Shown: positions 1 through 64,000 of the stretch, one piece after another
How the letters are laid out: every line of letters begins with the position of its first letter
How positions within the stretch are numbered: the first letter of the stretch is position 1
DNA from: Octopus vulgaris
Taxonomy: Eukaryota
Length of the DNA stretch: 64,000 bases
Assembly: GCA_951406725.2 (NCBI GenBank)
Contig: OX597819.1
Coordinates: 97,526,001-97,590,000 of the forward strand
Direction of reading: 5' to 3'
Translations under genes and position numbers: made by a program
The notes under the pieces: generated by a model
What the model was told of the DNA's origin: nothing
Databases searched by the model: none
Seen by the model: the letters and a program-made list of their open reading frames with translations, nothing else

Positions 1-23
1 CTAAACGATGATGATGACAATCT

Positions 24-406
24 TGGCTGTGTGGTAAGAAGTTTACTTTCCGACCCCATGGTTCTGAGTTCAGTCCCATTGTGCAGCACTTTGAGCACGC
101 ATCTTCTATTATAGCTCCAAGTTGACCAATGTCTTGTAGACAGAAACTAGAAGAAGCCCATCATATACATGTGTGTATCTTTGTATTTATCTTCACCATT
201 TGATATCTGGTGTTGGTTTGTTTACACCCCTATAACTTAGCAATTTAGCAAAAAAAAAAAAAAAAGAAAAGAAAAACAGATAGAATCAGTACCAGGTTTT
301 AAAAAATATAGGTTGATTTGTTGAACTAAATTTCAAGGTGATGCCTCAGCATATCACCAGCATGGACTGCAGGTCCATTGATTGAAACAAGCAAAAGATA
401 AAAAGA
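24..406 (+). mobile_element. tRNA-head SINE copy (degenerate)
   Basis: A-box-like GGCTGTGTGGTAAG and B-box-like GAGTTCAGTCCC, body related to 14365-14545 and 15830-15990, AAAAGA-type tail; boundaries approximate. Confidence 0.55.
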
Positions 407-1807
407 CTCTATTGTTTTAAGGAGTTTTTGGTATTAAGTTTTATCAGTATGATGTTTCGTTTTGGGATTTGGTTTGCAAGATTCTTTATATGAGTTCGTG
501 TGTTGAAACATATTCTGTTGTATCTGGGGAGAGTAATTTTCTTTTTGTGCCTTATGATTTAACACACTCACCGGTAAAATTTCCACTTATTTCTTATTTT
601 TATTTATTTATTTTTTTATTTTAAGAAATAAGTGGAAATTTTACCGGTGAGCGTGTTAAATCATAAGGCACAAAAAGAAAATGACTCTCCCCAGACACAA
701 CAGTATGATGTTATTTCAGGCAAATGTATCAATGATTTCACATATTTTCTCATGGTACTGATTAACTCACTCCTGTGTGCTGCTAGAAAACCCAAATGCT
801 ATGATATCTCAAAATGACTCACCTTAATCATCATATCTTTCTCAAGCTACACAGCTTCAAATCACTTCAAAATTCATGTTAATGTTGTTGATCAAATGTT
901 AATGATTTGAACGTTATTACAGGTATCTCTATTGAAACACATCTAAAATCTATGATGGACTTTATGGTTGCTATTGACTACAAAGATGGATTATTTTTGT
1001 TAATGGTTTATTGCACTGCTGATAACCATATGATAAATGTAGTGGTTTATCTCATTGCTGATAACATCTGAGATGGTGTTGCTGTTATGCATGCTGACAT
1101 CCTGGATTACATCAGGAGACAGACCACCCCATCACTAACAGACACTTTCCAGCATCTGGCCTCACAAGTGTGCTACTCCTCTCTCTGCCTTTTCTATTGC
1201 TATAATAATGGCCTTCGTTCCTTAGATTTGGCTGCTTTCGTACCCTGACCACTAAGGTACTCCTTTCCCACTCATCTCGCCACCCCTTGTGCACTTAACT
1301 ATTCCTTTCTCTGCACCCAATCACTACACCCAATACTTCTTTCCCAGAACATCAACCCTCTGGATTCTTTTCCCTGTTCATATCCTTCCTGCAGGCATTA
1401 ATCTACAACAGTTTAAACAGAACATTTAATGGCAGCAGTTTCTGCTTGTGAAAAAATGTTATATGATAACCATAGCAATTTATCTGTATGTTGCTAGTTA
1501 TATGATAGCCATCACAATTTTATTTCACTGCAATGAACTACATGAAAACCATAGTGCTCTATGATAGAAATGAATGTGGAAGGAAGTAGAGGAAGGGAAC
1601 AACCAAGAAAGATACAACTGAAGATGCCACACAAAGAAATGTGGACAAAAGGGTTTTGTAGTTAAGTTTGGGTAATAGGAACATAGGTAACAGTGATGTT
1701 ATTTGCATAAGATTGTATGTATATTTCATTGAGGTGTATACAGAAAGATTGTGTAGGTATGATTTAAAAAGAAAACCAAACAAAAGATTTGGAATTTATT
1801 ATTTAAC

Positions 1808-2190
1808 CATCATCATCGTTTAATGTCCGTTCTCCATGCTAGCATGGGTTGAACAGAAGGCTGCACCAGGCTCTAGTCTGATCTGGCAGTGTTTCTACAG
1901 CTGGATGCCCTTCCTAACGTCAACCACTCCGAGAGTGTAGTGGGTGCGTTTTACGTGCCACCGACACAGGTGCCAAGCGAGGCTGGCAACGGCCATGATC
2001 GGATTGGTATTTTTTACGTGCCACCGGCACCATCATCATCATCATCATCATCGTTTAACGTTCGCTTTACATGCTAGCATGGGTTGGACGATTTTGACTG
2101 AGGGCTGGCGAACCAGATGGCTGCACCAGGCTCCAATCTTGATCTGGCAGAGTTTCTACAACTGGATGCCCTTCCTAACGCCAACCAGGG
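1808..2190 (-). mobile_element. Two adjacent copies of a SINE-like repeat with (GAT)n tail
   Basis: Plus-strand motif catcatcgtttaa..ccatgctagcatgggttg..ctacagctggatgcccttcctaacg..caaccac recurs at 4411, 8991, 14576 and (opposite strand) 17085. Confidence 0.7.
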
Positions 2191-4410
2191 TAAATCCCAG
2201 CTGTTTCCTCTTGAAACACTTCTGCTAATTCCCTTATTACAATGCAATATGTGGTCACAGTTGCTGCTGTATGTCAGTCGAAATACATTAAAATTGAGAA
2301 TTATGGAAATATTATTTGCAGAGTTGTTGTATAATAAAACAGGAAAGTGGACAATCTCTTTGGTGTTATTCACTCTTCACTACACATGCTTTGCCTGCCA
2401 AAAGGAATTACAGTTTTACATGGTAGACAGACATTGAAGATTTTCAAATAAGAAGTTCCTTACATGTCTATCTAACATGTCAATACTTTTAATTCCCATT
2501 GGCAACCGAAACAAGTGCAATGGAAAACAAATAACATCAAAAAAAATGTCCACCTTCATATTTTATTTTGTTATATATATAAATTCATATCGCAACATAG
2601 TTTTACTTGCCAGCTAAGTCTTAAGTATTCTGCTTACAGAAAATGCAAATAATATACAGTCTTTTTAATCACCATGTTAGGGTGAAATAAATATTAGCAT
2701 TTTTAAAAATCTTTGGTCTAGAAGGAGCTGGGCCTATGACCTTTAAATGTCTTGTGAAACAAGTGAAGTTGATGCTGTTAATATTCTACCTAAAATATTT
2801 CAAGTTCATGACTGCAGGAAAGACATGTACTGGGAGCGAGTTAATGAGATCTTGTGTACTAGGGAGCAAGTGCTGGGTGTCATGATTGGTGTGGGATCTA
2901 TGAGGATTGGCTACAGTGTGGGTGATGAGAGAAGACAATCGTGAGTAAAAAGTACTTGACTGAACTAGCCAGTTCGGAAGTGGTCTTTGGAGTAGCAAGT
3001 TTTTAATGTGGTCTTTGGAGTAGCAAGTTTTTAATGTGGTCTTTCAAATAGCAAGATAAAAAGCAGATGGGGGAAACAGCACATCTCTGGACCAAAGGCT
3101 GAAACATGTTTGTGACTTCATGCTAATCTGTCAAGTAATTTTTTTCTTCTATTTAAATTCGTTTTGGTGGATATGTGGACTAGGATGCACCAACATTAAT
3201 CATCTCAGATATAGGAGTATCTACTGAAATAGTCAGCTGGGCTTTATAGAGGGTTAGTATTTGGTGGAGGAAGAAGTATCTTCTAACTCTGAAGAGAAAA
3301 AAAACCATTCCTTAAAATACAGTCATTGCTATGTAAAGGGTGTATGTTTACATGGAAAGATCCTGTATGATTGTGGACATCATTTGGAGTGATCACAAGG
3401 GCCCTGGTTGCATACTACTATTGTTGAAACAGGTGTGTAGTGTGGTTGTGTTTTCTTGGTATGTGCAGTGATTGTGGGGATTTTTACTGCAGAAGAAGAT
3501 AAGATGGGCTTGAACTTAGAGAATATTTTGAGATCTCTGTTCACTAGGTCATTGCAGATTTAGTGTGAGGTGTCTCACTTGTATGTGGATGGCATTTGTG
3601 TGCAGAAGGTTTGGGTGGAATGGAATGTCATATCATACATGAGTGTGGGCATTGTTGAAGGTGACTGCAAGTAGGGTCAATAATGTATGGGGAAAGTGTG
3701 TAGGGAAGAGGACCAAACCCTGGCTAACAAAGTGTAAGAGCTCCATCAAGTGTATGTTGCAGTTGTATGATCTGATCGAAAGCCACCAATCTGAGATATG
3801 ATAGACAGAGCCCATAGGCAGGCAGTTTTGACAGGAGATTTATTCCAAGTTGCTGATGTTGAGGGTAATGACACTGTTAGAAGTCATTGGCGAGTAACAT
3901 AAAATAGTTGCTCTCTAGTAAATTGGATTTTATAAAAGCTATACTGGCAGTCATTTTCTAATGACAGTTCAGTTTATTGTTGGTCAGGATCAATGGACAT
4001 GATTTATATTTTCAGTTCAGTAACAGGAGGAGCAACTATTTGTAGAAACAGGGAGTGGGCATTTGTAGCAATTCCATTGCTGCTACTTTATTAACCTCAG
4101 CTGAATGATAGTAGACCCTAGCTAAAATCAAACTCAAGAAGTAAATGGACAAAACTAAATGCAGGAAATGAATCCAGAACTCTAGTATTTCTCCCAACTC
4201 ATGCTTCTAACCGTCATCTTCAGTTATTAAATATTAATTTTTAACATTGACTTCATGGCATACGTATTAGGGAAATTCAGGATCGATTAAATCTATCGTA
4301 ACATTTGACTGTTATTTTGTCAGACTGAAAAGTATGGAAAGTGAATTCCACTTGCATGGCATTTGAACTTAGGATGTGAAGAGATCCAACTTAACAGCAA
4401 TTCTGCTATC

Positions 4411-4620
4411 TCATCATCATCATCATTTAGCATCCGCTTTCCATGCTATCATGGGTTGGATGGTTCAACTGGGGTCTGGGAAGCCAGAAGGCTGCGCCAG
4501 GCCCAGCCTGATCTGGCAGTGTTTCTACAGCTGGATACCCTTCCTAATGCCAACCACTCCGTGAGTGTAGTGGGTGCTTTTTACGTACCACCTGCACAGG
4601 TGCCAGACGAGGCTGGCATC
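4411..4620 (-). mobile_element. SINE-like repeat with (GAT)n tail
   Basis: Same family as 1808-2190. Confidence 0.7.
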
Positions 4621-4665
4621 TACGCTTCATAATTTAATGTTGACACACACACATACTAGGAAATA

Positions 4666-5943
4666 TTGGGTCATCCCATAAATGTGGTTTTTTAATACTT
4701 CTTTCATTTTTCAAAATTAAGATAAACAAAGTTCTTTTTTAATCTAAAATATACGCTCTTCCATTTTCTACAATGCTCTTCCATCTATCTGGTTGACTCA
4801 CAAAGCCCCTCTTCCAAAATTCACTTGTCCGTGACAAAAAATACTCCTCCAGTACTGTTCTGACCTCGTCTACAGAATTCATATTTTTTTCCATCCAAAT
4901 GATTTTGATGATTGCCAAATAAATGATAATCAGATAGGGTAATGTCCAGTGAATATAGTAGGTGGGGTATTGTTTCCCATTCAAACTGCTCCAGCCTTTG
5001 GAATGTCATCCTTGCTGTAAGTGGCCAAGCATTATCCTGATGGAAGAACACCTTTTGTCTTGAAACTAAAGATAGTTGTTTTTCTTCTAGTGCTAACTTA
5101 AGCCACTCAAGCTGCTGGCAGTAGATCTCCTTTGTTATCATTTAGTTTGGGTTTAAAAGTTCAAATTTGACTAAACTTTTCATATCCCACCAAACAAATA
5201 ACAGCACTTTACATGGGTGAAGACTTTCTTTAGCCTGGTGTGTCAGTGTTTCTCTTTTCCCTACCCACTGTCTTCAGCACATGACATTTTTATAGAGAAC
5301 CCATTTCTCGTCACCAGTCACTATTCAGTCCGAAAAAGCTTCATTTGTGGGACATGACAGCAAAGAAGAGCACACACTCACTCTCTGTGCATGATTAGAC
5401 TAGGAAAGTTTGTGGGGAACCTATTGACCCATTTTGTTGACTTTTCTGTTAGCACACAGGTGTTGGTGAATGACTGAATGACCAAATCTAAGCTTCTCTG
5501 CTAGTTCTTCAACAGTTATGATGGGATTTTGTTCCACCAGGGTTTGCAGGGCATCCTCATTGAGCTCTACAGATCTTCCAAGATGAAGCTTGTCTTCTAA
5601 ACTGTAGTTTCTGGCTTGGAAATTCTGGAACCACCGTTGACACTGGCTTACATTTATTGTCTGATCCCCATATATTGCATTAATATTCCTCGCACTTACC
5701 GCTACGTTGTTGCCTTTATTGAACTCATAAATAAAAATATGCCGAATATGCTCTTTTGTCACTTCCATTATAACTTTGAAAGAATAACTGTTAAAATCGA
5801 ACTGCTTTCTTCAAAACTTGCACTAAGAATAAGGTAAAATGAATGCCTGCTTTTATAGCAAGTTGATGCAGGTAGTTTATCCCGTCCTCATCTGACTTAG
5901 TTCATGCAATTGAAAAAATCGCATTAATTATGGGATGACCCAA
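4666..5943 (-). mobile_element. Full-length mariner transposon (inactive)
   Basis: TIRs TTGGGTCATCCCATAA / TTATGGGATGACCCAA, TA target duplication on both sides, 1278 bp. Confidence 0.93.
4739..5768 (-). pseudogene. Mariner DD34D-type transposase pseudogene
   Basis: Split ORFs carrying HIRHIFIYEF HTH start, HQDNA and YSLDITLSDYHLF (YSPDLAPSDYHLF-like), ENGRAYILD C-terminus; several frameshifts and stops. Confidence 0.9.
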
Positions 5944-6097
5944 TAGTATTTAACTTTGCAACTTCTCTGGTGATGCTGGTCTAAATATCCCAGTAATACA
6001 TTACAGATATCAGAAACACAGTTAATAGTTTATGCATGTAATGACACAAATACTGGTAATTTACTTCTTTAGATGCAAGAAGAATGATGGCAATGTT

Positions 6098-6305
6098 CTC
6101 TGGCAGAATCATTAGCACACTGGGCAAAATGTTTAGTGGCATTTCATCCATCCTTATGTTCTGAGTTCAAATTCTGACAAGGTCAACTTTGCCTTTCATC
6201 CTTTCAGAGTTGATAAAATAAGTGCCAGTTAAGCACTGGGATTGATGTATTTGACTTACCTCTACCCCAAAATTGCTCGCCTTGTGTCAAAATTTGTAAC
6301 CAATA
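6098..6305 (+). mobile_element. tRNA-derived SINE with Deu/Nin-like central motif
   Basis: CTGGCAGAAT head, GAGTTCAAATTC B-box, GCCTTTCATCCTTT..GATAAAATAAGT motif; relatives at 6835, 18890, 20905, 21448, 43065. Confidence 0.65.
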
Positions 6306-6834
6306 TGAAGATAGTCTTAATAATATATCAACGGAAAGTTTCTCTTCCTTATTCTTCTAATTTCATCTCTCTCTCTCTTTCTACTATCCAATGACTTTCT
6401 TTCCAATTTGTTTATCTTTAAGTGAATTTGTGATAACATATCTTATTAAAATACTATATATAACCAGGATTAGATATTTTGCCTTCACTGTATGTGCTGA
6501 AGTAGTAATTAATGGATCACTAAGTAATTAGGAACATTTAGATATTAAATATCATTGTTTAGATACTGAATAATTAAGAAATGACACGGAAAGCAAAATC
6601 AATAGGTACATTGTTGATTCATTAAAACACTAAGTGGAAATAAATATGCAGATCAATATTATTGAGGGAAGGTCAATATTATTGTAGCTTCTTCTGGCTT
6701 GTACAGGACACATATATTTTGGTCTTTACCACTTTATAGTGATTTTAGTTTCATATCGGAATACATAGTGTTTCTTATTCTGAGAAAGTCGGCTTATCTT
6801 ATCTTACCAATCTCTTTGACAATGCTGCAATATT

Positions 6835-7025
6835 GATTTCAAATTTTGGCAGGCCAGAAATTTCAGATTACATTGACCCCAGTGTTCAACTGGTACTTAT
6901 TTTATCGACTCCCAAAAGGATAAAAGGCAAGTTGACCTGGGCAGAATTTCATCTCGGAATATGAAGATGGATAAATTACTGCTAAGAATTTTACTCAGCA
7001 GGCTAACAATTCTGCCTGTTTGCCA
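6835..7025 (-). mobile_element. tRNA-derived SINE (same family as 6098)
   Basis: Reverse-complement similarity to 6098-6305 and 21448-21665. Confidence 0.6.
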
Positions 7026-7459
7026 CCTTTTATCTTACTGTAATATCAACATCACTTCCATCATCTCAAAAATAAAAGATATAGTTATAAATAAATTCTT
7101 CTTCACTCCTGCCTCCCCCACCTCCCAACACCATCACACCACACCACACACCACTACACCTTACACACCCATACTACACAACATACTGCAATGCACACAT
7201 CAGCACTGACCACTTCCCAGACCCACATTTTCACACCTACACATACACACATCAAGATCACCAGCCCTCTTCCACACACACATACAAACTCTCTTATACA
7301 CACGCACACGCACCTTCATTTTGAGATCACCACCACTTTATTATCTTCCCTTCTCCCTAGCTCTCCTGTGGGACCTTTCTGTCCAGGCCTTTGCCATGAT
7401 AGATCACTAGCCACTACACATTCTTTATTTTCTCTCCTTGTTTCTTTCTGTGTTCCTTT

Positions 7460-7487
7460 CTGTGGAAGAGCGTAGGCTCGAAATGTT
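7460..7487 (+). ncRNA. Degenerate minimal hammerhead-like motif in a Penelope-type repeat
   Basis: CTGTGGA-A-GAGC-GTAG-GCTC-GAAAT-GTT; surrounding repeat recurs at 29417-29590. Confidence 0.35.
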
Positions 7488-8990
7488 AAAGACTTTTTCA
7501 CTTCCCGAGCGTTATACTAATACATCTGTTTGTTGTCTACATCACCTGTCTTTGTCTTTTGTTTTTTTTTTGTGAAACCCCACTACAATTTCTATAGAAC
7601 CAGATTTTACAGATTCTTATTGTATCACTCATCATGATGTTTGATATAAGGTTTTGTATTTTATAATGGAAAAGAAGCTAATGCAATTGTATGTTTTAAG
7701 AAATATGTGGTGAGTCATCACTACATTGGCAAATACTATGAAGGATGTATTTTATTAATGAAGTCTTAATGCTGGCTTACTCTGTGCTTGACTAATAGAT
7801 AAATTAATATTTTGTTTATTGATTAATTAGTGATTCTCTGATTCTACTTCAGTATGTATGGTGAAATCTATGTAGATTTCATAGCAGAATAGACTCTGTA
7901 GAAATCTAATGAAGGTTCTGACTTTTGTAACAATAATCCACCTGTTATTGAAATAGTCACATACAGTGGGGACAAAAATGGGGTGATGACAGGCAGTATA
8001 GGAGAGGAAGGTGACGTTAGAGGGTACTGGGCAATCAAGACTCAGTGTAGTCATCTACACATAGGCCTTCAAGATAGGTTGAAGGGGTTGAGTGATGAGG
8101 GTGGTGGCAAGGAGAATGGAAAGTATATGGGTCTTGTACCAGTTAACTGCACAAAGGAGTGTCTGTGATGGAGAGTCAGACTAGGTGCAGTGGCATCCTT
8201 AGTTACCCTGGAAGCAATGTGAGCCACTCTCAGTTACGCTGAAGGCAAAATTCAGTGAGACCGAGAAGACAAAGAATTAAGAAGTGAGTGATTGAGGTAT
8301 GGGTGAAAGAATGCAATGTATGACGAAAGGAAGAGAGATCCACTGCTACCTTAGGTCACAACAACTTAGTGCAGTGAGATCGAGAAATGACTTATAGGGA
8401 CTTAGGCTCAGGAAGCAAGAAAGATAAAGTCATGGACAAAAGGGATCTGGGTAACAGTGGTGTGGGCAATATACAGATGAGTGATAGGCATGTGAGATAG
8501 AGGGATGAGCAACAAGGGTGGTGAGTAAGAATACAAGTGTTGGAGGATTGAGAGGCCATCAAAGAAGTCAGTGATGTAAATTTGATAATATGCAAATATA
8601 TATATATATATATGTATGTATATACATGCATGCATATGTGCACACACATGAATACATGTGCCTAGTGATACATGCCTTTATATAAGCTAATTTTAATATT
8701 CATTTTACCAGTCCTCCTTCCACACAGTAACTCAGTCCTTTACTATGAGATACAACAGCTTTAGATCTGTCTTTGTTACTTTGTTCCCCACAAAATACAA
8801 TATAAAATATGAAGAAAATATGTAATTTCTTAACTCACCAACTGTTTCAGGATGCCCAGTGTTATGTAATAATCATAATCATAATTTGCAGATGAAATGT
8901 GCAAAAAGACATGAGTATGTAACCAGTAACCAGTCACATGAAGATACTACAATAAGTCTGGCTCCCCTCATCAAGTGAACATAGGCAAAT

Positions 8991-9293
8991 ATCATCATCA
9001 TCATTTAGCATCCGCTTTCCATGCTAGCATGAGTTGGACGGTTCAACTGGGGTCTAGGAAGCCAGAAGGCTGCACCAGGCCCAGTCTGATCTGGCAATGT
9101 TTCTACGGCTGGATGCCCTTCCTAACGCCAACCACTCCGTGAGTGTAGTGGGTGCTTTTTACGTGCCACCGGCACAGGTGCCAGACGGGGCTGGCAAACA
9201 GCCACGGTTGGATGGTGCCTTTTACATGCTACCGGCACGGGGGCCTGGCGAGGCTGGCAACGGCCACGATCGGATGGTGCTTTTTATGTGCCA
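8991..9293 (-). mobile_element. SINE-like repeat with (GAT)n tail
   Basis: Same family as 1808-2190, with internal subrepeat. Confidence 0.7.
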
Positions 9294-9469
9294 TATTAAT
9301 ATAATATAGTTGATAAATATGATAATATTTTCCATGCTAAATGAATTATTCTTCCAATAGATGTGATTCTACAGAAGATATTTTGACCTTTAAGTCACGA
9401 AACAGTTTAGTTGTATGCTAATGTAAATGTTTTGTTAAATCTACATTTTTAACTACTCACTTATATCTT

Positions 9470-9492
9470 ATACTGTTTCTTTATTATTTCAG
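9470..9492 (+). promoter_or_regulatory. Putative splice acceptor for the ZNF coding exon
   Basis: Pyrimidine tract ctgtttctttattatttcAG about 470 bp upstream of the ATG. Confidence 0.4.
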
Positions 9493-9963
9493 AACATCAG
9501 ATGACATCAGATTTAAAGAATTTTTAACCTTAGGTACACTGTCATTAGTTATCATATTTTGAAGACTAATGGAAGAAACTACATGCAGCTGATAAAAGGT
9601 CTGTTTATAATAACTGTTAAGATTACAGTAAAATATTTCCTCTGAAATGAGACTAAAAGCATAATTTCTCTAATTCACTGCTGGGAATCTGTACGAGATG
9701 ATTTTACATTCCAATTAAACTTGGACATATTTACAAAGGTGTTTGAGGCATTTTCAGATACTGATGAAGATCATATTGATGGAAGTATGGCTGAAGAAAT
9801 ATTTGTTTGGAATAAACTATAACACAAATAAAAGACTGTAGCCATATGATATGGTTAAAGAAAAAAAACCATTGGGAAAATAAACTGTGTGAGAAATTTA
9901 AAAGGTTAACTTTTTTCATCTGAAGAGATAGGACATTCATTATAGTACTGTGATATTTCTGAA

Positions 9964-11523
9964 ATGTCTCTAAAAAGAAACCTAACTACTGGAGAGAAGC
10001 CATATCACCGTGATATCTGTGGTAAATCATTTTTGAATGGAAGTCACTTAATTAGACACAAACACATTGATACAAGTGAGAAACCATATCGTTGTGATAT
10101 TTGCAATAAATCATTTTCTAATGACAGGCATATAGCTAGACACAAATGCATTCATACTGGAGAGAAGCCACATCAATGTGATATCTGTGGTAAATCATTC
10201 TCACAGAGTGGTGACTTGATTATTCACAAACGCAGTCATACAGGAGAGAAACCATATCACTGCAATATCTGTGGTAAATCATTCTGCCATGGAAAAGCCT
10301 TAAATATTCACAAACACATTCATACTGGAGAGAAACTATATCATTGTGATGTTTGTAGTAAATCATTCTCTGAAAATGGTCACTTAACTAAACACAAACG
10401 TATTCATACTGGAGAGAAACCACATCATTGTGATATCTGTGGCAAATCTTTCTCTTTAAATGGCCACTTAACTAAACACAAATACATTCATACAGGAGAG
10501 AAACCATATCGTTGTGATATTTGTGGTAAATCATTCTCTCAAAATTATCACTTAACTGTACACAAGCGAATTCATACAGGAGAGAAACCATATCGTTGTG
10601 ATATCTGTGGTAAATTATTTTCGGATGGAAGTCACTTAATCAGACACAAACGCGTTCATACAGGAGAGAACCCATATCATTGTGATATTTGTGGTAAATC
10701 ATTTTCTGATGGAAGTCACTTAACTGCTCATATACGTATTCATACTGGAGAGAAGCCATATCATTGTGATATCTGTGATAAATCATTCTCTCAGAAAAGT
10801 AATCTCACTGTTCACAAACATATTCATACAGGAGACAAACCATATTATTGTGATATCTGTGGTAAATCTTTTTCTAGAAGTGGTGACTTAACTACTCACA
10901 AACACATTCATATGGGTGACAAGCCATATTGCTGTGACATCTGTGGTAATTCATTCTCTCAAAATTATCACTTAACTACACACAAACGAATTCATACAGG
11001 AGAGAAACCACATCACTGTAACACCTGTGGTAGGTCCTTCTCTCATAGAAATGCCTTAAATACTCACAAACGCATTCACACAGGAGAGAAACCATATCAG
11101 TGTGATATCTGTGGTAAGTCATTCCCTCATGCAAATACCTTACTTATTCACAAACAAATTCATATAGGAGAGAAGCCGTATCACTGTGATATATGTGGTA
11201 AAACTTTTACTTTCACTAGTGACTTAGAGAAACACAAATGCATTCATGATGGAAAAAAAACATATCATTGTGATATATGTGGTAAATTATTTTCGGATGG
11301 AAGTCATGTAGCTAGACACAAACGCATTCACACAGGGGAGAAACCATATCCCTGTGATATTTGTGGTAAGTCATTTTCCGTTAGTTGTAACCTAACTACT
11401 CACAAACGTATTCATACTGGAGAAAAGCCATATCATTGTGGTATCTGTGATAAATCATTCTCTCAGAAAAGTAATCTCGCCACTCACAAGCTCATTCATT
11501 TAGGAGAAAAACCATATCACTGA
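9964..11523 (+). CDS. Tandem C2H2 zinc-finger protein, 519 aa (17 intact fingers plus 1 degenerate N-terminal finger)
   Basis: 28-aa repeats CxxC-x12-HxxxH with TGEKP linkers; no effector domain visible in the ORF. Confidence 0.92.
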
Positions 11524-11945
11524 TATTTATGGTCTGTTGTACTCTTTAAATGGTAACTTAACTAAAACTACAATCATTCAGCAGGCGAGAAACCATATCA
11601 CTGTGATATTTCTTGGAAATAATTTCACAAAACCACTTTCATACAGGATTTACCACATGTCGCTGTGATCTGTAAATCATTCTCTGAAAGTTGCACCTTG
11701 GCTACTCGTAGACATTACTCTTGCAGGAGAGAAATCTTCCTACTATGATGTATGTGGTATGTCATTCTCATGGAAATAAAAATTTATTCATATTGGAGTG
11801 AATCCATAATCATTGTGATAAATCATTCTCTCAAAAAAGATAACTTCACCATTTACAAATGCATTCATGTAGGAGAGACACTATATAACTGTGATGTCTG
11901 TGGTAAATCATTTTCTCAAAATTGTATGTCAACTAAACATATGAC
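11524..11945 (+). pseudogene. Decayed C2H2 finger repeats downstream of the ZNF stop
   Basis: Remnants ggcgagaaaccatatcactgtgatatt, aaatcattctct and [21 protein letters not shown] with frameshifts. Confidence 0.8.
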
Positions 11946-12750
11946 AAAATTAACTATATCAATGTCTAAAGCCATTCCATTAAAAAAAAAATATCAGTTC
12001 GGCTAACAAGACCGATAGAATAAATACTAGGCTTACAAAGAATAAGTCCTGGGGTTGATTTGCTCGACTAAAGGCGGTGCTCCAGCATGGCCGCAGTCAA
12101 GTGGCTGAAGCAAGTAAAAGAATAAAAGAATATATATAACACTAAATGTGTGTCTTTCTTTTTTGTATTTGGTTTGCAAAATTTTTGATGTAAACTCATG
12201 TTTTGAAACAAATTTGGTTGTATCATAGACATTATGCCAACAATAAACCCAGCCCCCCCAGACCTTTCTGTGTCATTTGCAACCTTATCAATGACTTGCT
12301 CTCTCTCCTCCTGATCTAAAAGTGTTCATACAATAAAGAAGCTACAATAGTATGTGATAACAAACACACAACACTAGTGCAATAACACTGTGTTATTACA
12401 GAATTTTCATATTCTATCTAACTTTTCCAGAGGGGAAAATGATACTGTTGATTTATTTGACATTGTAGGTAAATAAATGAATAATGGAACATTATTATAA
12501 TTCTTATGTTACAAAGATATACACAAATCATAAAATGAAGTATTTCTTCATACCATAAGATGTGTATATGATGTCTAATAAAAATACATTCTTTCAATAT
12601 CTTATGTATATTCTGATGTGAAATTTAGATTTCCATCTTAGAGGATGATTCTAATGATGGTTTAAACTTATATTAAGTTTATCATTTTTTTACTTATAAC
12701 ATAACCAGATGAGCCTGAATATTCAGATTAATGTAACTAAACTGAATCTA

Positions 12751-14039
12751 CGAGGGACGTTCAATAAGTAATGCCTCTGACCCACTTGCAGTTGTTGGAT
12801 CTAGCTGAAATTTTGCATGTGCAATCATTTATATCTCTATAGAGTAAGTGGCAAATTACAGCTCTGAATTACTTGTGGTTTCTGATTTACAGGTGTTTGA
12901 ACCGAGTCAAGTGTGAAATGGAGCCTGTTGAGTGTTGAGCAGTGATCCGGTTTTTGTATTTGAAAGGACGCACACCACGGGAGACTTTTGATGAAATGAA
13001 AGTAACTTATGGTGATGATGCCCCATCATATGACCTTGTAAAACGCTGGCATCGTGAATTCAAACATGGTTGGAACTCTGTGGAAACAGCTCCCAGATCT
13101 GGTCGCCCCTTCTGCCATTAATGACGCATCTGTCCGTCAAGTTGAGGCTGCCATTTTGGAAGATCGACGCATAATTATTCGCCAAATAGCCCATAAGGTC
13201 AAGATTAGTACCGGATCTGTGGAAACTATCATTCATGACCATTTGCATATGCAAAAGGTGTCTGCCAGATGGATTCCCAGGTTGCTCACGCCTTTCCAGA
13301 AGCAAGAACGCGTCGAGTGCTCGAGGGTGAATTTGGAGATGTGCCAAGAAGATGAGTCAAAATTTTTCAAAAGACTGATTACACAGGATGAAACCTGGGT
13401 CCATCACGATGATCCAGAGACCAAAGCCCAGTCAATGCAGTGGAAGCACCGTGACTCACCCCCTCCAAAGAAGGCAAGGGTGCAGCCCTCCGCTGGCAAG
13501 GTCATGCTCACAGTCTTCTGGGACCAGGACGGAGTAGTGATGACAGATTTCCTGGCAAAGGGTACCACAATTGCAGGAGCCTATTATGCTTCACTTTTGA
13601 GGAAATTAAGAGAAGTTATCAAAATCAAGAGGTGGGGCAAGATCAGCAAAGACATCCTCCTCCTGCAGGACAACGCTCCGGTCCACAACTCGCTTGTCGC
13701 CAGATCAGAAGCACAGGCGTATGGCTATGAACTCCTCCCCCATCCTCCTACTTTCCTGACCTTGCACCCTCTGATTTTCACCTCTTCCCAGTCATGAAGT
13801 TGTTTTTGAAAGGAAAGCGTTTCCCAGATGATGCAGCCTTGATTTCTGAAGTCACGTTCAGGTTGGAGGACCAAGCTGGGGTCTTCTACAAAAACGGTCT
13901 CCAGAGCTGCATCAAACAATGGGAGAAATGCGTAACTCTGGTGGTTCCTATGTAGAAAAAGACTAATAACTGTGCCAAGTTTCGTTGCTCTACTGCTATG
14001 GGAAGTGGGTCAGGGGCATTACTTATTGAACGCCCCTCG
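12751..14039 (+). mobile_element. Full-length mariner transposon (inactive)
   Basis: 37-bp TIRs CGAGGG[A/G]CGTTCAATAAGTAATGCC[T/C]CTGACCCACTT (2 mismatches), TA duplication, 1289 bp. Confidence 0.95.
12918..13966 (+). pseudogene. Mariner transposase pseudogene (irritans-like motifs)
   Basis: ATG at 12918 with early TGA, RSGRP, WIPRLL, DETW, KVMLTVFWD, LQDNAPVH, then frameshifted PDLAPSDFHLF. Confidence 0.92.
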
Positions 14040-14574
14040 TAAATATAACTGGTGTAATTAATCAGAAAAAAGCTTTATTTCTACAGTCAGTTATACGACA
14101 GCTCACATTTTAAATTAGAACATTTAAAATGTTATAATTATACAAAAAAACAGAAAAAAAGAAAGAAAAAAAACGAGGGGGTAAAGCAGAAGATAGAGGG
14201 GAGGGAGTGATGGGCCACAATCCCCAGAACAAATGACCACAATAGCGTTGCCATAGAGAATGGCCTGTGATACTGCGGCAGCCACTCCACCTCATGGAGT
14301 TCATTTCTGAGACATTCTCACTGGCATAATTTTGGAATCAGTGTCATCAATAGTTTGTTGCTTATTTTGTATGCTTGTTGAAGCACTGGCATGACTGTGT
14401 AGTTAAGCAATTTTCTTTCTAACCATATAATCTCTGATTCACCCCACTGCAGAATGCAGTGGACAAGTGTCCTCTGTATAGCCTCACATTGACTTGTCCC
14501 TTTGTGTGAAATTTTATTGGCAAAACTATACAGAAGTTTATTCTAGGTATGTGTGAGAGAGAGTGTCTGTGTGT

Positions 14575-14575
<1 letters not shown>

Positions 14576-14628
<53 letters not shown>

Positions 14629-15004
14629 GTTTAACATCCGCTTTCCAAGCTAGCATCAGGCTCCAATCTTGATTTGGCAGAGTTTCTACAGCTGGATGCC
14701 CTTCCTAACACCAACCATCCGAGAGTGTAGTGGGTGCTTTTTATGTGCCACTGGCACGGGAGCCAGTCAGGCGGTACTGGCAATGACCTCGCTTGAATCT
14801 TTTTACACATGCCACCAGCACAGGTGCCAGTAAAGCGACTTTGGTAACGATCACGCTCGAATGGTGCCCTTTTACGTGCCACTGGCACAGAAGCCAGTTG
14901 GCTGCTCTGGCAGGGGCCAGTCAGGCGATACTGGCAATGACCTCGCTCGAATCCTTTTACACATGCCACCAGCACAGGTGCCAGTAAGGCGACTTTGGTA
15001 ACGA
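14576..15004 (-). mobile_element. SINE-like repeat with long (GAT)n tail and internal duplication
   Basis: (CAT)n 14576-14628 followed by the family core; gccagtcaggc..gactttggtaacgat block present twice. Confidence 0.7.
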
Positions 15005-15829
15005 TTACATATATATTAAAATAAACATATATATATATAACCTATATAGTACATATATAAACATAGCTTATTTAGCTATTTTTCAGTAAATTGGAAAAAA
15101 AATTATGAACAACCATAATCATAGAATATCATCAAAAATGTTTGCATCACTTTGGCCAATCCTAGAGAAGCAAGCAGCCAATTTCTTTATATACTCAACA
15201 ATTACAGTAGCTACAGAAAACTGGGGGTACTAATTTGCATATTGTGAGTTTTAACACTTTATTTAATATCAGGGGCCTGTCAACAAGGATCTCAATCCAC
15301 ACAGTACCAAGGTATGATACAATATATGTAACACACACTAGCTTAAAAGCTACCCTATCGGATGGTTTTTAAGCTAGCTCCTGTGGAGCGCTCTTCATTG
15401 GGCCTTAGACCCAACAATGACACTTCATGCATTGAGTGCTTATTAAATTTTATTAAACTTGACCAATATTTTTCAAGCTTTGAACAATTTTCATCAAAAC
15501 AATGATATAATTTGTCGACTTGGAACTTATTGCACAGCTGCATGATAAACAGCATTCTTTTGTCTTCCCATTCGGGGTCAGTACAATTTTTTTCTGTCTA
15601 AACTCTTTCTTTCTCTCACTGTTGCTTTCAACCATCACCATCACCAGTACCACCACCATTGCCATCACAACTGCCATATACACACCATTCAGACTTCTGA
15701 CACCACCACCATCAATACCTGTTAGGACACTAAGCTAAAATATTGTTTAGGTTAGTAAAGAATTCCATGTATCCATCACCATTTTATACTGTAAATCTGT
15801 GGTTATATATATATATATATATATATATA

Positions 15830-15990
15830 CGCACTACAAGCTGCTTTCAGTTTCTGTCTACCAAATCTTGTCACAAGACTTTGGTTGACCTGGGGCTCTA
15901 GTAGAAGACATTTGCCCAAGATGTCACACTGTGGTACTGAACCTGGAACCACTGGGTCAGAAGTAAACTTCTTAACACATGGCCACATAC
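15830..15990 (-). mobile_element. tRNA-head SINE copy
   Basis: Reverse complement has GGCCATGTGTTAAGAAG head and GGTTCAGTACC B-box, related to 24-170. Confidence 0.55.
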
Positions 15991-16499
15991 ACAATATATT
16001 TACGTAAGCAATTTTTAAGTTTTTATACATTTAAATAGATACCATTTGCAATTGACAATCTATTCCATTAGAATATATGTTTGCTAACACTGAAGCAATA
16101 TGACCATGCTAACTAAGAATGCAGTTTGCAACCTAATTCCTCAAAGTGTAAAAGTTACAGCTTCTGAACAACCACCTTGCACTGAAGAAACTTGTATCTT
16201 AGCCTAATGGACCAAACTGCTAAAAATTACAGAAGCCCAATACTAAAAATGAAGCAAAAAAAAAGCAATCAACTTGGCAAATTAGCCTGGAGTTGTAAGC
16301 ACCCAATTACTGATTTTGGCTGTGGTGGTCTGGCAGAAGTCTTGATGAGAGAGAAGCTGTCTGCAACACTTTGTTGCTTCCTAGTTTAACTACAGAGAGG
16401 ATTGCTTGCAAGTGGAATGTAGTAATACCAATTAAATATTACTACTTGAGACACACTACATCAATCATCACACAAACACGCTCACATATATGTGTGTTG

Positions 16500-16534
<35 letters not shown>

Positions 16535-17084
16535 TATATATAGTGTGTGTTTGTGTGTATATATATATATATATATGTTGTGGAAGGATTCCAACCACCC
16601 CCAAGTGACTAAAAGTTGACTGAATCATTGTTATGAAATAAAGAACTGTCAGTAGTTCAGGGGTAAGCAGTTCACTGTAAGCCATTGGTTGAGAACGTTT
16701 AGCCTCATGTAATAGTAATTGTATTCCATCATATAAATACTCACACACACACACACACACACGCAAACACACACTCTCTCTCTCTCTCCCTTGCTCTTCC
16801 CACTGGCTAGGCAACCAAGTATCCCCTTTACAGCAGCACATCTGTTTCTGTCCTCTATCTTGTTACCTTTCTTTCCCTCTCTCTCTTTCTCTTTCTCTCA
16901 CTCTTCCTCTTTCTCTCTCTCTCTCTCTCTAGCTGAGTAACCATTTACCTCCTCTATAGCAAGACACCTGTTTCTGCTACTCTGTCTCTCTCTCTCTCTC
17001 TCTCTCACACTCTAAGCTTTCATCATCTGACACAAGATCACCTCCTCCATTGCCTGCTTCCCTCTCAAAAATTCCTTGTCTAGC

Positions 17085-17402
17085 AAGTTATTTGGTGACC
17101 CTGCTGATGCTGATGCCACGTAAAAAGCATTCAGTTCACACTGTGAAGTGGTTGGCATTTGGAAGGGCATCCAGCTGTAAATACCATGCCAAAATTGACC
17201 TCACCTGTGCTGGTGCCATGCAAAAAGCACTCAGTCCACTTTATGGAGTGGTTGGTGTTAGGAAGGGTATTGAGCTGTAAAAACCATGCCAAAACAGATG
17301 CAGAAGCCTGGTGTAGCCTTCTTCCTGGACAGCTCCTGTCAAACCGTCCATCCCATCCCAGCGTGGAAGGCACACATTAAATAATGATGATGATGATGAT
17401 GA
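17085..17402 (+). mobile_element. SINE-like repeat with (GAT)n tail
   Basis: ggaagggcatccagctgtaa core twice, ends in gatgatgat. Confidence 0.65.
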
Positions 17403-17480
17403 TATATATAGATATATAAGATGTTGTAAATAGGAAAGAAAGAAAATAGGCTTTTATCATCAACAAGGAAATGATTATGC

Positions 17481-17940
17481 TTGATAAGTAGAAAAGGAGT
17501 GAGTACAAATTACATGTCATATATCCAGTGTAGATGTGAATGTATGAGATGTAGAACCGCATGCAGAATAACAGAGGTGGTATACCTCATATGCAACAGG
17601 CACACAAAGATACTAAACTCTAAGTGCTCATGGCAAATAGATTATATCAAATATCCAGAACACTACTTAGAAGTGCTTGAAAGCTTTTGTTTGGTAGATG
17701 ACCTAATTACTATTGGAGTTTTATGCTTTAAAAGCATAGTAGCCAGATTGAAAACTGGTTGGAAAATTATGAGGGAATTTTACCTCTGCTGGTAATAAAA
17801 TAGTTTTTTCTTTGAGTAAAGAGCAAATTTATGATGCTTGTGTACAAAGTGTCAGATGAGGGCCATTTGTGATGACTAGGAAGAAATGAAGTAAGCATAC
17901 TTCACCAAATGTTTACTGCTAATGTGCATGAGTGAAATAA
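17481..17940 (+). mobile_element. RTE-like LINE relic
   Basis: LEVLESFCLVDDLI..SIVARLKTGWK resembles the RT C-terminal region of RTE elements; heavily decayed. Confidence 0.45.
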
Positions 17941-18635
17941 TATTAATGAATTCCCTTTGCCTAATAAGTGACCTCATATCAGATGCTTGTTGAAACTGAA
18001 GAAGTTACATCTTGGAACATCCAGTTTACCATTTAAAAAATATAAAATGAAGAGACACTTTAGCAACTAATTCGATAACTATTAAATTCATTTTTTAATT
18101 TTCTCATTGTACAATTGTAACCTGGTCAGAGACTGGTCAACTTAGTCATGTGTGTGGTTGTTAGTCCTATCTGCTTTTACTGTTCTTGTATCAAATATGC
18201 ATGTGTTGACAATAACTATTCTATGATTCATTTGAGTTTCCAGGTATTATATTTATGACCACTTTATTTGTACATTCAACAAATTAAACGTACAATACAT
18301 ATGCACATTCAATAAATTAATTAATTTTGTGTAAGGGGTACAGGGCATATAAATCATTGCATATAATGAGTATTTATTGATTGACACAGCTAATGAATGT
18401 CTGTAAATAGGAGAGAAAGATAAGTGAGTTGAGAGACTACCAGATAGGATAAACAACTGATTTGTGAAAATCTTGAAGTAGCTTTAAGTTGAAATAGCTT
18501 GCCTTTAAGTAACTATCAGCACAGAACATTCTAGAATCTGTTTGATGGGAAAACTTGCTTGCTTCCTCTTAAGTTGCCACTTTAGTCATAAATAAGTCAG
18601 CAGTGTTGATTGGCCAGACTATATTCCAATTGGCA

Positions 18636-18752
18636 TTAGGACATTTTATGATGTCTCTTTTCCTTTTATGGAAATATATCATGCTATCATCATGGCAGTG
18701 TTAGGACATTTTATGATGTCTCTTTTCCTTTTATGGAAATATATCATGCTAT
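18636..18752. repeat. 52-bp direct duplication
   Basis: ttaggacattttatgatgtctc..atcatgctat at 18636-18687 and 18701-18752. Confidence 0.85.
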
Positions 18753-19302
18753 GAACTATGGTTCAAATTTCAGCTGGGTTCTCACCACAGTGTTTATTAT
18801 TTTGGCGTATTAATAAAATAAAGTACTAGGAGTGATATAATTTCTGGCCTTGTGCCTGAGTTAGAAATTATTATTAGAAGCCTAAGAGTGTTGGATTGGC
18901 AGAATCATTAGAGTATCAGACAAAATGTCCTGTGGTATTTGTAGAGGCTCTTTACATTCTGAGTTCAAATCCTCTCTGAGGTCAACTTATTATTGATTCA
19001 TTATAATTGATTGTTTCCTACCTCCAAATTTCTTTTCTGTGCCTTTGTTACAAATAATTATTATTAGTAGTAGACTCTCTGGTCAGAAATAACATGTTAA
19101 GTGTGCTAGATATCAGAGCAAATGTAATGCTTCATTTTTAACAATTAATTATATACTGCTAGAGAATTCATAATTAATTATTTATAAACTGCTAGAGAAT
19201 TAATTAATTACAAACTGCTTGAGAATTCATTTTAATGGACAATAAATTACAAAATAATAATTAAAAAAAAAGCATGCATACTTGACTCTTTCAATTATTC
19301 CC

Positions 19303-19800
19303 ATCATTATCATCCAGTGTTTTAAATCCGGGTTTTGTCCCCGCTAACAGGGGTGGTCGGATCTACCTCAATGCCATAGCAACCGCCTCCACACCATCTC
19401 ACCATCTTGCCTGGTTTTGGGCATCCTCGTTTTTCAAACCAACCCTCCCAATCTCCTCCTCCTTCACCTTTTCCTTGGTCTACCTTGCTTTCGTGCTCCA
19501 TTTACCTCAAACCCGGTCACCCTCCTCAGAACATGCTCTTCATCCCTCTTCAACACATGCCCATTACTACCTCACTCCATTCACCCTTGCCAACCATTCC
19601 ACCGATTCCTCCAACCCCATCATCCCCATTAAATCCTCAGTCCTCTTATCAAACAGCTTCACCCCACACATTTCTCTCACCATTGCTCTCTCAGTCCTTC
19701 TCAAAATTACCATCTCTCTCGCCCTCAGACACCATGTCTCACTCTCATACAGCATTTCAGCTCTCACACAAATCTTATAGACCCTTCCTTTCATCTTTAA
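19303..19800 (-). mobile_element. RTE-clade LINE 3' fragment
   Basis: KGRVYKICVRAEMLYESETW..RTERAMVREMCGV, then GRPRKRW, and a GAT-rich tail. Confidence 0.8.
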
Positions 19801-20904
19801 TTATATACTAAGAATACAAGAGAAAATACTCTAGTTAATCTTTCAAGCGTATTGAGGTATCACATCACAAATCTTTGTGGCATTACAGCGAATGATGGCG
19901 AGGCAGAGATACTGGAACAGCTAAGTACACTCTCAAGTATCACCTGATACTTTAGATATCAATGAGTGTCAGTGGCTCATCTCTTGAATGCCATGAGTTA
20001 AAGATGTAGTTCACCAACAAATTATGGTATTTTAGTATCTTGATGTCCCATATGTGACACATTGCCTCTTGTTGAAGAATAACCCCACACCAAAACAACA
20101 GTAGCTCCCACGAAACCGTCACAGCACACAAAACGTTACCTCACCCTTTTATACGTCTTGTGTGTGTTCTGAAAATCTTTGATAGCGACTTTCATATCAA
20201 AACTATTTTGAATGTCCTCAGAAACAGTATTAAGATATTGTAAAAGAGTTGGGTGGGGGAAACACGCATTATATATCACTCCAGGCATTTCTTCAGGTTA
20301 TAGGTTCTGTGTTCAAATGCTGCTAAGGTCGTCTTTGCCTGTCATCCTTTTGAGGATCGGTAAAATAAGTACCAACTGATATAATCGATATTTCTTTTAT
20401 TCCTTTGGTCTTTTATTTGACTGCGACTATGCTGGAGCCCCGCCTTTAGTGGAACAAATCGACTCCAGGACTTATTTTTTGTAAGCCTAGTACTTATTCT
20501 TTCGGCCTCTTTTGTCAAACCGCAAAGTTACGGGGGCGTAAACACACCAGCATCGGTTGTCAATCGATGCTGTGGACACGCACGCACACATACACACACA
20601 CACGGATAGATTACTGAAAGCAGTAGACTACTGCCTTTATGTCCCTCCTTTCAAATTACTGGTCTTGTGAAAAAGAAAAACAAAAATGAAATAATTTTAT
20701 TCCTCTACGTTTGGGCGACGGACAAGCAGAAGAGTTAGCACATCGTATAAAACACCCGATTCTTCATATAATGAGTTCAAATCCTATCGCAGTAAACATA
20801 TTTCGATCATTCTTCAAGTGTCAACAAAAATGTACCAGTCACGTACTGTAATTTTAGCCACCTAAAGCTCTCTCACCAAATTTCTGTACTTATGCTTTCT
20901 ATAT

Positions 20905-21100
20905 CAGTTTCAAATTTTAGCACAAGATCAGCAATTTCGGGGCAAGGGATAAGTCCCAACTGGTACTTATTTTATCGACCCTGAAAGGATAAAAGTCAAA
21001 ACCGAGCTCGGCAGAATTTGAACTCAGAACGTGAGGACGGACGAAATGCTACTAAACACTGCCCTGCATGATAACGATCCTGTTAGCTTGTCGCTTACAT
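20905..21100 (-). mobile_element. tRNA-derived SINE (same family as 6098)
   Basis: ggtacttattttatcgacc..gaatttgaactcagaacg. Confidence 0.6.
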
Positions 21101-21447
21101 CTTTTATATTACATCTAACTGTTTCCGCCATTGAAGAGTCACTTGATTCTTCTGTCTCAAGTCATATTCGAAAATGTTTTAAAAGGAAATACATATTAAT
21201 GTCATTCTAAATGTTCAGAATATCAACTGCACGACCATGAGTGCAAGATATTTAATGATCGGTCTATTGAATAAGAGCTGAATGGAGTTGAAACATTATT
21301 CATCCCTACTCCACTAATAAGTCATTGCTAAAATAAACATGTCGATAGGGTACCGAATAACTGGTAGAAGGATTTTTAACGGTAGGTAATATCGCAAAAT
21401 TAGCTTCAGAATTGAACAACTCGTGCAGTATTAGAGAGAAAAATAAG

Positions 21448-21665
21448 ACGGCGGGCTGGCAGAATCGTTTGCACCCGGGCAAAATGGTTAGTGGCATGTC
21501 GCCCGTCTTTACGTTCTGAATTCAAATTTCCGTCGAGGTTGACTTTGCTTTTCATTCTTTCGGGAATGGATGACATAAGTACTAAGTTGGGCACTGGGGT
21601 CAATGTAATGAAATTATCTCCAATTCCGAAATTGCTGGCCTTATATCAAAATTTAAAATCAATAT
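21448..21665 (+). mobile_element. tRNA-derived SINE (same family as 6098)
   Basis: GGCGGGCTGGCAGAATCGTT head, B-box, central motif. Confidence 0.6.
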
Positions 21666-22357
21666 GAGTGAAGAAAAATAGCTTGGAATGAATCAAAGAT
21701 TACGTTAATGATATAAGGGGAATAACTCTTCAATCTCTATATTAAATGGTAGATTACGGCTTTCTTGATTCTACAATAACCGATTTTTCCTAAATTTACA
21801 AACGTTGAATAGAAATTATCATCCATTTTTTCGAAAGGGACAAAAAACTGTCGAACACCATACAATGTTGACCTAAAAATTACTTGATATTTTTCGGGAC
21901 AGTGAAGCTGCTTTCGAAAGCAGGTCAAATCAACTTTGTCAGAATTTAAACTTAGAATATTAAGAGTCAAAGAGAAATGCCTCTAAGCAGTTTGTCCAAT
22001 GTGCTAACGATTCTGTCAGATCACTTCTTTATGTAGAGACTATAATACTAAATCTTCCAGCAGTTTTTCCTTACTTATCTAGTGAAATAAGGAATCATTA
22101 GCTATGCTTTGTTCATTGCTTATATTTTGAATAATACCTTACAGATGGATATATGAAATATCAAACTAACTCATGTTCCAATATAGGGATCTTTTCCTTT
22201 TGAACGGCAGTTTTCAACACAATTTCTAGTTAACTAAACACTTTTAAACTTCGTATACTGGTAGAATGTGTCAAAATAAAACATCTTTTTCTCTTGGCTT
22301 TCTTGAGAAAATTGTAATTTGTAAGTTTAATGTAGTTTAATTTTTCGAATTTCCACA

Positions 22358-24211
22358 ACTGTGCACAGTTTCTCTTCCCTATCCCAAATCATTATATCAG
22401 GTCTGTTGTGCTTATTGAGGTCTTCCCTGGTACATTCTACCAGTATTCCTTTTTATTATGAGTGGCTATGGCTTCTACCACACTGTGGTTTCTTATTTCT
22501 TTGTCCTCAAGATTATCCTTCTGATGGATTTCATTATAGAGTGTCCTAGCTGCAACGTCGTGTCTCATCAGTAGATAATACGATGATGACATTTTTGGAC
22601 AACTACTTATGATTTTCATTGTGAACTCCACAAAGTCTGCATTAATTGTCACATTTTACAGCTTTTCCTGCATCTCTATCCCTTTTGTGCATCAGGCACT
22701 TGGTTGATATTTCCTGTTCCTGGATTGCAAATGCATATCCTTCAAAGTGAGAGGTAGTAATCCGGTTATTGGTCCATGAAAACTGCTTTGATGATCAATT
22801 TTTCTATCATCACGGAGCTTTCTACTAACATATCCATGCATAATCTTCTGCTCATAAAGGCTCATCCTTTCCTCTTATAACATGTGGCGGTAGAGTCGTG
22901 CAACTTCCTTGGGCATGTATTCTAGGTTATCAGACAAAGAGTGTTGCTCAAGGGGCTGCCTTCCAAGTCTTATGATGTTATATGCAAATTTGGTCAAGAG
23001 ATGCACTTCGACACTTGGTGGCTAAAAGATGTTGCTGAAGAGATATGATGTGACATTCAAAGGCATTTTGGATTGATGTTAAGCCTCTGCTGCCTTGTAT
23101 ACATTTTAAGTAGAGGCAGTTTACATCACTGTTTATGTGGAAATTATGTGTGCTTGTTAGTATTTTTTGAGTTTTCACATCAATGGCTCAGATCTCAACA
23201 AGCATCCAGTCAAGCAGCCCAAATGTTTGTATGAGTACCGGCACTGTAAACACATTGCGAGCCACTGTTTTATTGAGTGTAGAGAGCTCTGAGGTCCAAA
23301 TTCGGCTGTAATATTCTTTAGTGACATGTGTTTTGTTACTGGTGCCATTGTAAGATATATTTTTATCCACCTCTAGATACCAGTAACATTCCTTGTCAGA
23401 TACAGGGGAAACAGTCAAATCATTGATGGAGATATTGCTAGTCTGATTTATAGTTTCCCTTCTTTTCACAACCATATAAAAAAATTTATCCTGACCAAAC
23501 TCCAACCCTACATCCTTTGAGAATGTTGTAACTAAGTCGAAACTCTTTTTCCTCTCATGCATATTCTTTGCATAAAGTCAGGTCAGCTATGGCTTTGACT
23601 ACTCTCACTGGAACTTTAGCCAGTTGAAGGGCTTGTAGCATCCATGAGTGGGGAACAGAGTCAAAGGCTTTCTTGTAGTCTATCCACATTGAAACTAGTT
23701 AACTCCTATGCTCTCGCACCTCTGACATCACAGTTTGAAAATTGCTCGGCACATCCTCAGACTACATTCTTTCCAGCTGTTTGTTTTGCTGTGATAATGT
23801 TATTGGTTTCACAATAATTCTGGAGGAAGAGGTTCTAAAGATGCTGTATATATCTTATACATTAAGTTCTGACATGCAATTGGCCAGTAGTTTTGTTGCC
23901 ATGTGGTTCTGTATTTGGGGATCAATTATGTCTCTGCTAGAGCTAACCAGTGTGGTATGCTACTGTTCCCAATGAAAGCTTGCTGGTACAGATTGATATG
24001 ATATGGTCAGTAGAATGTTAGCTTCTTGTACCAATATCCAACAATCAAGTTTCTTTCAGGTGCTATTCCATCCTGGAGTTTCTGGATCACAGTTGCAAGA
24101 GTTTCACCATCAATATTGCATGACTTGGGGATGTAATGTAGGAACAATAACTTCTTCGGATTTCTTCCAGCTACAGAGCATTTTGTTAAATTCCTTCTCT
24201 TTACTCCAGGA
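22358..24211 (-). mobile_element. R4/Dong-like non-LTR retrotransposon relic (RT plus restriction-like endonuclease)
   Basis: Fragments GYWYKK, VDYKKAFDSVPH, FSKDVGLEFGQDK, IISSCPKM..RHD, HNRPDIMIWD; many indels; abuts (TACA)n. Confidence 0.8.
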
Positions 24212-24212
24212 G

Positions 24213-24418
24213 TGTATGTATGTATGTATGTATGTATGTATGTATGTATGTATGTATGTATGTATGTATGTATGTATGTATGTATGTATGCATGCATGCA
24301 TGTATGCATGTATGCATGTATGTATGTATTAATATACGTATGGATGCACGTATGTATGCATGTATAAATACACGCATGTATGTATACAGGTATATATGCA
24401 TGCATGCATGTATGTATG

Positions 24419-24452
<34 letters not shown>

Positions 24453-24463
24453 TGTATGTATGT
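24213..24463. repeat. (TATG)n microsatellite
   Basis: Direct reading. Confidence 0.95.
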
Positions 24464-25439
24464 TTGATTATCTCTGTTTATAGGATTTACATGCTTTGAC
24501 ATGGTTGATATGTGTACATTACAACACTGCAACTGTCACAACTATATTTGAAAGAGATTTGGATACTATTTCTAGCATGTTAGCAACCACATGAAACTCC
24601 TTTGTTGTCTGGATAGAGGCAAAAGGACAGACATATATAAATACGGACAGAAATAAACGTAAGAGAGACGAGGCTGACTGACGGACAAATTGACAACAGT
24701 TGAGATACAGTAAAACACGAGTTGTTTAGCTTCACGTCAGCCTTGAACGATCTGATCTACGTTGAACAGTGGCCTGTTTATGACCATTATATCTTTTGAT
24801 ATTGTGCATTTATTATCTCTACCCCTTAATTCAGAATAGGTGTGATTTAATAGGAATTTAACTACTATTTCGTGTATGCCGAGCCACCACGATGTCTCTC
24901 TGGTATAATAAACTTAAAGAGTTATTCCCCTTGGTCTGTCTAGCTCTAAGGCATAGCTAAAAATTCATCCTCGTTACGACTATTCGGAACGAATGGAATA
25001 TACTGTAAATACACATTCGAGTAGACTCCTGTATAGGTATATATATATATGCATGTATGTATTTAAACAAGATTCAGTTGAATAAGGTACTTAAAGTTGG
25101 GGAACCTAGTTAGGTCGGAATAAAATGCTGGCAACAATTTTTATATATCAGCCTTGGTACAAAAGTACTGGCATAATGATATTGAGGTAATGTATGCAGT
25201 CAATTTAACCCAACTGCGTATATAATCCGCTCTTGAGCTATTCAGACATGTGCATTTTATTAAATATACAGTCTATAATATACTTCAGAACTCGCCAGGG
25301 TCATGTTCTGAGATAGATGAATCAAAAATAAATAAGTAACAACTGAAGGGCAGGTGTCAATCTATTACGGTTGTTTCTAATGAATTTTTTAAATTGATAA
25401 ATGAGTACATTATATCATTATAAAAAAAACGTTTTCTTC

Positions 25440-25949
25440 AGATGAATACATGAATCTTACAACCAAAATAATTTTTTGAAATAATTCAAAAACCACAGCA
25501 ACATACATATTCAATGATTCTGCAACTAGTTTAGGCACAGAATGTATGTAGGTATAAATGCCAGAAAGGTTCCTTCTCAGAACAATAAAGAGTCATTCTG
25601 GAAAAAAAAAATCTGGCATGAGATAATGGAAGTTAATGAGAGTTCGAGGTTGTTCGAGGAAATCCGAAACAAATATTGTCTGTGTGTTAAACTACAAGCA
25701 TACAATACACCGACGAGGCCTTTGAGACTGTAATTAAAAGACCTCAGGATCAAAAAGCCTCAGGATGGGACAGGCTTGTTGGATACTAGTACAAAAAGTA
25801 ACAACAAAAAACAAACAAAAAATCTTTTATTGGCGGTAGCTTATTGATTTATATCAACAAGCACTCAGTGGAAATTATAAACATCCCAAGATAGTCAACG
25901 CAAGCAGAAACAAAATTGACAACCCCTAAACAATGCAAATCATCTGAGA
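25440..25949 (+). mobile_element. Second fragment of an R4/Dong-like element
   Basis: ESFWKKKIW, decayed KSPGxD..GY-YKK motif and ..SSENY, homologous to the region near 24000-24200. Confidence 0.45.
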
Positions 25950-27526
25950 ACTACTGGCTGGCGAAGCGCATACCAGAATTTCATTTATCCGTTCTGTCTG
26001 TCTGTGTGTGTGTGTCCTCTAGGATCTCGAGCATCCTCCATCCGATTGCGCTCAAATTTGATATGTAGATACCCACGGTATCAGGGCGTGTATAAGTCTT
26101 GAAAAAATTACAAAAATCGATTCCAGGTGAGAATGCAATCGATAAAGCCGTGGGAACGTGTATTTGTACGCGCATGTACATCAGCTGTTGTGATCGATAC
26201 TACGCGTACGCGAGAAAAATGCACGTGCAGTTTGCGTAAAAAAAAGCCGGCTGGCTTGAAATAATGCCACAAAATGCAGTATATTTAAGAGACCAAAAAA
26301 GTAAGATGCAAAACTTGTCATGAAAGAAGGAAAGACTATTTGGTTTCTCAAGAAGTTTTTTTTTTTGCCTTAACTTCGTTTAACAAAACCAGAAATTTTA
26401 TTGAAATAAAGGCTTGCTTAATTATTTTTTAATGAAAAGAAAACAACTGATTGCTTTTTATTCAGCAGATATGATTCAGCACCGTTCATTGGCCGGGGGG
26501 CGTTTTGCTCGTAAAATATATAAGCCTGTTTGTGCCTATTCTTTTAGATTACTGTGATAATAAATATTAATGTAGGTGTGAGTTGAAACCAAACCGCTAG
26601 GTAACGAATCATACATCAAGACAGAATCACAATAGTTTCACGTGATCGGTATTTTAAGCCACCAATCAGCGTCAGGCTATCGCGCGATTCAATCTTCTAG
26701 AGTCTTCGGATTTTTTTCTGTTTGGCTGCACCTGTAAAACTTTTAAGATTTGGTGTATTCATGTAATTTTCCACGCTGAAACTCAGGGACTAATTCACTT
26801 TTTCCAGAATTTTATTTTTTAAAGTTACAGCGGTTTGATAATTTTTATCTAGTCAGAAAGCAGGATTTGGAAGCTGTCCTTTCGTGCGGACTGCACTCAT
26901 TAAATGAAATATTGGCGGAATTCTGCTTCACGCACGCCATATAACCCCTCATGACTTTTTTTATTTTAGGAATTTTCAAAAAATTTTTACGGATTTGTAT
27001 TCTACACACGAGAATTCATACGATTATGAAAAGTGATTTAAAGCCTATTTAGCTATTATTTTTAGCACATCTCACAGCCACCTCATACCTCAAGTATTTT
27101 AAGCATTTAATAGGCGAAAAATGACCACGTAAGTAAGCAGCTTGGTAACAAATTGGAAACAGGCACGTGTATGTTATCCAAAATTTGCAAACTTTAAAAG
27201 CTATTAATTCTTTATCTATTGGTTTATGGCGAAAATGAATTTCTTGTCAATGATTACCATACAAAACTACCCTAGTACATCAAATATTAAATCAAGTGGA
27301 ACAAAAATTGAAGAAATTGAAAAGTGGCAGCCAACAGAAAAGATCTTAATCTTCTTGCGCCTTATAAAAAAGCCGCTTTTGTCAGTAATTGCAGGATGTT
27401 GAGGCAGCTGCGCGATGTGTTTCCACTCTGACCACAGCTAGACGAGACTCAAGAAGACAGTTAAGACAGATAGCAGATAGACGACTGGAATTTCCGTCGC
27501 CACGAATGTAGGACACTTGTTACTAG
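25950..27526 (+). mobile_element. Helentron/DINE-like non-autonomous rolling-circle element
   Basis: 5' short hairpin then (GTCT)n/(GT)n and ccgattgcgctcaaatttg core; 3' imperfect hairpin followed by CTAG|T; boundaries tentative. Confidence 0.45.
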
Positions 27527-27790
27527 TTATGTTGGGCTAGCCACATGTTACTGCAGTAAGTTTGAAGCAAACTCCAAGCAGTATATCTCTCCCAGTATGT
27601 AAATATTGGTGTTGTCATTTGTAAAATACCAACGCTACTGGACTCTGTGTACGATAATAAACGCTTGTGTTAAATGTTCGCGGTTGTCGTTCAGTTACTT
27701 TTTCACGCAGCCAAGATACACATTTTCATTCATCAACTCAACCAGTCATCGCCTCAAACCAGCCAACAAACACGCGACATTATCATCATC

Positions 27791-27823
<33 letters not shown>

Positions 27824-27927
27824 TTAATCCAAACATGAAAGCACAAAAAAAAAACACAACAACGCGAGGACGTGGAACAAATATGGTATCATTGAACGCT
27901 CAGGAAAGAAGGAAAGAAGGAGGGTTA

Positions 27928-27954
27928 AACGTTTCGAGCGGAGCTCTTCGTCGG
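27928..27954 (-). ncRNA. Minimal hammerhead-like motif (Penelope-type)
   Basis: CCGACGA-A-GAGC-TCC-GCTC-GAAAC-GTT on the minus strand. Confidence 0.4.
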
Positions 27955-28519
27955 AAACATAGGAGAAGGAAAGATCCAGAGAAGGGAAGACAGAGGAAAA
28001 AAATTGCCAACGGTACACACGCGGTCACGTAGGGAAGAGGATTTGAAAATACAGAGGTCTTTTAAAATGTTTATTGACTAGATCGGTTTCGCTTTTTTTT
28101 AAAAAAGATTTTCAAAAGTAAACTGCAAGACTTTGTGTAGCCTTTGTGATGTTAAAAATCAATTAATATACATGTATTAAAATACAGTGATAGAGTCATT
28201 GACAACGATAAGAAAATGTTAAGAGAGACTTTGCATTCAAACAGTTTACATAAATGTGCTCAAAATAGGCAGTAAAATAAGTTCCTAATTAAGTTCATCA
28301 GAAATCATAATTGTTTATAAGCCTATATACAGAAAGAATTTGTAGACAGTATTTGATAGGAGAAGGCGTGTATTGCTTTATCAAATGTTCATCAGAAATC
28401 GTAATTGTTTCAAGGATTTTGGAGGAATGACCGACCTTTTTCTTTCATCTTCAGTCTTGCATATATATATTCTTTTACTGTTATTCTTTTACTTGTTTCA
28501 GTCATTTGACTCTGGCCAC

Positions 28520-28905
28520 GATTGTCAGATAATTTCTGTGACAACATCAACCCTAACATCTGGCCACTTAGCTCCTCAGACAATACCTCACTTGATTATT
28601 ATGTGTGGGGCGCAGTTGAGCGAGAGACCAACAAAACTCCTTGTAACACCAAAGATGAACTGAAGGCAAGAATAATGGCAGCATTCACCCACTTAAACAA
28701 GGAGACAGTCTAGAAGAGTTGCAGGAGATTCCAAACTCGTCTGGAGACTATGGTTGAAATTAATGGCGATTTTATTGAATAAATTTACTCTTTAGTATTT
28801 CCAGATATTTTTATGTAATTTTGGTAAATATATTTGTTAAAATGAGATATCAGCGTTATTTTCATGTTCGCGTAATTTAGACGACAGTTTATTCACCGCA
28901 CCCTG
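28520..28905 (+). mobile_element. Tc1/maT-like DNA transposon 3' fragment
   Basis: WPLSSSDNTSLDYYVWG (WPPxSPDLNPLDY-like), INGDFIE* end, right terminus ..CACCCTG|TA. Confidence 0.75.
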
Positions 28906-29339
28906 TATATACACCACACACACTTTCTAAGTTGGGTCTATTAATATAAATATTTATATATTTATACTTAAATATTCATCGTCTGAGAGCCCCCACCTTT
29001 TGCCTTCTCTCGTTATGCATGTATACATATTTTGTATTTAATACCGAAACTATTATATTTCATATATTTAATTTGTTTATCCGCATATTTGCCTCTATAT
29101 CCGTTCAACTTGATCCCTCTCATAGCCATTCTTCACCCAGTGGAATCGATCCTGTGTAAAGACATCGGAATCTACGTTTGAATCTTTTGAGCACCAAGTG
29201 TCTTCTATACTGAGAATCTCTGGATCTCATCTGTGAACTAATTATTCCGTTTTTGTATTTGGTTTGCAAGGTTCTCAATATGAACTCGTGTGTTGGCATA
29301 ATGGCCCTCAGAGATACAACAAGGACTGTGTGTGCGTGC

Positions 29340-29383
<44 letters not shown>

Positions 29384-29462
29384 CGCCATGTTGAATCGCT
29401 AGCTTCTGCACGCATTTTTTTCTCTCCTTGTTTCTCTCCGTGTTTCTTTTCTGTGTATCTTT

Positions 29463-29490
29463 CTGTTGAAGAGCGTAGGCTCGAAACGTA
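29463..29490 (+). ncRNA. Minimal hammerhead-like motif (Penelope-type)
   Basis: TCTTT-CTGTTGA-A-GAGC-GTAG-GCTC-GAAACGTA-AAAGA, with a possible stem I TCTTT/AAAGA. Confidence 0.4.
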
Positions 29491-29716
29491 AAAGACTTGT
29501 TTTATTTATATTCTTGAGCGCCATACTAATACAATTGTTTGTTTGTACTCCACCTGCCTTCGTCTTTTGTTTATTTTCATAAAGCTTCCCGTTATATATA
29601 TATATATTCACTCACTCCTTTCTGTACATCTGTATATCTGATATCCTTTTTAGACAAGTTTAAATTAAGTGTAGAATATGTAATTAAAGTTCATATTAGC
29701 TATCCCCTACAGTTTC

Positions 29717-29758
<42 letters not shown>

Positions 29759-29830
29759 CCCATAATAACCTTACAACGATGAAAATGCCAGGCAGCTAGA
29801 AGAAAATGCATATCAGAGCAAAATTTTTGT

Positions 29831-29924
29831 TGCCCGCAGAGGGACTCGAACCCCCGACCCTCAGATAACTTAACTGCTTCCTTTCATTAAAAGTCTGATG
29901 CTCTACCGACTGAGCTATGCAGGC
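29831..29924 (-). tRNA. tRNA-Lys(UUU), 21-nt intron (divergent type)
   Basis: Cloverleaf, anticodon TTT, intron ATGAAAGGAAGCAGTTAAGTT after position 37, U4.G69 and G50.U64 wobbles, T5 terminator. Confidence 0.9.
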
Positions 29925-30702
29925 TTCCGACCTTCCGCTTTAACTTTTAGACAAATGAAATATTTTGGACTCAGCTACACATTCCTTGTTAACTGAAACG
30001 ATTGTTGCATAGAGCTGTCATCTGATATCTTACGTCACCCCGTAGTGATTACTAATAATTCCTTCACATTTACTGCTGATATTTAATATAGTAATTCGTT
30101 CACTCATCAAGTCCCATCCTGGTAAAGTCATATTGGTCATTCAAAATGTATATACACTACTCTCTTTCAATTATAATCCTTTCTACTCTAGGCACAAGGC
30201 CCGACATTGACAAAGTTACACTGAGTCTTAAAAATTCCCTTCGGTCACGAATGACCAAGAAAGTTCCTCTCCGAGTCACAAGTCCGGGCAAGGTTGTTTG
30301 TCGAATACCAGTCAGTCCTTTCCACAACGCTGATGTTGTCCAAGAAAACGACAAAGGCCGATTCAGTTTGGCAACAGTAATGTCGCAAATTATTTCTACT
30401 GCTAAGTGAACTGGAGCAATATGAAATGAAGTGTCTTGCTCAGAAACACAACTCATAGTCCGGTCTAGGAATCGAACTTACAACATCACGATTGTAAGCC
30501 CAATGTTCTAACCACTGAGCCATGCATCTTCACAAAAAGGTCATCGTAAAGCCACAACGGAGAATCGAACTTTGTATCTCTCAAATTATCTTGAAAACAC
30601 CTAATAATTTATAAACATCTAATGTTAAAGTGGAAAAATTATCAGAACATTTTTCTATTCAGTTTTGCAAATATAGAATACTGTACGATTGACTATTTGT
30701 TT

Positions 30703-30813
<111 letters not shown>

Positions 30814-31030
30814 AACAACACACACACACACGCACGTGTATCTCCCTTTGCAGGATAGAGGACGCCGTGATGGTGTCAAGCCTATCTGGCGACGTTGATG
30901 TTCGCCTGGGGCTAAATGCAACAGTAACACCTCCACCACCCTGCCCTGTCCCTAGCCATATTCAGATGGCTTTAGTCCCTTATGTTATGGAGCAGTTACT
31001 GTCTATATCTCATTTAGAGAATTATTATTG

Positions 31031-31066
<36 letters not shown>

Positions 31067-31562
31067 ATAATTAAGGGTAAAATCAATTAGTTATTAATTA
31101 ATTTCACCAAGTATTTCTCAGTATGTAAAAACCATTCAAGGCGTATTCAAAATATTTCACGTGGATGGGAGGGGAAGGTACATAGATTCTTTACTTGCAC
31201 TGTTTGAATTCGCTGGCACTATCAATTCGGAGGTGTTCGTCTGAGGTGATTCATGTCGGATGAGTATGTTCATTATTTTTAGTGCTTTCAAATCCAAACA
31301 AGAAATGTTGAGCTGACGAAAGAAATGTCGAGTTTTAATTCGGCTAATCTAGAAACGTTGAACGTTCTCAAATAATCTTTGTACTTGTGATATTTTGTTG
31401 TTTTCCCTCCATGTCTACGTGAGTTATTTTTGAGGAAGCACTTTCAGGGAGATTCTTCTTAAAGTAGTAGAAATGGCTAAACAAAAATTTTTTTGGCTGC
31501 TATTTCTAAAAATTTCAGTATGTGGCAAAGTAAATTATTTTACTAAGCCCTTAATTATATAA

Positions 31563-31634
<72 letters not shown>

Positions 31635-31823
31635 AAAAGAAGAAAAAAGAAAAAAAAGACGTACAGAAGTTGATTATTCATAGAAATTTAAATTCATGCA
31701 GAGAAATTCCTGCATACAGCTGTTTCCACACCTAATCAATTGAATTATGGAAATGTAAATTCCAATCTTTGAAACCAGTTAATTGGATATTTCTTCATGG
31801 ACAACTTCCAAAAGAAACTTCGT

Positions 31824-31915
31824 CGCCTGCAGAGGGACTTGAACCCGCGACCCTCAGATTTTATCACTCGAGAGTTCTTAAAAGTCTGATGCTCTACCGA
31901 CTGAGCTATGCGGGC
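31824..31915 (-). tRNA. tRNA-Lys(UUU), 19-nt intron
   Basis: Intron AGAACTCTCGAGTGATAAA (G at -3 lost); C4:A69 mismatch. Confidence 0.7.
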
Positions 31916-32340
31916 TTCAACCGCTAGATTTAACTTTTAGACAAATGAAATATAATGGACTTAGCTACACATTCCTTGTTGAAGGAAACGATTGTTGTAT
32001 AAAGCTGTCATCTGATATCTTATGTTACCCCTTAGTGGTTTCTAATAACTCCTTCAAATTTACTACTGATATTTAATATAGTAATTCGTTCATTCATCAA
32101 GTCCCATACTGGTAAAGTCATATTGATCATTCAAAATGTATATACACTATTCTCTTTCAATTATAATCTTTTCTACTCTAGGCACAAGGCCCGACATTTT
32201 TGTGGAGGGTGCCAGTCGAATAGATCGACCCCAGAGCGCATGTGGTATAATATAGCACTGTACCTATGCCTGTGTTTAGCCCCTTGTGGGTAATAAAGAA
32301 ATAGGTATAATATAGCCCTCATCTGTTTCAGTTGCATCAC

Positions 32341-32580
32341 GAAAACTATGTTATGAAGTATTTTTCCATATTTCTCCTGAAGGAGGTGTCATTTTTTGGA
32401 CATTTGTAAAAGGGAAAGATCTTAAATTTTCCTTCTCCACATGTATCTGGGTATTTACTCAGTGAAACACCTAGATACATGTGGAGAAGGAAAATTTAAG
32501 ATCTTTCCCTTCTACAAATGTCTAAAGAATGACACCTCCTTCAGGAGAAATATGGAACAATACTTCATAACAAAGTTCTC
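32341..32580. repeat. 240-bp palindrome, loop orientation A
   Basis: About 116-bp inverted arms around ACTCAGTG. Confidence 0.95.
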
Positions 32581-32659
32581 CACCAAATTGAATGGCTGAA
32601 AATATTTCTATAATATTTTGTACTAGATGAAGGACGAAATTTGTAAAGTAAGTTGTATT

Positions 32660-32704
<45 letters not shown>

Positions 32705-32926
32705 CATGCACACAAACAGTACTACACATATGTACATATAAATAAATAAAAACACTCTTTCATCCAGATTCTCCAACCCATATCAGCACAGGTATCAAAC
32801 ATTGGATTGAAAGACTCACCAGTTGCAAAAATGTAAACACATTTTTTTCTTCTTTCCCTCCTCCTCCTCCTTCCTTTCATTCCCTTTCCCATTTGACACA
32901 CCTTTCAGATACACAGACACGCACAC

Positions 32927-32993
<67 letters not shown>

Positions 32994-33516
32994 CTCTCTC
33001 TCACACAAGACAATGATAAAAAAAGAAATCAAGACAATTTTTTGAAAAGTGACATTTTGCTCCCCTTGGAGTGACCAGCTGGGTGTGCCATTTCTAAAAG
33101 CCAATAATCACTTACCATTGAAAGACTGACCAGCTGCAAAGATATCAGCAAATATTTTTCTTCTTTCTCTCCTTATTCTTCCTTTCCTTCTCTTTTCTTT
33201 AAAACTTCTTTAAGATACAAAAACACACACGATCTCTCTCTCTCACTTTCTCCCCATTCTTCACCCTCTTGTAGTATCTTAAAATCTCTCCCCGCCCCTA
33301 CACACTCAATAATACTATAAAAGGAGACAAAATTCCTGCAAAAGTTCAATTTGAAAACTCCACTAGAGTGGACCAAAGCGCTTTTATATGATATATGATT
33401 CATAAAAAATGTAACATACTTATAAATATCTGTAAATATAAAACCATCCAGCAAATATAAAACCAACCAGTCAATTGGGCATTTTCTTCTTGGACAATTT
33501 CCAAAAGAAAAATCGT

Positions 33517-33608
33517 CGCCCGCAGAGGGACTTGAACCCGCGACCCTCAGATTTCATTACACGGCAGTTCTTAAAAGTCTGATGCTCTACCGACTGAGCT
33601 ATGCGGGC
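33517..33608 (-). tRNA. tRNA-Lys(UUU), 19-nt intron
   Basis: GCCCGCATAGCTCAGTCGGTAGAGCATCAGACTTTTA-[AGAACTGCCGTGTAATGAA]-ATCTGAGGGTCGCGGGTTCAAGTCCCTCTGCGGGCG, T5 terminator. Confidence 0.9.
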
Positions 33609-33664
33609 TGACATGCGATTCACCCAAAATTTAGATAGATTAAATCTTTTGAACTTAGCTAATA

Positions 33665-33909
33665 CTAGCAGTATCGCCCGGCGTTGCTCGGGTTTGTAAG
33701 GGAAATAATTATAAAGCATTTTTAGAGAGTTATAGCCAAAAAATGGGAAAAAATGATGGTAAATTTTTTTCTTAGTTAAAAAGGTCGAGTTGCGTCCCCT
33801 AGACGGTCTGTGGTTTAGAATCGGTTGAAAGCCGTGGTCAGAGTGAGGGTACGAGAAAACAGACACACAGAAACACGCACAGACAAACTGCCGTTTATAT
33901 AGAGAGAGA
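33665..33909 (-). mobile_element. Non-autonomous Helitron (245 bp)
   Basis: 5'-TC, 3' hairpin CCCGAGCAACGCCGGG plus CTAG, inserted at A|T without TSD; empty site ctaata|tatacctacg at 46791-46806. Confidence 0.92.
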
Positions 33910-34034
33910 TATACCTACGTACATACATACACACAAGCATACATACATATATACATACATACATGCATACATACATACATACATACATACATACATACAT
34001 ACATACATACATACACAAACAATACTCAGATGAA

Positions 34035-34070
34035 ATCTGAGGGTCGCGGGTTCAAATCCTTCTGGGGGCA
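34035..34070 (+). pseudogene. Inverted tRNA-Lys 3' half
   Basis: ATCTGAGGGTCGCGGGTTCAAATCC.. preceded by the intron end ATGAA; no 5' exon. Confidence 0.85.
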
Positions 34071-34206
34071 ACGAGTTTTCTTTTGGAAATTGGTCCAGAA
34101 GAAATAACCAATTGACAGGTTTCAAACAAGGAGGGGCCCAGTCGAATAGATCGACTCTAGTACGCAGGTGGTTTAATATAGCCATCAGTTATTTCAGTTG
34201 CAACAC

Positions 34207-34446
34207 GAGAACTATGTTATGAAGTATTTTTCCATATTTCTCCTGAAGGAGGTGTCATTCTTTGGACATTTGTAGAAGGGAAAGATCTTAAATTTTCCTT
34301 CTCCACATGTATCTGGGTATTTACTCAGCGAAACACCTAGAAACATGTGGAGAAGGAAAATTTAAGATCTTTCCCTTCTACAAATGTCCAAAGAATGACA
34401 CCTCCTTCAGGAGAAATATGGAACAATACTTCATAACATAGTTCTC
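34207..34446. repeat. 240-bp palindrome, loop orientation A
   Basis: GAGAACT..AGTTCTC arms. Confidence 0.95.
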
Positions 34447-34525
34447 CACCAAATTAAATGACTGAAAATATTTCTATAATAATTTGTACTAGATGAAGGA
34501 CCAATTTTGTAAAGTAAATTGTATT

Positions 34526-34614
<89 letters not shown>

Positions 34615-34843
34615 TACACACAAACAGTACTACACATATGTACATATGCATAAAGAAAATCACTCTTTCATCCAGGTTCCCCAACCCATATCAGCACAGG
34701 TATCAAACATTGGATTGAAAGACTCACCAGTTGCAAAAATGTAAACACATTTTTTTTTCTTTCCCTCCTCCTCCTTCCTTTCATTCCCCTTTCCCATTTG
34801 ACACACTTTTCAGATACACAGACACCCACACACACGCGCACAT

Positions 34844-34909
<66 letters not shown>

Positions 34910-34914
34910 GCGCA

Positions 34915-34949
<35 letters not shown>

Positions 34950-35484
34950 AAGACAATGATAAAAAAGAAATCCAGATAATTATTTGAAAAGTGACATTTT
35001 GCTCCCCTTGGAGTGACCAGCAGGGTTTGCCATTTCTAAAAACCAAGAATCACTTACCATTGAAAGACTGACCAGCTGCAAAGATATCAGCAAATTTTTT
35101 CTTCTTTGTCTCCTTCTTCTTCCTTTCCTTCTCTTTTTCTTTAACACCTCTTTAAGATACAAAAACACACACGATCTCTCTCTCTCACTTTCTCCTCATT
35201 CTTCACCCTCTTGTAGTATCTTATATCTTTCCCCGCCCCTACACACTCAATAATACTATAAAAGGAGACAAAATTCCTGCAAAAGTTCAATTTGAAAACT
35301 CCACTAGAGTGGACGAAAGCGCTCTTATATGATATATGATTCATAAAAAATGTAACATACTAATAAATATCTATAAATATAAACATACTAATAAATATCT
35401 GTAAATATAAAACCATCCAGCAAATATAAAACCAACTAGTCAATTGGACATTTCTTCCGGGACAATTTCCAAAAGAAAAGTCAT

Positions 35485-35576
35485 CGCCCGCAGAGGGACT
35501 TGAACCCGCGACCCTCAGATTTCATAACACGGCAGTTCTTAAAAGTCTGATGCTCTACCGACTGAGCTATGCGGGC
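35485..35576 (-). tRNA. tRNA-Lys(UUU), 19-nt intron
   Basis: Consensus exons; intron core GCCGTG. Confidence 0.9.
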
Positions 35577-36103
35577 TGACACGCCATTCAACGAAAATTT
35601 AGATAGATTAAATCTTTTGAACTTAGCTACTATATACATACGTGCATACATACATAAATACATACATGATAATTTAAGAGGAGCCATTGTGTGTGATTTT
35701 TGATGGCGGAAATGGATCTAGTACCATGTAAATGTATGTTTCTTTATAGATGAAAACTGTCGTCGGAGATCTATACTCATGCTTCAGAGAATTACCTGGG
35801 CCGTCAGTTAATTTACATGAGACAATTATTAAATTTTACTTGTTTCAGTCATTAGACTGTGGCCGAAGATGATGACATAGCGTGGTAGGAATAAAAGAGC
35901 AAAAGACTGAATGCTAATGGAAATAGAAGAGCGTAAAAATATTTCGAAAGACCGGAAGGACATTGCCAAGCTGGAAAACGTGATGGGCAGCAAGAAAGTA
36001 TTGAGCAAAAAGGGAAAACAATTGTAACAGTTGCCGGGTGAAAATGTGTTCGACTAAGAAAAAGAAAAAAATAAAGGAAATGGTATTGCATGAAAAAATT
36101 TGC

Positions 36104-36195
36104 CGCCCGCAGAGGGACTTGAACCAGCGACCCTCAGATTTCATAACTGGACAGTTCTTAAAAGTCTGATGCTCTACCGACTGAGCTATGCGGGT
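36104..36195 (-). pseudogene. tRNA-Lys(UUU) probable pseudogene
   Basis: A1:C72 and extra T-stem U51:C63 mismatches; intron core GTCCAG. Confidence 0.7.
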
Positions 36196-36709
36196 TTCCT
36201 ACCGCCCAGTTTAACTTTTACACAAATGAAATATGGACTTAGCTACACATTCCTTGTTAACTGAATCGATTGCTGCATAAAGCTGTCATCTGATGTCTTA
36301 TGTCACCCCGTAGTGATTACTAATAATTTCTTCACATTTACTACTGATATCTAACATAGTAATTCATTCACTCATCAAGTCCCATCGTGGTAAAGTCATA
36401 TTGGTCATTCAAAATGTATATACACTACTCACTTTCAATTATAATCTTTTCTACTCTAGGCACAAGGCCCGACATTTTTGTGGAGGGGCCAGTCGAATAG
36501 TTCGACCCCAGTGCGCAGGTGGTATAATATAGATAGAAAGAAGATAGAAAAAAATGAAGTACAGAAGTTATTTATCGAAAGATATTCGAATTCCAGCTTA
36601 CTCTTGTTTCCTAACACCTAATGAATTGAATTCAAGAAATTTAAGTTCTCATATCTGAAACCAGTTAATTGGGTATTTCTTCAAGGTCATTTTCGAAAAG
36701 AGAAGTCGT

Positions 36710-36800
36710 CGCCCACAGATGGACTTAAACCTGCGTCCCTCAGATTTCATCACTCGAAATGCTTAAATGTCTGATGCTCTACCGACTGAGCTATGCGGGC
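36710..36800 (-). pseudogene. tRNA-Lys(UUU) pseudogene
   Basis: U33A, damaged B-box and T-stem, 18-nt intron. Confidence 0.85.
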
Positions 36801-37193
36801 TGACAACTGTTTCAGCGAAAAGTTAGATAGATTAAATCTTTTAAACCTACCTACTATATACGTACGTACATATATACAAACATACATACAATACTACTTG
36901 CAATGGTTACAGTTCCATTACACAATCTCATTAAATTTTACTTGTTTCAGTCATTAGACTGTGGCCGAAGATGATGACATAGTGTGGTAGGAATAAAAGA
37001 GCAAAAGACTGAATGCTAATGGAAATAGAAGAGCCTAAAAATATTTCGAAAGACCGGAATGACGTTGCCAAGCTGGAAAATGTGATGGGCAGCAAGAAAA
37101 GATTGAGGAAAAAAGGAAAAAATTGTAAGAGTAGCAGGGCGAAAATGTGCTCGACTACGAGAAAAAAAAATGGTATTGCAAGTAAAATCATGT

Positions 37194-37285
37194 CGCCCGC
37201 AGAGGGACTTGAACCAGCGACCCTCAGATTTCATAACTCGGCAGTTCTTAAAAGTCTGATGCTCTACCGACTGAGCTATGCGGGC
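37194..37285 (-). tRNA. tRNA-Lys(UUU), 19-nt intron (weak T-stem)
   Basis: U51:C63 extra mismatch; intron core GCCGAG. Confidence 0.65.
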
Positions 37286-37727
37286 TTCCGACTGCCCGCT
37301 TTAACTTTTAGACAAATGAAATATTATGGACTTAGCTATACATTCCTTGTTAACTGAAACAATTGCTGTATAAAGCTGTCATCTGATGTCTTATGTCACC
37401 CCGTAGTGATTACTAATAATTCCTTCACATTTACTACTGATGTTTAATGTAGTAATTCGTTCACTCATCAAGTCCCATCCTGTTAAAGTCATATTGGTCA
37501 TTAAAAATGTATATACACTACTCTCTTTCAGTTATAATCTTTTCTACTTTAGGCACAAGGCCCGACATTTTTGTGGAAGGTGCCAGTCGAATAGATCGAC
37601 CCCAGTACGCAGGTGGTATAATATAGCACTGTACCTATGCCTGTGTGTACCTATGCCTGTACCTATGCCCTTGTGGGTAATAAAGAAATATGTATAATAT
37701 AGCCCTCATCTGTTTCAGTTGCATTAC

Positions 37728-37967
37728 GGGAAGTATGTTTTGAAGTATTTTTCCATATTTCTCCTGAAGGAGGTGTCATTCTTTGGACATTTGTAGAAGG
37801 GAAAGATCTTAAATTTTCCTTCTCCACATGTATCTGGGTGTTTCACTGAGTAAATACCCAGATACATGTGGAAAAGGAAAATTTAAGATCTTTCCCTTCT
37901 ACAAATGTCCAAAGAATGACACCTCTTTCAGGAGAAATATGGAAAAATACTTCATAGCAAAGTTCTC
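37728..37967. repeat. 240-bp palindrome, loop orientation B (inverted)
   Basis: Centre reads GTGTTTCACTGAGTAAATAC. Confidence 0.95.
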
Positions 37968-38046
37968 CACCAAATTAAATGGCTGAAAATATTTCTATAA
38001 TATTTTGTACTAGATGAAGAAACAATTTTGTAAAGTAAATTGTATT

Positions 38047-38109
<63 letters not shown>

Positions 38110-38609
38110 CTCTCTCACAAGACAATGATAAAAAAGAAATCCAGACAATTTTTTGAAAAGGGACATTTTGCTCCCCTTGGAGTGACTAGCTGGGTTTGCC
38201 ATTTCTAAAAGCCAAGAATCACTTACCATTGAAAGACTGACCAGCTGCAAAGATATCAGTAAATTTTTTCTTCTTTCTCTCCTTCTTCTTCTTTTCCTTC
38301 TCTTTTTCTTTAACATTCCTTTAAGATACAAAAACACACACGATCTCTCTCTCCTCTCTCTCACTTTCTCCCCATTCTTCACTCTCTTGTAGTATCTTAT
38401 ATCTCTCCCCGCCCCTACACACTCAATAATACTATAAAAGGAGACAAAATTCCTGCAAAAGTTCAATTTGAAAACTCCACTAGAGTGGACGAAAGCGCTT
38501 TTATATGATACTAGCAGAATTGCCCGGCGTTGCTCGGGGCTGAATTGCTTGAAAGTACTGTTAATGATTGCACTGAATTATGATGATTATTCATGCAAAT
38601 ATTGATAAA

Positions 38610-39120
38610 ATTTTACGGTGGGCGATAAGGACTTAACGATCAAACGTGTGCCATTGCATTGTTTTGGGGGAACCAAATTTCTGATGAGCATTATAGGGGC
38701 ACCAACGTTAAGTTTGAGAAAGTGTGGTGGTAGTCCGGGGTGCTCAAAGGAATTGAGTACCTCTATTGGATAGTTGATGACGTCCTCTGTGTGTCAGGAG
38801 TTGTATCGATAGACTGATATACATAGACTTCCCCAGGAATGAGTTTTAGCATTTCATCATTAATATGGTGAACAGTTTTATTCCTCGGGGCCAGTATAGC
38901 CTTTTTGCCAATCCAATCCATATTCTGATAATTAGCTTGTAGATCTGGGAACACTGCATCTCTGAGATCAGAAGGCGTCTTAACAACGGTACAAATGGAA
39001 TCGATGGCAATATTACCATTTTCATCCCCTGGTATTTTGCCTTCGCCAAGTGCAAGGAGGGTGTGAGGAAATGCTCTTGATGTGATATTACGTCGCATAT
39101 TGGTGTGAAGTTTGAGAGTT
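38610..39120 (-). pseudogene. Helitron Pif1-family helicase fragment
   Basis: LHTNMR..LLALGEG..AILAPRNKTVHHIN..YQSID, frameshift, then [41 protein letters not shown]. Confidence 0.9.
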
Positions 39121-39346
39121 ATTTCCCTCTATTAAAAAAATATGCATTAAAATGGAAAAAAATGATGGTAAATTATTTGTAAAATCGTAGACTCATCGTA
39201 GACGCGCGCTAATACCCAGAAGGGCTCGATATGAATGACGACTATAAGATACCCGGTTTTGGTTAAACTGCATCGCAAAATGTGGGAGTAGTTAGGAATC
39301 TAAATCGGAGTAGACAGACACACAACCTTTCTTTTATATATAAAGA

Positions 39347-39870
39347 TTTTCGTCCTAAAAAACTTTGTATGGATTGAATGGTTACCTCTATGGAAATATA
39401 TACACGCACATTATACATACATGTGTGTATAGATGAATATATAAATACATTTAAATATCTATATACACTTTTGGACGATCTTTCTGTTTCTTAGAGATAA
39501 CTTTAGATCTTATTTTCCTCCTAAAAACTTTGTATGGAGTGAATGGTTACCTCTATGGAAATATATACACACACGTTATACATACATGTGTGCATAGATG
39601 AATATATAAATACATTTATATATCTATATACACTTTTGGGCGATCTTTCTGCTACTTAGAGATAACTTTAGATCTTATATTCGTCCTAAATAACTTTGTA
39701 TGGAGTGAATGGTTACCTCTATGGAAATATATACACACACATTATACATACATCTGTGTATAGATGAATATATAAATACATTTAAATATCTATATACACT
39801 TTTGGGCGATCTTTCTGCTACTTGGATATACTTTAGATCTTATATTCGTCCTAAAAAACTTTGTATGAAT
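39347..39870. repeat. About 165-bp minisatellite x3 inside the Helitron
   Basis: Units start near 39351, 39517, 39682, 39847. Confidence 0.85.
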
Positions 39871-41087
39871 TGAAAAAGAAAATGAATTGAAATTTTTAAG
39901 AAAGGAATTTGTTTACATACATGTGTGAAATGGCAAATGTTTGTGCAGTTGTCCGAAATGGAACCAGGGTTAATGTGTGGAACTGATGTATTATAATGAA
40001 TAGTCCTTCTTGTTGTGAATATTAATTTGATTAATATGAACCGAAAACCAGTGGTGTAGCATATAAGACCATAGGTGATCTTCTAGCAAAAAGGATGACC
40101 AGTCTGACTGGCTCATCCCTGTCAAACACTCACACACACGCACACATACACACGCACCTTCACACACACACACACACGCACACACACACACTCACACACA
40201 CGCACACACACACGTTAGCTTACAATTTTATTTATATATTTGCGTGTCTATGTGTGTAAAGAGGAAGTGGGAGTAATATGCAGAGTAAAGGCTTTGAAGT
40301 GAAAGAGTGAAATGTTAGTTTTCTCGAATTTTTTCTGAAATGGGGGTGAAATTGAAAGAAATTTTGTATGCCATGACCGAATGGAAGTACTTTGAAAAAT
40401 CATAGGTAAACTCTAATTGAAGAAATTGTGTGAGGAGTAAATCGTTATGTATTTATTTGCTTCTGTTTGCTGTGTTTTTTTTTTGAGTAGTGATTTAAGG
40501 TACACTTGCAAAGAGAAAGTATGAGAAATTATGGTGATAGCATGAGTGAAGCAGTTCATCCGTTTTATATAAATACTTTCACTTTAATCGTTGCACACTT
40601 GCAAAAAGAAAGGAGGAGAAATTAGGGTGATAGCATGAGTGAAGCAGTTCGCTCCGTTTTTGTGTGTGTGTGTGTGCTGTAGCCCACACTAAGAAAAGCA
40701 CTTCACTTACACACCACAATGTGAGTTTTCTCGAAATTTTGCTTAATTGGGGGTGAAATTTGAAAAACTGTACCTGGCACGACCCGATGTATTCTACTCT
40801 TAAAAATGCTAGGTAAATTGTAATTGAAGAAATCCTATATTGTAGATTTCTATAAGAGACAAAGGGAGGCACATAAAATCTGCCTTTTATAATAAGAGAT
40901 AAGAGACAAAGGGAGGCAGATAAAATCTGCCTTTTATAATAAGAGATATGATTCATAAAAATTGTAACATACTAATAAATATCTGTAAATATAAAACAAT
41001 CCAGCAAATATAAAACCATTCCACAAATATAAAACCAACCAGTCAATTGGACATTTCTTCTGCGACAACATCCAAAAGAAAAATCGT

Positions 41088-41179
41088 CGCCCGCAGAGGG
41101 ACTTGGACCCGCGACCCTCAGATTTCATAACGCGGCAGTTCTTAAAAGTCTGATGCTCTACCGACTGAGCTATGCGGGC
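41088..41179 (-). tRNA. tRNA-Lys(UUU), 19-nt intron (U55C)
   Basis: B-box GGTCCAAGTCC; intron core GCCGCG. Confidence 0.6.
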
Positions 41180-41344
41180 TGACATGCGATTCAGCGAAAA
41201 TTTAGATAGATTAAATCTTTTGAACTTAGCTACTATATACAAACGTACAAACATACACCCAAACATACATACATATATACATACGTACATGCATACATTC
41301 ATACATACATACATACATACATACACAAACAATACTCAGATGAA

Positions 41345-41380
41345 ATCTGAGGGTCGCGGGTTCAAATCCCTCTGCAGGCG
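41345..41380 (+). pseudogene. Inverted tRNA-Lys 3' half
   Basis: 3' exon only, B-box intact. Confidence 0.85.
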
Positions 41381-42247
41381 ACGAGTAATCTTTTTGGAAA
41401 TTGTCCCAGAAGAAAAAACAAATTGACTGGTTTCAAATATGGGAATTTAAATTTCAATAATTGAATTGATTGGGTGTGGAAACAGCTGCAAGCAGGAATT
41501 TCTCTGCATGAATTCGGAAGTGCCCGAAATCGTCGAGTTATATCGAAGGAATGCCCATATATTAACAATTGGTTGTGTCTTCATGGGGTCACTCTGCATG
41601 CTCACGCTAATGTATAATGACTATTCTTTACAGGTTTCTATTAAATGTGTGAGTGTGATTTTCATTCTTTACCAAAGGATATCTATCTATCTCTATATAT
41701 ATCTTGTTTCTGGCACTAATATCATAATATCTGAAATAATCAATGTAATAATCAATGGTGTTGTTCTTAATGCGCAGCAGTGGTGCAACAAAGTTTAATA
41801 TATGAAAATACATGATAATTTAATAGGAGCCATTGTGTGTGATTTTAGATGGCGGAAATGGATCTAGTACGATGTAGATATATGTTTCTTTGTAGACGAA
41901 AACTGTAGTCAGAGATCTATACTCATGCTTCGCAGAATTACCAGGGCCGTCAGTTAATTTACATGTGACAATGATTATATTTTATTTGTTTCAGTCAATA
42001 GACTGTGGCCGAAGATGATGACATAGCGTGGTAGGAATAAAAGAGCAAAAGACTGAATGCTAATGGAAATAGAAGAGCGTAAAAATATTTCGAAAGACAG
42101 AAATGACATTGCCAAGCTGGAAAATGTGATGGGCAGCAAGAAATGATTGAGCAAAAAGGGAAAACAATTGTAACAGTTGCAGGGTGAAAATGTGTTCGAC
42201 TAAGAAAAATGAAAAAAAAAAAAATGGTATTGCAAGAAAAAAATTGT

Positions 42248-42339
42248 CGCCCGCAGAGGGATTTGAACCCGCGACCCTCAGATTTCATAACCCGGCAGTT
42301 CTTAAAAGTCTGATGCTCTACCGACTGAGCTATGCGGGC
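42248..42339 (-). tRNA. tRNA-Lys(UUU), 19-nt intron
   Basis: Consensus exons (T-loop TTCAAAT); intron core GCCGGG. Confidence 0.9.
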
Positions 42340-42742
42340 TTCCGACCATCCACTCTAACTTTTAGACAAATGAAATATAATGAACTTAGCTACACATTCC
42401 TTGTTAACTGAAACGATTGTTGTATAAAGCTGTCATCTGATATCTTACGTTACCCCGTAGTGATTACTAATAATTCCTTCACATTTACTGCTGATATTTA
42501 ATATAGTAATTCGTTCACTCATCAAGTCCCAACCTGGTAAAGTCATATTGGTCATTCAAAATGTATATACACTACTCTCTTTTAATTATAATCTTTTCTA
42601 CTCTAGGCACAAGGCCCGACATTTTTGTGGAGGGGGCCAGTCGATTAGATCGACCCCAGTACGCAGCTGGTATAATATAGCCATCATTTGCTTCAGTTGC
42701 ATCACGTAATATCTCCTCCTCCTCTACCATCACCACTACAAC

Positions 42743-42795
<53 letters not shown>

Positions 42796-44014
42796 GCAGC
42801 ACCCGAACATTGCTGTCTGGAGTTCTAGGATTCAGAGAGCTGGTTACTTCGTCTCCTTGGCGTGTAGGTGACCGAGATCTCTGCAAATCCTCCTTAATGA
42901 GATGCCAGTTCATTGAAGGCATACACATTGCAGGTGAGTGGACTAAAGTGGACATGATGTAAAGTGTCTTGCTCAAGAATAGAATACGCTGCCCCATTCC
43001 GGTAATCGAAACCTCGGTCTTGGGAGCAACACTCTTACCACTCGGTCACGCGCCTTCACTATCCTTTCTACTGTAGGTATAAGACACAAAGTTTTGGGGT
43101 TTGTTCGAGGGTTGGGGTAGGTTAGTCGATTACATCGACCCAAGTCCTCAACTGGTACTTACTTCATTGTCGGAATTTGAGTTCAGAACGTAGAACCGGG
43201 AGAAGCGTTACTAAGCATTTTGTTCGGCGTGCCAGTGATACTGCCAGTCCACCACAGCCTTATGCGCCTTCCGAATGATAAGGGAATAAAAAAATCAACT
43301 CAAAAATATATATCATGATCATATATCATGTATAATAATTGTCACATGCAGATGTTCCTTAAAAGGAATTATGTGAAAACAGGACATCGATTTCCATTTC
43401 CATTTTCCATCCCAATAAATAAATTATATTTCACACATCTTAAGTCATAACTCTTTAATTTCTTTTTCATTTATTTATAGAATTGTCAATATTTTGTAAG
43501 ACTACTGCGACATGATTACTGACAAAGTTACACTGAGTCTTAAAAACTCCCTTCGGTCACGAATGACCAAGAAGGTTCCTCTCCGAGTCACAAGTCCGGG
43601 CAAGGTTGTTTGTCGAATACCAGTCAGTCCTTTCCACAACGCTGATGTTGTCCAAGAAAACGACAAAGGCCGATTCAGTTTGGCAACAGTAATGTCGCAA
43701 ATTATTTCTACTGCTAAGTGAACTGGAGCAATATGAAATGAAGTGTCTTGCTCAGAAACACAACTCATAGTCCGGTCTAGGAATCGAACTTACAACATCA
43801 CGATTGTAAGCCCAATGTTCTAACCACTGAGCCATGCATCTTCACAAAAAGGTCATCGTAAAGCCACAACGGAGAATCGAACTTTGTATCTCTCAAATTA
43901 TCTTGAAAACACCTAATAATTTATAAACATCTAATGTTAAAGTGGAAAAATTATCAGAACATATTTCTATTCAGTTTTGCAAATATAGAATACTGTACGA
44001 TTGACTATTTGTTT

Positions 44015-44080
<66 letters not shown>

Positions 44081-44680
44081 AACACACACACACACGCACG
44101 TGTACTACTACTACTATATACTACTACTATACTATATATATATACACACATATATATATAACATATATATATATATATATATATATATCAATAATTAAGG
44201 GTAAAATCAATTAGTTATTAATTAATTTCACCAAGTATTTCTCAGTATGTAAAAACCATTCAAGGCGTATTCAAAATATTTCACGTGGATGGGAGGGGAA
44301 GGTACATAGATTCTTTACTTGCACTGTTTGAATTCGCTGGCACTATCAGTTTGGAGGTGTTCGTCTGAGGTGATTCATGTCGGATGAGTATGTTCATTAT
44401 TTTTAGTGCTTTCAAATCCAAATAAGAAATGTTGAGCTGACGAAAGAAATGTCGAGTTTTAATTCGGCTAATCTAGAAACGTTGAACGTTCTCAAATAAT
44501 CTTTGTACTTGTGATATTTTGTTGTTTTCCCTCCATGTCTACGTGAGTTATTTTTGAGTAAGCACTTTCAGGGAGATTCTTCTTAAAGTAGTAGAAATGG
44601 CTAAACAAAAATTTTCTTTGGCTGCTATTTCTAAAAATTTCAGTATGTGGCAAAGTAAATTATTATACTAAGCCCTTAAT

Positions 44681-44749
<69 letters not shown>

Positions 44750-44938
44750 AAAAGAAGAAAAAAGAAAAAAATGACGTACAGAAGTTGATTATTCATAGAA
44801 ATTTAAATTCATGCAGAGAAATTCCTGCATACAGCTGTTTCCACACCTAATCAATTGAATTATGGAAATGTAAATTCCAATCTTTGAAACCAGTTTATTG
44901 GATATTTCTTCAGGGACAACTTCCAAAAGAAAATTCGT

Positions 44939-45030
44939 CGCCTGCAGAGGGACTTGAACCCGCGACCCTCAGATTTCATAACTCGACAGTTCTTAAAAGT
45001 CTGATGCTCTACCGACTGAGCTATGCGGGC
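44939..45030 (-). tRNA. tRNA-Lys(UUU), 19-nt intron
   Basis: C4:A69 mismatch; intron core GTCGAG. Confidence 0.75.
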
Positions 45031-45455
45031 TTCAACCGCTAGATTTAACTTTTAGACAAATGAAATATAATGGACTTAGCTACACATTCCTTGTTAAAGG
45101 AAACGATTGTTGTATAAAGCTGTCATCTGATATCTTATGTTACCCCTTAGTGGTTTCTAATAACTCCTTCAACTTTACTACTGATATTTAATATAGTAAT
45201 TCGTTCATTCATCAAGTCCCATCCTGGTAAAGTCATATTGATCATTCAAAATGTATATACACTATTCTCTTTCAATTATAATCTTTTCTACTCTAGGCAC
45301 AAGGCCCGACATTTTTGTGGAGGGTGCCAGTCGAATAGATCGACCCCAGAGCGCAGGTGGTATAATATAGCACTGTACCTATGCCTATGTTTAGCCTCTT
45401 GTGGGTAATAAAGAAATAGGTATAATATAGCCCTCATCTGTTTCAGTTGCATCAC

Positions 45456-45695
45456 GAGAACTATGTTATGAAGTATCTTTCCATATTTCTCCTGAAGGAG
45501 GTGTCATTCTTTGGACATTTGTAGAAGGGAAAGATCTTAAATTTTCCTTCTCCACATGTATCTGGGTATTTACTCAGTGAAACACCTAGAAACATGTGGA
45601 GAAGGAAAATTTAAGATCTTTCCCTTCTACAAATGTCCAAAGAATGACACCTCCTTCAGGAGAAATATGGAACAATACTTCATAACAAAGTTCTC
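45456..45695. repeat. 240-bp palindrome, loop orientation A
   Basis: As 32341. Confidence 0.95.
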
Positions 45696-45774
45696 CACCA
45701 AATTAAATGGCTGAAAATATTTCTATAATATTTTGTACTAGATGAAGGACGAAATTTGTAAAGTAAATTGTATT

Positions 45775-45807
<33 letters not shown>

Positions 45808-46025
45808 CACACAAACAGTACTACACATATGTACATACAAATAAATAAAAACACTCTTTCATCCAGATTCTCCAACCCATATCAGCACAGGTATCAAACA
45901 TTGGATTGAAAGACTCACCAGTTGCAAAAATGTAAACACATTTTTTTCTTCTTTCCCTCCTCCTCCTCCTTCCTTTCATTCCCTTTCCCATTCGACATTC
46001 CTTTCAGATACACAGACACTCACAC

Positions 46026-46106
<81 letters not shown>

Positions 46107-46349
46107 CTCTCTCTCTCTCACACAAGACAATGATAAAAAAAGAAATCAAGACAATTTTTTGAAAAGTGACATTTTGCTCCCCTTGGAGTGACCAGCTGGG
46201 TTTGCGATTTTTAAAAGCCAATAATCACTTACCATTGAAAGACTGACCAGCTGCAAAGATATCAGCAAATTTTTTCTTCTTTCTCTCCTTCTTCTTCCTT
46301 TCCTTCTCTTTTTCTTTAAAACTTCTTTAAGATACAAAAACACACACGA

Positions 46350-46380
<31 letters not shown>

Positions 46381-46648
46381 TTCTCCCCATTCTTCACCCT
46401 CTTGTAGTATCTTAAAATCTCTCCCCGCCCCTACACACTCAATAATACTATAAAAGGAGACAAAATTCCTGCAAAAGTTCAATTTGAAAACTCCACTAGA
46501 GTGGACCAAAGCGCTTTTATATGATATATGATTCATAAAAAATGTAACATACTAATAAATATCTGTAAATATAAAACCATCCAGCAAATATAAAACCAAC
46601 CAGTCAATTGGGCATTTCTTCTTGGACAATTTCCAAAAGAAAAATCGT

Positions 46649-46740
46649 CGCCCGCAGAAGGACTTGAACCCGCGACCCTCAGATTTCATAACACGACAGT
46701 TCTTAAAAGTCTGATGCTCTACCGACTGAGCTATGCGGGC
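46649..46740 (-). tRNA. tRNA-Lys(UUU), 19-nt intron
   Basis: G51.U63 wobble; intron core GTCGTG. Confidence 0.8.
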
Positions 46741-46941
46741 TGACATGCGATTCAACGAAAATTTAGATAGATTAAATCTTTTGAACTTAGCTAATATATA
46801 CCTACGTACATACATACACACAAGCATACATACATATATACATATATACATTCATACATACATACATACATACATACATACATACATACATACATACATA
46901 CATACATACATACACACATACACAAACAATACTCAGATGAA

Positions 46942-46977
46942 ATCTGAGGGTCGCGGGTTCAAATCCTTCTGGGGGCA
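46942..46977 (+). pseudogene. Inverted tRNA-Lys 3' half
   Basis: 3' exon only. Confidence 0.85.
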
Positions 46978-47113
46978 ACGAGTTTTCTTTTGGAAATTGG
47001 TCCAGAAGAAATAACCAATTGACAGGTTTCAAACAAGGAGGGGGCCAGTCGAATAGATCGACTCCAGTACGCAGCTGGTTTAATATAGCCATCAGTTATT
47101 TCAGTTGCAACAC

Positions 47114-47353
47114 GAGAACTATGTTATGAAGTATTTTTCCATATTTCTCCTGAAGGAGGTGTCATTCTTTGGACATTTGTAGAAGGGAAAGATCTTAAAT
47201 TTTCCTTCTCCACATGTATCTTGGTATTTACTCAGCGAAACACCTAGAAACATGTGGAGAAGGAAAATTTAAGATCTTTCCCTTCTACAAATGTCCAAAG
47301 AATGACACCTCCTTCAGGAGAAATATGGAAAAATACTTCATAACATAGTTCTC
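47114..47353. repeat. 240-bp palindrome, loop orientation A
   Basis: As 34207. Confidence 0.95.
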
Positions 47354-47432
47354 CACCAAATTAAATGACTGAAAATATTTCTATAATAATTTGTACTAGA
47401 TGAAGGACCAATTTTGTAAAGTAAATTGTATT

Positions 47433-47508
<76 letters not shown>

Positions 47509-47736
47509 ACAAACAGTACTACACATATGTATATATACGTAAAGAAAATCACTCTTTCATCCAGGTTCTCCAACCCATATCAGCACAGGTATCAAACATT
47601 GGATTGAAAGCCTCACCAGTTGCAAAAATGTAAACACATTTTTTTTCTTTCCCTCCTCCTCCTTCCTTTCATTCCCCTTTCCCATTTGACACACTTTTCA
47701 GATACACAGACACCCACACACACGCGCACATACACG

Positions 47737-47798
<62 letters not shown>

Positions 47799-48329
47799 CG
47801 CGCGCACCCTCTCTCTCTCTCTCTCTCTCAGAAGACAATGATAAAAAAGAAATCCAGATAATTATTTGAAAAGTGACATTTTGCTCCCCTTGGAGTGACC
47901 AGCTGGGTTTGCCATTTTTAAAAGCCAATAATCACTTACCATTGAAAGACTGACCAGCTGCAAAGATATCAGCAAATTTTTTCTTCTTTCTCTCCTTCTT
48001 CTCCCTTTCCTTCTATTTTTCTTTAACACTACTTTAGGATACAAAAACACACACGATCTCTCTCTCTCTCTCTCTGTCACTTTCTCCACATTCTTCACCC
48101 TCTTGTAGAATCATATATCTCTCCCCGCCACTACACACTCAATAATACTATAAATGGAGACAAAATTCTTGCAAAAGTTCAATTTGAAAACTCCACTAGA
48201 GTGGACGAAAGCGCTTTTATATGATATATGATTCATAACAAATGTAACATACTTATAAATATCTGTAAATATAAAACCAATCAGTCAATTGGACATTTCT
48301 TCTGCAACAATTTCCAAAACAAAAAACGT

Positions 48330-48421
48330 CGCCCGTATAGGGACTTGAACCCGCGACCCTCAGATTTCATAACACGGTAGTTCTTAAAAGTCTGATGCTC
48401 TACCGACTGAGCTATGCGGGC
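48330..48421 (-). pseudogene. tRNA-Lys(UUU) probable pseudogene
   Basis: G49:A65 and C6:A67 mismatches; intron core ACCGTG. Confidence 0.65.
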
Positions 48422-48558
48422 TGACACACAAAACAACGAAAATTTAGATAGATTAAATCTTTTGAACTTAGCTACTATATACATACGTACATACATACAT
48501 ACATACATACATACATACATACATACATACATACATACACAAACAATACTCAGATGAA

Positions 48559-48588
48559 ATCTGAGGGTCGCGGGTTCAAATCCCTCTG
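48559..48588 (+). pseudogene. Inverted, 3'-truncated tRNA-Lys 3' half
   Basis: Ends at TCCCTCTG. Confidence 0.8.
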
Positions 48589-49188
48589 ATTATTTAATCC
48601 CATTGATTATTTAAGATTTTCATTTTTTACCAAAGGACATATATCTATATAAATATTTTGTTTTCTGGCACTAATATTACAATATCTTAAAATGTAATAA
48701 TCAATAGTGTTGCTCTTAATGCGCAGCAGTGGTGCAACGAAGTTTAATATATGAAAATACATGATAATATAAGAGGAGCCATTGTGTGTGATTTTAGATG
48801 GCTGAAATGGATCTAGTACCATGTAAATGTATGTTTCTTTATAGATGAAAACTGTAGTCAGAGATCTATACTCATGCTTCACAGAATTACCAGGACCGTC
48901 AGTTAATTTACTTGTGACAATGATTAAATTTTACTTGTTTCAGTAATTAGACTGTGGCCGAAGATGATGACATAGCGTGGCAGGAATAAAAGAGCAAAAG
49001 ACTGAATGCTAAGGGAAATAGAAGAGCGTAAAAATATTTCGAAAGACCGGAAGGACATTGCCAAGCTGGAAAACGTGATGGGCAGCAAGAAAGGATTGAG
49101 CAAAAAGGGAAAGCAATTGTAACAGTTGCCGGGTGAAAATGTGTTCGACTACGAGAAAAAAAAATGGTATTGCAAGAAAATAATATGT

Positions 49189-49280
49189 CACCCGCAGAGG
49201 GACTTGAACCCTCGATCCTCAAATTTCATAACACGACAGTTCTTAAAAGTCTGATGCTCTACCGACTGAGCTATGCGGGC
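49189..49280 (-). tRNA. tRNA-Lys(UUU), 19-nt intron (variant)
   Basis: A50-U64 paired, G1.U72, G30.U40; intron core GTCGTG. Confidence 0.7.
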
Positions 49281-49793
49281 TTCCTCTCGTCCAGTTTAAC
49301 TTTTAGGCAACTGAAATATTATGGACTTAGCTAGACATTCCTTGTTAACTGAAACGATTGTTGCATAGAGCTGTCATCTGATATCTTATGTCACACCGTA
49401 GTGATTACTAATAATTCCTTCACATTAACTACTGGTATTTAATATAGCAATTCGTTCACTCATCAAGTCCCATCCTGGTAAAGTCATATTGGTCATTCAA
49501 AATGTATATACACTACTCACTTTCAATTATAATCTTTTCTACTCTAGGCACAAGGCCCGACATTTTTGTGGAGGGGCCAGTCGAATAGTTCGACCCCAGT
49601 GCGCAGGTGGTATAATATAGATAGAAAGATGATAGAAAAAATGATGTACAGAATGTTTTATTGAAAGAAATTCGAATTCCTGCTTACACTTGTTTCCACA
49701 CCTAATGAATTCAATTCAAGAAATTTAAGTTCTCACATCTGAAAACAGTTAATTGGGTATTTCTTCAAGGTCATTTTCGAAAAGAGAAGTCGT

Positions 49794-49884
49794 CGCCCGC
49801 AGAGGGACTTAACATGCGTCCCTCAGATTTCATCAATCTAAAGTTCTTAAAAGTCTGATCCTCTACCGACTGAGCTATACGGGC
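49794..49884 (-). pseudogene. tRNA-Lys(UUU) pseudogene
   Basis: B-box destroyed, D-stem change; intron core TTAGAT. Confidence 0.85.
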
Positions 49885-50140
49885 TGTCAAGCGTTTCAGC
49901 GAAAAGTTAGATAGATTAAATCTTTTGAACCTATCTACTATATACATACGTACATATATACAAACATACATACATACAATACTACTTGCAATGGTTACAT
50001 TTCTACTCTAGGCACAAGGCCCGACATTTTTGTAGAGGAGGCCAGTCGATTAGATCGACCCTAGTGCGCAGGTGTTTAGCCCATTGTGGGTAATAAAGAA
50101 ATGGGTATAACATAGTCCTCATCTGTTTCAGTTGCATCAC

Positions 50141-50380
50141 GAGAACTATGTTATGAAGTATTTTTCCATATTTCTCCTGAAGGAGGTGTCATTCTTTGGA
50201 CATTTGTAGAAGGAAAAGATCTTAAATTTTCCTTCTCCACATGTATCTGGGTATTTACTCAGTGAAACACCTAGAAACATGTGGAGAAGGAAAATTTAAG
50301 ATCTTTCCCTTCTACAAATGTCCAAAGAATGACACCTCCTTCAGGAGAAATATGGAACAATACTTCATAACAAAGTTCTC
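50141..50380. repeat. 240-bp palindrome, loop orientation A
   Basis: As 32341. Confidence 0.95.
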
Positions 50381-50459
50381 CACCAAATTAAATGGCTAAA
50401 AATGTTTCTATAATATTTTGTACTAGATGAAGGACCAAATTTGTAAAGTAAATTGTATT

Positions 50460-50495
<36 letters not shown>

Positions 50496-50705
50496 GCACA
50501 CAAACAGTACTACACATATGTACATATAAATAAATAAAAACACTCTTTCATCCAGATTCTCCAACCCATATCAGCACAGGTATCAAACATTGGATTGAAA
50601 GACTCACCAGTTGCAAAAATGTAAACACATTTTTTCTTCTTTCCCTCCTCCTCCTCCTTCCTTTCATTCCCTTTCCCATTTGACACTTCCTTTCAGATAC
50701 ACAGA

Positions 50706-50789
<84 letters not shown>

Positions 50790-51582
50790 CTCTCTCTCAC
50801 ACAAGACAATGATAAAAAAAGAAATCAAGACAATTTTTTGAAAAGTGACATTTTGCTCCCCTTGGAGTGACCAACTGGGTTTGCCATTTCTAAAAGCCAA
50901 TAATCACTTACCATTGAAAGACTGACCAGCTGCAAAGATATCAGCAAATTTTTTCTTCTTTCTCTCCTTCTTCTTCCTTTCCTTCTCTTTTTCTTTAAAA
51001 CTTATTTAAGATACAAAAACACACACGATCTCTCTCTCTCTCTCTCTCTCTCTCACTTTCTCCCCATTCTTCACCCTCTTGTAGTATCTTAAAATCTCTC
51101 CCCGCCCCTACACACTCAATAATACTATAAAAGGAGACAAAATTCCTGCAAAAGTTCAATTTGAAAACTCCACTAGAGTGGACGAAAGCGCTTTTATATG
51201 ATATATGATTCATAAGAAATGTAACATACTAATAAATATCTGTAAATATAAAACCATCCAGCAAATATAAAACCAACCAGTCAATTGGGCATTTTCTTCT
51301 TGGACAATTTCCAAAAGAAAAATCGTCGCACACCCTCTCTCTCTCTCTCTCTCTCTCAGAAGACAATGATAAAAAAGAAATCCAGATAATTATTTGAAAA
51401 GTGACATTTTGCTCCTCTTGGAGTGACCAGCTGGGTTTGCCATTTTTAAAAGCCAATAATCACTTACCATTGAAAGACTGACCAGCTGCAAAGATATCAG
51501 CAAATCTTTTCTTCTTTCTCTCCTTCTTCTCCCTTTCCTTCTATTTTTCTTTAACACTACTTTAGGATACAAAAACACACAC

Positions 51583-51624
<42 letters not shown>

Positions 51625-51875
51625 ACTTTCTCCACATTCTTCACCCTCTTGTAGAATCATATATCTCTCCCCGCCCCTACACACTCAATAATACTATAAA
51701 TGGAGACAAAATTCTTGCAAAAGTTCAATTTGAAAACTCCACTAGAGTGGACGAAAGCGCTTTTATATGATATATGATTCATAACAAATGTAACATACTT
51801 ATAAATATCTGTAAATATAAAACCAACCAGTCAATTGGACATTTCTTCTGCAACAATTTCCAAAACAAAAAACGT

Positions 51876-51967
51876 CGCCCGTATAGGGACTTGAACCCGC
51901 GACCCTCAGATTTCATAACACGGTAGTTCTTAAAAGTCTGATGCTCTACCGACTGAGCTATGCGGGC
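51876..51967 (-). pseudogene. tRNA-Lys(UUU) probable pseudogene
   Basis: Duplicate of 48330. Confidence 0.65.
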
Positions 51968-52092
51968 TGACACACAAAACAACGAAAACTTAGATAGATT
52001 AAATCTTTTGAACTTAGCTACTATATACATACGTACATACATACATACATACATACATACATACATACATACACAAACAATACTCAGATGAA

Positions 52093-52122
52093 ATCTGAGG
52101 GTCGCGGGTTCAAATCCCTCTG
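52093..52122 (+). pseudogene. Inverted, 3'-truncated tRNA-Lys 3' half
   Basis: Duplicate of 48559. Confidence 0.8.
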
Positions 52123-52722
52123 ATTATTTAATCCCATTGATTATTTAAGATTTTCATTTTTTACCAAAGGACATCTATCTATATAAATATTTTGTTTTCT
52201 GGCACTAATATTACAATATCTTAAAATGTAATAATCAATAGTGTTGCTCTTAATGCGCAGCAGTGGTGCAACGAAGTTTAATATATGAAAATACATGATA
52301 ATATAAGAGGAGCCATTGTGTGTGATTTTAGATGGCTGAAATGGATCTAGTACCATGTAAATGTATGTTTCTTTATAGATGAAAACTGTAGTCAGAGATC
52401 TATACTCATGCTTCACAGAATTACCAGGACCGTCAGTTAATTTACTTGTGACAATGATTAAATTTTACTTGTTTCAGTAATTAGACTGTGGCCGAAGATG
52501 ATGACATAGCGTGGCAGGAATAAAAGAGCAAAAGACTGAATGCTAAGGGAAATAGAAGAGCGTAAAAATATTTCGAAAGACCGGAAGGACATTGCCAAGC
52601 TGGAAAACGTGATGGGCAGCAAGAAAGGATTGAGCAAAAAGGGAAAGCAATTGTAACAGTTGCCGGGTGAAAATGTGTTCGACTACGAGAAAAAAAAATG
52701 GTATTGCAAGAAAATAATATGT

Positions 52723-52814
52723 CACCCGCAGAGAGACTTGAACCCTCGACCCTCAGATTTCATAACACGACAGTTCTTAAAAGTCTGATGCTCTACCGAC
52801 TGAGCTATGCGGGC
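52723..52814 (-). tRNA. tRNA-Lys(UUU), 19-nt intron (variant)
   Basis: A50-U64 paired, G1.U72, G52.U62; intron core GTCGTG. Confidence 0.7.
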
Positions 52815-53328
52815 TTCCTCTCGTCCAGTTTAACTTTTAGGCAACTGAAATATTATGGACTTAGCTAGACATTCCTTGTTAACTGAAACGATTGTTGCAT
52901 AGAGCTGTCATCTGATATCTTATGTCACACCGTAGTGATTACTAATAATTCCTTCACATTAACTACTGGTATTTAATATAGCAATTCGTTCACTCATCAA
53001 GTCCCATCCTGGTAAAGTCATATTGGTCATTCAAAATGTATATACACTACTCACTTTCAATTATAATCTTTTCTACTCTAGGCACAAGGCCCGACATTTT
53101 TGTGGAGGGGCCAGTCGAATAGTTTGACCCCAGTGCGCAGGTGGTATAATATAGATAGAAAGATGATAGAAAAAAATGATGTACAGAATGTTTTATTGAA
53201 AGAAATTCGAATTCCTGCTTACACTTGTTTCCACACCTAATGAATTCAATTCAAGAAATTTAAGTTCTCACATCTGAAAACAGTTAATTGGGTATTTCTT
53301 CAAGGTCATTTTCGAAAAGAGAAGTCGT

Positions 53329-53419
53329 CGCCCGCAGAGGGACTTAACATGCGTCCCTCAGATTTCATCAATCTAAAGTTCTTAAAAGTCTGATCCTCTA
53401 CCGACTGAGCTATACGGGC
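53329..53419 (-). pseudogene. tRNA-Lys(UUU) pseudogene
   Basis: Duplicate of 49794. Confidence 0.85.
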
Positions 53420-53690
53420 TGTCAAGCGTTTCAGCGAAAAGTTAGATAGATTAAATCTTTTGAACCTATCTACTATATACATACGTACATATATACAAAC
53501 ATACATACATACAATACTACTTGCAATGGTTACATTGCAATGGTTACATTTCTACTCTAGGCACAAGGCCCGACATTTTTGTAGAGGGGGGCCAGTCGAA
53601 TAGATCGACCTCAGTGCGCAGGTGTTTAGCCCATAGTGGGTAATAAAGAAATGGGTATAACATAGTCCTCATCTGTTTCAGTTGCATCAC

Positions 53691-53930
53691 GAGAACTATG
53701 TTATGAAGTATTTTCCCATATTTCTCCTGAAGGAGGTGTCATTCTTTGGACATTTGTAGAAAGAAAAGATCTTAAATTTTCCTTCTCCACATGTATCTGG
53801 GTATTTACTCAGTGAAACACCTAGAAACATGTGGAGGAGGAAAATTTAAGATCTTTCCCTTCTACAAATGTCCAAAGAATGACACCTCTTTCAGGAGAAA
53901 TATGGAAAAATACTTCGTAACAAAGTTCTC
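53691..53930. repeat. 240-bp palindrome, loop orientation A
   Basis: As 32341. Confidence 0.95.
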
Positions 53931-54009
53931 CCCCAAATTAAATGGCTAAAAATGTTTCTATAATATTTTGTACTAGATGAAGGACCAAATTTGTAAAGTA
54001 AATTGTATT

Positions 54010-54045
<36 letters not shown>

Positions 54046-54273
54046 GCACACAAACAGTACTACACATATGTACATATAAATAAATAAAAACACTCTTTCA
54101 TCCAGATTCTCCAACCCATATCAGCACAGGTATCAAACATTGGATTGAAAGACTCACCAGTTGCAAAAATGTAAACACATTTTTTCTTGTTTCCCTCCTC
54201 CTCCTCCTTCCTTTCATTCCCTTTCCCATTTGACACTTCCTTTCAGATACACAGACACCCACACACACGCGCA

Positions 54274-54337
<64 letters not shown>

Positions 54338-54894
54338 CTCTCTCTCTCTCTCTCACACAAGACAATGATAAAAAAAGAAATCAAGACAATTTTTTGAAAA
54401 GTGACATTTTGCTCCCCTTGGAGTGACCAACTGGGTTTGCCATTTCTAAAAGCCAATAATCACTTACCATTGAAAGACTGACCAGCTGCAAAGATATCAG
54501 CAAATTTTTTCTTCTTTCTCTCCTTCTTCTTCCTTTCCTTCTCTTTTTCTTTAACACCTCTTTAAGATACAAAAACACACACGATCTCTCTCTCTCTCTC
54601 TGTCTCTCTCTCTCTCTCTCACTTTCTCCCCATTCTTCACACCCTCTTGTAGTATCTTAAAATCTCTCCCCGACCCTACACACTCAATAATACTATAAAA
54701 GGAGACAAAATTCCTGCAAAAGTTCAATTTGAAAACTCCACTAGAGTGGACCAAAGCGCTTTTATATGATATATGATTCATAAAAAATGTAACATACTAA
54801 TAAATATCTGTAAATATAAAACCATCCAGCAAATATAAAACCAACCAGTCAATTGGGCATTTTCTTCTTGGACAATTTCCAAAAGAAAAATCGT

Positions 54895-54986
54895 CGCCCG
54901 CAGAGGGACTTGAACCCGCGACCCTCAGATTTCATAACACGGCAGTTCTTAAAAGTCTGATGCTCTACCGACTGAGCTATGCGGGC
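54895..54986 (-). tRNA. tRNA-Lys(UUU), 19-nt intron
   Basis: Consensus exons; intron core GCCGTG. Confidence 0.9.
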
Positions 54987-55175
54987 TGACATGCGATTCA
55001 ACAAAAATTTAGATAGATTAAATCTTTTGAACTTAGCTAATATATATCTACGTACATACATACACACAAGCATACATACATATATACATACATACATGCA
55101 TACAAACATACATACATACATACATACATACATACATACATACATACATACATACACAAACAATACTCAGATGAA

Positions 55176-55211
55176 ATCTGAGGGTCTTGGGTTCAAATCC
55201 TTCTGGGGGCG
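55176..55211 (+). pseudogene. Inverted tRNA-Lys 3' half
   Basis: 3' exon only, degenerate. Confidence 0.8.
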
Positions 55212-55347
55212 ACGAGTTTTCTTTTGGAAATTGGTCCAGAAGAAATAACCAATTGACAGGTTTCAAACAAGGAGGGGTCCAGTCGAATAGATCGACTCCA
55301 GTACGCAGCTGGTTTAATATAGCCATCAGTTATTTCAGTTGCAACAC

Positions 55348-55587
55348 GAGAACTATGTTATGAAGTATTTTTCCATATTTCTCCTGAAGGAGGTGTCATT
55401 CTTTGGACATTTGTAGAAGGGAAAGATCTTAAATTTTCCTTCTCCACATGTATCTAGGTATTTACTCAGCGAAACACCTAGAAACATGTGGAGAAGGAAA
55501 ATTTAAGATCTTTCCCTTCTACAAATGTCCAAAGAATGACACCTCCTTCAGGAGAAATATGGAAAAATACTTCATAACAAAGTTCTC
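55348..55587. repeat. 240-bp palindrome, loop orientation A
   Basis: As 34207. Confidence 0.95.
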
Positions 55588-55665
55588 CACCAAATTAAAT
55601 GACTGAAAATATTTCTATAATATTTGTACTAGATGAAGGACCAAATTTGTAAAGTAAATTGTATT

Positions 55666-55715
<50 letters not shown>

Positions 55716-55930
55716 ACAAACAGTACTACACATATGTACATATACGTAAAGAAAATCACTCTTTCATCCAACACGTATCAGCACAGGTATCAAACATTGG
55801 ATTGAAACCCTCACCAGTTGCAAAAATGTAAACACATTTTTTTTTCTTTCCCTCCTCCTCCTTCCTTTCATTCCCCTTTCCCATTCGACACACTTTTAAG
55901 ATACACAGACACCCACACACACGCGCACAT

Positions 55931-55968
<38 letters not shown>

Positions 55969-56498
55969 GCGCACCCTCTCTCTCTCTCTCTCAGAAGACA
56001 ATGATAAAAAAGAAATCCAGTTAATTATTTGAAAAGTGACATTTTGCTCCCCTTGGAGTGACCAGCTGGGCTTGCCATTTTTAAAAGCCAATAATCACTT
56101 ACCATTGAAAGACTGACCAGCTGAAAATATAACAGCAAATTTTTTCTTCTTTCTCTCCTTCTTCTCCCTTTCCTTCTATTTTTCTTTAACACTACTTTAA
56201 GATACACAAACACACACGATCTCTCTCTCTCTCTTTCTCTCTCTCTCACTTTCTCCCCATTCTTCACCCTCTTGTAGAATCATATATCTCTCCCTGCCCC
56301 TACACACTCAATAATACTATAAAAGGAGACAAAATTCTTGCAAAAGTTCAATTTGAAAACTCCACTAGAGTGGACGAATGCGCTTTTATATGATATATGA
56401 TTCATAACAAACGTAACATACTTATAAATATCTGTAAATATAAAACCAACCAGTCAATTGGACATTTCTTCTGCAACAATTTCCAAAACAAAAAACGT

Positions 56499-56590
56499 CG
56501 CCCGCAGAGGGACTTGAACCCGCGACCCTCAGATTTCATAACACGGTAGTTCTTAAAAGTCTGATGCTCTACCGACTGAGCTATGCGGGC
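56499..56590 (-). tRNA. tRNA-Lys(UUU), 19-nt intron
   Basis: Consensus exons; intron core ACCGTG. Confidence 0.9.
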
Positions 56591-56719
56591 TGACACACAA
56601 AACAACGAAAATTTAGATAGATTAAATCTTTTGAACTTAGCTACTATATACATACGTACATACATACATACATACATACATACATACATACATACACACA
56701 CAAACAATACTCAGATGAA

Positions 56720-56749
56720 ATCTGAGGGTCGCGGGTTCAAATCCCTCTG
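56720..56749 (+). pseudogene. Inverted, 3'-truncated tRNA-Lys 3' half
   Basis: As 48559. Confidence 0.8.
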
Positions 56750-57314
56750 ATTATTTAATCCCATTGATTATTTAAGATTTTCATTTATTACCAAAGGACA
56801 TCTATCTATATAAATATCTTGTTTTCTGGCACTAATAATACAATATCTTAAAATGTAATAATCAATAGTGTTGCTCTTAATGCGCAGCAGTGGTGCAACG
56901 AAGTTTAATATATGAAAATACATGATAATATAAGAGGAGCCATTGTGTGTGATTTTAGATGGCTGAAATGGATCTAGTACCATGTAAATGTACGTTTCTT
57001 TATAGATGAAAACTGTAGTCAGAGATCTATACTCATGCTTCACAGTATTACCAGGGCTGTCAGTTAATTTACATGTGACAATTATTATATATTATTTGTT
57101 TCAGTCATTAGACTGTGGCCGAAGATGATGACATAGCGTGGTAGGAATAAAAGAGCAAAAGACTGAATGCTAATGGAAATAGAAAACGTGATGGGCAGCA
57201 AGAAAGGATTGAGCAAAAAGGGAAAGTAATTGTAACAGTTGCAGGGTGACAATGTGTTCGACTAAGAAAAAAAAAAAAAAAAAAAGAAATGGTATTGCAT
57301 GATAAAAATTGTGT

Positions 57315-57406
57315 CGCCCGCAGAGGGACTTGAACCCGCGACCCTCAGATTTCATAACTAGACAGTTCTTAAAAGTCTGATGCTCTACCGACTGAGCTAT
57401 GCGGGC
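57315..57406 (-). tRNA. tRNA-Lys(UUU), 19-nt intron
   Basis: Consensus exons; intron core GTCTAG. Confidence 0.9.
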
Positions 57407-57798
57407 TTCCGTCCGTTCAGTTTAACTTTTAGACAAATGAAATATTATGGACTTAGCTAGACATTCCTTGTTAACTGAAACGATTGTTGTATAAAGCTGT
57501 CATCTGATATCTTATGTCACCCCGTAGTGATTACTAATAATTCCTTCACATTTACTACTGATATCTAATATAGTAATTCGTTCACTCATCAAGTCCCATT
57601 CTGGTAAAGTCATACTTGTCATACAAAATGTATATACACTACTCTATTTCAATTATAATCATAACAATGTTCTCCACCAAATTAAATGGCTTAAAATATT
57701 TCTATAATAATTTGTACTAGATGAAGGACCAATTTTGTAAAGTAAACTGTATTAAACACACAGACACACACACACACACACAGACACACAGACACACA

Positions 57799-57846
<48 letters not shown>

Positions 57847-58063
57847 CACACAAACAGTACTACACATATGTACATATACATAAATATTAATAATCTTTCA
57901 TCCAGATTCTCCAACGCATATCAGCACAGGAATCAAACACTGGATTGAAAGATTTATACAGTGGTATAAATGTCAACACAATTATTTCTTCTTCTTCTCT
58001 TTCTTCTATCTTCCTTCTCCAGCGACAACCCTTCCAGATACACAGGCACCCACACACACATGT

Positions 58064-58123
<60 letters not shown>

Positions 58124-58622
58124 CAATGACAAAAAGAAATCCAGACAATTTTTGGAGAAGTGACATTTTGTCCCCCTTGAAGTGGCCAATTGAGTTTGCC
58201 ATTTCTAAAAGCCAAGAGTCATTTACCATTGAAAGACTGACTAGCTGCAAAGATATCAACAAATTTTTTCTTCTTTCTCTCCTTCTTCCTTTCCTTCTCT
58301 TTTTCTTTAACACACCTTTAAGATACAAAAACACACATGATCTCTCTCTCTCACGTTCTCCCCATTCTTCACCCTCTTGTAGTATCTTATATCCCTCCCC
58401 GCCCCTACACACACAATAATGCTATAAAAGGAGACAAAATTCCTGCAAAAGTTCAATTTGAAAACTCCACTAGAGTGGACGAAAGCGCTTTTATATGATA
58501 TATGATTCATAAAAAATGTAACATACTAATAAATATCTGTAAGTATAAAACCATCCAGCAAATATAAAACCAACCTGTCAATTGGACATTTCTTCTGCGA
58601 CAATTTCCAAAAGAAAAATCGT

Positions 58623-58714
58623 CGCCCGCAGAGGGACTTGAACCCGCGACCCTCAGATTTCATAACGCAACAGTTCTTAAAAGTCTGATGCTCTACCGAC
58701 TGAGCTATGCGGGC
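58623..58714 (-). tRNA. tRNA-Lys(UUU), 19-nt intron
   Basis: Consensus exons; intron core GTTGCG. Confidence 0.9.
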
Positions 58715-59093
58715 TTCCATCCGTTCAGTTTAACTTTTAGACAAATGAAATATTATGGACTTAGCTAGACATTACTTCTTAACTGAAACGATTGTTGTAT
58801 AAAGCTGTCATCTGATATCTTATGTCACCCCGTAGTGATTACTAATAATTCCTTCACATTTACTACTGATATTTAATATAGTAATTCGTTCACTCATCAA
58901 GTCCCATCCTGGTAAAGTCATACTTGTCATACAAAATGTATATACACTACTCTCTTTCAATTATAATCATAACAATGTTCTCCACCAAATTAAATGGCTT
59001 AAAATATTTCTATAATAATTTGTACTAGATGAAGGACCAATTTTGTAAAGTAAACTGTATTAAACACATACACACACACACACAGACACACAG

Positions 59094-59140
<47 letters not shown>

Positions 59141-59431
59141 AACAGTACTACACATATGTACATATACATAAATATTAATAATCTTTCATCCAGATTCTCC
59201 AACGCATATCAGCACAGGAATCAAACACTGGATTGAAAGATTTATACAGTGGTATAAATGTCAACACAATTATTTCTTCTTCTTCTCTTTCTTCTATCTT
59301 CCTTCTCCAGCGACAACCCTTCCAGATACACAGGCACCCACACACACATGTGCACACACACACACACATGTGCACACACACACACATGTGCACACACACA
59401 CGTGCACACATACATGTGCACACATACATGT

Positions 59432-59486
<55 letters not shown>

Positions 59487-59705
59487 AATGATAAAAAGAA
59501 ATCCAGACAATTTTTTGAGAAGTGACATTTTGCCCCCCGTGAAGTGGTCAGTTGAGTTTGCCATTTCTAAAAGCCAAGAAATATTTTCTATTGAAAGACT
59601 CACCAGTTGCAAAAATGTAAACACATTTTTTTCTTCTTTCTCTCCTCCTCCTTCCTTTCATTCCCTTTCCCATTTGACACCTTATTCGGATACACAGACA
59701 CCCAC

Positions 59706-59756
<51 letters not shown>

Positions 59757-60258
59757 CTCTCTCTCCCTCTCACAAGACAAGGATAAAAAAGAAATCCAGA
59801 CAATTTTTTGAAAAGGGACATTTTGCTCCCCTTGGAGTGACCAGCTAGGTTTGCCATTTCTAAAAGCCAAGAATCCCTTACCATTGAAAGACTGACCAGC
59901 TGCAAAGATATCAGTAAATTTTTCTTCTTTCTCTCCTCCTTCTTCTTCGTGTCCTCTTTTTCTTTAACACTTATTTAAGATACAAAAACACACGATCTCT
60001 CTCTCTCACTTTCTCCCCGTTCTTCACCCTCTTGTAGTATCTTATATCTCTCCCCGATCCCTACACACTCAATAATACTATAAAAGGAGACAAAATTCCT
60101 GCAAAAGTTCAATTTGAAAACTCCAATAGAGTGGACGAAAGCCCTTTTATATGATATATGATCCATAAAAAATGTAGCATACTAATAAATATCTGTAAAT
60201 ATAAAACCATCCAGCAAATATAAAACCAACCAGTCAATTGGACCAAAAGAAAAATCGT

Positions 60259-60350
60259 CGCCCGCAGAGGGACTTGAACCCGCGACCCTCAGATTTCATA
60301 ACTCGGCACTTCTTAAAAGTCTGATGCTCTACCGACTGTGCTATGCTGAC
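60259..60350 (-). pseudogene. tRNA-Lys(UUU) pseudogene
   Basis: 5' acceptor strand GTCAGCA and D-stem/A-box mutation. Confidence 0.8.
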
Positions 60351-60485
60351 TGACACATGATTCAACAAAAATTTAGATAGATTAAATCTTTTGAACTTAG
60401 CTACTATATACATACGTACATACACACAAGCATACATACATACATACATACATACATACATACATACAAACAATACTCAGATGAA

Positions 60486-60521
60486 ATCTGAGGGTCGCGG
60501 GTTCAAATCCCTCTGCGAGCG
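60486..60521 (+). pseudogene. Inverted tRNA-Lys 3' half
   Basis: 3' exon only, B-box intact. Confidence 0.85.
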
Positions 60522-61393
60522 ACGAGTTTTCTTTTGGAAATTGTCCCAGAAGAAATAACCAATTGACAGGTTTCAAATATGAGAATTTAAATTTCTATAA
60601 TTCAATTGATTGGATGTGGAAACAGCTGCAAGCAGGAATTTCTCTGCATCAATTCGAATTTTTTTGAATTCGGAAATGCCCAACGTCGTCGAGTCATATC
60701 GAGGGAATGCCCATATATTAACAATTGGCTGTGTCTTCATGGGGTCACTCTGTTAGCTTACGCTAATGTATATTGACTATTCTTTACAGGTTTCTATTAA
60801 ATGTGTGAGTGTGATTTTCATTCTTTATCAAAGGATATCTATCTCTCTATATATCTTGTTTTCTGGCACTAATATCATAATATCTTATATAATCAATGGT
60901 GTTGTTCTTAATGCGCAGTTGTGGTGCAACGAAGTTTAATATATGAAAATACATGATAATATAAGAGGAGCCATTGTGTGTGATTTTAGATGGCTGAAAT
61001 GGATCTAGTACCATTTAAATGTATGTCTCTTTATAGATGAAAACTGTAGTCAGAGATCTATACTCATGCTTCATAGAATTACCAGCGCCGTCAGTTAATT
61101 TACATGTGACAATGATTATATTTTACTTGTTTCATCCATTAGACTGTAGCCGAAGATGATGACATAGCGTGGTAGGAATAAATGAGCAAAAGACTGAATG
61201 CTAAGGGAAATAGAAGAGCGTAAAAATATTTCGAAAGACCGGAATGACATTGCCAAGCTGGAAAACGTGATGGGCAGCAAGAAAGGATTGAGCAAAAAGG
61301 GAAAACAATTTTAACAGTTGCAGTGTGAAAATATGTTCGACTAAGAAAAAGAAAAAAAAAAAAAAAGAAATGGTATTGCATGAAAAAATTTGA

Positions 61394-61485
61394 CGCCTGC
61401 AGAGGGACTTGAACCCGCGACCCTCAGATTTCATAACCCGACAGTTCTTAAAAGTCTGATGCTCTACCGACTGAGCTATGCGGGC
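61394..61485 (-). tRNA. tRNA-Lys(UUU), 19-nt intron
   Basis: C4:A69 mismatch; intron core GTCGGG. Confidence 0.75.
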
Positions 61486-61851
61486 TGTCGTTCGTCCGGT
61501 TTAACTTTTAGACAAATGAAATATTTTGGACTTAGCTATACATTCCTTGTTAACTGAAACGATTTTTGAATAAAGCCGTCATCTGAAGCCTTATGTCACC
61601 TCGTAGTGATTACTAATAATTCCTTCACATTTACTACTGATATTTAATATAGTAATTCGTTCACTCATCAAGTCCCATCCTGGTAAAGTCATACTTGTCG
61701 TACAAGATGTATATACACTACTCACTTTCAATTATAATATTTTCTACCCTAGGCACAAGGCCCGATGTTTTTGTGGAGTGGGCCAGTCGAATAGATCGAC
61801 CCCAGTGCGCAGCTGGTATAATATAGCCCTCATCTGTTTCAGTTGCATCAC

Positions 61852-62090
61852 GAGAACTATGTTATGAAGCATTTTTCCATATTTCTCCTGAAGGAGGCGC
61901 CATTCTTTGGACATTTGTAGAAGGGAAAGATCTTAAATTTTCCTTCTCCACATGTATCCAGGTGTTTCACTGAGTAAATACCCAGATACATGTGGAGAAA
62001 GAAATTTAAGATCTTTCCCTTCTACAAATGTCCAAAGAATGACACCTCCTTCAGGAGAAATATGGAACAATACTTCATAACAAAGTTCTC
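61852..62090. repeat. 239-bp palindrome, loop orientation B (inverted)
   Basis: Centre reads GGTGTTTCACTGAGTAAATACCC. Confidence 0.95.
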
Positions 62091-62437
62091 CACCAAATTA
62101 AATGGCTGAAAATGTTTCTATAATATTTTGTACTAGATGAAGGACAAATTTTGTAAAGTAAATTGTATTAAACACACACACACACACACACATACACGCG
62201 CGCGCGCGCACACAAACAGTACTACACATATGTACATATACGTAAATAAAAACACTCTTTCATCCAGATTCTCCATCCCATATCAGCACAGGTATCAAAC
62301 ATTGGATTGAAAGACTCACCAGTTGCAAAAATGTAAACACATTTTTTCTTCTTTCACTCCTCCTCCTTCCTTTCATTCCCCTTTCCCATTGGACACACCT
62401 TTCTGATACACAGACACCCACCCACACGCGCGCACAT

Positions 62438-62489
<52 letters not shown>

Positions 62490-62745
62490 ACACACACACA
62501 CGCTCTCTCTCTCTCTCTCTCTCACAAGACAATGATAAAAAAGAAATCCAGATAATTATTTGAAAAGTGACATTTTGCTCCGCTTGGAGTGACCAGCTGG
62601 GTTTGCCATTTCTAAAAGCCAAGAATCACTTACCATTGAAAGACTGACCAGCTGCAAAGATATCAGCAAATTTTTTCTTCTTTCTCTCCTTCTTCCTTTC
62701 CTTCTATTTTTCTTTAACACTACTTTAGGATACAAAAACACACAC

Positions 62746-62779
<34 letters not shown>

Positions 62780-63049
62780 ACATTCTCCACATTCTTCACC
62801 CTCTTGTAGCCTCATATATCACTCCCCGCCCCTACACACTCAATAATACTATAAAAGGAGAAAAAATTCCTGCAAAAGTTCAATTTGAAAACTCCACTAG
62901 AGTGGACGAAAGAGCTTTTATATGATATATGACTCATAAAAAATGTAACATACTAATAAATATCTGTAAATATAAAACCATCCAGCAAATATAAAACCAA
63001 CCAGTTAATTGGACATTTCTTCTGCGACAATTTCCAAAAGAAAATTCGT

Positions 63050-63141
63050 CGCGCGCAGAGGGACTTGAACCCGCGACCCTCAGATTTCATAACACGGTAG
63101 TTCTTAAAAGTCTGATGCTCTACCGACTGAGCTATGCGGGC
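63050..63141 (-). tRNA. tRNA-Lys(UUU), 19-nt intron
   Basis: C3:C70 mismatch; intron core ACCGTG. Confidence 0.7.
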
Positions 63142-63192
63142 TGACATGCGACTCAATGATGATTTAAATAGATTAAATCTTTTGAACTTGAA

Positions 63193-63228
63193 ATCTGAGG
63201 GTCGCGGGTTTAAGTCTCTCTGCGGGCA
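63193..63228 (+). pseudogene. Inverted tRNA-Lys 3' half
   Basis: 3' exon only, 51 bp from the full gene; B-box mutated. Confidence 0.8.
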
Positions 63229-64000
63229 ACGAGTTTTCTTTTTGGAAATTGTCCCAGAAGAAATTACCAATTGACTGGTTTCAAGTATGGGAATTTAAAT
63301 TTCTATAATTCAATTGATTGGATGTGGAAACAGCTGCAAGCAGGAATTTCTCTGCATCAATTCGAATTTCTTTGAATTCGGAAATGCCCAACGTCGTCGA
63401 GTTATATCGAGGGAATGCCCATATTTTAACAATTGGCTGTGTCTTCATGGGGTCACTCTGCATGCTCACGCTAATGTATATTGACTATTCTTTACAGGTT
63501 TCTATTAAATGTGTGAGTGTGATTTTCATTCTTTACCAAAGGATATCTATCTCTCTATATATCTTGTTTTCTGGCACTAATATCATAATATCTTAAATAA
63601 TCAATAGTGTTGTTCTTAATGCGCAGTTGTGGTGCAACGAAGTTTAATATATGAAAATACATGATAATTTAATAGGAGCCATTGTGTGTGATTTTTGATG
63701 GCTGAAATGGATCTAGTACCATGTAATTGTATGCTTCTTGATAGATGAAAACTGTAGTCAGAGATCTATACTCATGCTTCATAGAATTACCAGGACCGTC
63801 AGTTAATTTACTTGTGACAATGATTAAATTTCACTTGTTTCAGTCGTTAGACTGTGGCCGAAGATGATGACATATCGTGGTAGGAATAAAACAGCAAAAG
63901 ACTGACTGCTAATGGAAATAGAAGAGCGTAAAAATATTTCGAAAGACCGGAAGGACATTGCCAAGCTGGAAAATGTGATGGGCAGCAAGAAAGGAATGAG

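Follow-up and report, generated by a model that had tools for sequence, protein, structure and literature searches.

Loop variation in the introns of a tandem tRNA-Lys(TTT) gene array and its probable link to Pol III transcription

Positions 31824..63141 of the window, the 64-kb stretch of DNA analysed here, hold an irregular tandem array of 23 tRNA-Lys(TTT) genes, all on the minus strand and each interrupted at the canonical 37/38 position, one base 3' of the TTT anticodon, by an intron. We propose that the variable core of this intron, which a preliminary description had presented as a barcode, is probably its least constrained part, subject to the same raised, Pol III-linked mutation rate as the near flanks. 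A copy-identifying barcode or diversified cassette is not supported, and no coding or tagging role is predicted for the core. The array most likely consists of ordinary intron-containing tRNA genes, in which the mutation profile known from such genes can be read base by base within one genome.

Organisation of the array and identity of its genes

The genes are spaced 485-3894 nt apart, with microsatellite-rich spacers, and the 23 copies and exactly the same 14 cores reported earlier were recovered. The proposed motif AGAACT-[N6]-TTATGAA does not arise by chance, with 28 matches at up to two mismatches against a mean of 4.9 and a maximum of 9 in shuffled sequences, but its core follows the consensus GYCGNG rather than N6, and the copy at 36710-36800, with an 18-nt intron, does not fit it. 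Run with introns, ARAGORN found 20 array copies, 17 of which it called Lys(ttt) i(38,19), with one Leu and two Stop miscalls among the rest; it missed the three class C copies and also called a gene at 29831. The intron option is needed, as the array genes are otherwise miscalled Stop, Leu or Ile.

The copies fall into three flank classes, A, B and C. The consensus copy is of class B (35485..35576, minus strand), with exon 1 at 35540-35576, the intron at 35521-35539, exon 2 at 35485-35520 and the core GCCGTG at 35528-35533. The same core is found in the class B copies 33517..33608 and 54895..54986, and ACCGTG in 48330..48421 (two extra stem mismatches), its recent duplicate 51876..51967, 56499..56590 and 63050..63141. 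The remaining class B copies are 41088..41179 (GCCGCG, with a B-box change), 46649..46740 (GTCGTG) and 60259..60350 (GCCGAG, with acceptor and D-stem mismatches). Class A comprises 36104..36195 (GTCCAG, two extra stem mismatches), 37194..37285 (GCCGAG), 42248..42339 (GCCGGG), 49189..49280 and its recent duplicate 52723..52814 (both GTCGTG), 57315..57406 (GTCTAG) and 61394..61485 (GTCGGG). The class C copies are degenerate: 36710..36800 has the core TTCGAG and an altered B box and position 33, while 49794..49884, with a 1-nt T-arm deletion, and its recent duplicate 53329..53419 have TTAGAT. Three units have chimeric flanks. Class A sequence upstream is joined to class B sequence downstream in 58623..58714 (GTTGCG) and to C-like sequence in both 31824..31915 (CTCGAG) and its duplicate 44939..45030 (GTCGAG); the former has an acceptor mismatch and a broken anticodon-intron pair (C:A).

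A 24th tRNA-Lys(TTT) gene adjoins the array at 29831..29924 on the minus strand, with a class A upstream flank and an unrelated 21-nt intron. On the plus strand, an inverted orphan 3' half at 34030..34069 consists of the intron end and exon 2, without an A box, and eight further inverted orphan 3' halves lie at 41340, 46937, 48554, 52088, 55171, 56715, 60481 and 63189. The window also contains a C2H2 ORF, whose best 120 of 7618 matches are animal zinc-finger proteins with 34-62% identity. In a search of sequencing runs no RNA run was listed; two runs of one study contain 0.47 and 0.45 of the sampled words and four contain small shares, and none of them serves as evidence here.

The array copies, which are putatively transcribed and spliced, carry features of eukaryotic intron-containing tRNA genes. 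The anticodon-intron pair between C32 and intron position -3 is C:G in 22/23 copies, the B box is intact in 19/23, and a T-run of at least four begins 4-11 nt downstream (+4..+11) in all 24 genes, the array copies and 29831 together. A C50:U64 T-stem mismatch is present in most array copies, and 13/23 have further mismatches in their stems, an altered B box or a deletion, so that some of the units may not be active.

Variation in the intron core and across the transcribed unit

Among the 23 copies, mean pairwise diversity (pi) is 0.021 in exon 1 and 0.075 in exon 2, and within the intron it rises to 0.387 in the core, against 0.043 in the six 5' bases and 0.065 in the seven 3' bases, which bears out the near-invariance described for the 37-nt 5' exon and the intron ends. 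The per-site values along the core (0.55, 0.52, 0.25, 0.17, 0.67 and 0.17) place most of its variation at intron sites 7, 8 and 11, outside the consensus CpG, and the loop bases T6, C9 and G10 are conserved. The claim that the core tags individual copies does not hold: a core of its own is present in only nine of the 23 copies, the other 14 each having one in common with another copy, about three sites vary, and the near flanks are equally variable, with 6-mers of the 5' flank likewise yielding 14 variants. Two cores, GTCGTG and GCCGAG, are not confined to one class, each being found among A as well as B copies. Sites 8 (C/T) and 11 (A/C/G/T), 3 nt apart, are found in all eight possible combinations, which requires repeated mutation or very short repair patches.

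The duplicates 31824 and 44939 differ at 3/19 intron sites, as had been noted, at 0/73 exon sites and at 11/580, 0/20, 1/10 and 3/241 flank sites; only one of the three intron differences falls in the core, however, and the other two lie in the 3' end that had been called constant. The 3' part of the 31824 intron is common to the class C copy 36710, whereas the intron of its twin 44939 is of class A type. The placement of the variable bases in a hairpin loop is likewise only partly sustained: the hairpin is predicted in the anticodon-arm context for 17/23 copies, but its predicted energy is marginal (0 to -1.7 kcal/mol), none is predicted in 7/23 free introns, and no compensatory change occurs among the standard 19-nt introns.

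Rates were compared in 16 of the 23 copies (seven of class A and nine of class B) as minimum changes per site relative to the distal flank, leaving out the three chimeric copies, one with a rearranged downstream flank and the three of class C; counts are small and the copies related. Relative to the distal reference (108 changes on 594 sites), change was 3.71-fold in the inner 5' flank, the 20 nt upstream (27/40 sites, p = 9e-8), 3.67-fold in the core (8/12, p = 0.002) and 3.3-fold in the inner 3' flank, the 10 nt downstream (12/20, p = 6e-4), with 0.82-fold in the outer 5' flank, 0.42-fold in the intron ends and 0.60-fold in the exons. The core does not differ from the inner 5' flank (p = 1.0) and the intron ends do (p = 2e-4). 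When CpG-, GC- and AT-specific distal rates are applied, the excess is 2.7-fold in the inner 5' flank, 2.3-fold in the core and 3.2-fold in the inner 3' flank, that of the core (p = 0.028) being measured on a segment picked post hoc; the whole intron reaches 1.3-fold (10 changes observed, 7.7 expected, p = 0.25). The core thus exceeds the distal flank with CpG modelled, but neither it nor the whole intron exceeds the near flanks, which goes half way towards refuting the earlier reading. By the same correction, exon 1 changes at 0.25 times the expected rate (p = 5e-4). The outer 5' flank, at 0.8-1.0x, shows no increase. Distal 19-nt stretches attain the value of the core in 0/387 cases in class A and 51/171 in class B, and the core excess is clear in A and not in B. 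The localised hypermutation suggested earlier survives as a raised rate of change in the core, but not as a core-specific one, nor with CpG as its cause.

Variation is high at -20..-1, in the intron loop and at +1..+10, and low in exon 1, the intron ends and -21..-40. The inner 5' flank (35577..35596 in the consensus copy, minus strand) varies between copies as much as the intron core, and the class A and B consensus sequences are alike at 6/20 of its positions, against 26/35 in the block at -55..-21 (p = 0.002). This conserved block (35597..35631 in the same copy, minus strand) is likely to be a TFIIIB/TBP footprint. Change is recurrent at intron sites 8 and 11, and homoplasy reaches up to five cycles in the inner 5' flank against one in the class A core, with any in just 3/217 distal windows. 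In the inner 5' flank, 7/23 minor alleles agree with the other class, about as many as chance would give, which suggests new changes and not imports. C>T and G>A together account for 11/27 changes in the inner 5' flank, 10/16 in the exons, 2/8 in the core and 25/108 in the distal flank, polarised by the majority base only. The orphan halves, which have no A box, show no flank-over-exon contrast, although they form a weak control (Fisher p = 0.08).

It can be hypothesised that Pol III transcribes, or once transcribed, many array copies, and that transcription lifts the mutation rate about 2-4 fold over the transcribed unit. Changes in the exons and intron ends would be purged by selection, both on tRNA function and on TSEN splicing with its anticodon-intron pair and 3-nt bulge, and gene conversion between near-identical exons would assist. 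Unequal crossing-over may multiply the units, which would account for recent duplicates with a common core. The fixed T6, C9 and G10 inside the loop are not explained by Pol III-linked mutation.

Competing explanations

The most serious alternative, which we nevertheless consider unlikely, dispenses with a raised rate. Old copies, drawn from classes A, B and C and other loci, would swap short tracts by exon-anchored gene conversion, so that near-exon sequence looks more diverse while whole-unit duplication homogenises the distal flank. The chimeric units 58623, 31824 and 44939 speak for such exchange, as do the two cores common to classes A and B and the contrast between the class C-like 3' part of the 31824 intron and the class A-type intron of its twin; in 4/7 informative cases the minor allele of the core agrees with the other class, donor comparisons having covered the copies within the window, and conversion among tRNA isodecoder genes is on record in the available text of PMC4090602. 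The inner 5' variants, however, match the other class in just 7/23 cases, the eight combinations of sites 8 and 11 over 3 nt call for repeated mutation or very short patches, and the zone edges fit the transcription-linked profile as far as it is published in the text available. The earlier reading of a spliced intron under structural constraint, with a free loop and conversion, stands in so far as the ends are constrained, the loop is freer and some flanks are chimeric.

That the loop diversity has itself been selected, with excised introns, free or circular, acting as sequence-specific regulators or copy-specific signals, seems very improbable. Free tRNA introns of yeast are described as regulating complementary mRNAs (10.1101/2025.11.19.689297) and animal tRNA introns as able to circularise (PMC6614914), in the accessible text of both sources, and the bases kept inside the loop would suit such a role, but core diversity equals that of the near flanks, and the common cores and few variable sites do not suggest individual signals. 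In a narrow test on one long ORF (9946-11523), the longest complement to any of the 15 distinct introns was 8 nt, a length matched by 186/200 shuffles. We hold it to be just as improbable that the excised Lys(UUU) introns persist as stable small RNAs, with three diversified loop sites set in a fixed T..CG scaffold. Deamination of methylated CpG as the source of the core variants has even less to recommend it. Distal-flank change per site is indeed 0.50 at CpG, against 0.22 at other G/C and 0.14 at A/T, but the core CpG is the conserved part (C in 20/23 copies, G in 21/23), core G changes are transversions, the most variable sites lie outside it, and 2/8 core changes fall on CpG where 2.0 are expected (four sites at 0.50, 16 copies); contradicted by these per-site counts, it was rejected as the cause. 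It is equally hard to credit that the array is made up of dead repeats of tRNA origin, whether SINE-like elements or pseudogenes, or that the variants are assembly errors. The C50:U64 mismatch and the further defects in 13/23 copies would agree with dead repeats, yet the mismatch is also found in 5/112 Lys(TTT) genes from metagenome contigs, exon 1 is strongly conserved, and each unit brings long unique flanks without target-site duplications; a SINE origin was rejected on the exon conservation and the flanks. Assembly error was rejected as well, since recent duplicates share identical cores, which random error would not be expected to produce.

Comparison with known tRNA genes and arrays

The preferred reading, Pol III-linked mutation, gives the array a modest value as a natural mutation-accumulation series. 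Alignable flanks in 23 paralogues, together with degenerate copies and half-genes lacking a promoter, make it a series in which such mutation can be located, and intron and leader variants jointly could help to assign pre-tRNA reads to copies. Catalogues of tRNA introns also gain a minor entry, a Lys(UUU) intron in an animal. Only the improbable regulatory reading would be surprising, as it would have one animal tRNA cluster supply a set of regulatory introns that differ in sequence. A literature search that covered subscription papers thinly found no title or abstract on arrays of Lys(UUU) genes with introns in animals or molluscs, nor on tRNA intron loops that vary, and Lys(UUU) is absent from the five tRNA types that the available part of PMC12168002 lists as intron-rich in animals, fungi and plants.

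Metagenome contigs repeatedly contain Lys(TTT) genes in which the intron arms are constant and the loop varies. These genes were taken by exon-anchored extraction because ARAGORN recognised just 60 Lys intron genes among 125 metagenome loci. Intron position -3 is G in 114/114 distinct genes, and one family of 16 genes with an identical mature tRNA has 14 introns, with a variation peak in the hairpin loop. In position and in their length of 18-21 nt, the introns resemble the TSEN-spliced 37/38 introns (PMC4090602; PMC6614914) and the yeast tRNA-Lys(UUU) family (10.1101/2025.11.19.689297), as far as these are described in the text available, and they have the C32:G anticodon-intron pair that leaves a 3-nt bulge. 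Yeast paralogous introns are reported in the last of these sources as identical or near identical, whereas those of the array differ at about three loop sites.

Tandem organisation has parallels in the Arabidopsis Ser-Tyr-Tyr array (PMC2886086) and the Entamoeba tRNA-STR arrays (PMC2652664), which, according to the accessible portions of these reports, share local amplification, multi-gene duplication units, degenerate copies and simple repeats in the spacers. The array described here differs from them in its single isoacceptor, its animal genome, irregular spacing, three flank classes and inverted orphan half-genes.

The closest correspondence is with transcription-associated hypermutation of tRNA genes (PMC6130373; PMC13010820; bioRxiv 10.1101/2022.08.20.504670), each source being drawn on in its accessible part. 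In PMC6130373, the inner 5' flank is about 4x and the inner 3' flank about 3x more divergent; divergence peaks 12-15 nt upstream and falls off near -25, at the TBP binding site, and intron variation correlates with flank variation. The array differs in that the contrast is among paralogues of one array, not orthologues or alleles, in that its small sample lacks a clear C>T/G>A excess, and in that its outer 5' flank is at 0.8-1.0x where the human value is about 1.5x. Intron variation may run parallel to flank variation, the core being at 2.3x (p = 0.028, post hoc) and the whole intron at 1.3x (p = 0.25), with a clear signal in class A and not in class B. The profile itself agrees, with -20..-1 and +1..+10 raised 3-4x before context correction, a drop upstream of about -20 and conserved exons.

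Organisation of the tRNA-Lys(TTT) array

ARAGORN, run with introns allowed, calls a tRNA-Lys(TTT) gene with a 19-nt intron following position 37, and a BLAST search of the window with one copy as query recovers 23 full copies on the - strand (31824-63141), spaced by 485-3894 nt, together with nine orphan 3' halves on the + strand. A 24th tRNA-Lys(TTT) gene (29831-29924), also recovered by BLAST, lies beside the array and carries an unrelated 21-nt intron; its upstream flank is that of class A, and its intron, different from the array's, has 13 consecutive bases in common with the intron of metagenome locus L050 and 11 with that of L125. Upstream sequence divides the copies into classes A (n=10), B (n=10) and C (n=3), three of the 23 being chimeric. 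The flanks of classes A and B are unrelated except in the block -55..-21 (e.g. 35597-35631), a candidate TFIIIB-binding or positioning element.

A T-run of at least 4 is present at +4 to +11 downstream of all 24 genes, and C32 is pairable with G at intron -3 in 22/23 copies; the splicing determinants described in PMC6614914 are an anticodon-intron pair and a 3-nt bulge. The T-stem mismatch C50:U64 is the array consensus, found in exon 2 of most copies; among the metagenome matches listed, it also occurs in 5/112 Lys(TTT) genes (L093, L115, L116, L120, L121), and 50:64 is unpaired in 26/112. The B box is intact, with no other stem mismatch, in 10 copies, and the remaining 13 have additional defects. 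We infer that array copies would be transcribed and spliced.

The orphan halves, inverted and comprising intron end, exon 2 and trailer, lie at 34030, 41340, 46937, 48554, 52088, 55171, 56715, 60481 and 63189. Eight of them lie directly past a (TACA)n tract adjoining a class B gene and have a common start point inside the intron; three of the nine end early, within exon 2. The eight are likely to represent one old inversion, copied along with the unit. A long inverted repeat (arms ~80-90 nt by eye, spacer 34240-34420, paralogous spacers e.g. 32380-32560 and 37740-37940) is likewise copied with the unit and is possibly a MITE-like element. GC content of the window, which is animal DNA, is 33-41%, and microsatellites are abundant. 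Outside the array, an open C2H2 zinc-finger ORF of 525 codons and ~18 fingers (9946-11523, +) matches animal proteins at 34-62% identity in the best 120 of 7618 matches, and ORF fragments at 13042-13797 (+) and 5421-5810 (-) presumably resemble mariner-type transposases.

Variation of the intron core and of the flanks

The core (intron sites 7-12) occurs as the same 14 variants in 23 copies that the preliminary description listed. It had been taken for a free N6; with a per-site diversity of 0.55, 0.52, 0.25, 0.17, 0.67 and 0.17 it is instead GYCGNG, with three variable sites. Its CpG is mostly kept (C in 20/23, G in 21/23), and T6, C9 and G10 are fixed inside the intron loop. Nor does the core tag individual copies as proposed: it is unique in 9/23 and common to others in 14/23. 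Two cores are found in classes A and B alike, and 6-base words at -10 and -8 of the 5' flank likewise yield 14 variants in the 23 copies. A functional barcode appears highly improbable. The proposed loop hairpin is weak (0 to -1.7 kcal/mol) and absent in 7/23 free introns.

Copies were aligned within flank classes. In class A (n=7), the distal flanks have a pi of 0.072 and 0.056 and the intron ends a pi of 0, compared with 0.29 for the core, 0.25 at -20..-1 (0.42 within -14..-5) and 0.23 at +1..+10; the class B values (n=9) are 0.054 (distal), 0.23 (-20..-1), 0.17 (core) and 0.16 (+1..+10). Sixteen of the 23 copies were pooled (7 class A, 9 class B; three chimeric, one rearranged and three class C copies dropped), and minimum changes per site were expressed relative to the distal flank (108/594). 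The raw ratios are 3.71 for the inner 5' flank (27/40), 3.67 for the core (8/12), 3.3 for the inner 3' flank (12/20), 0.82 for the outer 5' flank, 0.42 for the intron ends and 0.60 for the exons, and core and inner 5' rates do not differ (p = 1.0). With distinct distal rates for CpG (0.50), other G/C (0.22) and A/T (0.14), the ratios become 2.7 for the inner 5' flank (p = 7e-6), 2.3 for the core (p = 0.028), 3.2 for the inner 3' flank (p = 5e-4), 0.25 for exon 1 (p = 5e-4) and 1.3 for the whole intron (p = 0.25), all these tests assuming independent sites and drawing on small counts. When the choice of the best 6-nt window is allowed for, the core's value is attained by 0/387 distal stretches in class A and 51/171 in class B. 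From these ratios and this comparison, the core therefore has a moderate rate excess over distal DNA, which is clear in class A alone; the expectation that it outpaces neutral flank holds to that extent and fails against the gene's near flanks. Changes in exon 2 amount to 10/36 in the promoterless orphan halves vs 12/72 in whole genes, and those in the inner 3' flank to 2/10 vs 12/20 (p = 0.08), a contrast consistent with, and weakly supporting, a link to transcription.

Proposed roles of mutation and conversion

The variable core is real, and the best explanation is probably that it forms the unconstrained portion of a tRNA intron of the ordinary kind: the elevated mutation rate typical of Pol III genes would act on this free loop, and selection and conversion would keep the exons and intron ends constant. 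The main rival, which we consider rather unlikely, is conversion alone. Exchange is suggested by copies 31824 and 44939, whose flanks are, as first described, near-identical and whose introns differ at 3/19 sites; two of these differences lie in the intron 3' end, where 31824 resembles the class C copy 36710, and exchange between copies is a likely origin of them. Core minor alleles match the other class in 4/7 informative cases, vs 7/23 at -20..-1, which is about chance. Isodecoder genes are reported to undergo conversion (PMC4090602), and a tRNA array has been modelled by unequal crossing-over (PMC2886086).

Site 8 of the intron is C or T and site 11 any of the four bases, and all 8 possible pairings are present, which implies repeated change, since sites 3 nt apart are not easily reshuffled by crossing-over. 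Homoplasy at the inner 5' flank equals or exceeds that of the core, and any is seen in only 3/217 distal or outer windows. The class A and B consensus sequences are alike at 6/20 bases in -20..-1, vs 26/35 in -55..-21. We propose that new mutation would arise near the gene, with some conversion across the intron.

Comparison with other tRNA genes

Metagenome contigs scanned for Lys(TTT) exon sequences separated by a gap gave at least 126 stretches, and 125 loci were analysed; among the matches listed, these contain 133 genes, of which 114 are distinct, and their introns, 10-32 nt long, comprise 101 different sequences. G stands at intron -3 in 114/114 distinct genes listed, the search pattern having left -3 free. 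At several loci further tRNA genes are clustered, and in some of these clusters ARAGORN calls introns in Asn, Val, Ser or Thr genes. One family, which like any metagenome family here may span several species, comprises 16 genes with an identical mature tRNA and 14 introns among the matches listed; pi is 0-0.12 in the hairpin arms and 0.54, 0.74, 0.40 and 0.69 at the loop sites, with positions 3, 19 and 20 also variable. The pattern is weaker in a second family (n=14), because one loop site and two 5' sites vary. Since such families show it, the combination of fixed arms and variable loop in a Lys(TTT) intron is, judged by sequence, not peculiar to the array.

A literature search of titles and abstracts found no animal Lys(UUU)-intron array. 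The intron-rich tRNAs named in PMC12168002 are Tyr, Ile, Leu, Arg and Met, Lys being absent there; in yeast, an intron in tRNA-Lys(UUU) is described, as are free introns with a regulatory role (10.1101/2025.11.19.689297). Pol III genes are reported to be hotspots of mutation in which rates differ strongly from site to site (bioRxiv 10.1101/2022.08.20.504670). Divergence of tRNA genes is raised ~4x in the inner 5' flank and 3x in the inner 3' flank, variability peaks 12-15 nt upstream and is lower near -25, and intron variation correlates with flank variation (PMC6130373); a matching pattern is reported for nematode tRNA genes (PMC13010820).

Follow-up and report, generated by a model that had tools for sequence, protein, structure and literature searches.

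Centre inversion in two of nine copies of a palindrome in an Octopus vulgaris tRNA-Lys gene array, a probable outcome of rare exchange between its arms

In a stretch of 64 kb of Octopus vulgaris DNA, called the window in the following, a palindrome of 239–240 bp is present in nine copies, and its centre is oriented one way in seven of them and the opposite way in two. This raises the question of how the centre was turned around within unturned surroundings, and whether the turning serves any purpose. Most likely, no genetic switch is involved, and the turned centres go back to a long-past, passive mistake in copying or recombination, of a type that is well known. The favoured reading, to which a probability of roughly 0.83 is assigned, is that a single palindrome was present in one spacer type and now exists in nine copies, in two of which a rare and passive exchange of strands between the arms inverted the centre.

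The palindrome copies and the array around them

The nine copies are located at positions 32341..32580 (c1), 34207..34446 (c2), 37728..37967 (c3), 45456..45695 (c4), 47114..47353 (c5), 50141..50380 (c6), 53691..53930 (c7), 55348..55587 (c8) and 61852..62090 (c9). Eight have a length of 240 bp and the last one of 239 bp, and each is built of 116-bp arms flanking an 8-nt loop. The two arms of a copy differ at 3–10 positions (8, 4, 8, 6, 3, 6, 10, 3 and 10 mismatches from c1 to c9). All nine palindromes of a first-pass annotation of this DNA, which had reported arms of about 116 bp, were thus recovered, and a tenth full copy is absent from the 64 kb. The arm ends GAGAACT..AGTTCTC that it had described need one correction, namely that the left tips of c1 and c3 are mutated. 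The DNA fold of one copy has a predicted energy of -127 kcal/mol (z = -29), a value that none of 200 shuffled sequences equalled. A second, unrelated palindrome of about 200 bp is present at 507–712 of the window.

The centre is in the forward orientation in c1, c2 and c4 to c8, while c3 and c9 contain the reverse complement. When the commonest forward centre is reverse-complemented, the 26-bp centre of each flipped copy agrees with it at 25 of 26 positions, and the single differing base is not the same one in the two copies. The outer flanks are collinear and have kept their orientation in 9/9 copies, and the earlier observation of turned centres between unturned flanks was hence confirmed.

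The surrounding region, 29831..63141, which was left unnamed at first pass, is a cluster of tRNA-Lys(UUU) genes with introns, arranged in tandem. Its 24 full-length copies all lie on the minus strand, and nine 3′ fragments are found on the opposite strand. The cluster was recognized by 22 matches to Rfam RF00005 and by 24 full-length blastn matches, and ARAGORN read 18 of its 21 calls as Lys(ttt), with the intron at position 38. Within this cluster, the palindrome is carried along passively by one type of spacer. It lies upstream of one tRNA gene, at a distance of about 370–440 bp, and about 940 bp beyond the T-run that follows the next tRNA gene. Several array units are devoid of it. The same flanks surround all nine copies, indicating that the palindrome was co-amplified from one site, as had been proposed at first pass, and was not inserted nine times. 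Separate insertions of the two centre orientations, which the first-pass annotation had named as a possible refutation, were rejected on the grounds of the identical flanks.

Three further units contain parts of the palindrome or its flanks. At 42669..42706 the left flank stops exactly at the first base of the palindrome and is followed by unrelated sequence. At 57659..57674 the last 15–16 bp of the right arm are fused directly to the upstream tRNA spacer; the palindrome and about 180 bp of the left flank are deleted, and the junction has a microhomology of 2 bp. A duplicate of this junction is found at 58967..58982, at an offset of 1308 bp. The units at 57659 and 58967 were considered as ancestral empty sites, but this was rejected, because they have kept the tip of the right arm; moreover, they lack spacer sequence whose beginning is present even in unit 29831, the most divergent one. 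A literature search, judged mostly by the listed entries, yielded no description of this palindrome or of the array.

Inversion of the centre by exchange between the arms

The orientation of the centres was taken from the assembly, and loop orientation is ambiguous for short reads when the arms are longer than 100 bp, as they are here. Furthermore, the un-flipped sequences of c3 and c9 are compatible with forward copies. It is nevertheless very unlikely that the flips are an assembly or library artefact of a hairpin-forming sequence. Both flipped copies have private arm mutations, and their centres are not identical. In addition, the window is free of N, and 24 near-identical tRNA copies as well as long microsatellites are resolved, which suggests that the assembly was based on long reads.

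The founder palindrome was inferred to have had five arm mismatches, at arm positions 8, 23, 105, 109 and 113, all of which are present in c4 and c6. Given this founder, one exchange with two switch points reproduces all founder-site states in c3, with the left point at arm position 109–112 and the right point at 8–22. Likewise, one such exchange suffices for c9, with the left point at 105–108 and the right point at 23–104. This fits the view that each flip was one asymmetric arm-to-arm exchange, by which the centre was turned and left-arm bases were copied onto the right arm. Inversion of the whole element was rejected, because the outer arm markers have retained their left/right polarity (site 8 in c3 and c9, site 23 in c9).

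In the proposed course, the growing strand would switch away from its template close to the loop-side end of the left arm, would continue on the opposite strand across the loop and over part of the left arm, and would finally rejoin the original template in the right arm. The same process without inversion of the loop would result in patchy left-to-right correction in forward copies. The exchange was most likely replication template switching or a crossover with gene conversion. At first pass the turned centres had been ascribed to arm-to-arm recombination or to resolution of a cruciform. The exchange points inside the arms and the accompanying copying agree with the first of these; cruciform cleavage leads to the same product as template switching, crossover with conversion and break repair, and the sequence does not distinguish between these routes.

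At the founder-mismatch sites 8, 23, 105 and 109, which were chosen because they are variable and for which the founder state is inferred, 11 of 36 copy-sites are now symmetric, ten of them toward the left arm, whereas point mutation along the flank tree would be expected to produce 0.48; the 11 copy-sites represent about 8–10 events once shared descent is considered. Among the three common right-arm variants, no two fit on one tree (3/3 pairs incompatible, reader's judgement), versus 28/91 incompatible pairs of flank sites. Symmetry at site 105 is weakly linked to flipping, as it is found in both flipped copies and in one of seven forward copies (Fisher p = 0.083). If the founder had been symmetric, right-arm mutations that spread between units by exchange would produce symmetric states without any arm-to-arm copying. 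The flanks are recombinant, as the 28 incompatible pairs indicate. Part of the left-to-right bias, moreover, follows from how the founder sites were defined.

The arms are not kept homogeneous, and arm-to-arm copying is too rare for that. The divergence between left and right arms is the same within copies (40/962 = 4.16%) and between copies (320/7696 = 4.16%), and none of 21 later variants is present on both arms. The earlier claim that the inversion process keeps the arms homogeneous is not supported by these values. Among arm positions 1–107 there is no column that varies on both arms, which left a shuffle test of arm distance within copies degenerate (sd 0), and the count of columns was used in its place. 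The flips are rare and old. About two occurred per 43 expected substitutions, which corresponds to about 11 per substitution per site with a 95% range of 1.3–40, assuming two events. Their age is indicated by the later private mutations that both c3 and c9 bear.

Two independent flips, one in c3 and one in c9, are likely, because the inferred exchange points of the two copies do not overlap. The flank distance between c3 and c9 (17/358) is the same as that of typical pairs, and no informative flank site unites these two copies alone. For the flank tree microsatellites were excluded and 726 of 822 columns were used, with a shorter flank for c3. The best tree keeps the two copies apart, and they were joined in only 8% of 200 bootstrap trees. 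A single flip, which was either inherited by both copies or gained by one of them through conversion between array units, is unlikely, yet it deserves consideration: the AU test did not reject a clade of c3 and c9 (p = 0.11), both copies are symmetric at site 105, and array units exchange sequence. However, apart from the verdict of the trees, the two centres differ at sites 108 and 109, and a single flip would require additional conversions in c3, whereas otherwise one event per copy is sufficient.

Origin and possible roles of the palindrome

Chances are about even that the palindrome is a non-autonomous DNA transposon, a foldback MITE, which was inserted once before the array grew and which would have the ends GAG...CTC and a 3-bp target duplication, CAC. 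Traits of MITEs are present, i.e., the length of 240 bp, the lack of coding capacity and the terminal inverted repeats. The ends of the 116-bp repeats are sharp, the rearrangement junction at 42706 is situated exactly at the left tip, and the palindrome at 507–712 is evidence of elements of this sort in the genome. CAC at both ends had been noted at first pass for several copies and was found in seven of the nine, but it counts as one observation, because all nine copies have the same flanks, with a chance of about 2–3% per register. Against an insertion speaks that an empty site was not found among the units in the window, where left and right flank are never directly joined, and that the window has no dispersed copy outside the array. 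The gapped arm pattern was also absent from metagenome contigs and viral contigs, and blastn against plasmids yielded no match, but these collections are unlikely to contain an animal genome. A search of sequencing runs for 60480–62170 listed 24 runs (12 studies, six coded organism labels), all as contigs and none of RNA; 20 of them matched in part and none at half of the words or more, and such small shares do not count as evidence. MITEs are matched to autonomous superfamilies by an equal length of the target site duplication and by 11 terminal bases, according to PMC4455052. No superfamily match was found in a comparison with Sola2, for which PMC3627910 gives 4-bp, AT-rich duplications that do not fit.

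Alternatively, the palindrome might have arisen in place, a tentative reading with odds below even. Foldback at the inner 9-bp stem, which is an imperfect inverted repeat of short length, would have primed it, and about 107 bp of the right arm would have been copied and then joined to the upstream spacer. Mismatches are concentrated in the inner stem (2/9 bp versus 3/107 outside; Fisher p = 0.048, post hoc), and in the unit at 42669–42706 the left flank is present but palindrome and right flank are missing, with an overlap of 1 bp. In yeast, according to PMC10622511, foldbacks are seeded by an 11-bp repeat that is imperfect and has a spacer of 6 bp. However, seed mismatches were corrected in the yeast sae2-deletion clones, whereas two persist here; moreover, a single-arm ancestor is absent from the window, and CAC on both sides is left unexplained. 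An inverted end of a Penelope element (pseudo-LTR) was found to be unsupported, as there was no hammerhead among 33 Rfam matches (E up to 10), and none of the nine ORFs of at least 150 aa in the window resembled a reverse transcriptase when judged by eye. A viral flip-flop terminal hairpin was considered and also had no support. A search for zinc-finger homologues listed at least 120 matches, which were generic animal C2H2 proteins with 45–63% identity and pointed to no particular taxon.

No function is indicated for the palindrome, and a switch, a source of dsRNA or a hotspot of breakage is unsupported here. That it is a break-prone driver of array turnover is improbable. Its tips do take part in two junction types, one being the deletion at 57659/58967 and the other located at 42706, but the module map contains about 14 junction types (reader's judgement), most of them in tRNA genes, microsatellites and short direct repeats, and nine palindrome copies have survived intact. 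It is more doubtful still, to the point of being hardly credible, that the palindrome is a source of hairpin RNA or an enzyme-driven invertible switch acting on the tRNA genes. The predicted fold, a 116-bp duplex, and a between-copy divergence that is slightly lower in the arms (2.9–3.0%) than in the flanks (4.2–4.9%) are in favour of such a role. Against it stand the low number of flips, the units without a palindrome and the distances to the tRNA genes given above. All 33 Rfam matches were shape-only matches to long microRNA hairpins, none reached the gathering score, and the whole-window scan yielded no such hairpin family. No recombinase-like ORF was seen by eye among the nine ORFs of at least 150 aa, the exchange points differ between c3 and c9, and inversion is infrequent.

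A far-reaching reading combines both questions: an undescribed foldback transposon family (GAG...CTC, 3-bp duplication) would have rearranged the tRNA-Lys cluster, and the centre would still invert, polar from left to right and segregating within animals. This is a long shot; if it were true, the array would report on palindrome repair naturally and in many copies, and it might give rise to long dsRNA. As it stands, the locus matters little, being a neat natural instance of a mutation class that is already known. It has modest value in that exchange points and a rough flip rate can be read from the marked arms of nine paralogues, and in that a palindrome with 116-bp arms shows arm-to-arm copying to be too slow to maintain identical arms. 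It would gain weight if the element represented a new transposon family, or if the orientation switched within one animal.

Comparison with known systems

The palindrome resembles foldback or long-TIR MITEs in being short, non-coding and nearly all inverted repeat, with a possible 3-bp target duplication; unlike for MITEs, a dispersed copy, an empty site and an autonomous partner were not seen within the window. With seeded foldback inverted duplications, as presented in PMC10622511, it shares the short imperfect central stem, the small loop and a junction at the tip, but the duplicated arm is just about 107 bp long and the seed mismatches are uncorrected.

For the inverted centres, the closest counterpart is found in PMC8604942, which reports that template switching in yeast homogenises arms and inverts spacers, at times in a single event, and that it does so repeatedly and in a reversible way. 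As in the Ripley-type cases, a centre is reverse-complemented between inverted arms, the flanks are unchanged and the event recurs, and as in the REG2 case, inversion and arm correction are combined in one event. In contrast to the yeast cases covered there, the arms are 116 bp long instead of about 10–16 bp, so that homologous recombination is possible too, and the palindrome is non-coding and varies between paralogous units of one array, not between strains. The human-chimpanzee microinversions of 17–33 nt treated in PMC8755829 were all flanked by inverted repeats. They likewise have near-perfect arms, and the asymmetric segment of 12–26 bp found here is of similar size; here the arms are longer, and nine paralogues permit estimates of exchange points and rate. 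In plastid spacers, e.g., trnH-psbA, hairpin-loop inversions are frequent and polymorphic, as stated in PMC2903610. Again an inversion is found inside a palindrome in a spacer adjoining a tRNA gene, but the present case concerns a nuclear animal array with a far longer stem, for which no role as transcript terminator is indicated. Taken together, near-perfect arms, a reverse-complement centre, unchanged flanks and, given the founder, exchange points within the arms identify c3 and c9 as cases of inverted-repeat spacer inversion, a kind known from yeast, human/chimpanzee and plastids.

Nine palindromes and their two centre orientations

The palindrome is present in nine copies, which were located exactly where the first-pass annotation had placed them, with starts at 32341, 34207, 37728, 45456, 47114, 50141, 53691, 55348 and 61852. 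All nine have arms of 116 bp and a loop of 8 nt, with 3–10 arm mismatches per copy, and for one copy a fold of -127 kcal/mol (z = -29) was predicted. The claim that the centre occurs in both orientations was verified: it is forward in seven copies and reverse complemented in the copies at 37728 (c3) and 61852 (c9), and the outer flanks are indeed unturned, being collinear in 9/9 copies. In c3 and c9 the 26-bp centre is one base away from the exact reverse complement, and the differing base is not the same in the two copies. Both copies have accumulated private mutations after the flip, and it is very improbable that the assembly created the reversed centres. The constant flanks (37 bp left, 80 bp right) are always the same, which argues for a single entry or origin of the palindrome, followed by amplification together with the unit.

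The left and right arms of the copies at 45456 and 50141 differ at arm positions 8, 23, 105, 109 and 113, and we infer that this five-mismatch state is that of the founder. The polarity was retained at position 8 in c3 and c9 and at position 23 in c9; because these outer markers kept their polarity, the inversion must have been internal. Single two-switch events were enumerated on the inferred founder. The solution for c3 has a left exchange at 109–112 and a right exchange at 8–22, that for c9 a left exchange at 105–108 and a right exchange at 23–104. Given this founder, the arm-to-arm exchange that had been proposed to invert the centre can thus explain each flipped copy by one event, which would have inverted the loop and left left-arm bases on both arms. 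This sequence outcome is compatible with several molecular routes, namely a template switch, a crossover accompanied by conversion, cruciform cleavage or break repair. As the exchange ranges of c3 and c9 do not overlap, two events are favoured. The flank tree likewise placed the two copies apart (joined in 8% of 200 bootstraps, no uniquely shared sites), but a single origin of the flip was not rejected by an AU test (p = 0.11). Overall, the probability of two events is about 0.7.

Arm divergence and the rate of flipping

At positions 8, 23, 105 and 109, which had been selected for being variable, 11 of 36 copy-sites are symmetric, 10 of them with the left-arm base, while point mutation predicts 0.48. 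This suggests patchy arm-to-arm copying. A symmetric founder combined with exchange between units could yield a similar pattern, given that incompatibility was observed in 28 of the 91 site pairs of the flanks. Under either founder scenario, arm copying fails to keep the arms alike, and the earlier claim that they are kept homogeneous had to be abandoned: the divergence within copies (40/962) equals that between left and right arms of different copies (320/7696), namely 4.16%. Same-side arms diverge by 2.9–3.0% between copies, and the flanks by 4.2–4.9%. Arm positions 1–107 contain 24 variable columns; apart from three that represent the common right-arm variants, not one of the remaining 21 has its variant on both arms. 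The flank tree length of 0.18 substitutions per site corresponds to about 43 substitutions over 240 bp, compared with two flips. Flipping of the centre is a slow mutation rather than a switch.

The tRNA-Lys array and further elements

The tRNA-Lys(UUU) cluster (29831–63141, minus strand) extends past the window end and yielded 22 Rfam matches and, by blastn, at least 24 full-length copies in 33 kb, all on the minus strand. In 18 of its 21 calls, ARAGORN recognized tRNA-Lys(ttt) and placed an intron at position 38, described in PMC10275265 as the customary eukaryotic site. The intron has 19 nt in 17 of these calls, with varying sequences, and 21 nt in one. 'tRNA-Stop' labels on array genes were rejected as a product of intron-blind reading. 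The module map revealed two tRNA 5′ flank types, microsatellites, pieces that resemble SINE tails, and many rearranged units. Nine tRNA 3′ fragments of 35–41 bp (34030, 41340, 46937, 48554, 52088, 55171, 56715, 60481, 63189) lie on the plus strand, opposite to the genes. They start near the 3′ splice site, several retain downstream flank, and they represent an old, co-amplified inverted partial duplication. In the two palindrome-less units near 58 and 59 kb the internal spacer sub-repeats (57858–58261 and 59146–59914) are more divergent (84–87%), and the version at 59 kb is also longer; a collapsed form seems to be common to the units that carry the palindrome. Short insertions at 33665–33910, 38512–38560 and 40690–40950, each confined to one array unit, have ends similar to those of non-autonomous Helitron/Helentron elements. 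An interruption of the array contains a 165-bp tandem repeat (39349–39874, 3.2 copies, 93% matches).

Outside the array, a second, unrelated palindrome (507–712) has 85-bp arms, 95% complementary, and a 25-nt AT-rich loop. A C2H2 zinc-finger frame of 525 aa (9946–11523, plus strand) comprises about 18 tandem 84-bp units, and its relatives among the matches listed are generic animal proteins. At 12746–14044, 42-bp terminal inverted repeats (93% complementary) enclose a 251-aa transposase-like frame (13042–13797); from its motifs we assume a mariner-like element. Flanked by TA microsatellites, a stretch of some 200 bp (29380–29620) resembles a Penelope-like pseudo-LTR, and Rfam detected no hammerhead in it at E up to 10.

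Origin, function and comparison with known systems

CAC is present at both ends in 7/9 copies, which counts as one observation with a chance of 2–3%. Neither an empty site nor a dispersed copy was found within the 64-kb window. In one unit (42669–42706) the left flank stops at the first base of the palindrome and unrelated sequence follows, and two duplicate units (57659, 58967) keep just the last 15–16 bp of the right arm. The junction at the palindrome tip fits a transposon end as well as a foldback junction. A MITE-like insertion has about an even chance of being the origin. A local foldback is less probable. The inner 9-bp stem could be its seed repeat, and the two mismatches there versus three in the outer 107 bp (p = 0.048, post hoc) might be expected of such a seed, but seed mismatches were corrected in yeast (PMC10622511). 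Some other origin is unlikely.

The sequence does not indicate any function of the palindrome. By our reading of the module map there are about 14 junction types, of which two reach the palindrome, and Rfam produced sub-threshold shape matches only (0/33 at gathering score). Relative to one tRNA gene, the palindrome sits 370–440 bp upstream in units with an intact spacer on that side; it is also located some 940 bp past the T-run that follows the next tRNA gene.

A search of published papers retrieved no description of the element. At the sequence level, the octopus palindrome qualifies as a case of inverted-repeat spacer inversion. It behaves like the yeast system, for which PMC8604942 describes spacer inversion with arm correction, both outcomes being possible in one event and reversible. 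Human-chimpanzee microinversions (PMC8755829) and plastid spacer inversions (PMC2903610) belong to the same class. Taken together, the flipped centre is genuine, and it adds a neat, unremarkable example to a mutation class that was already known.
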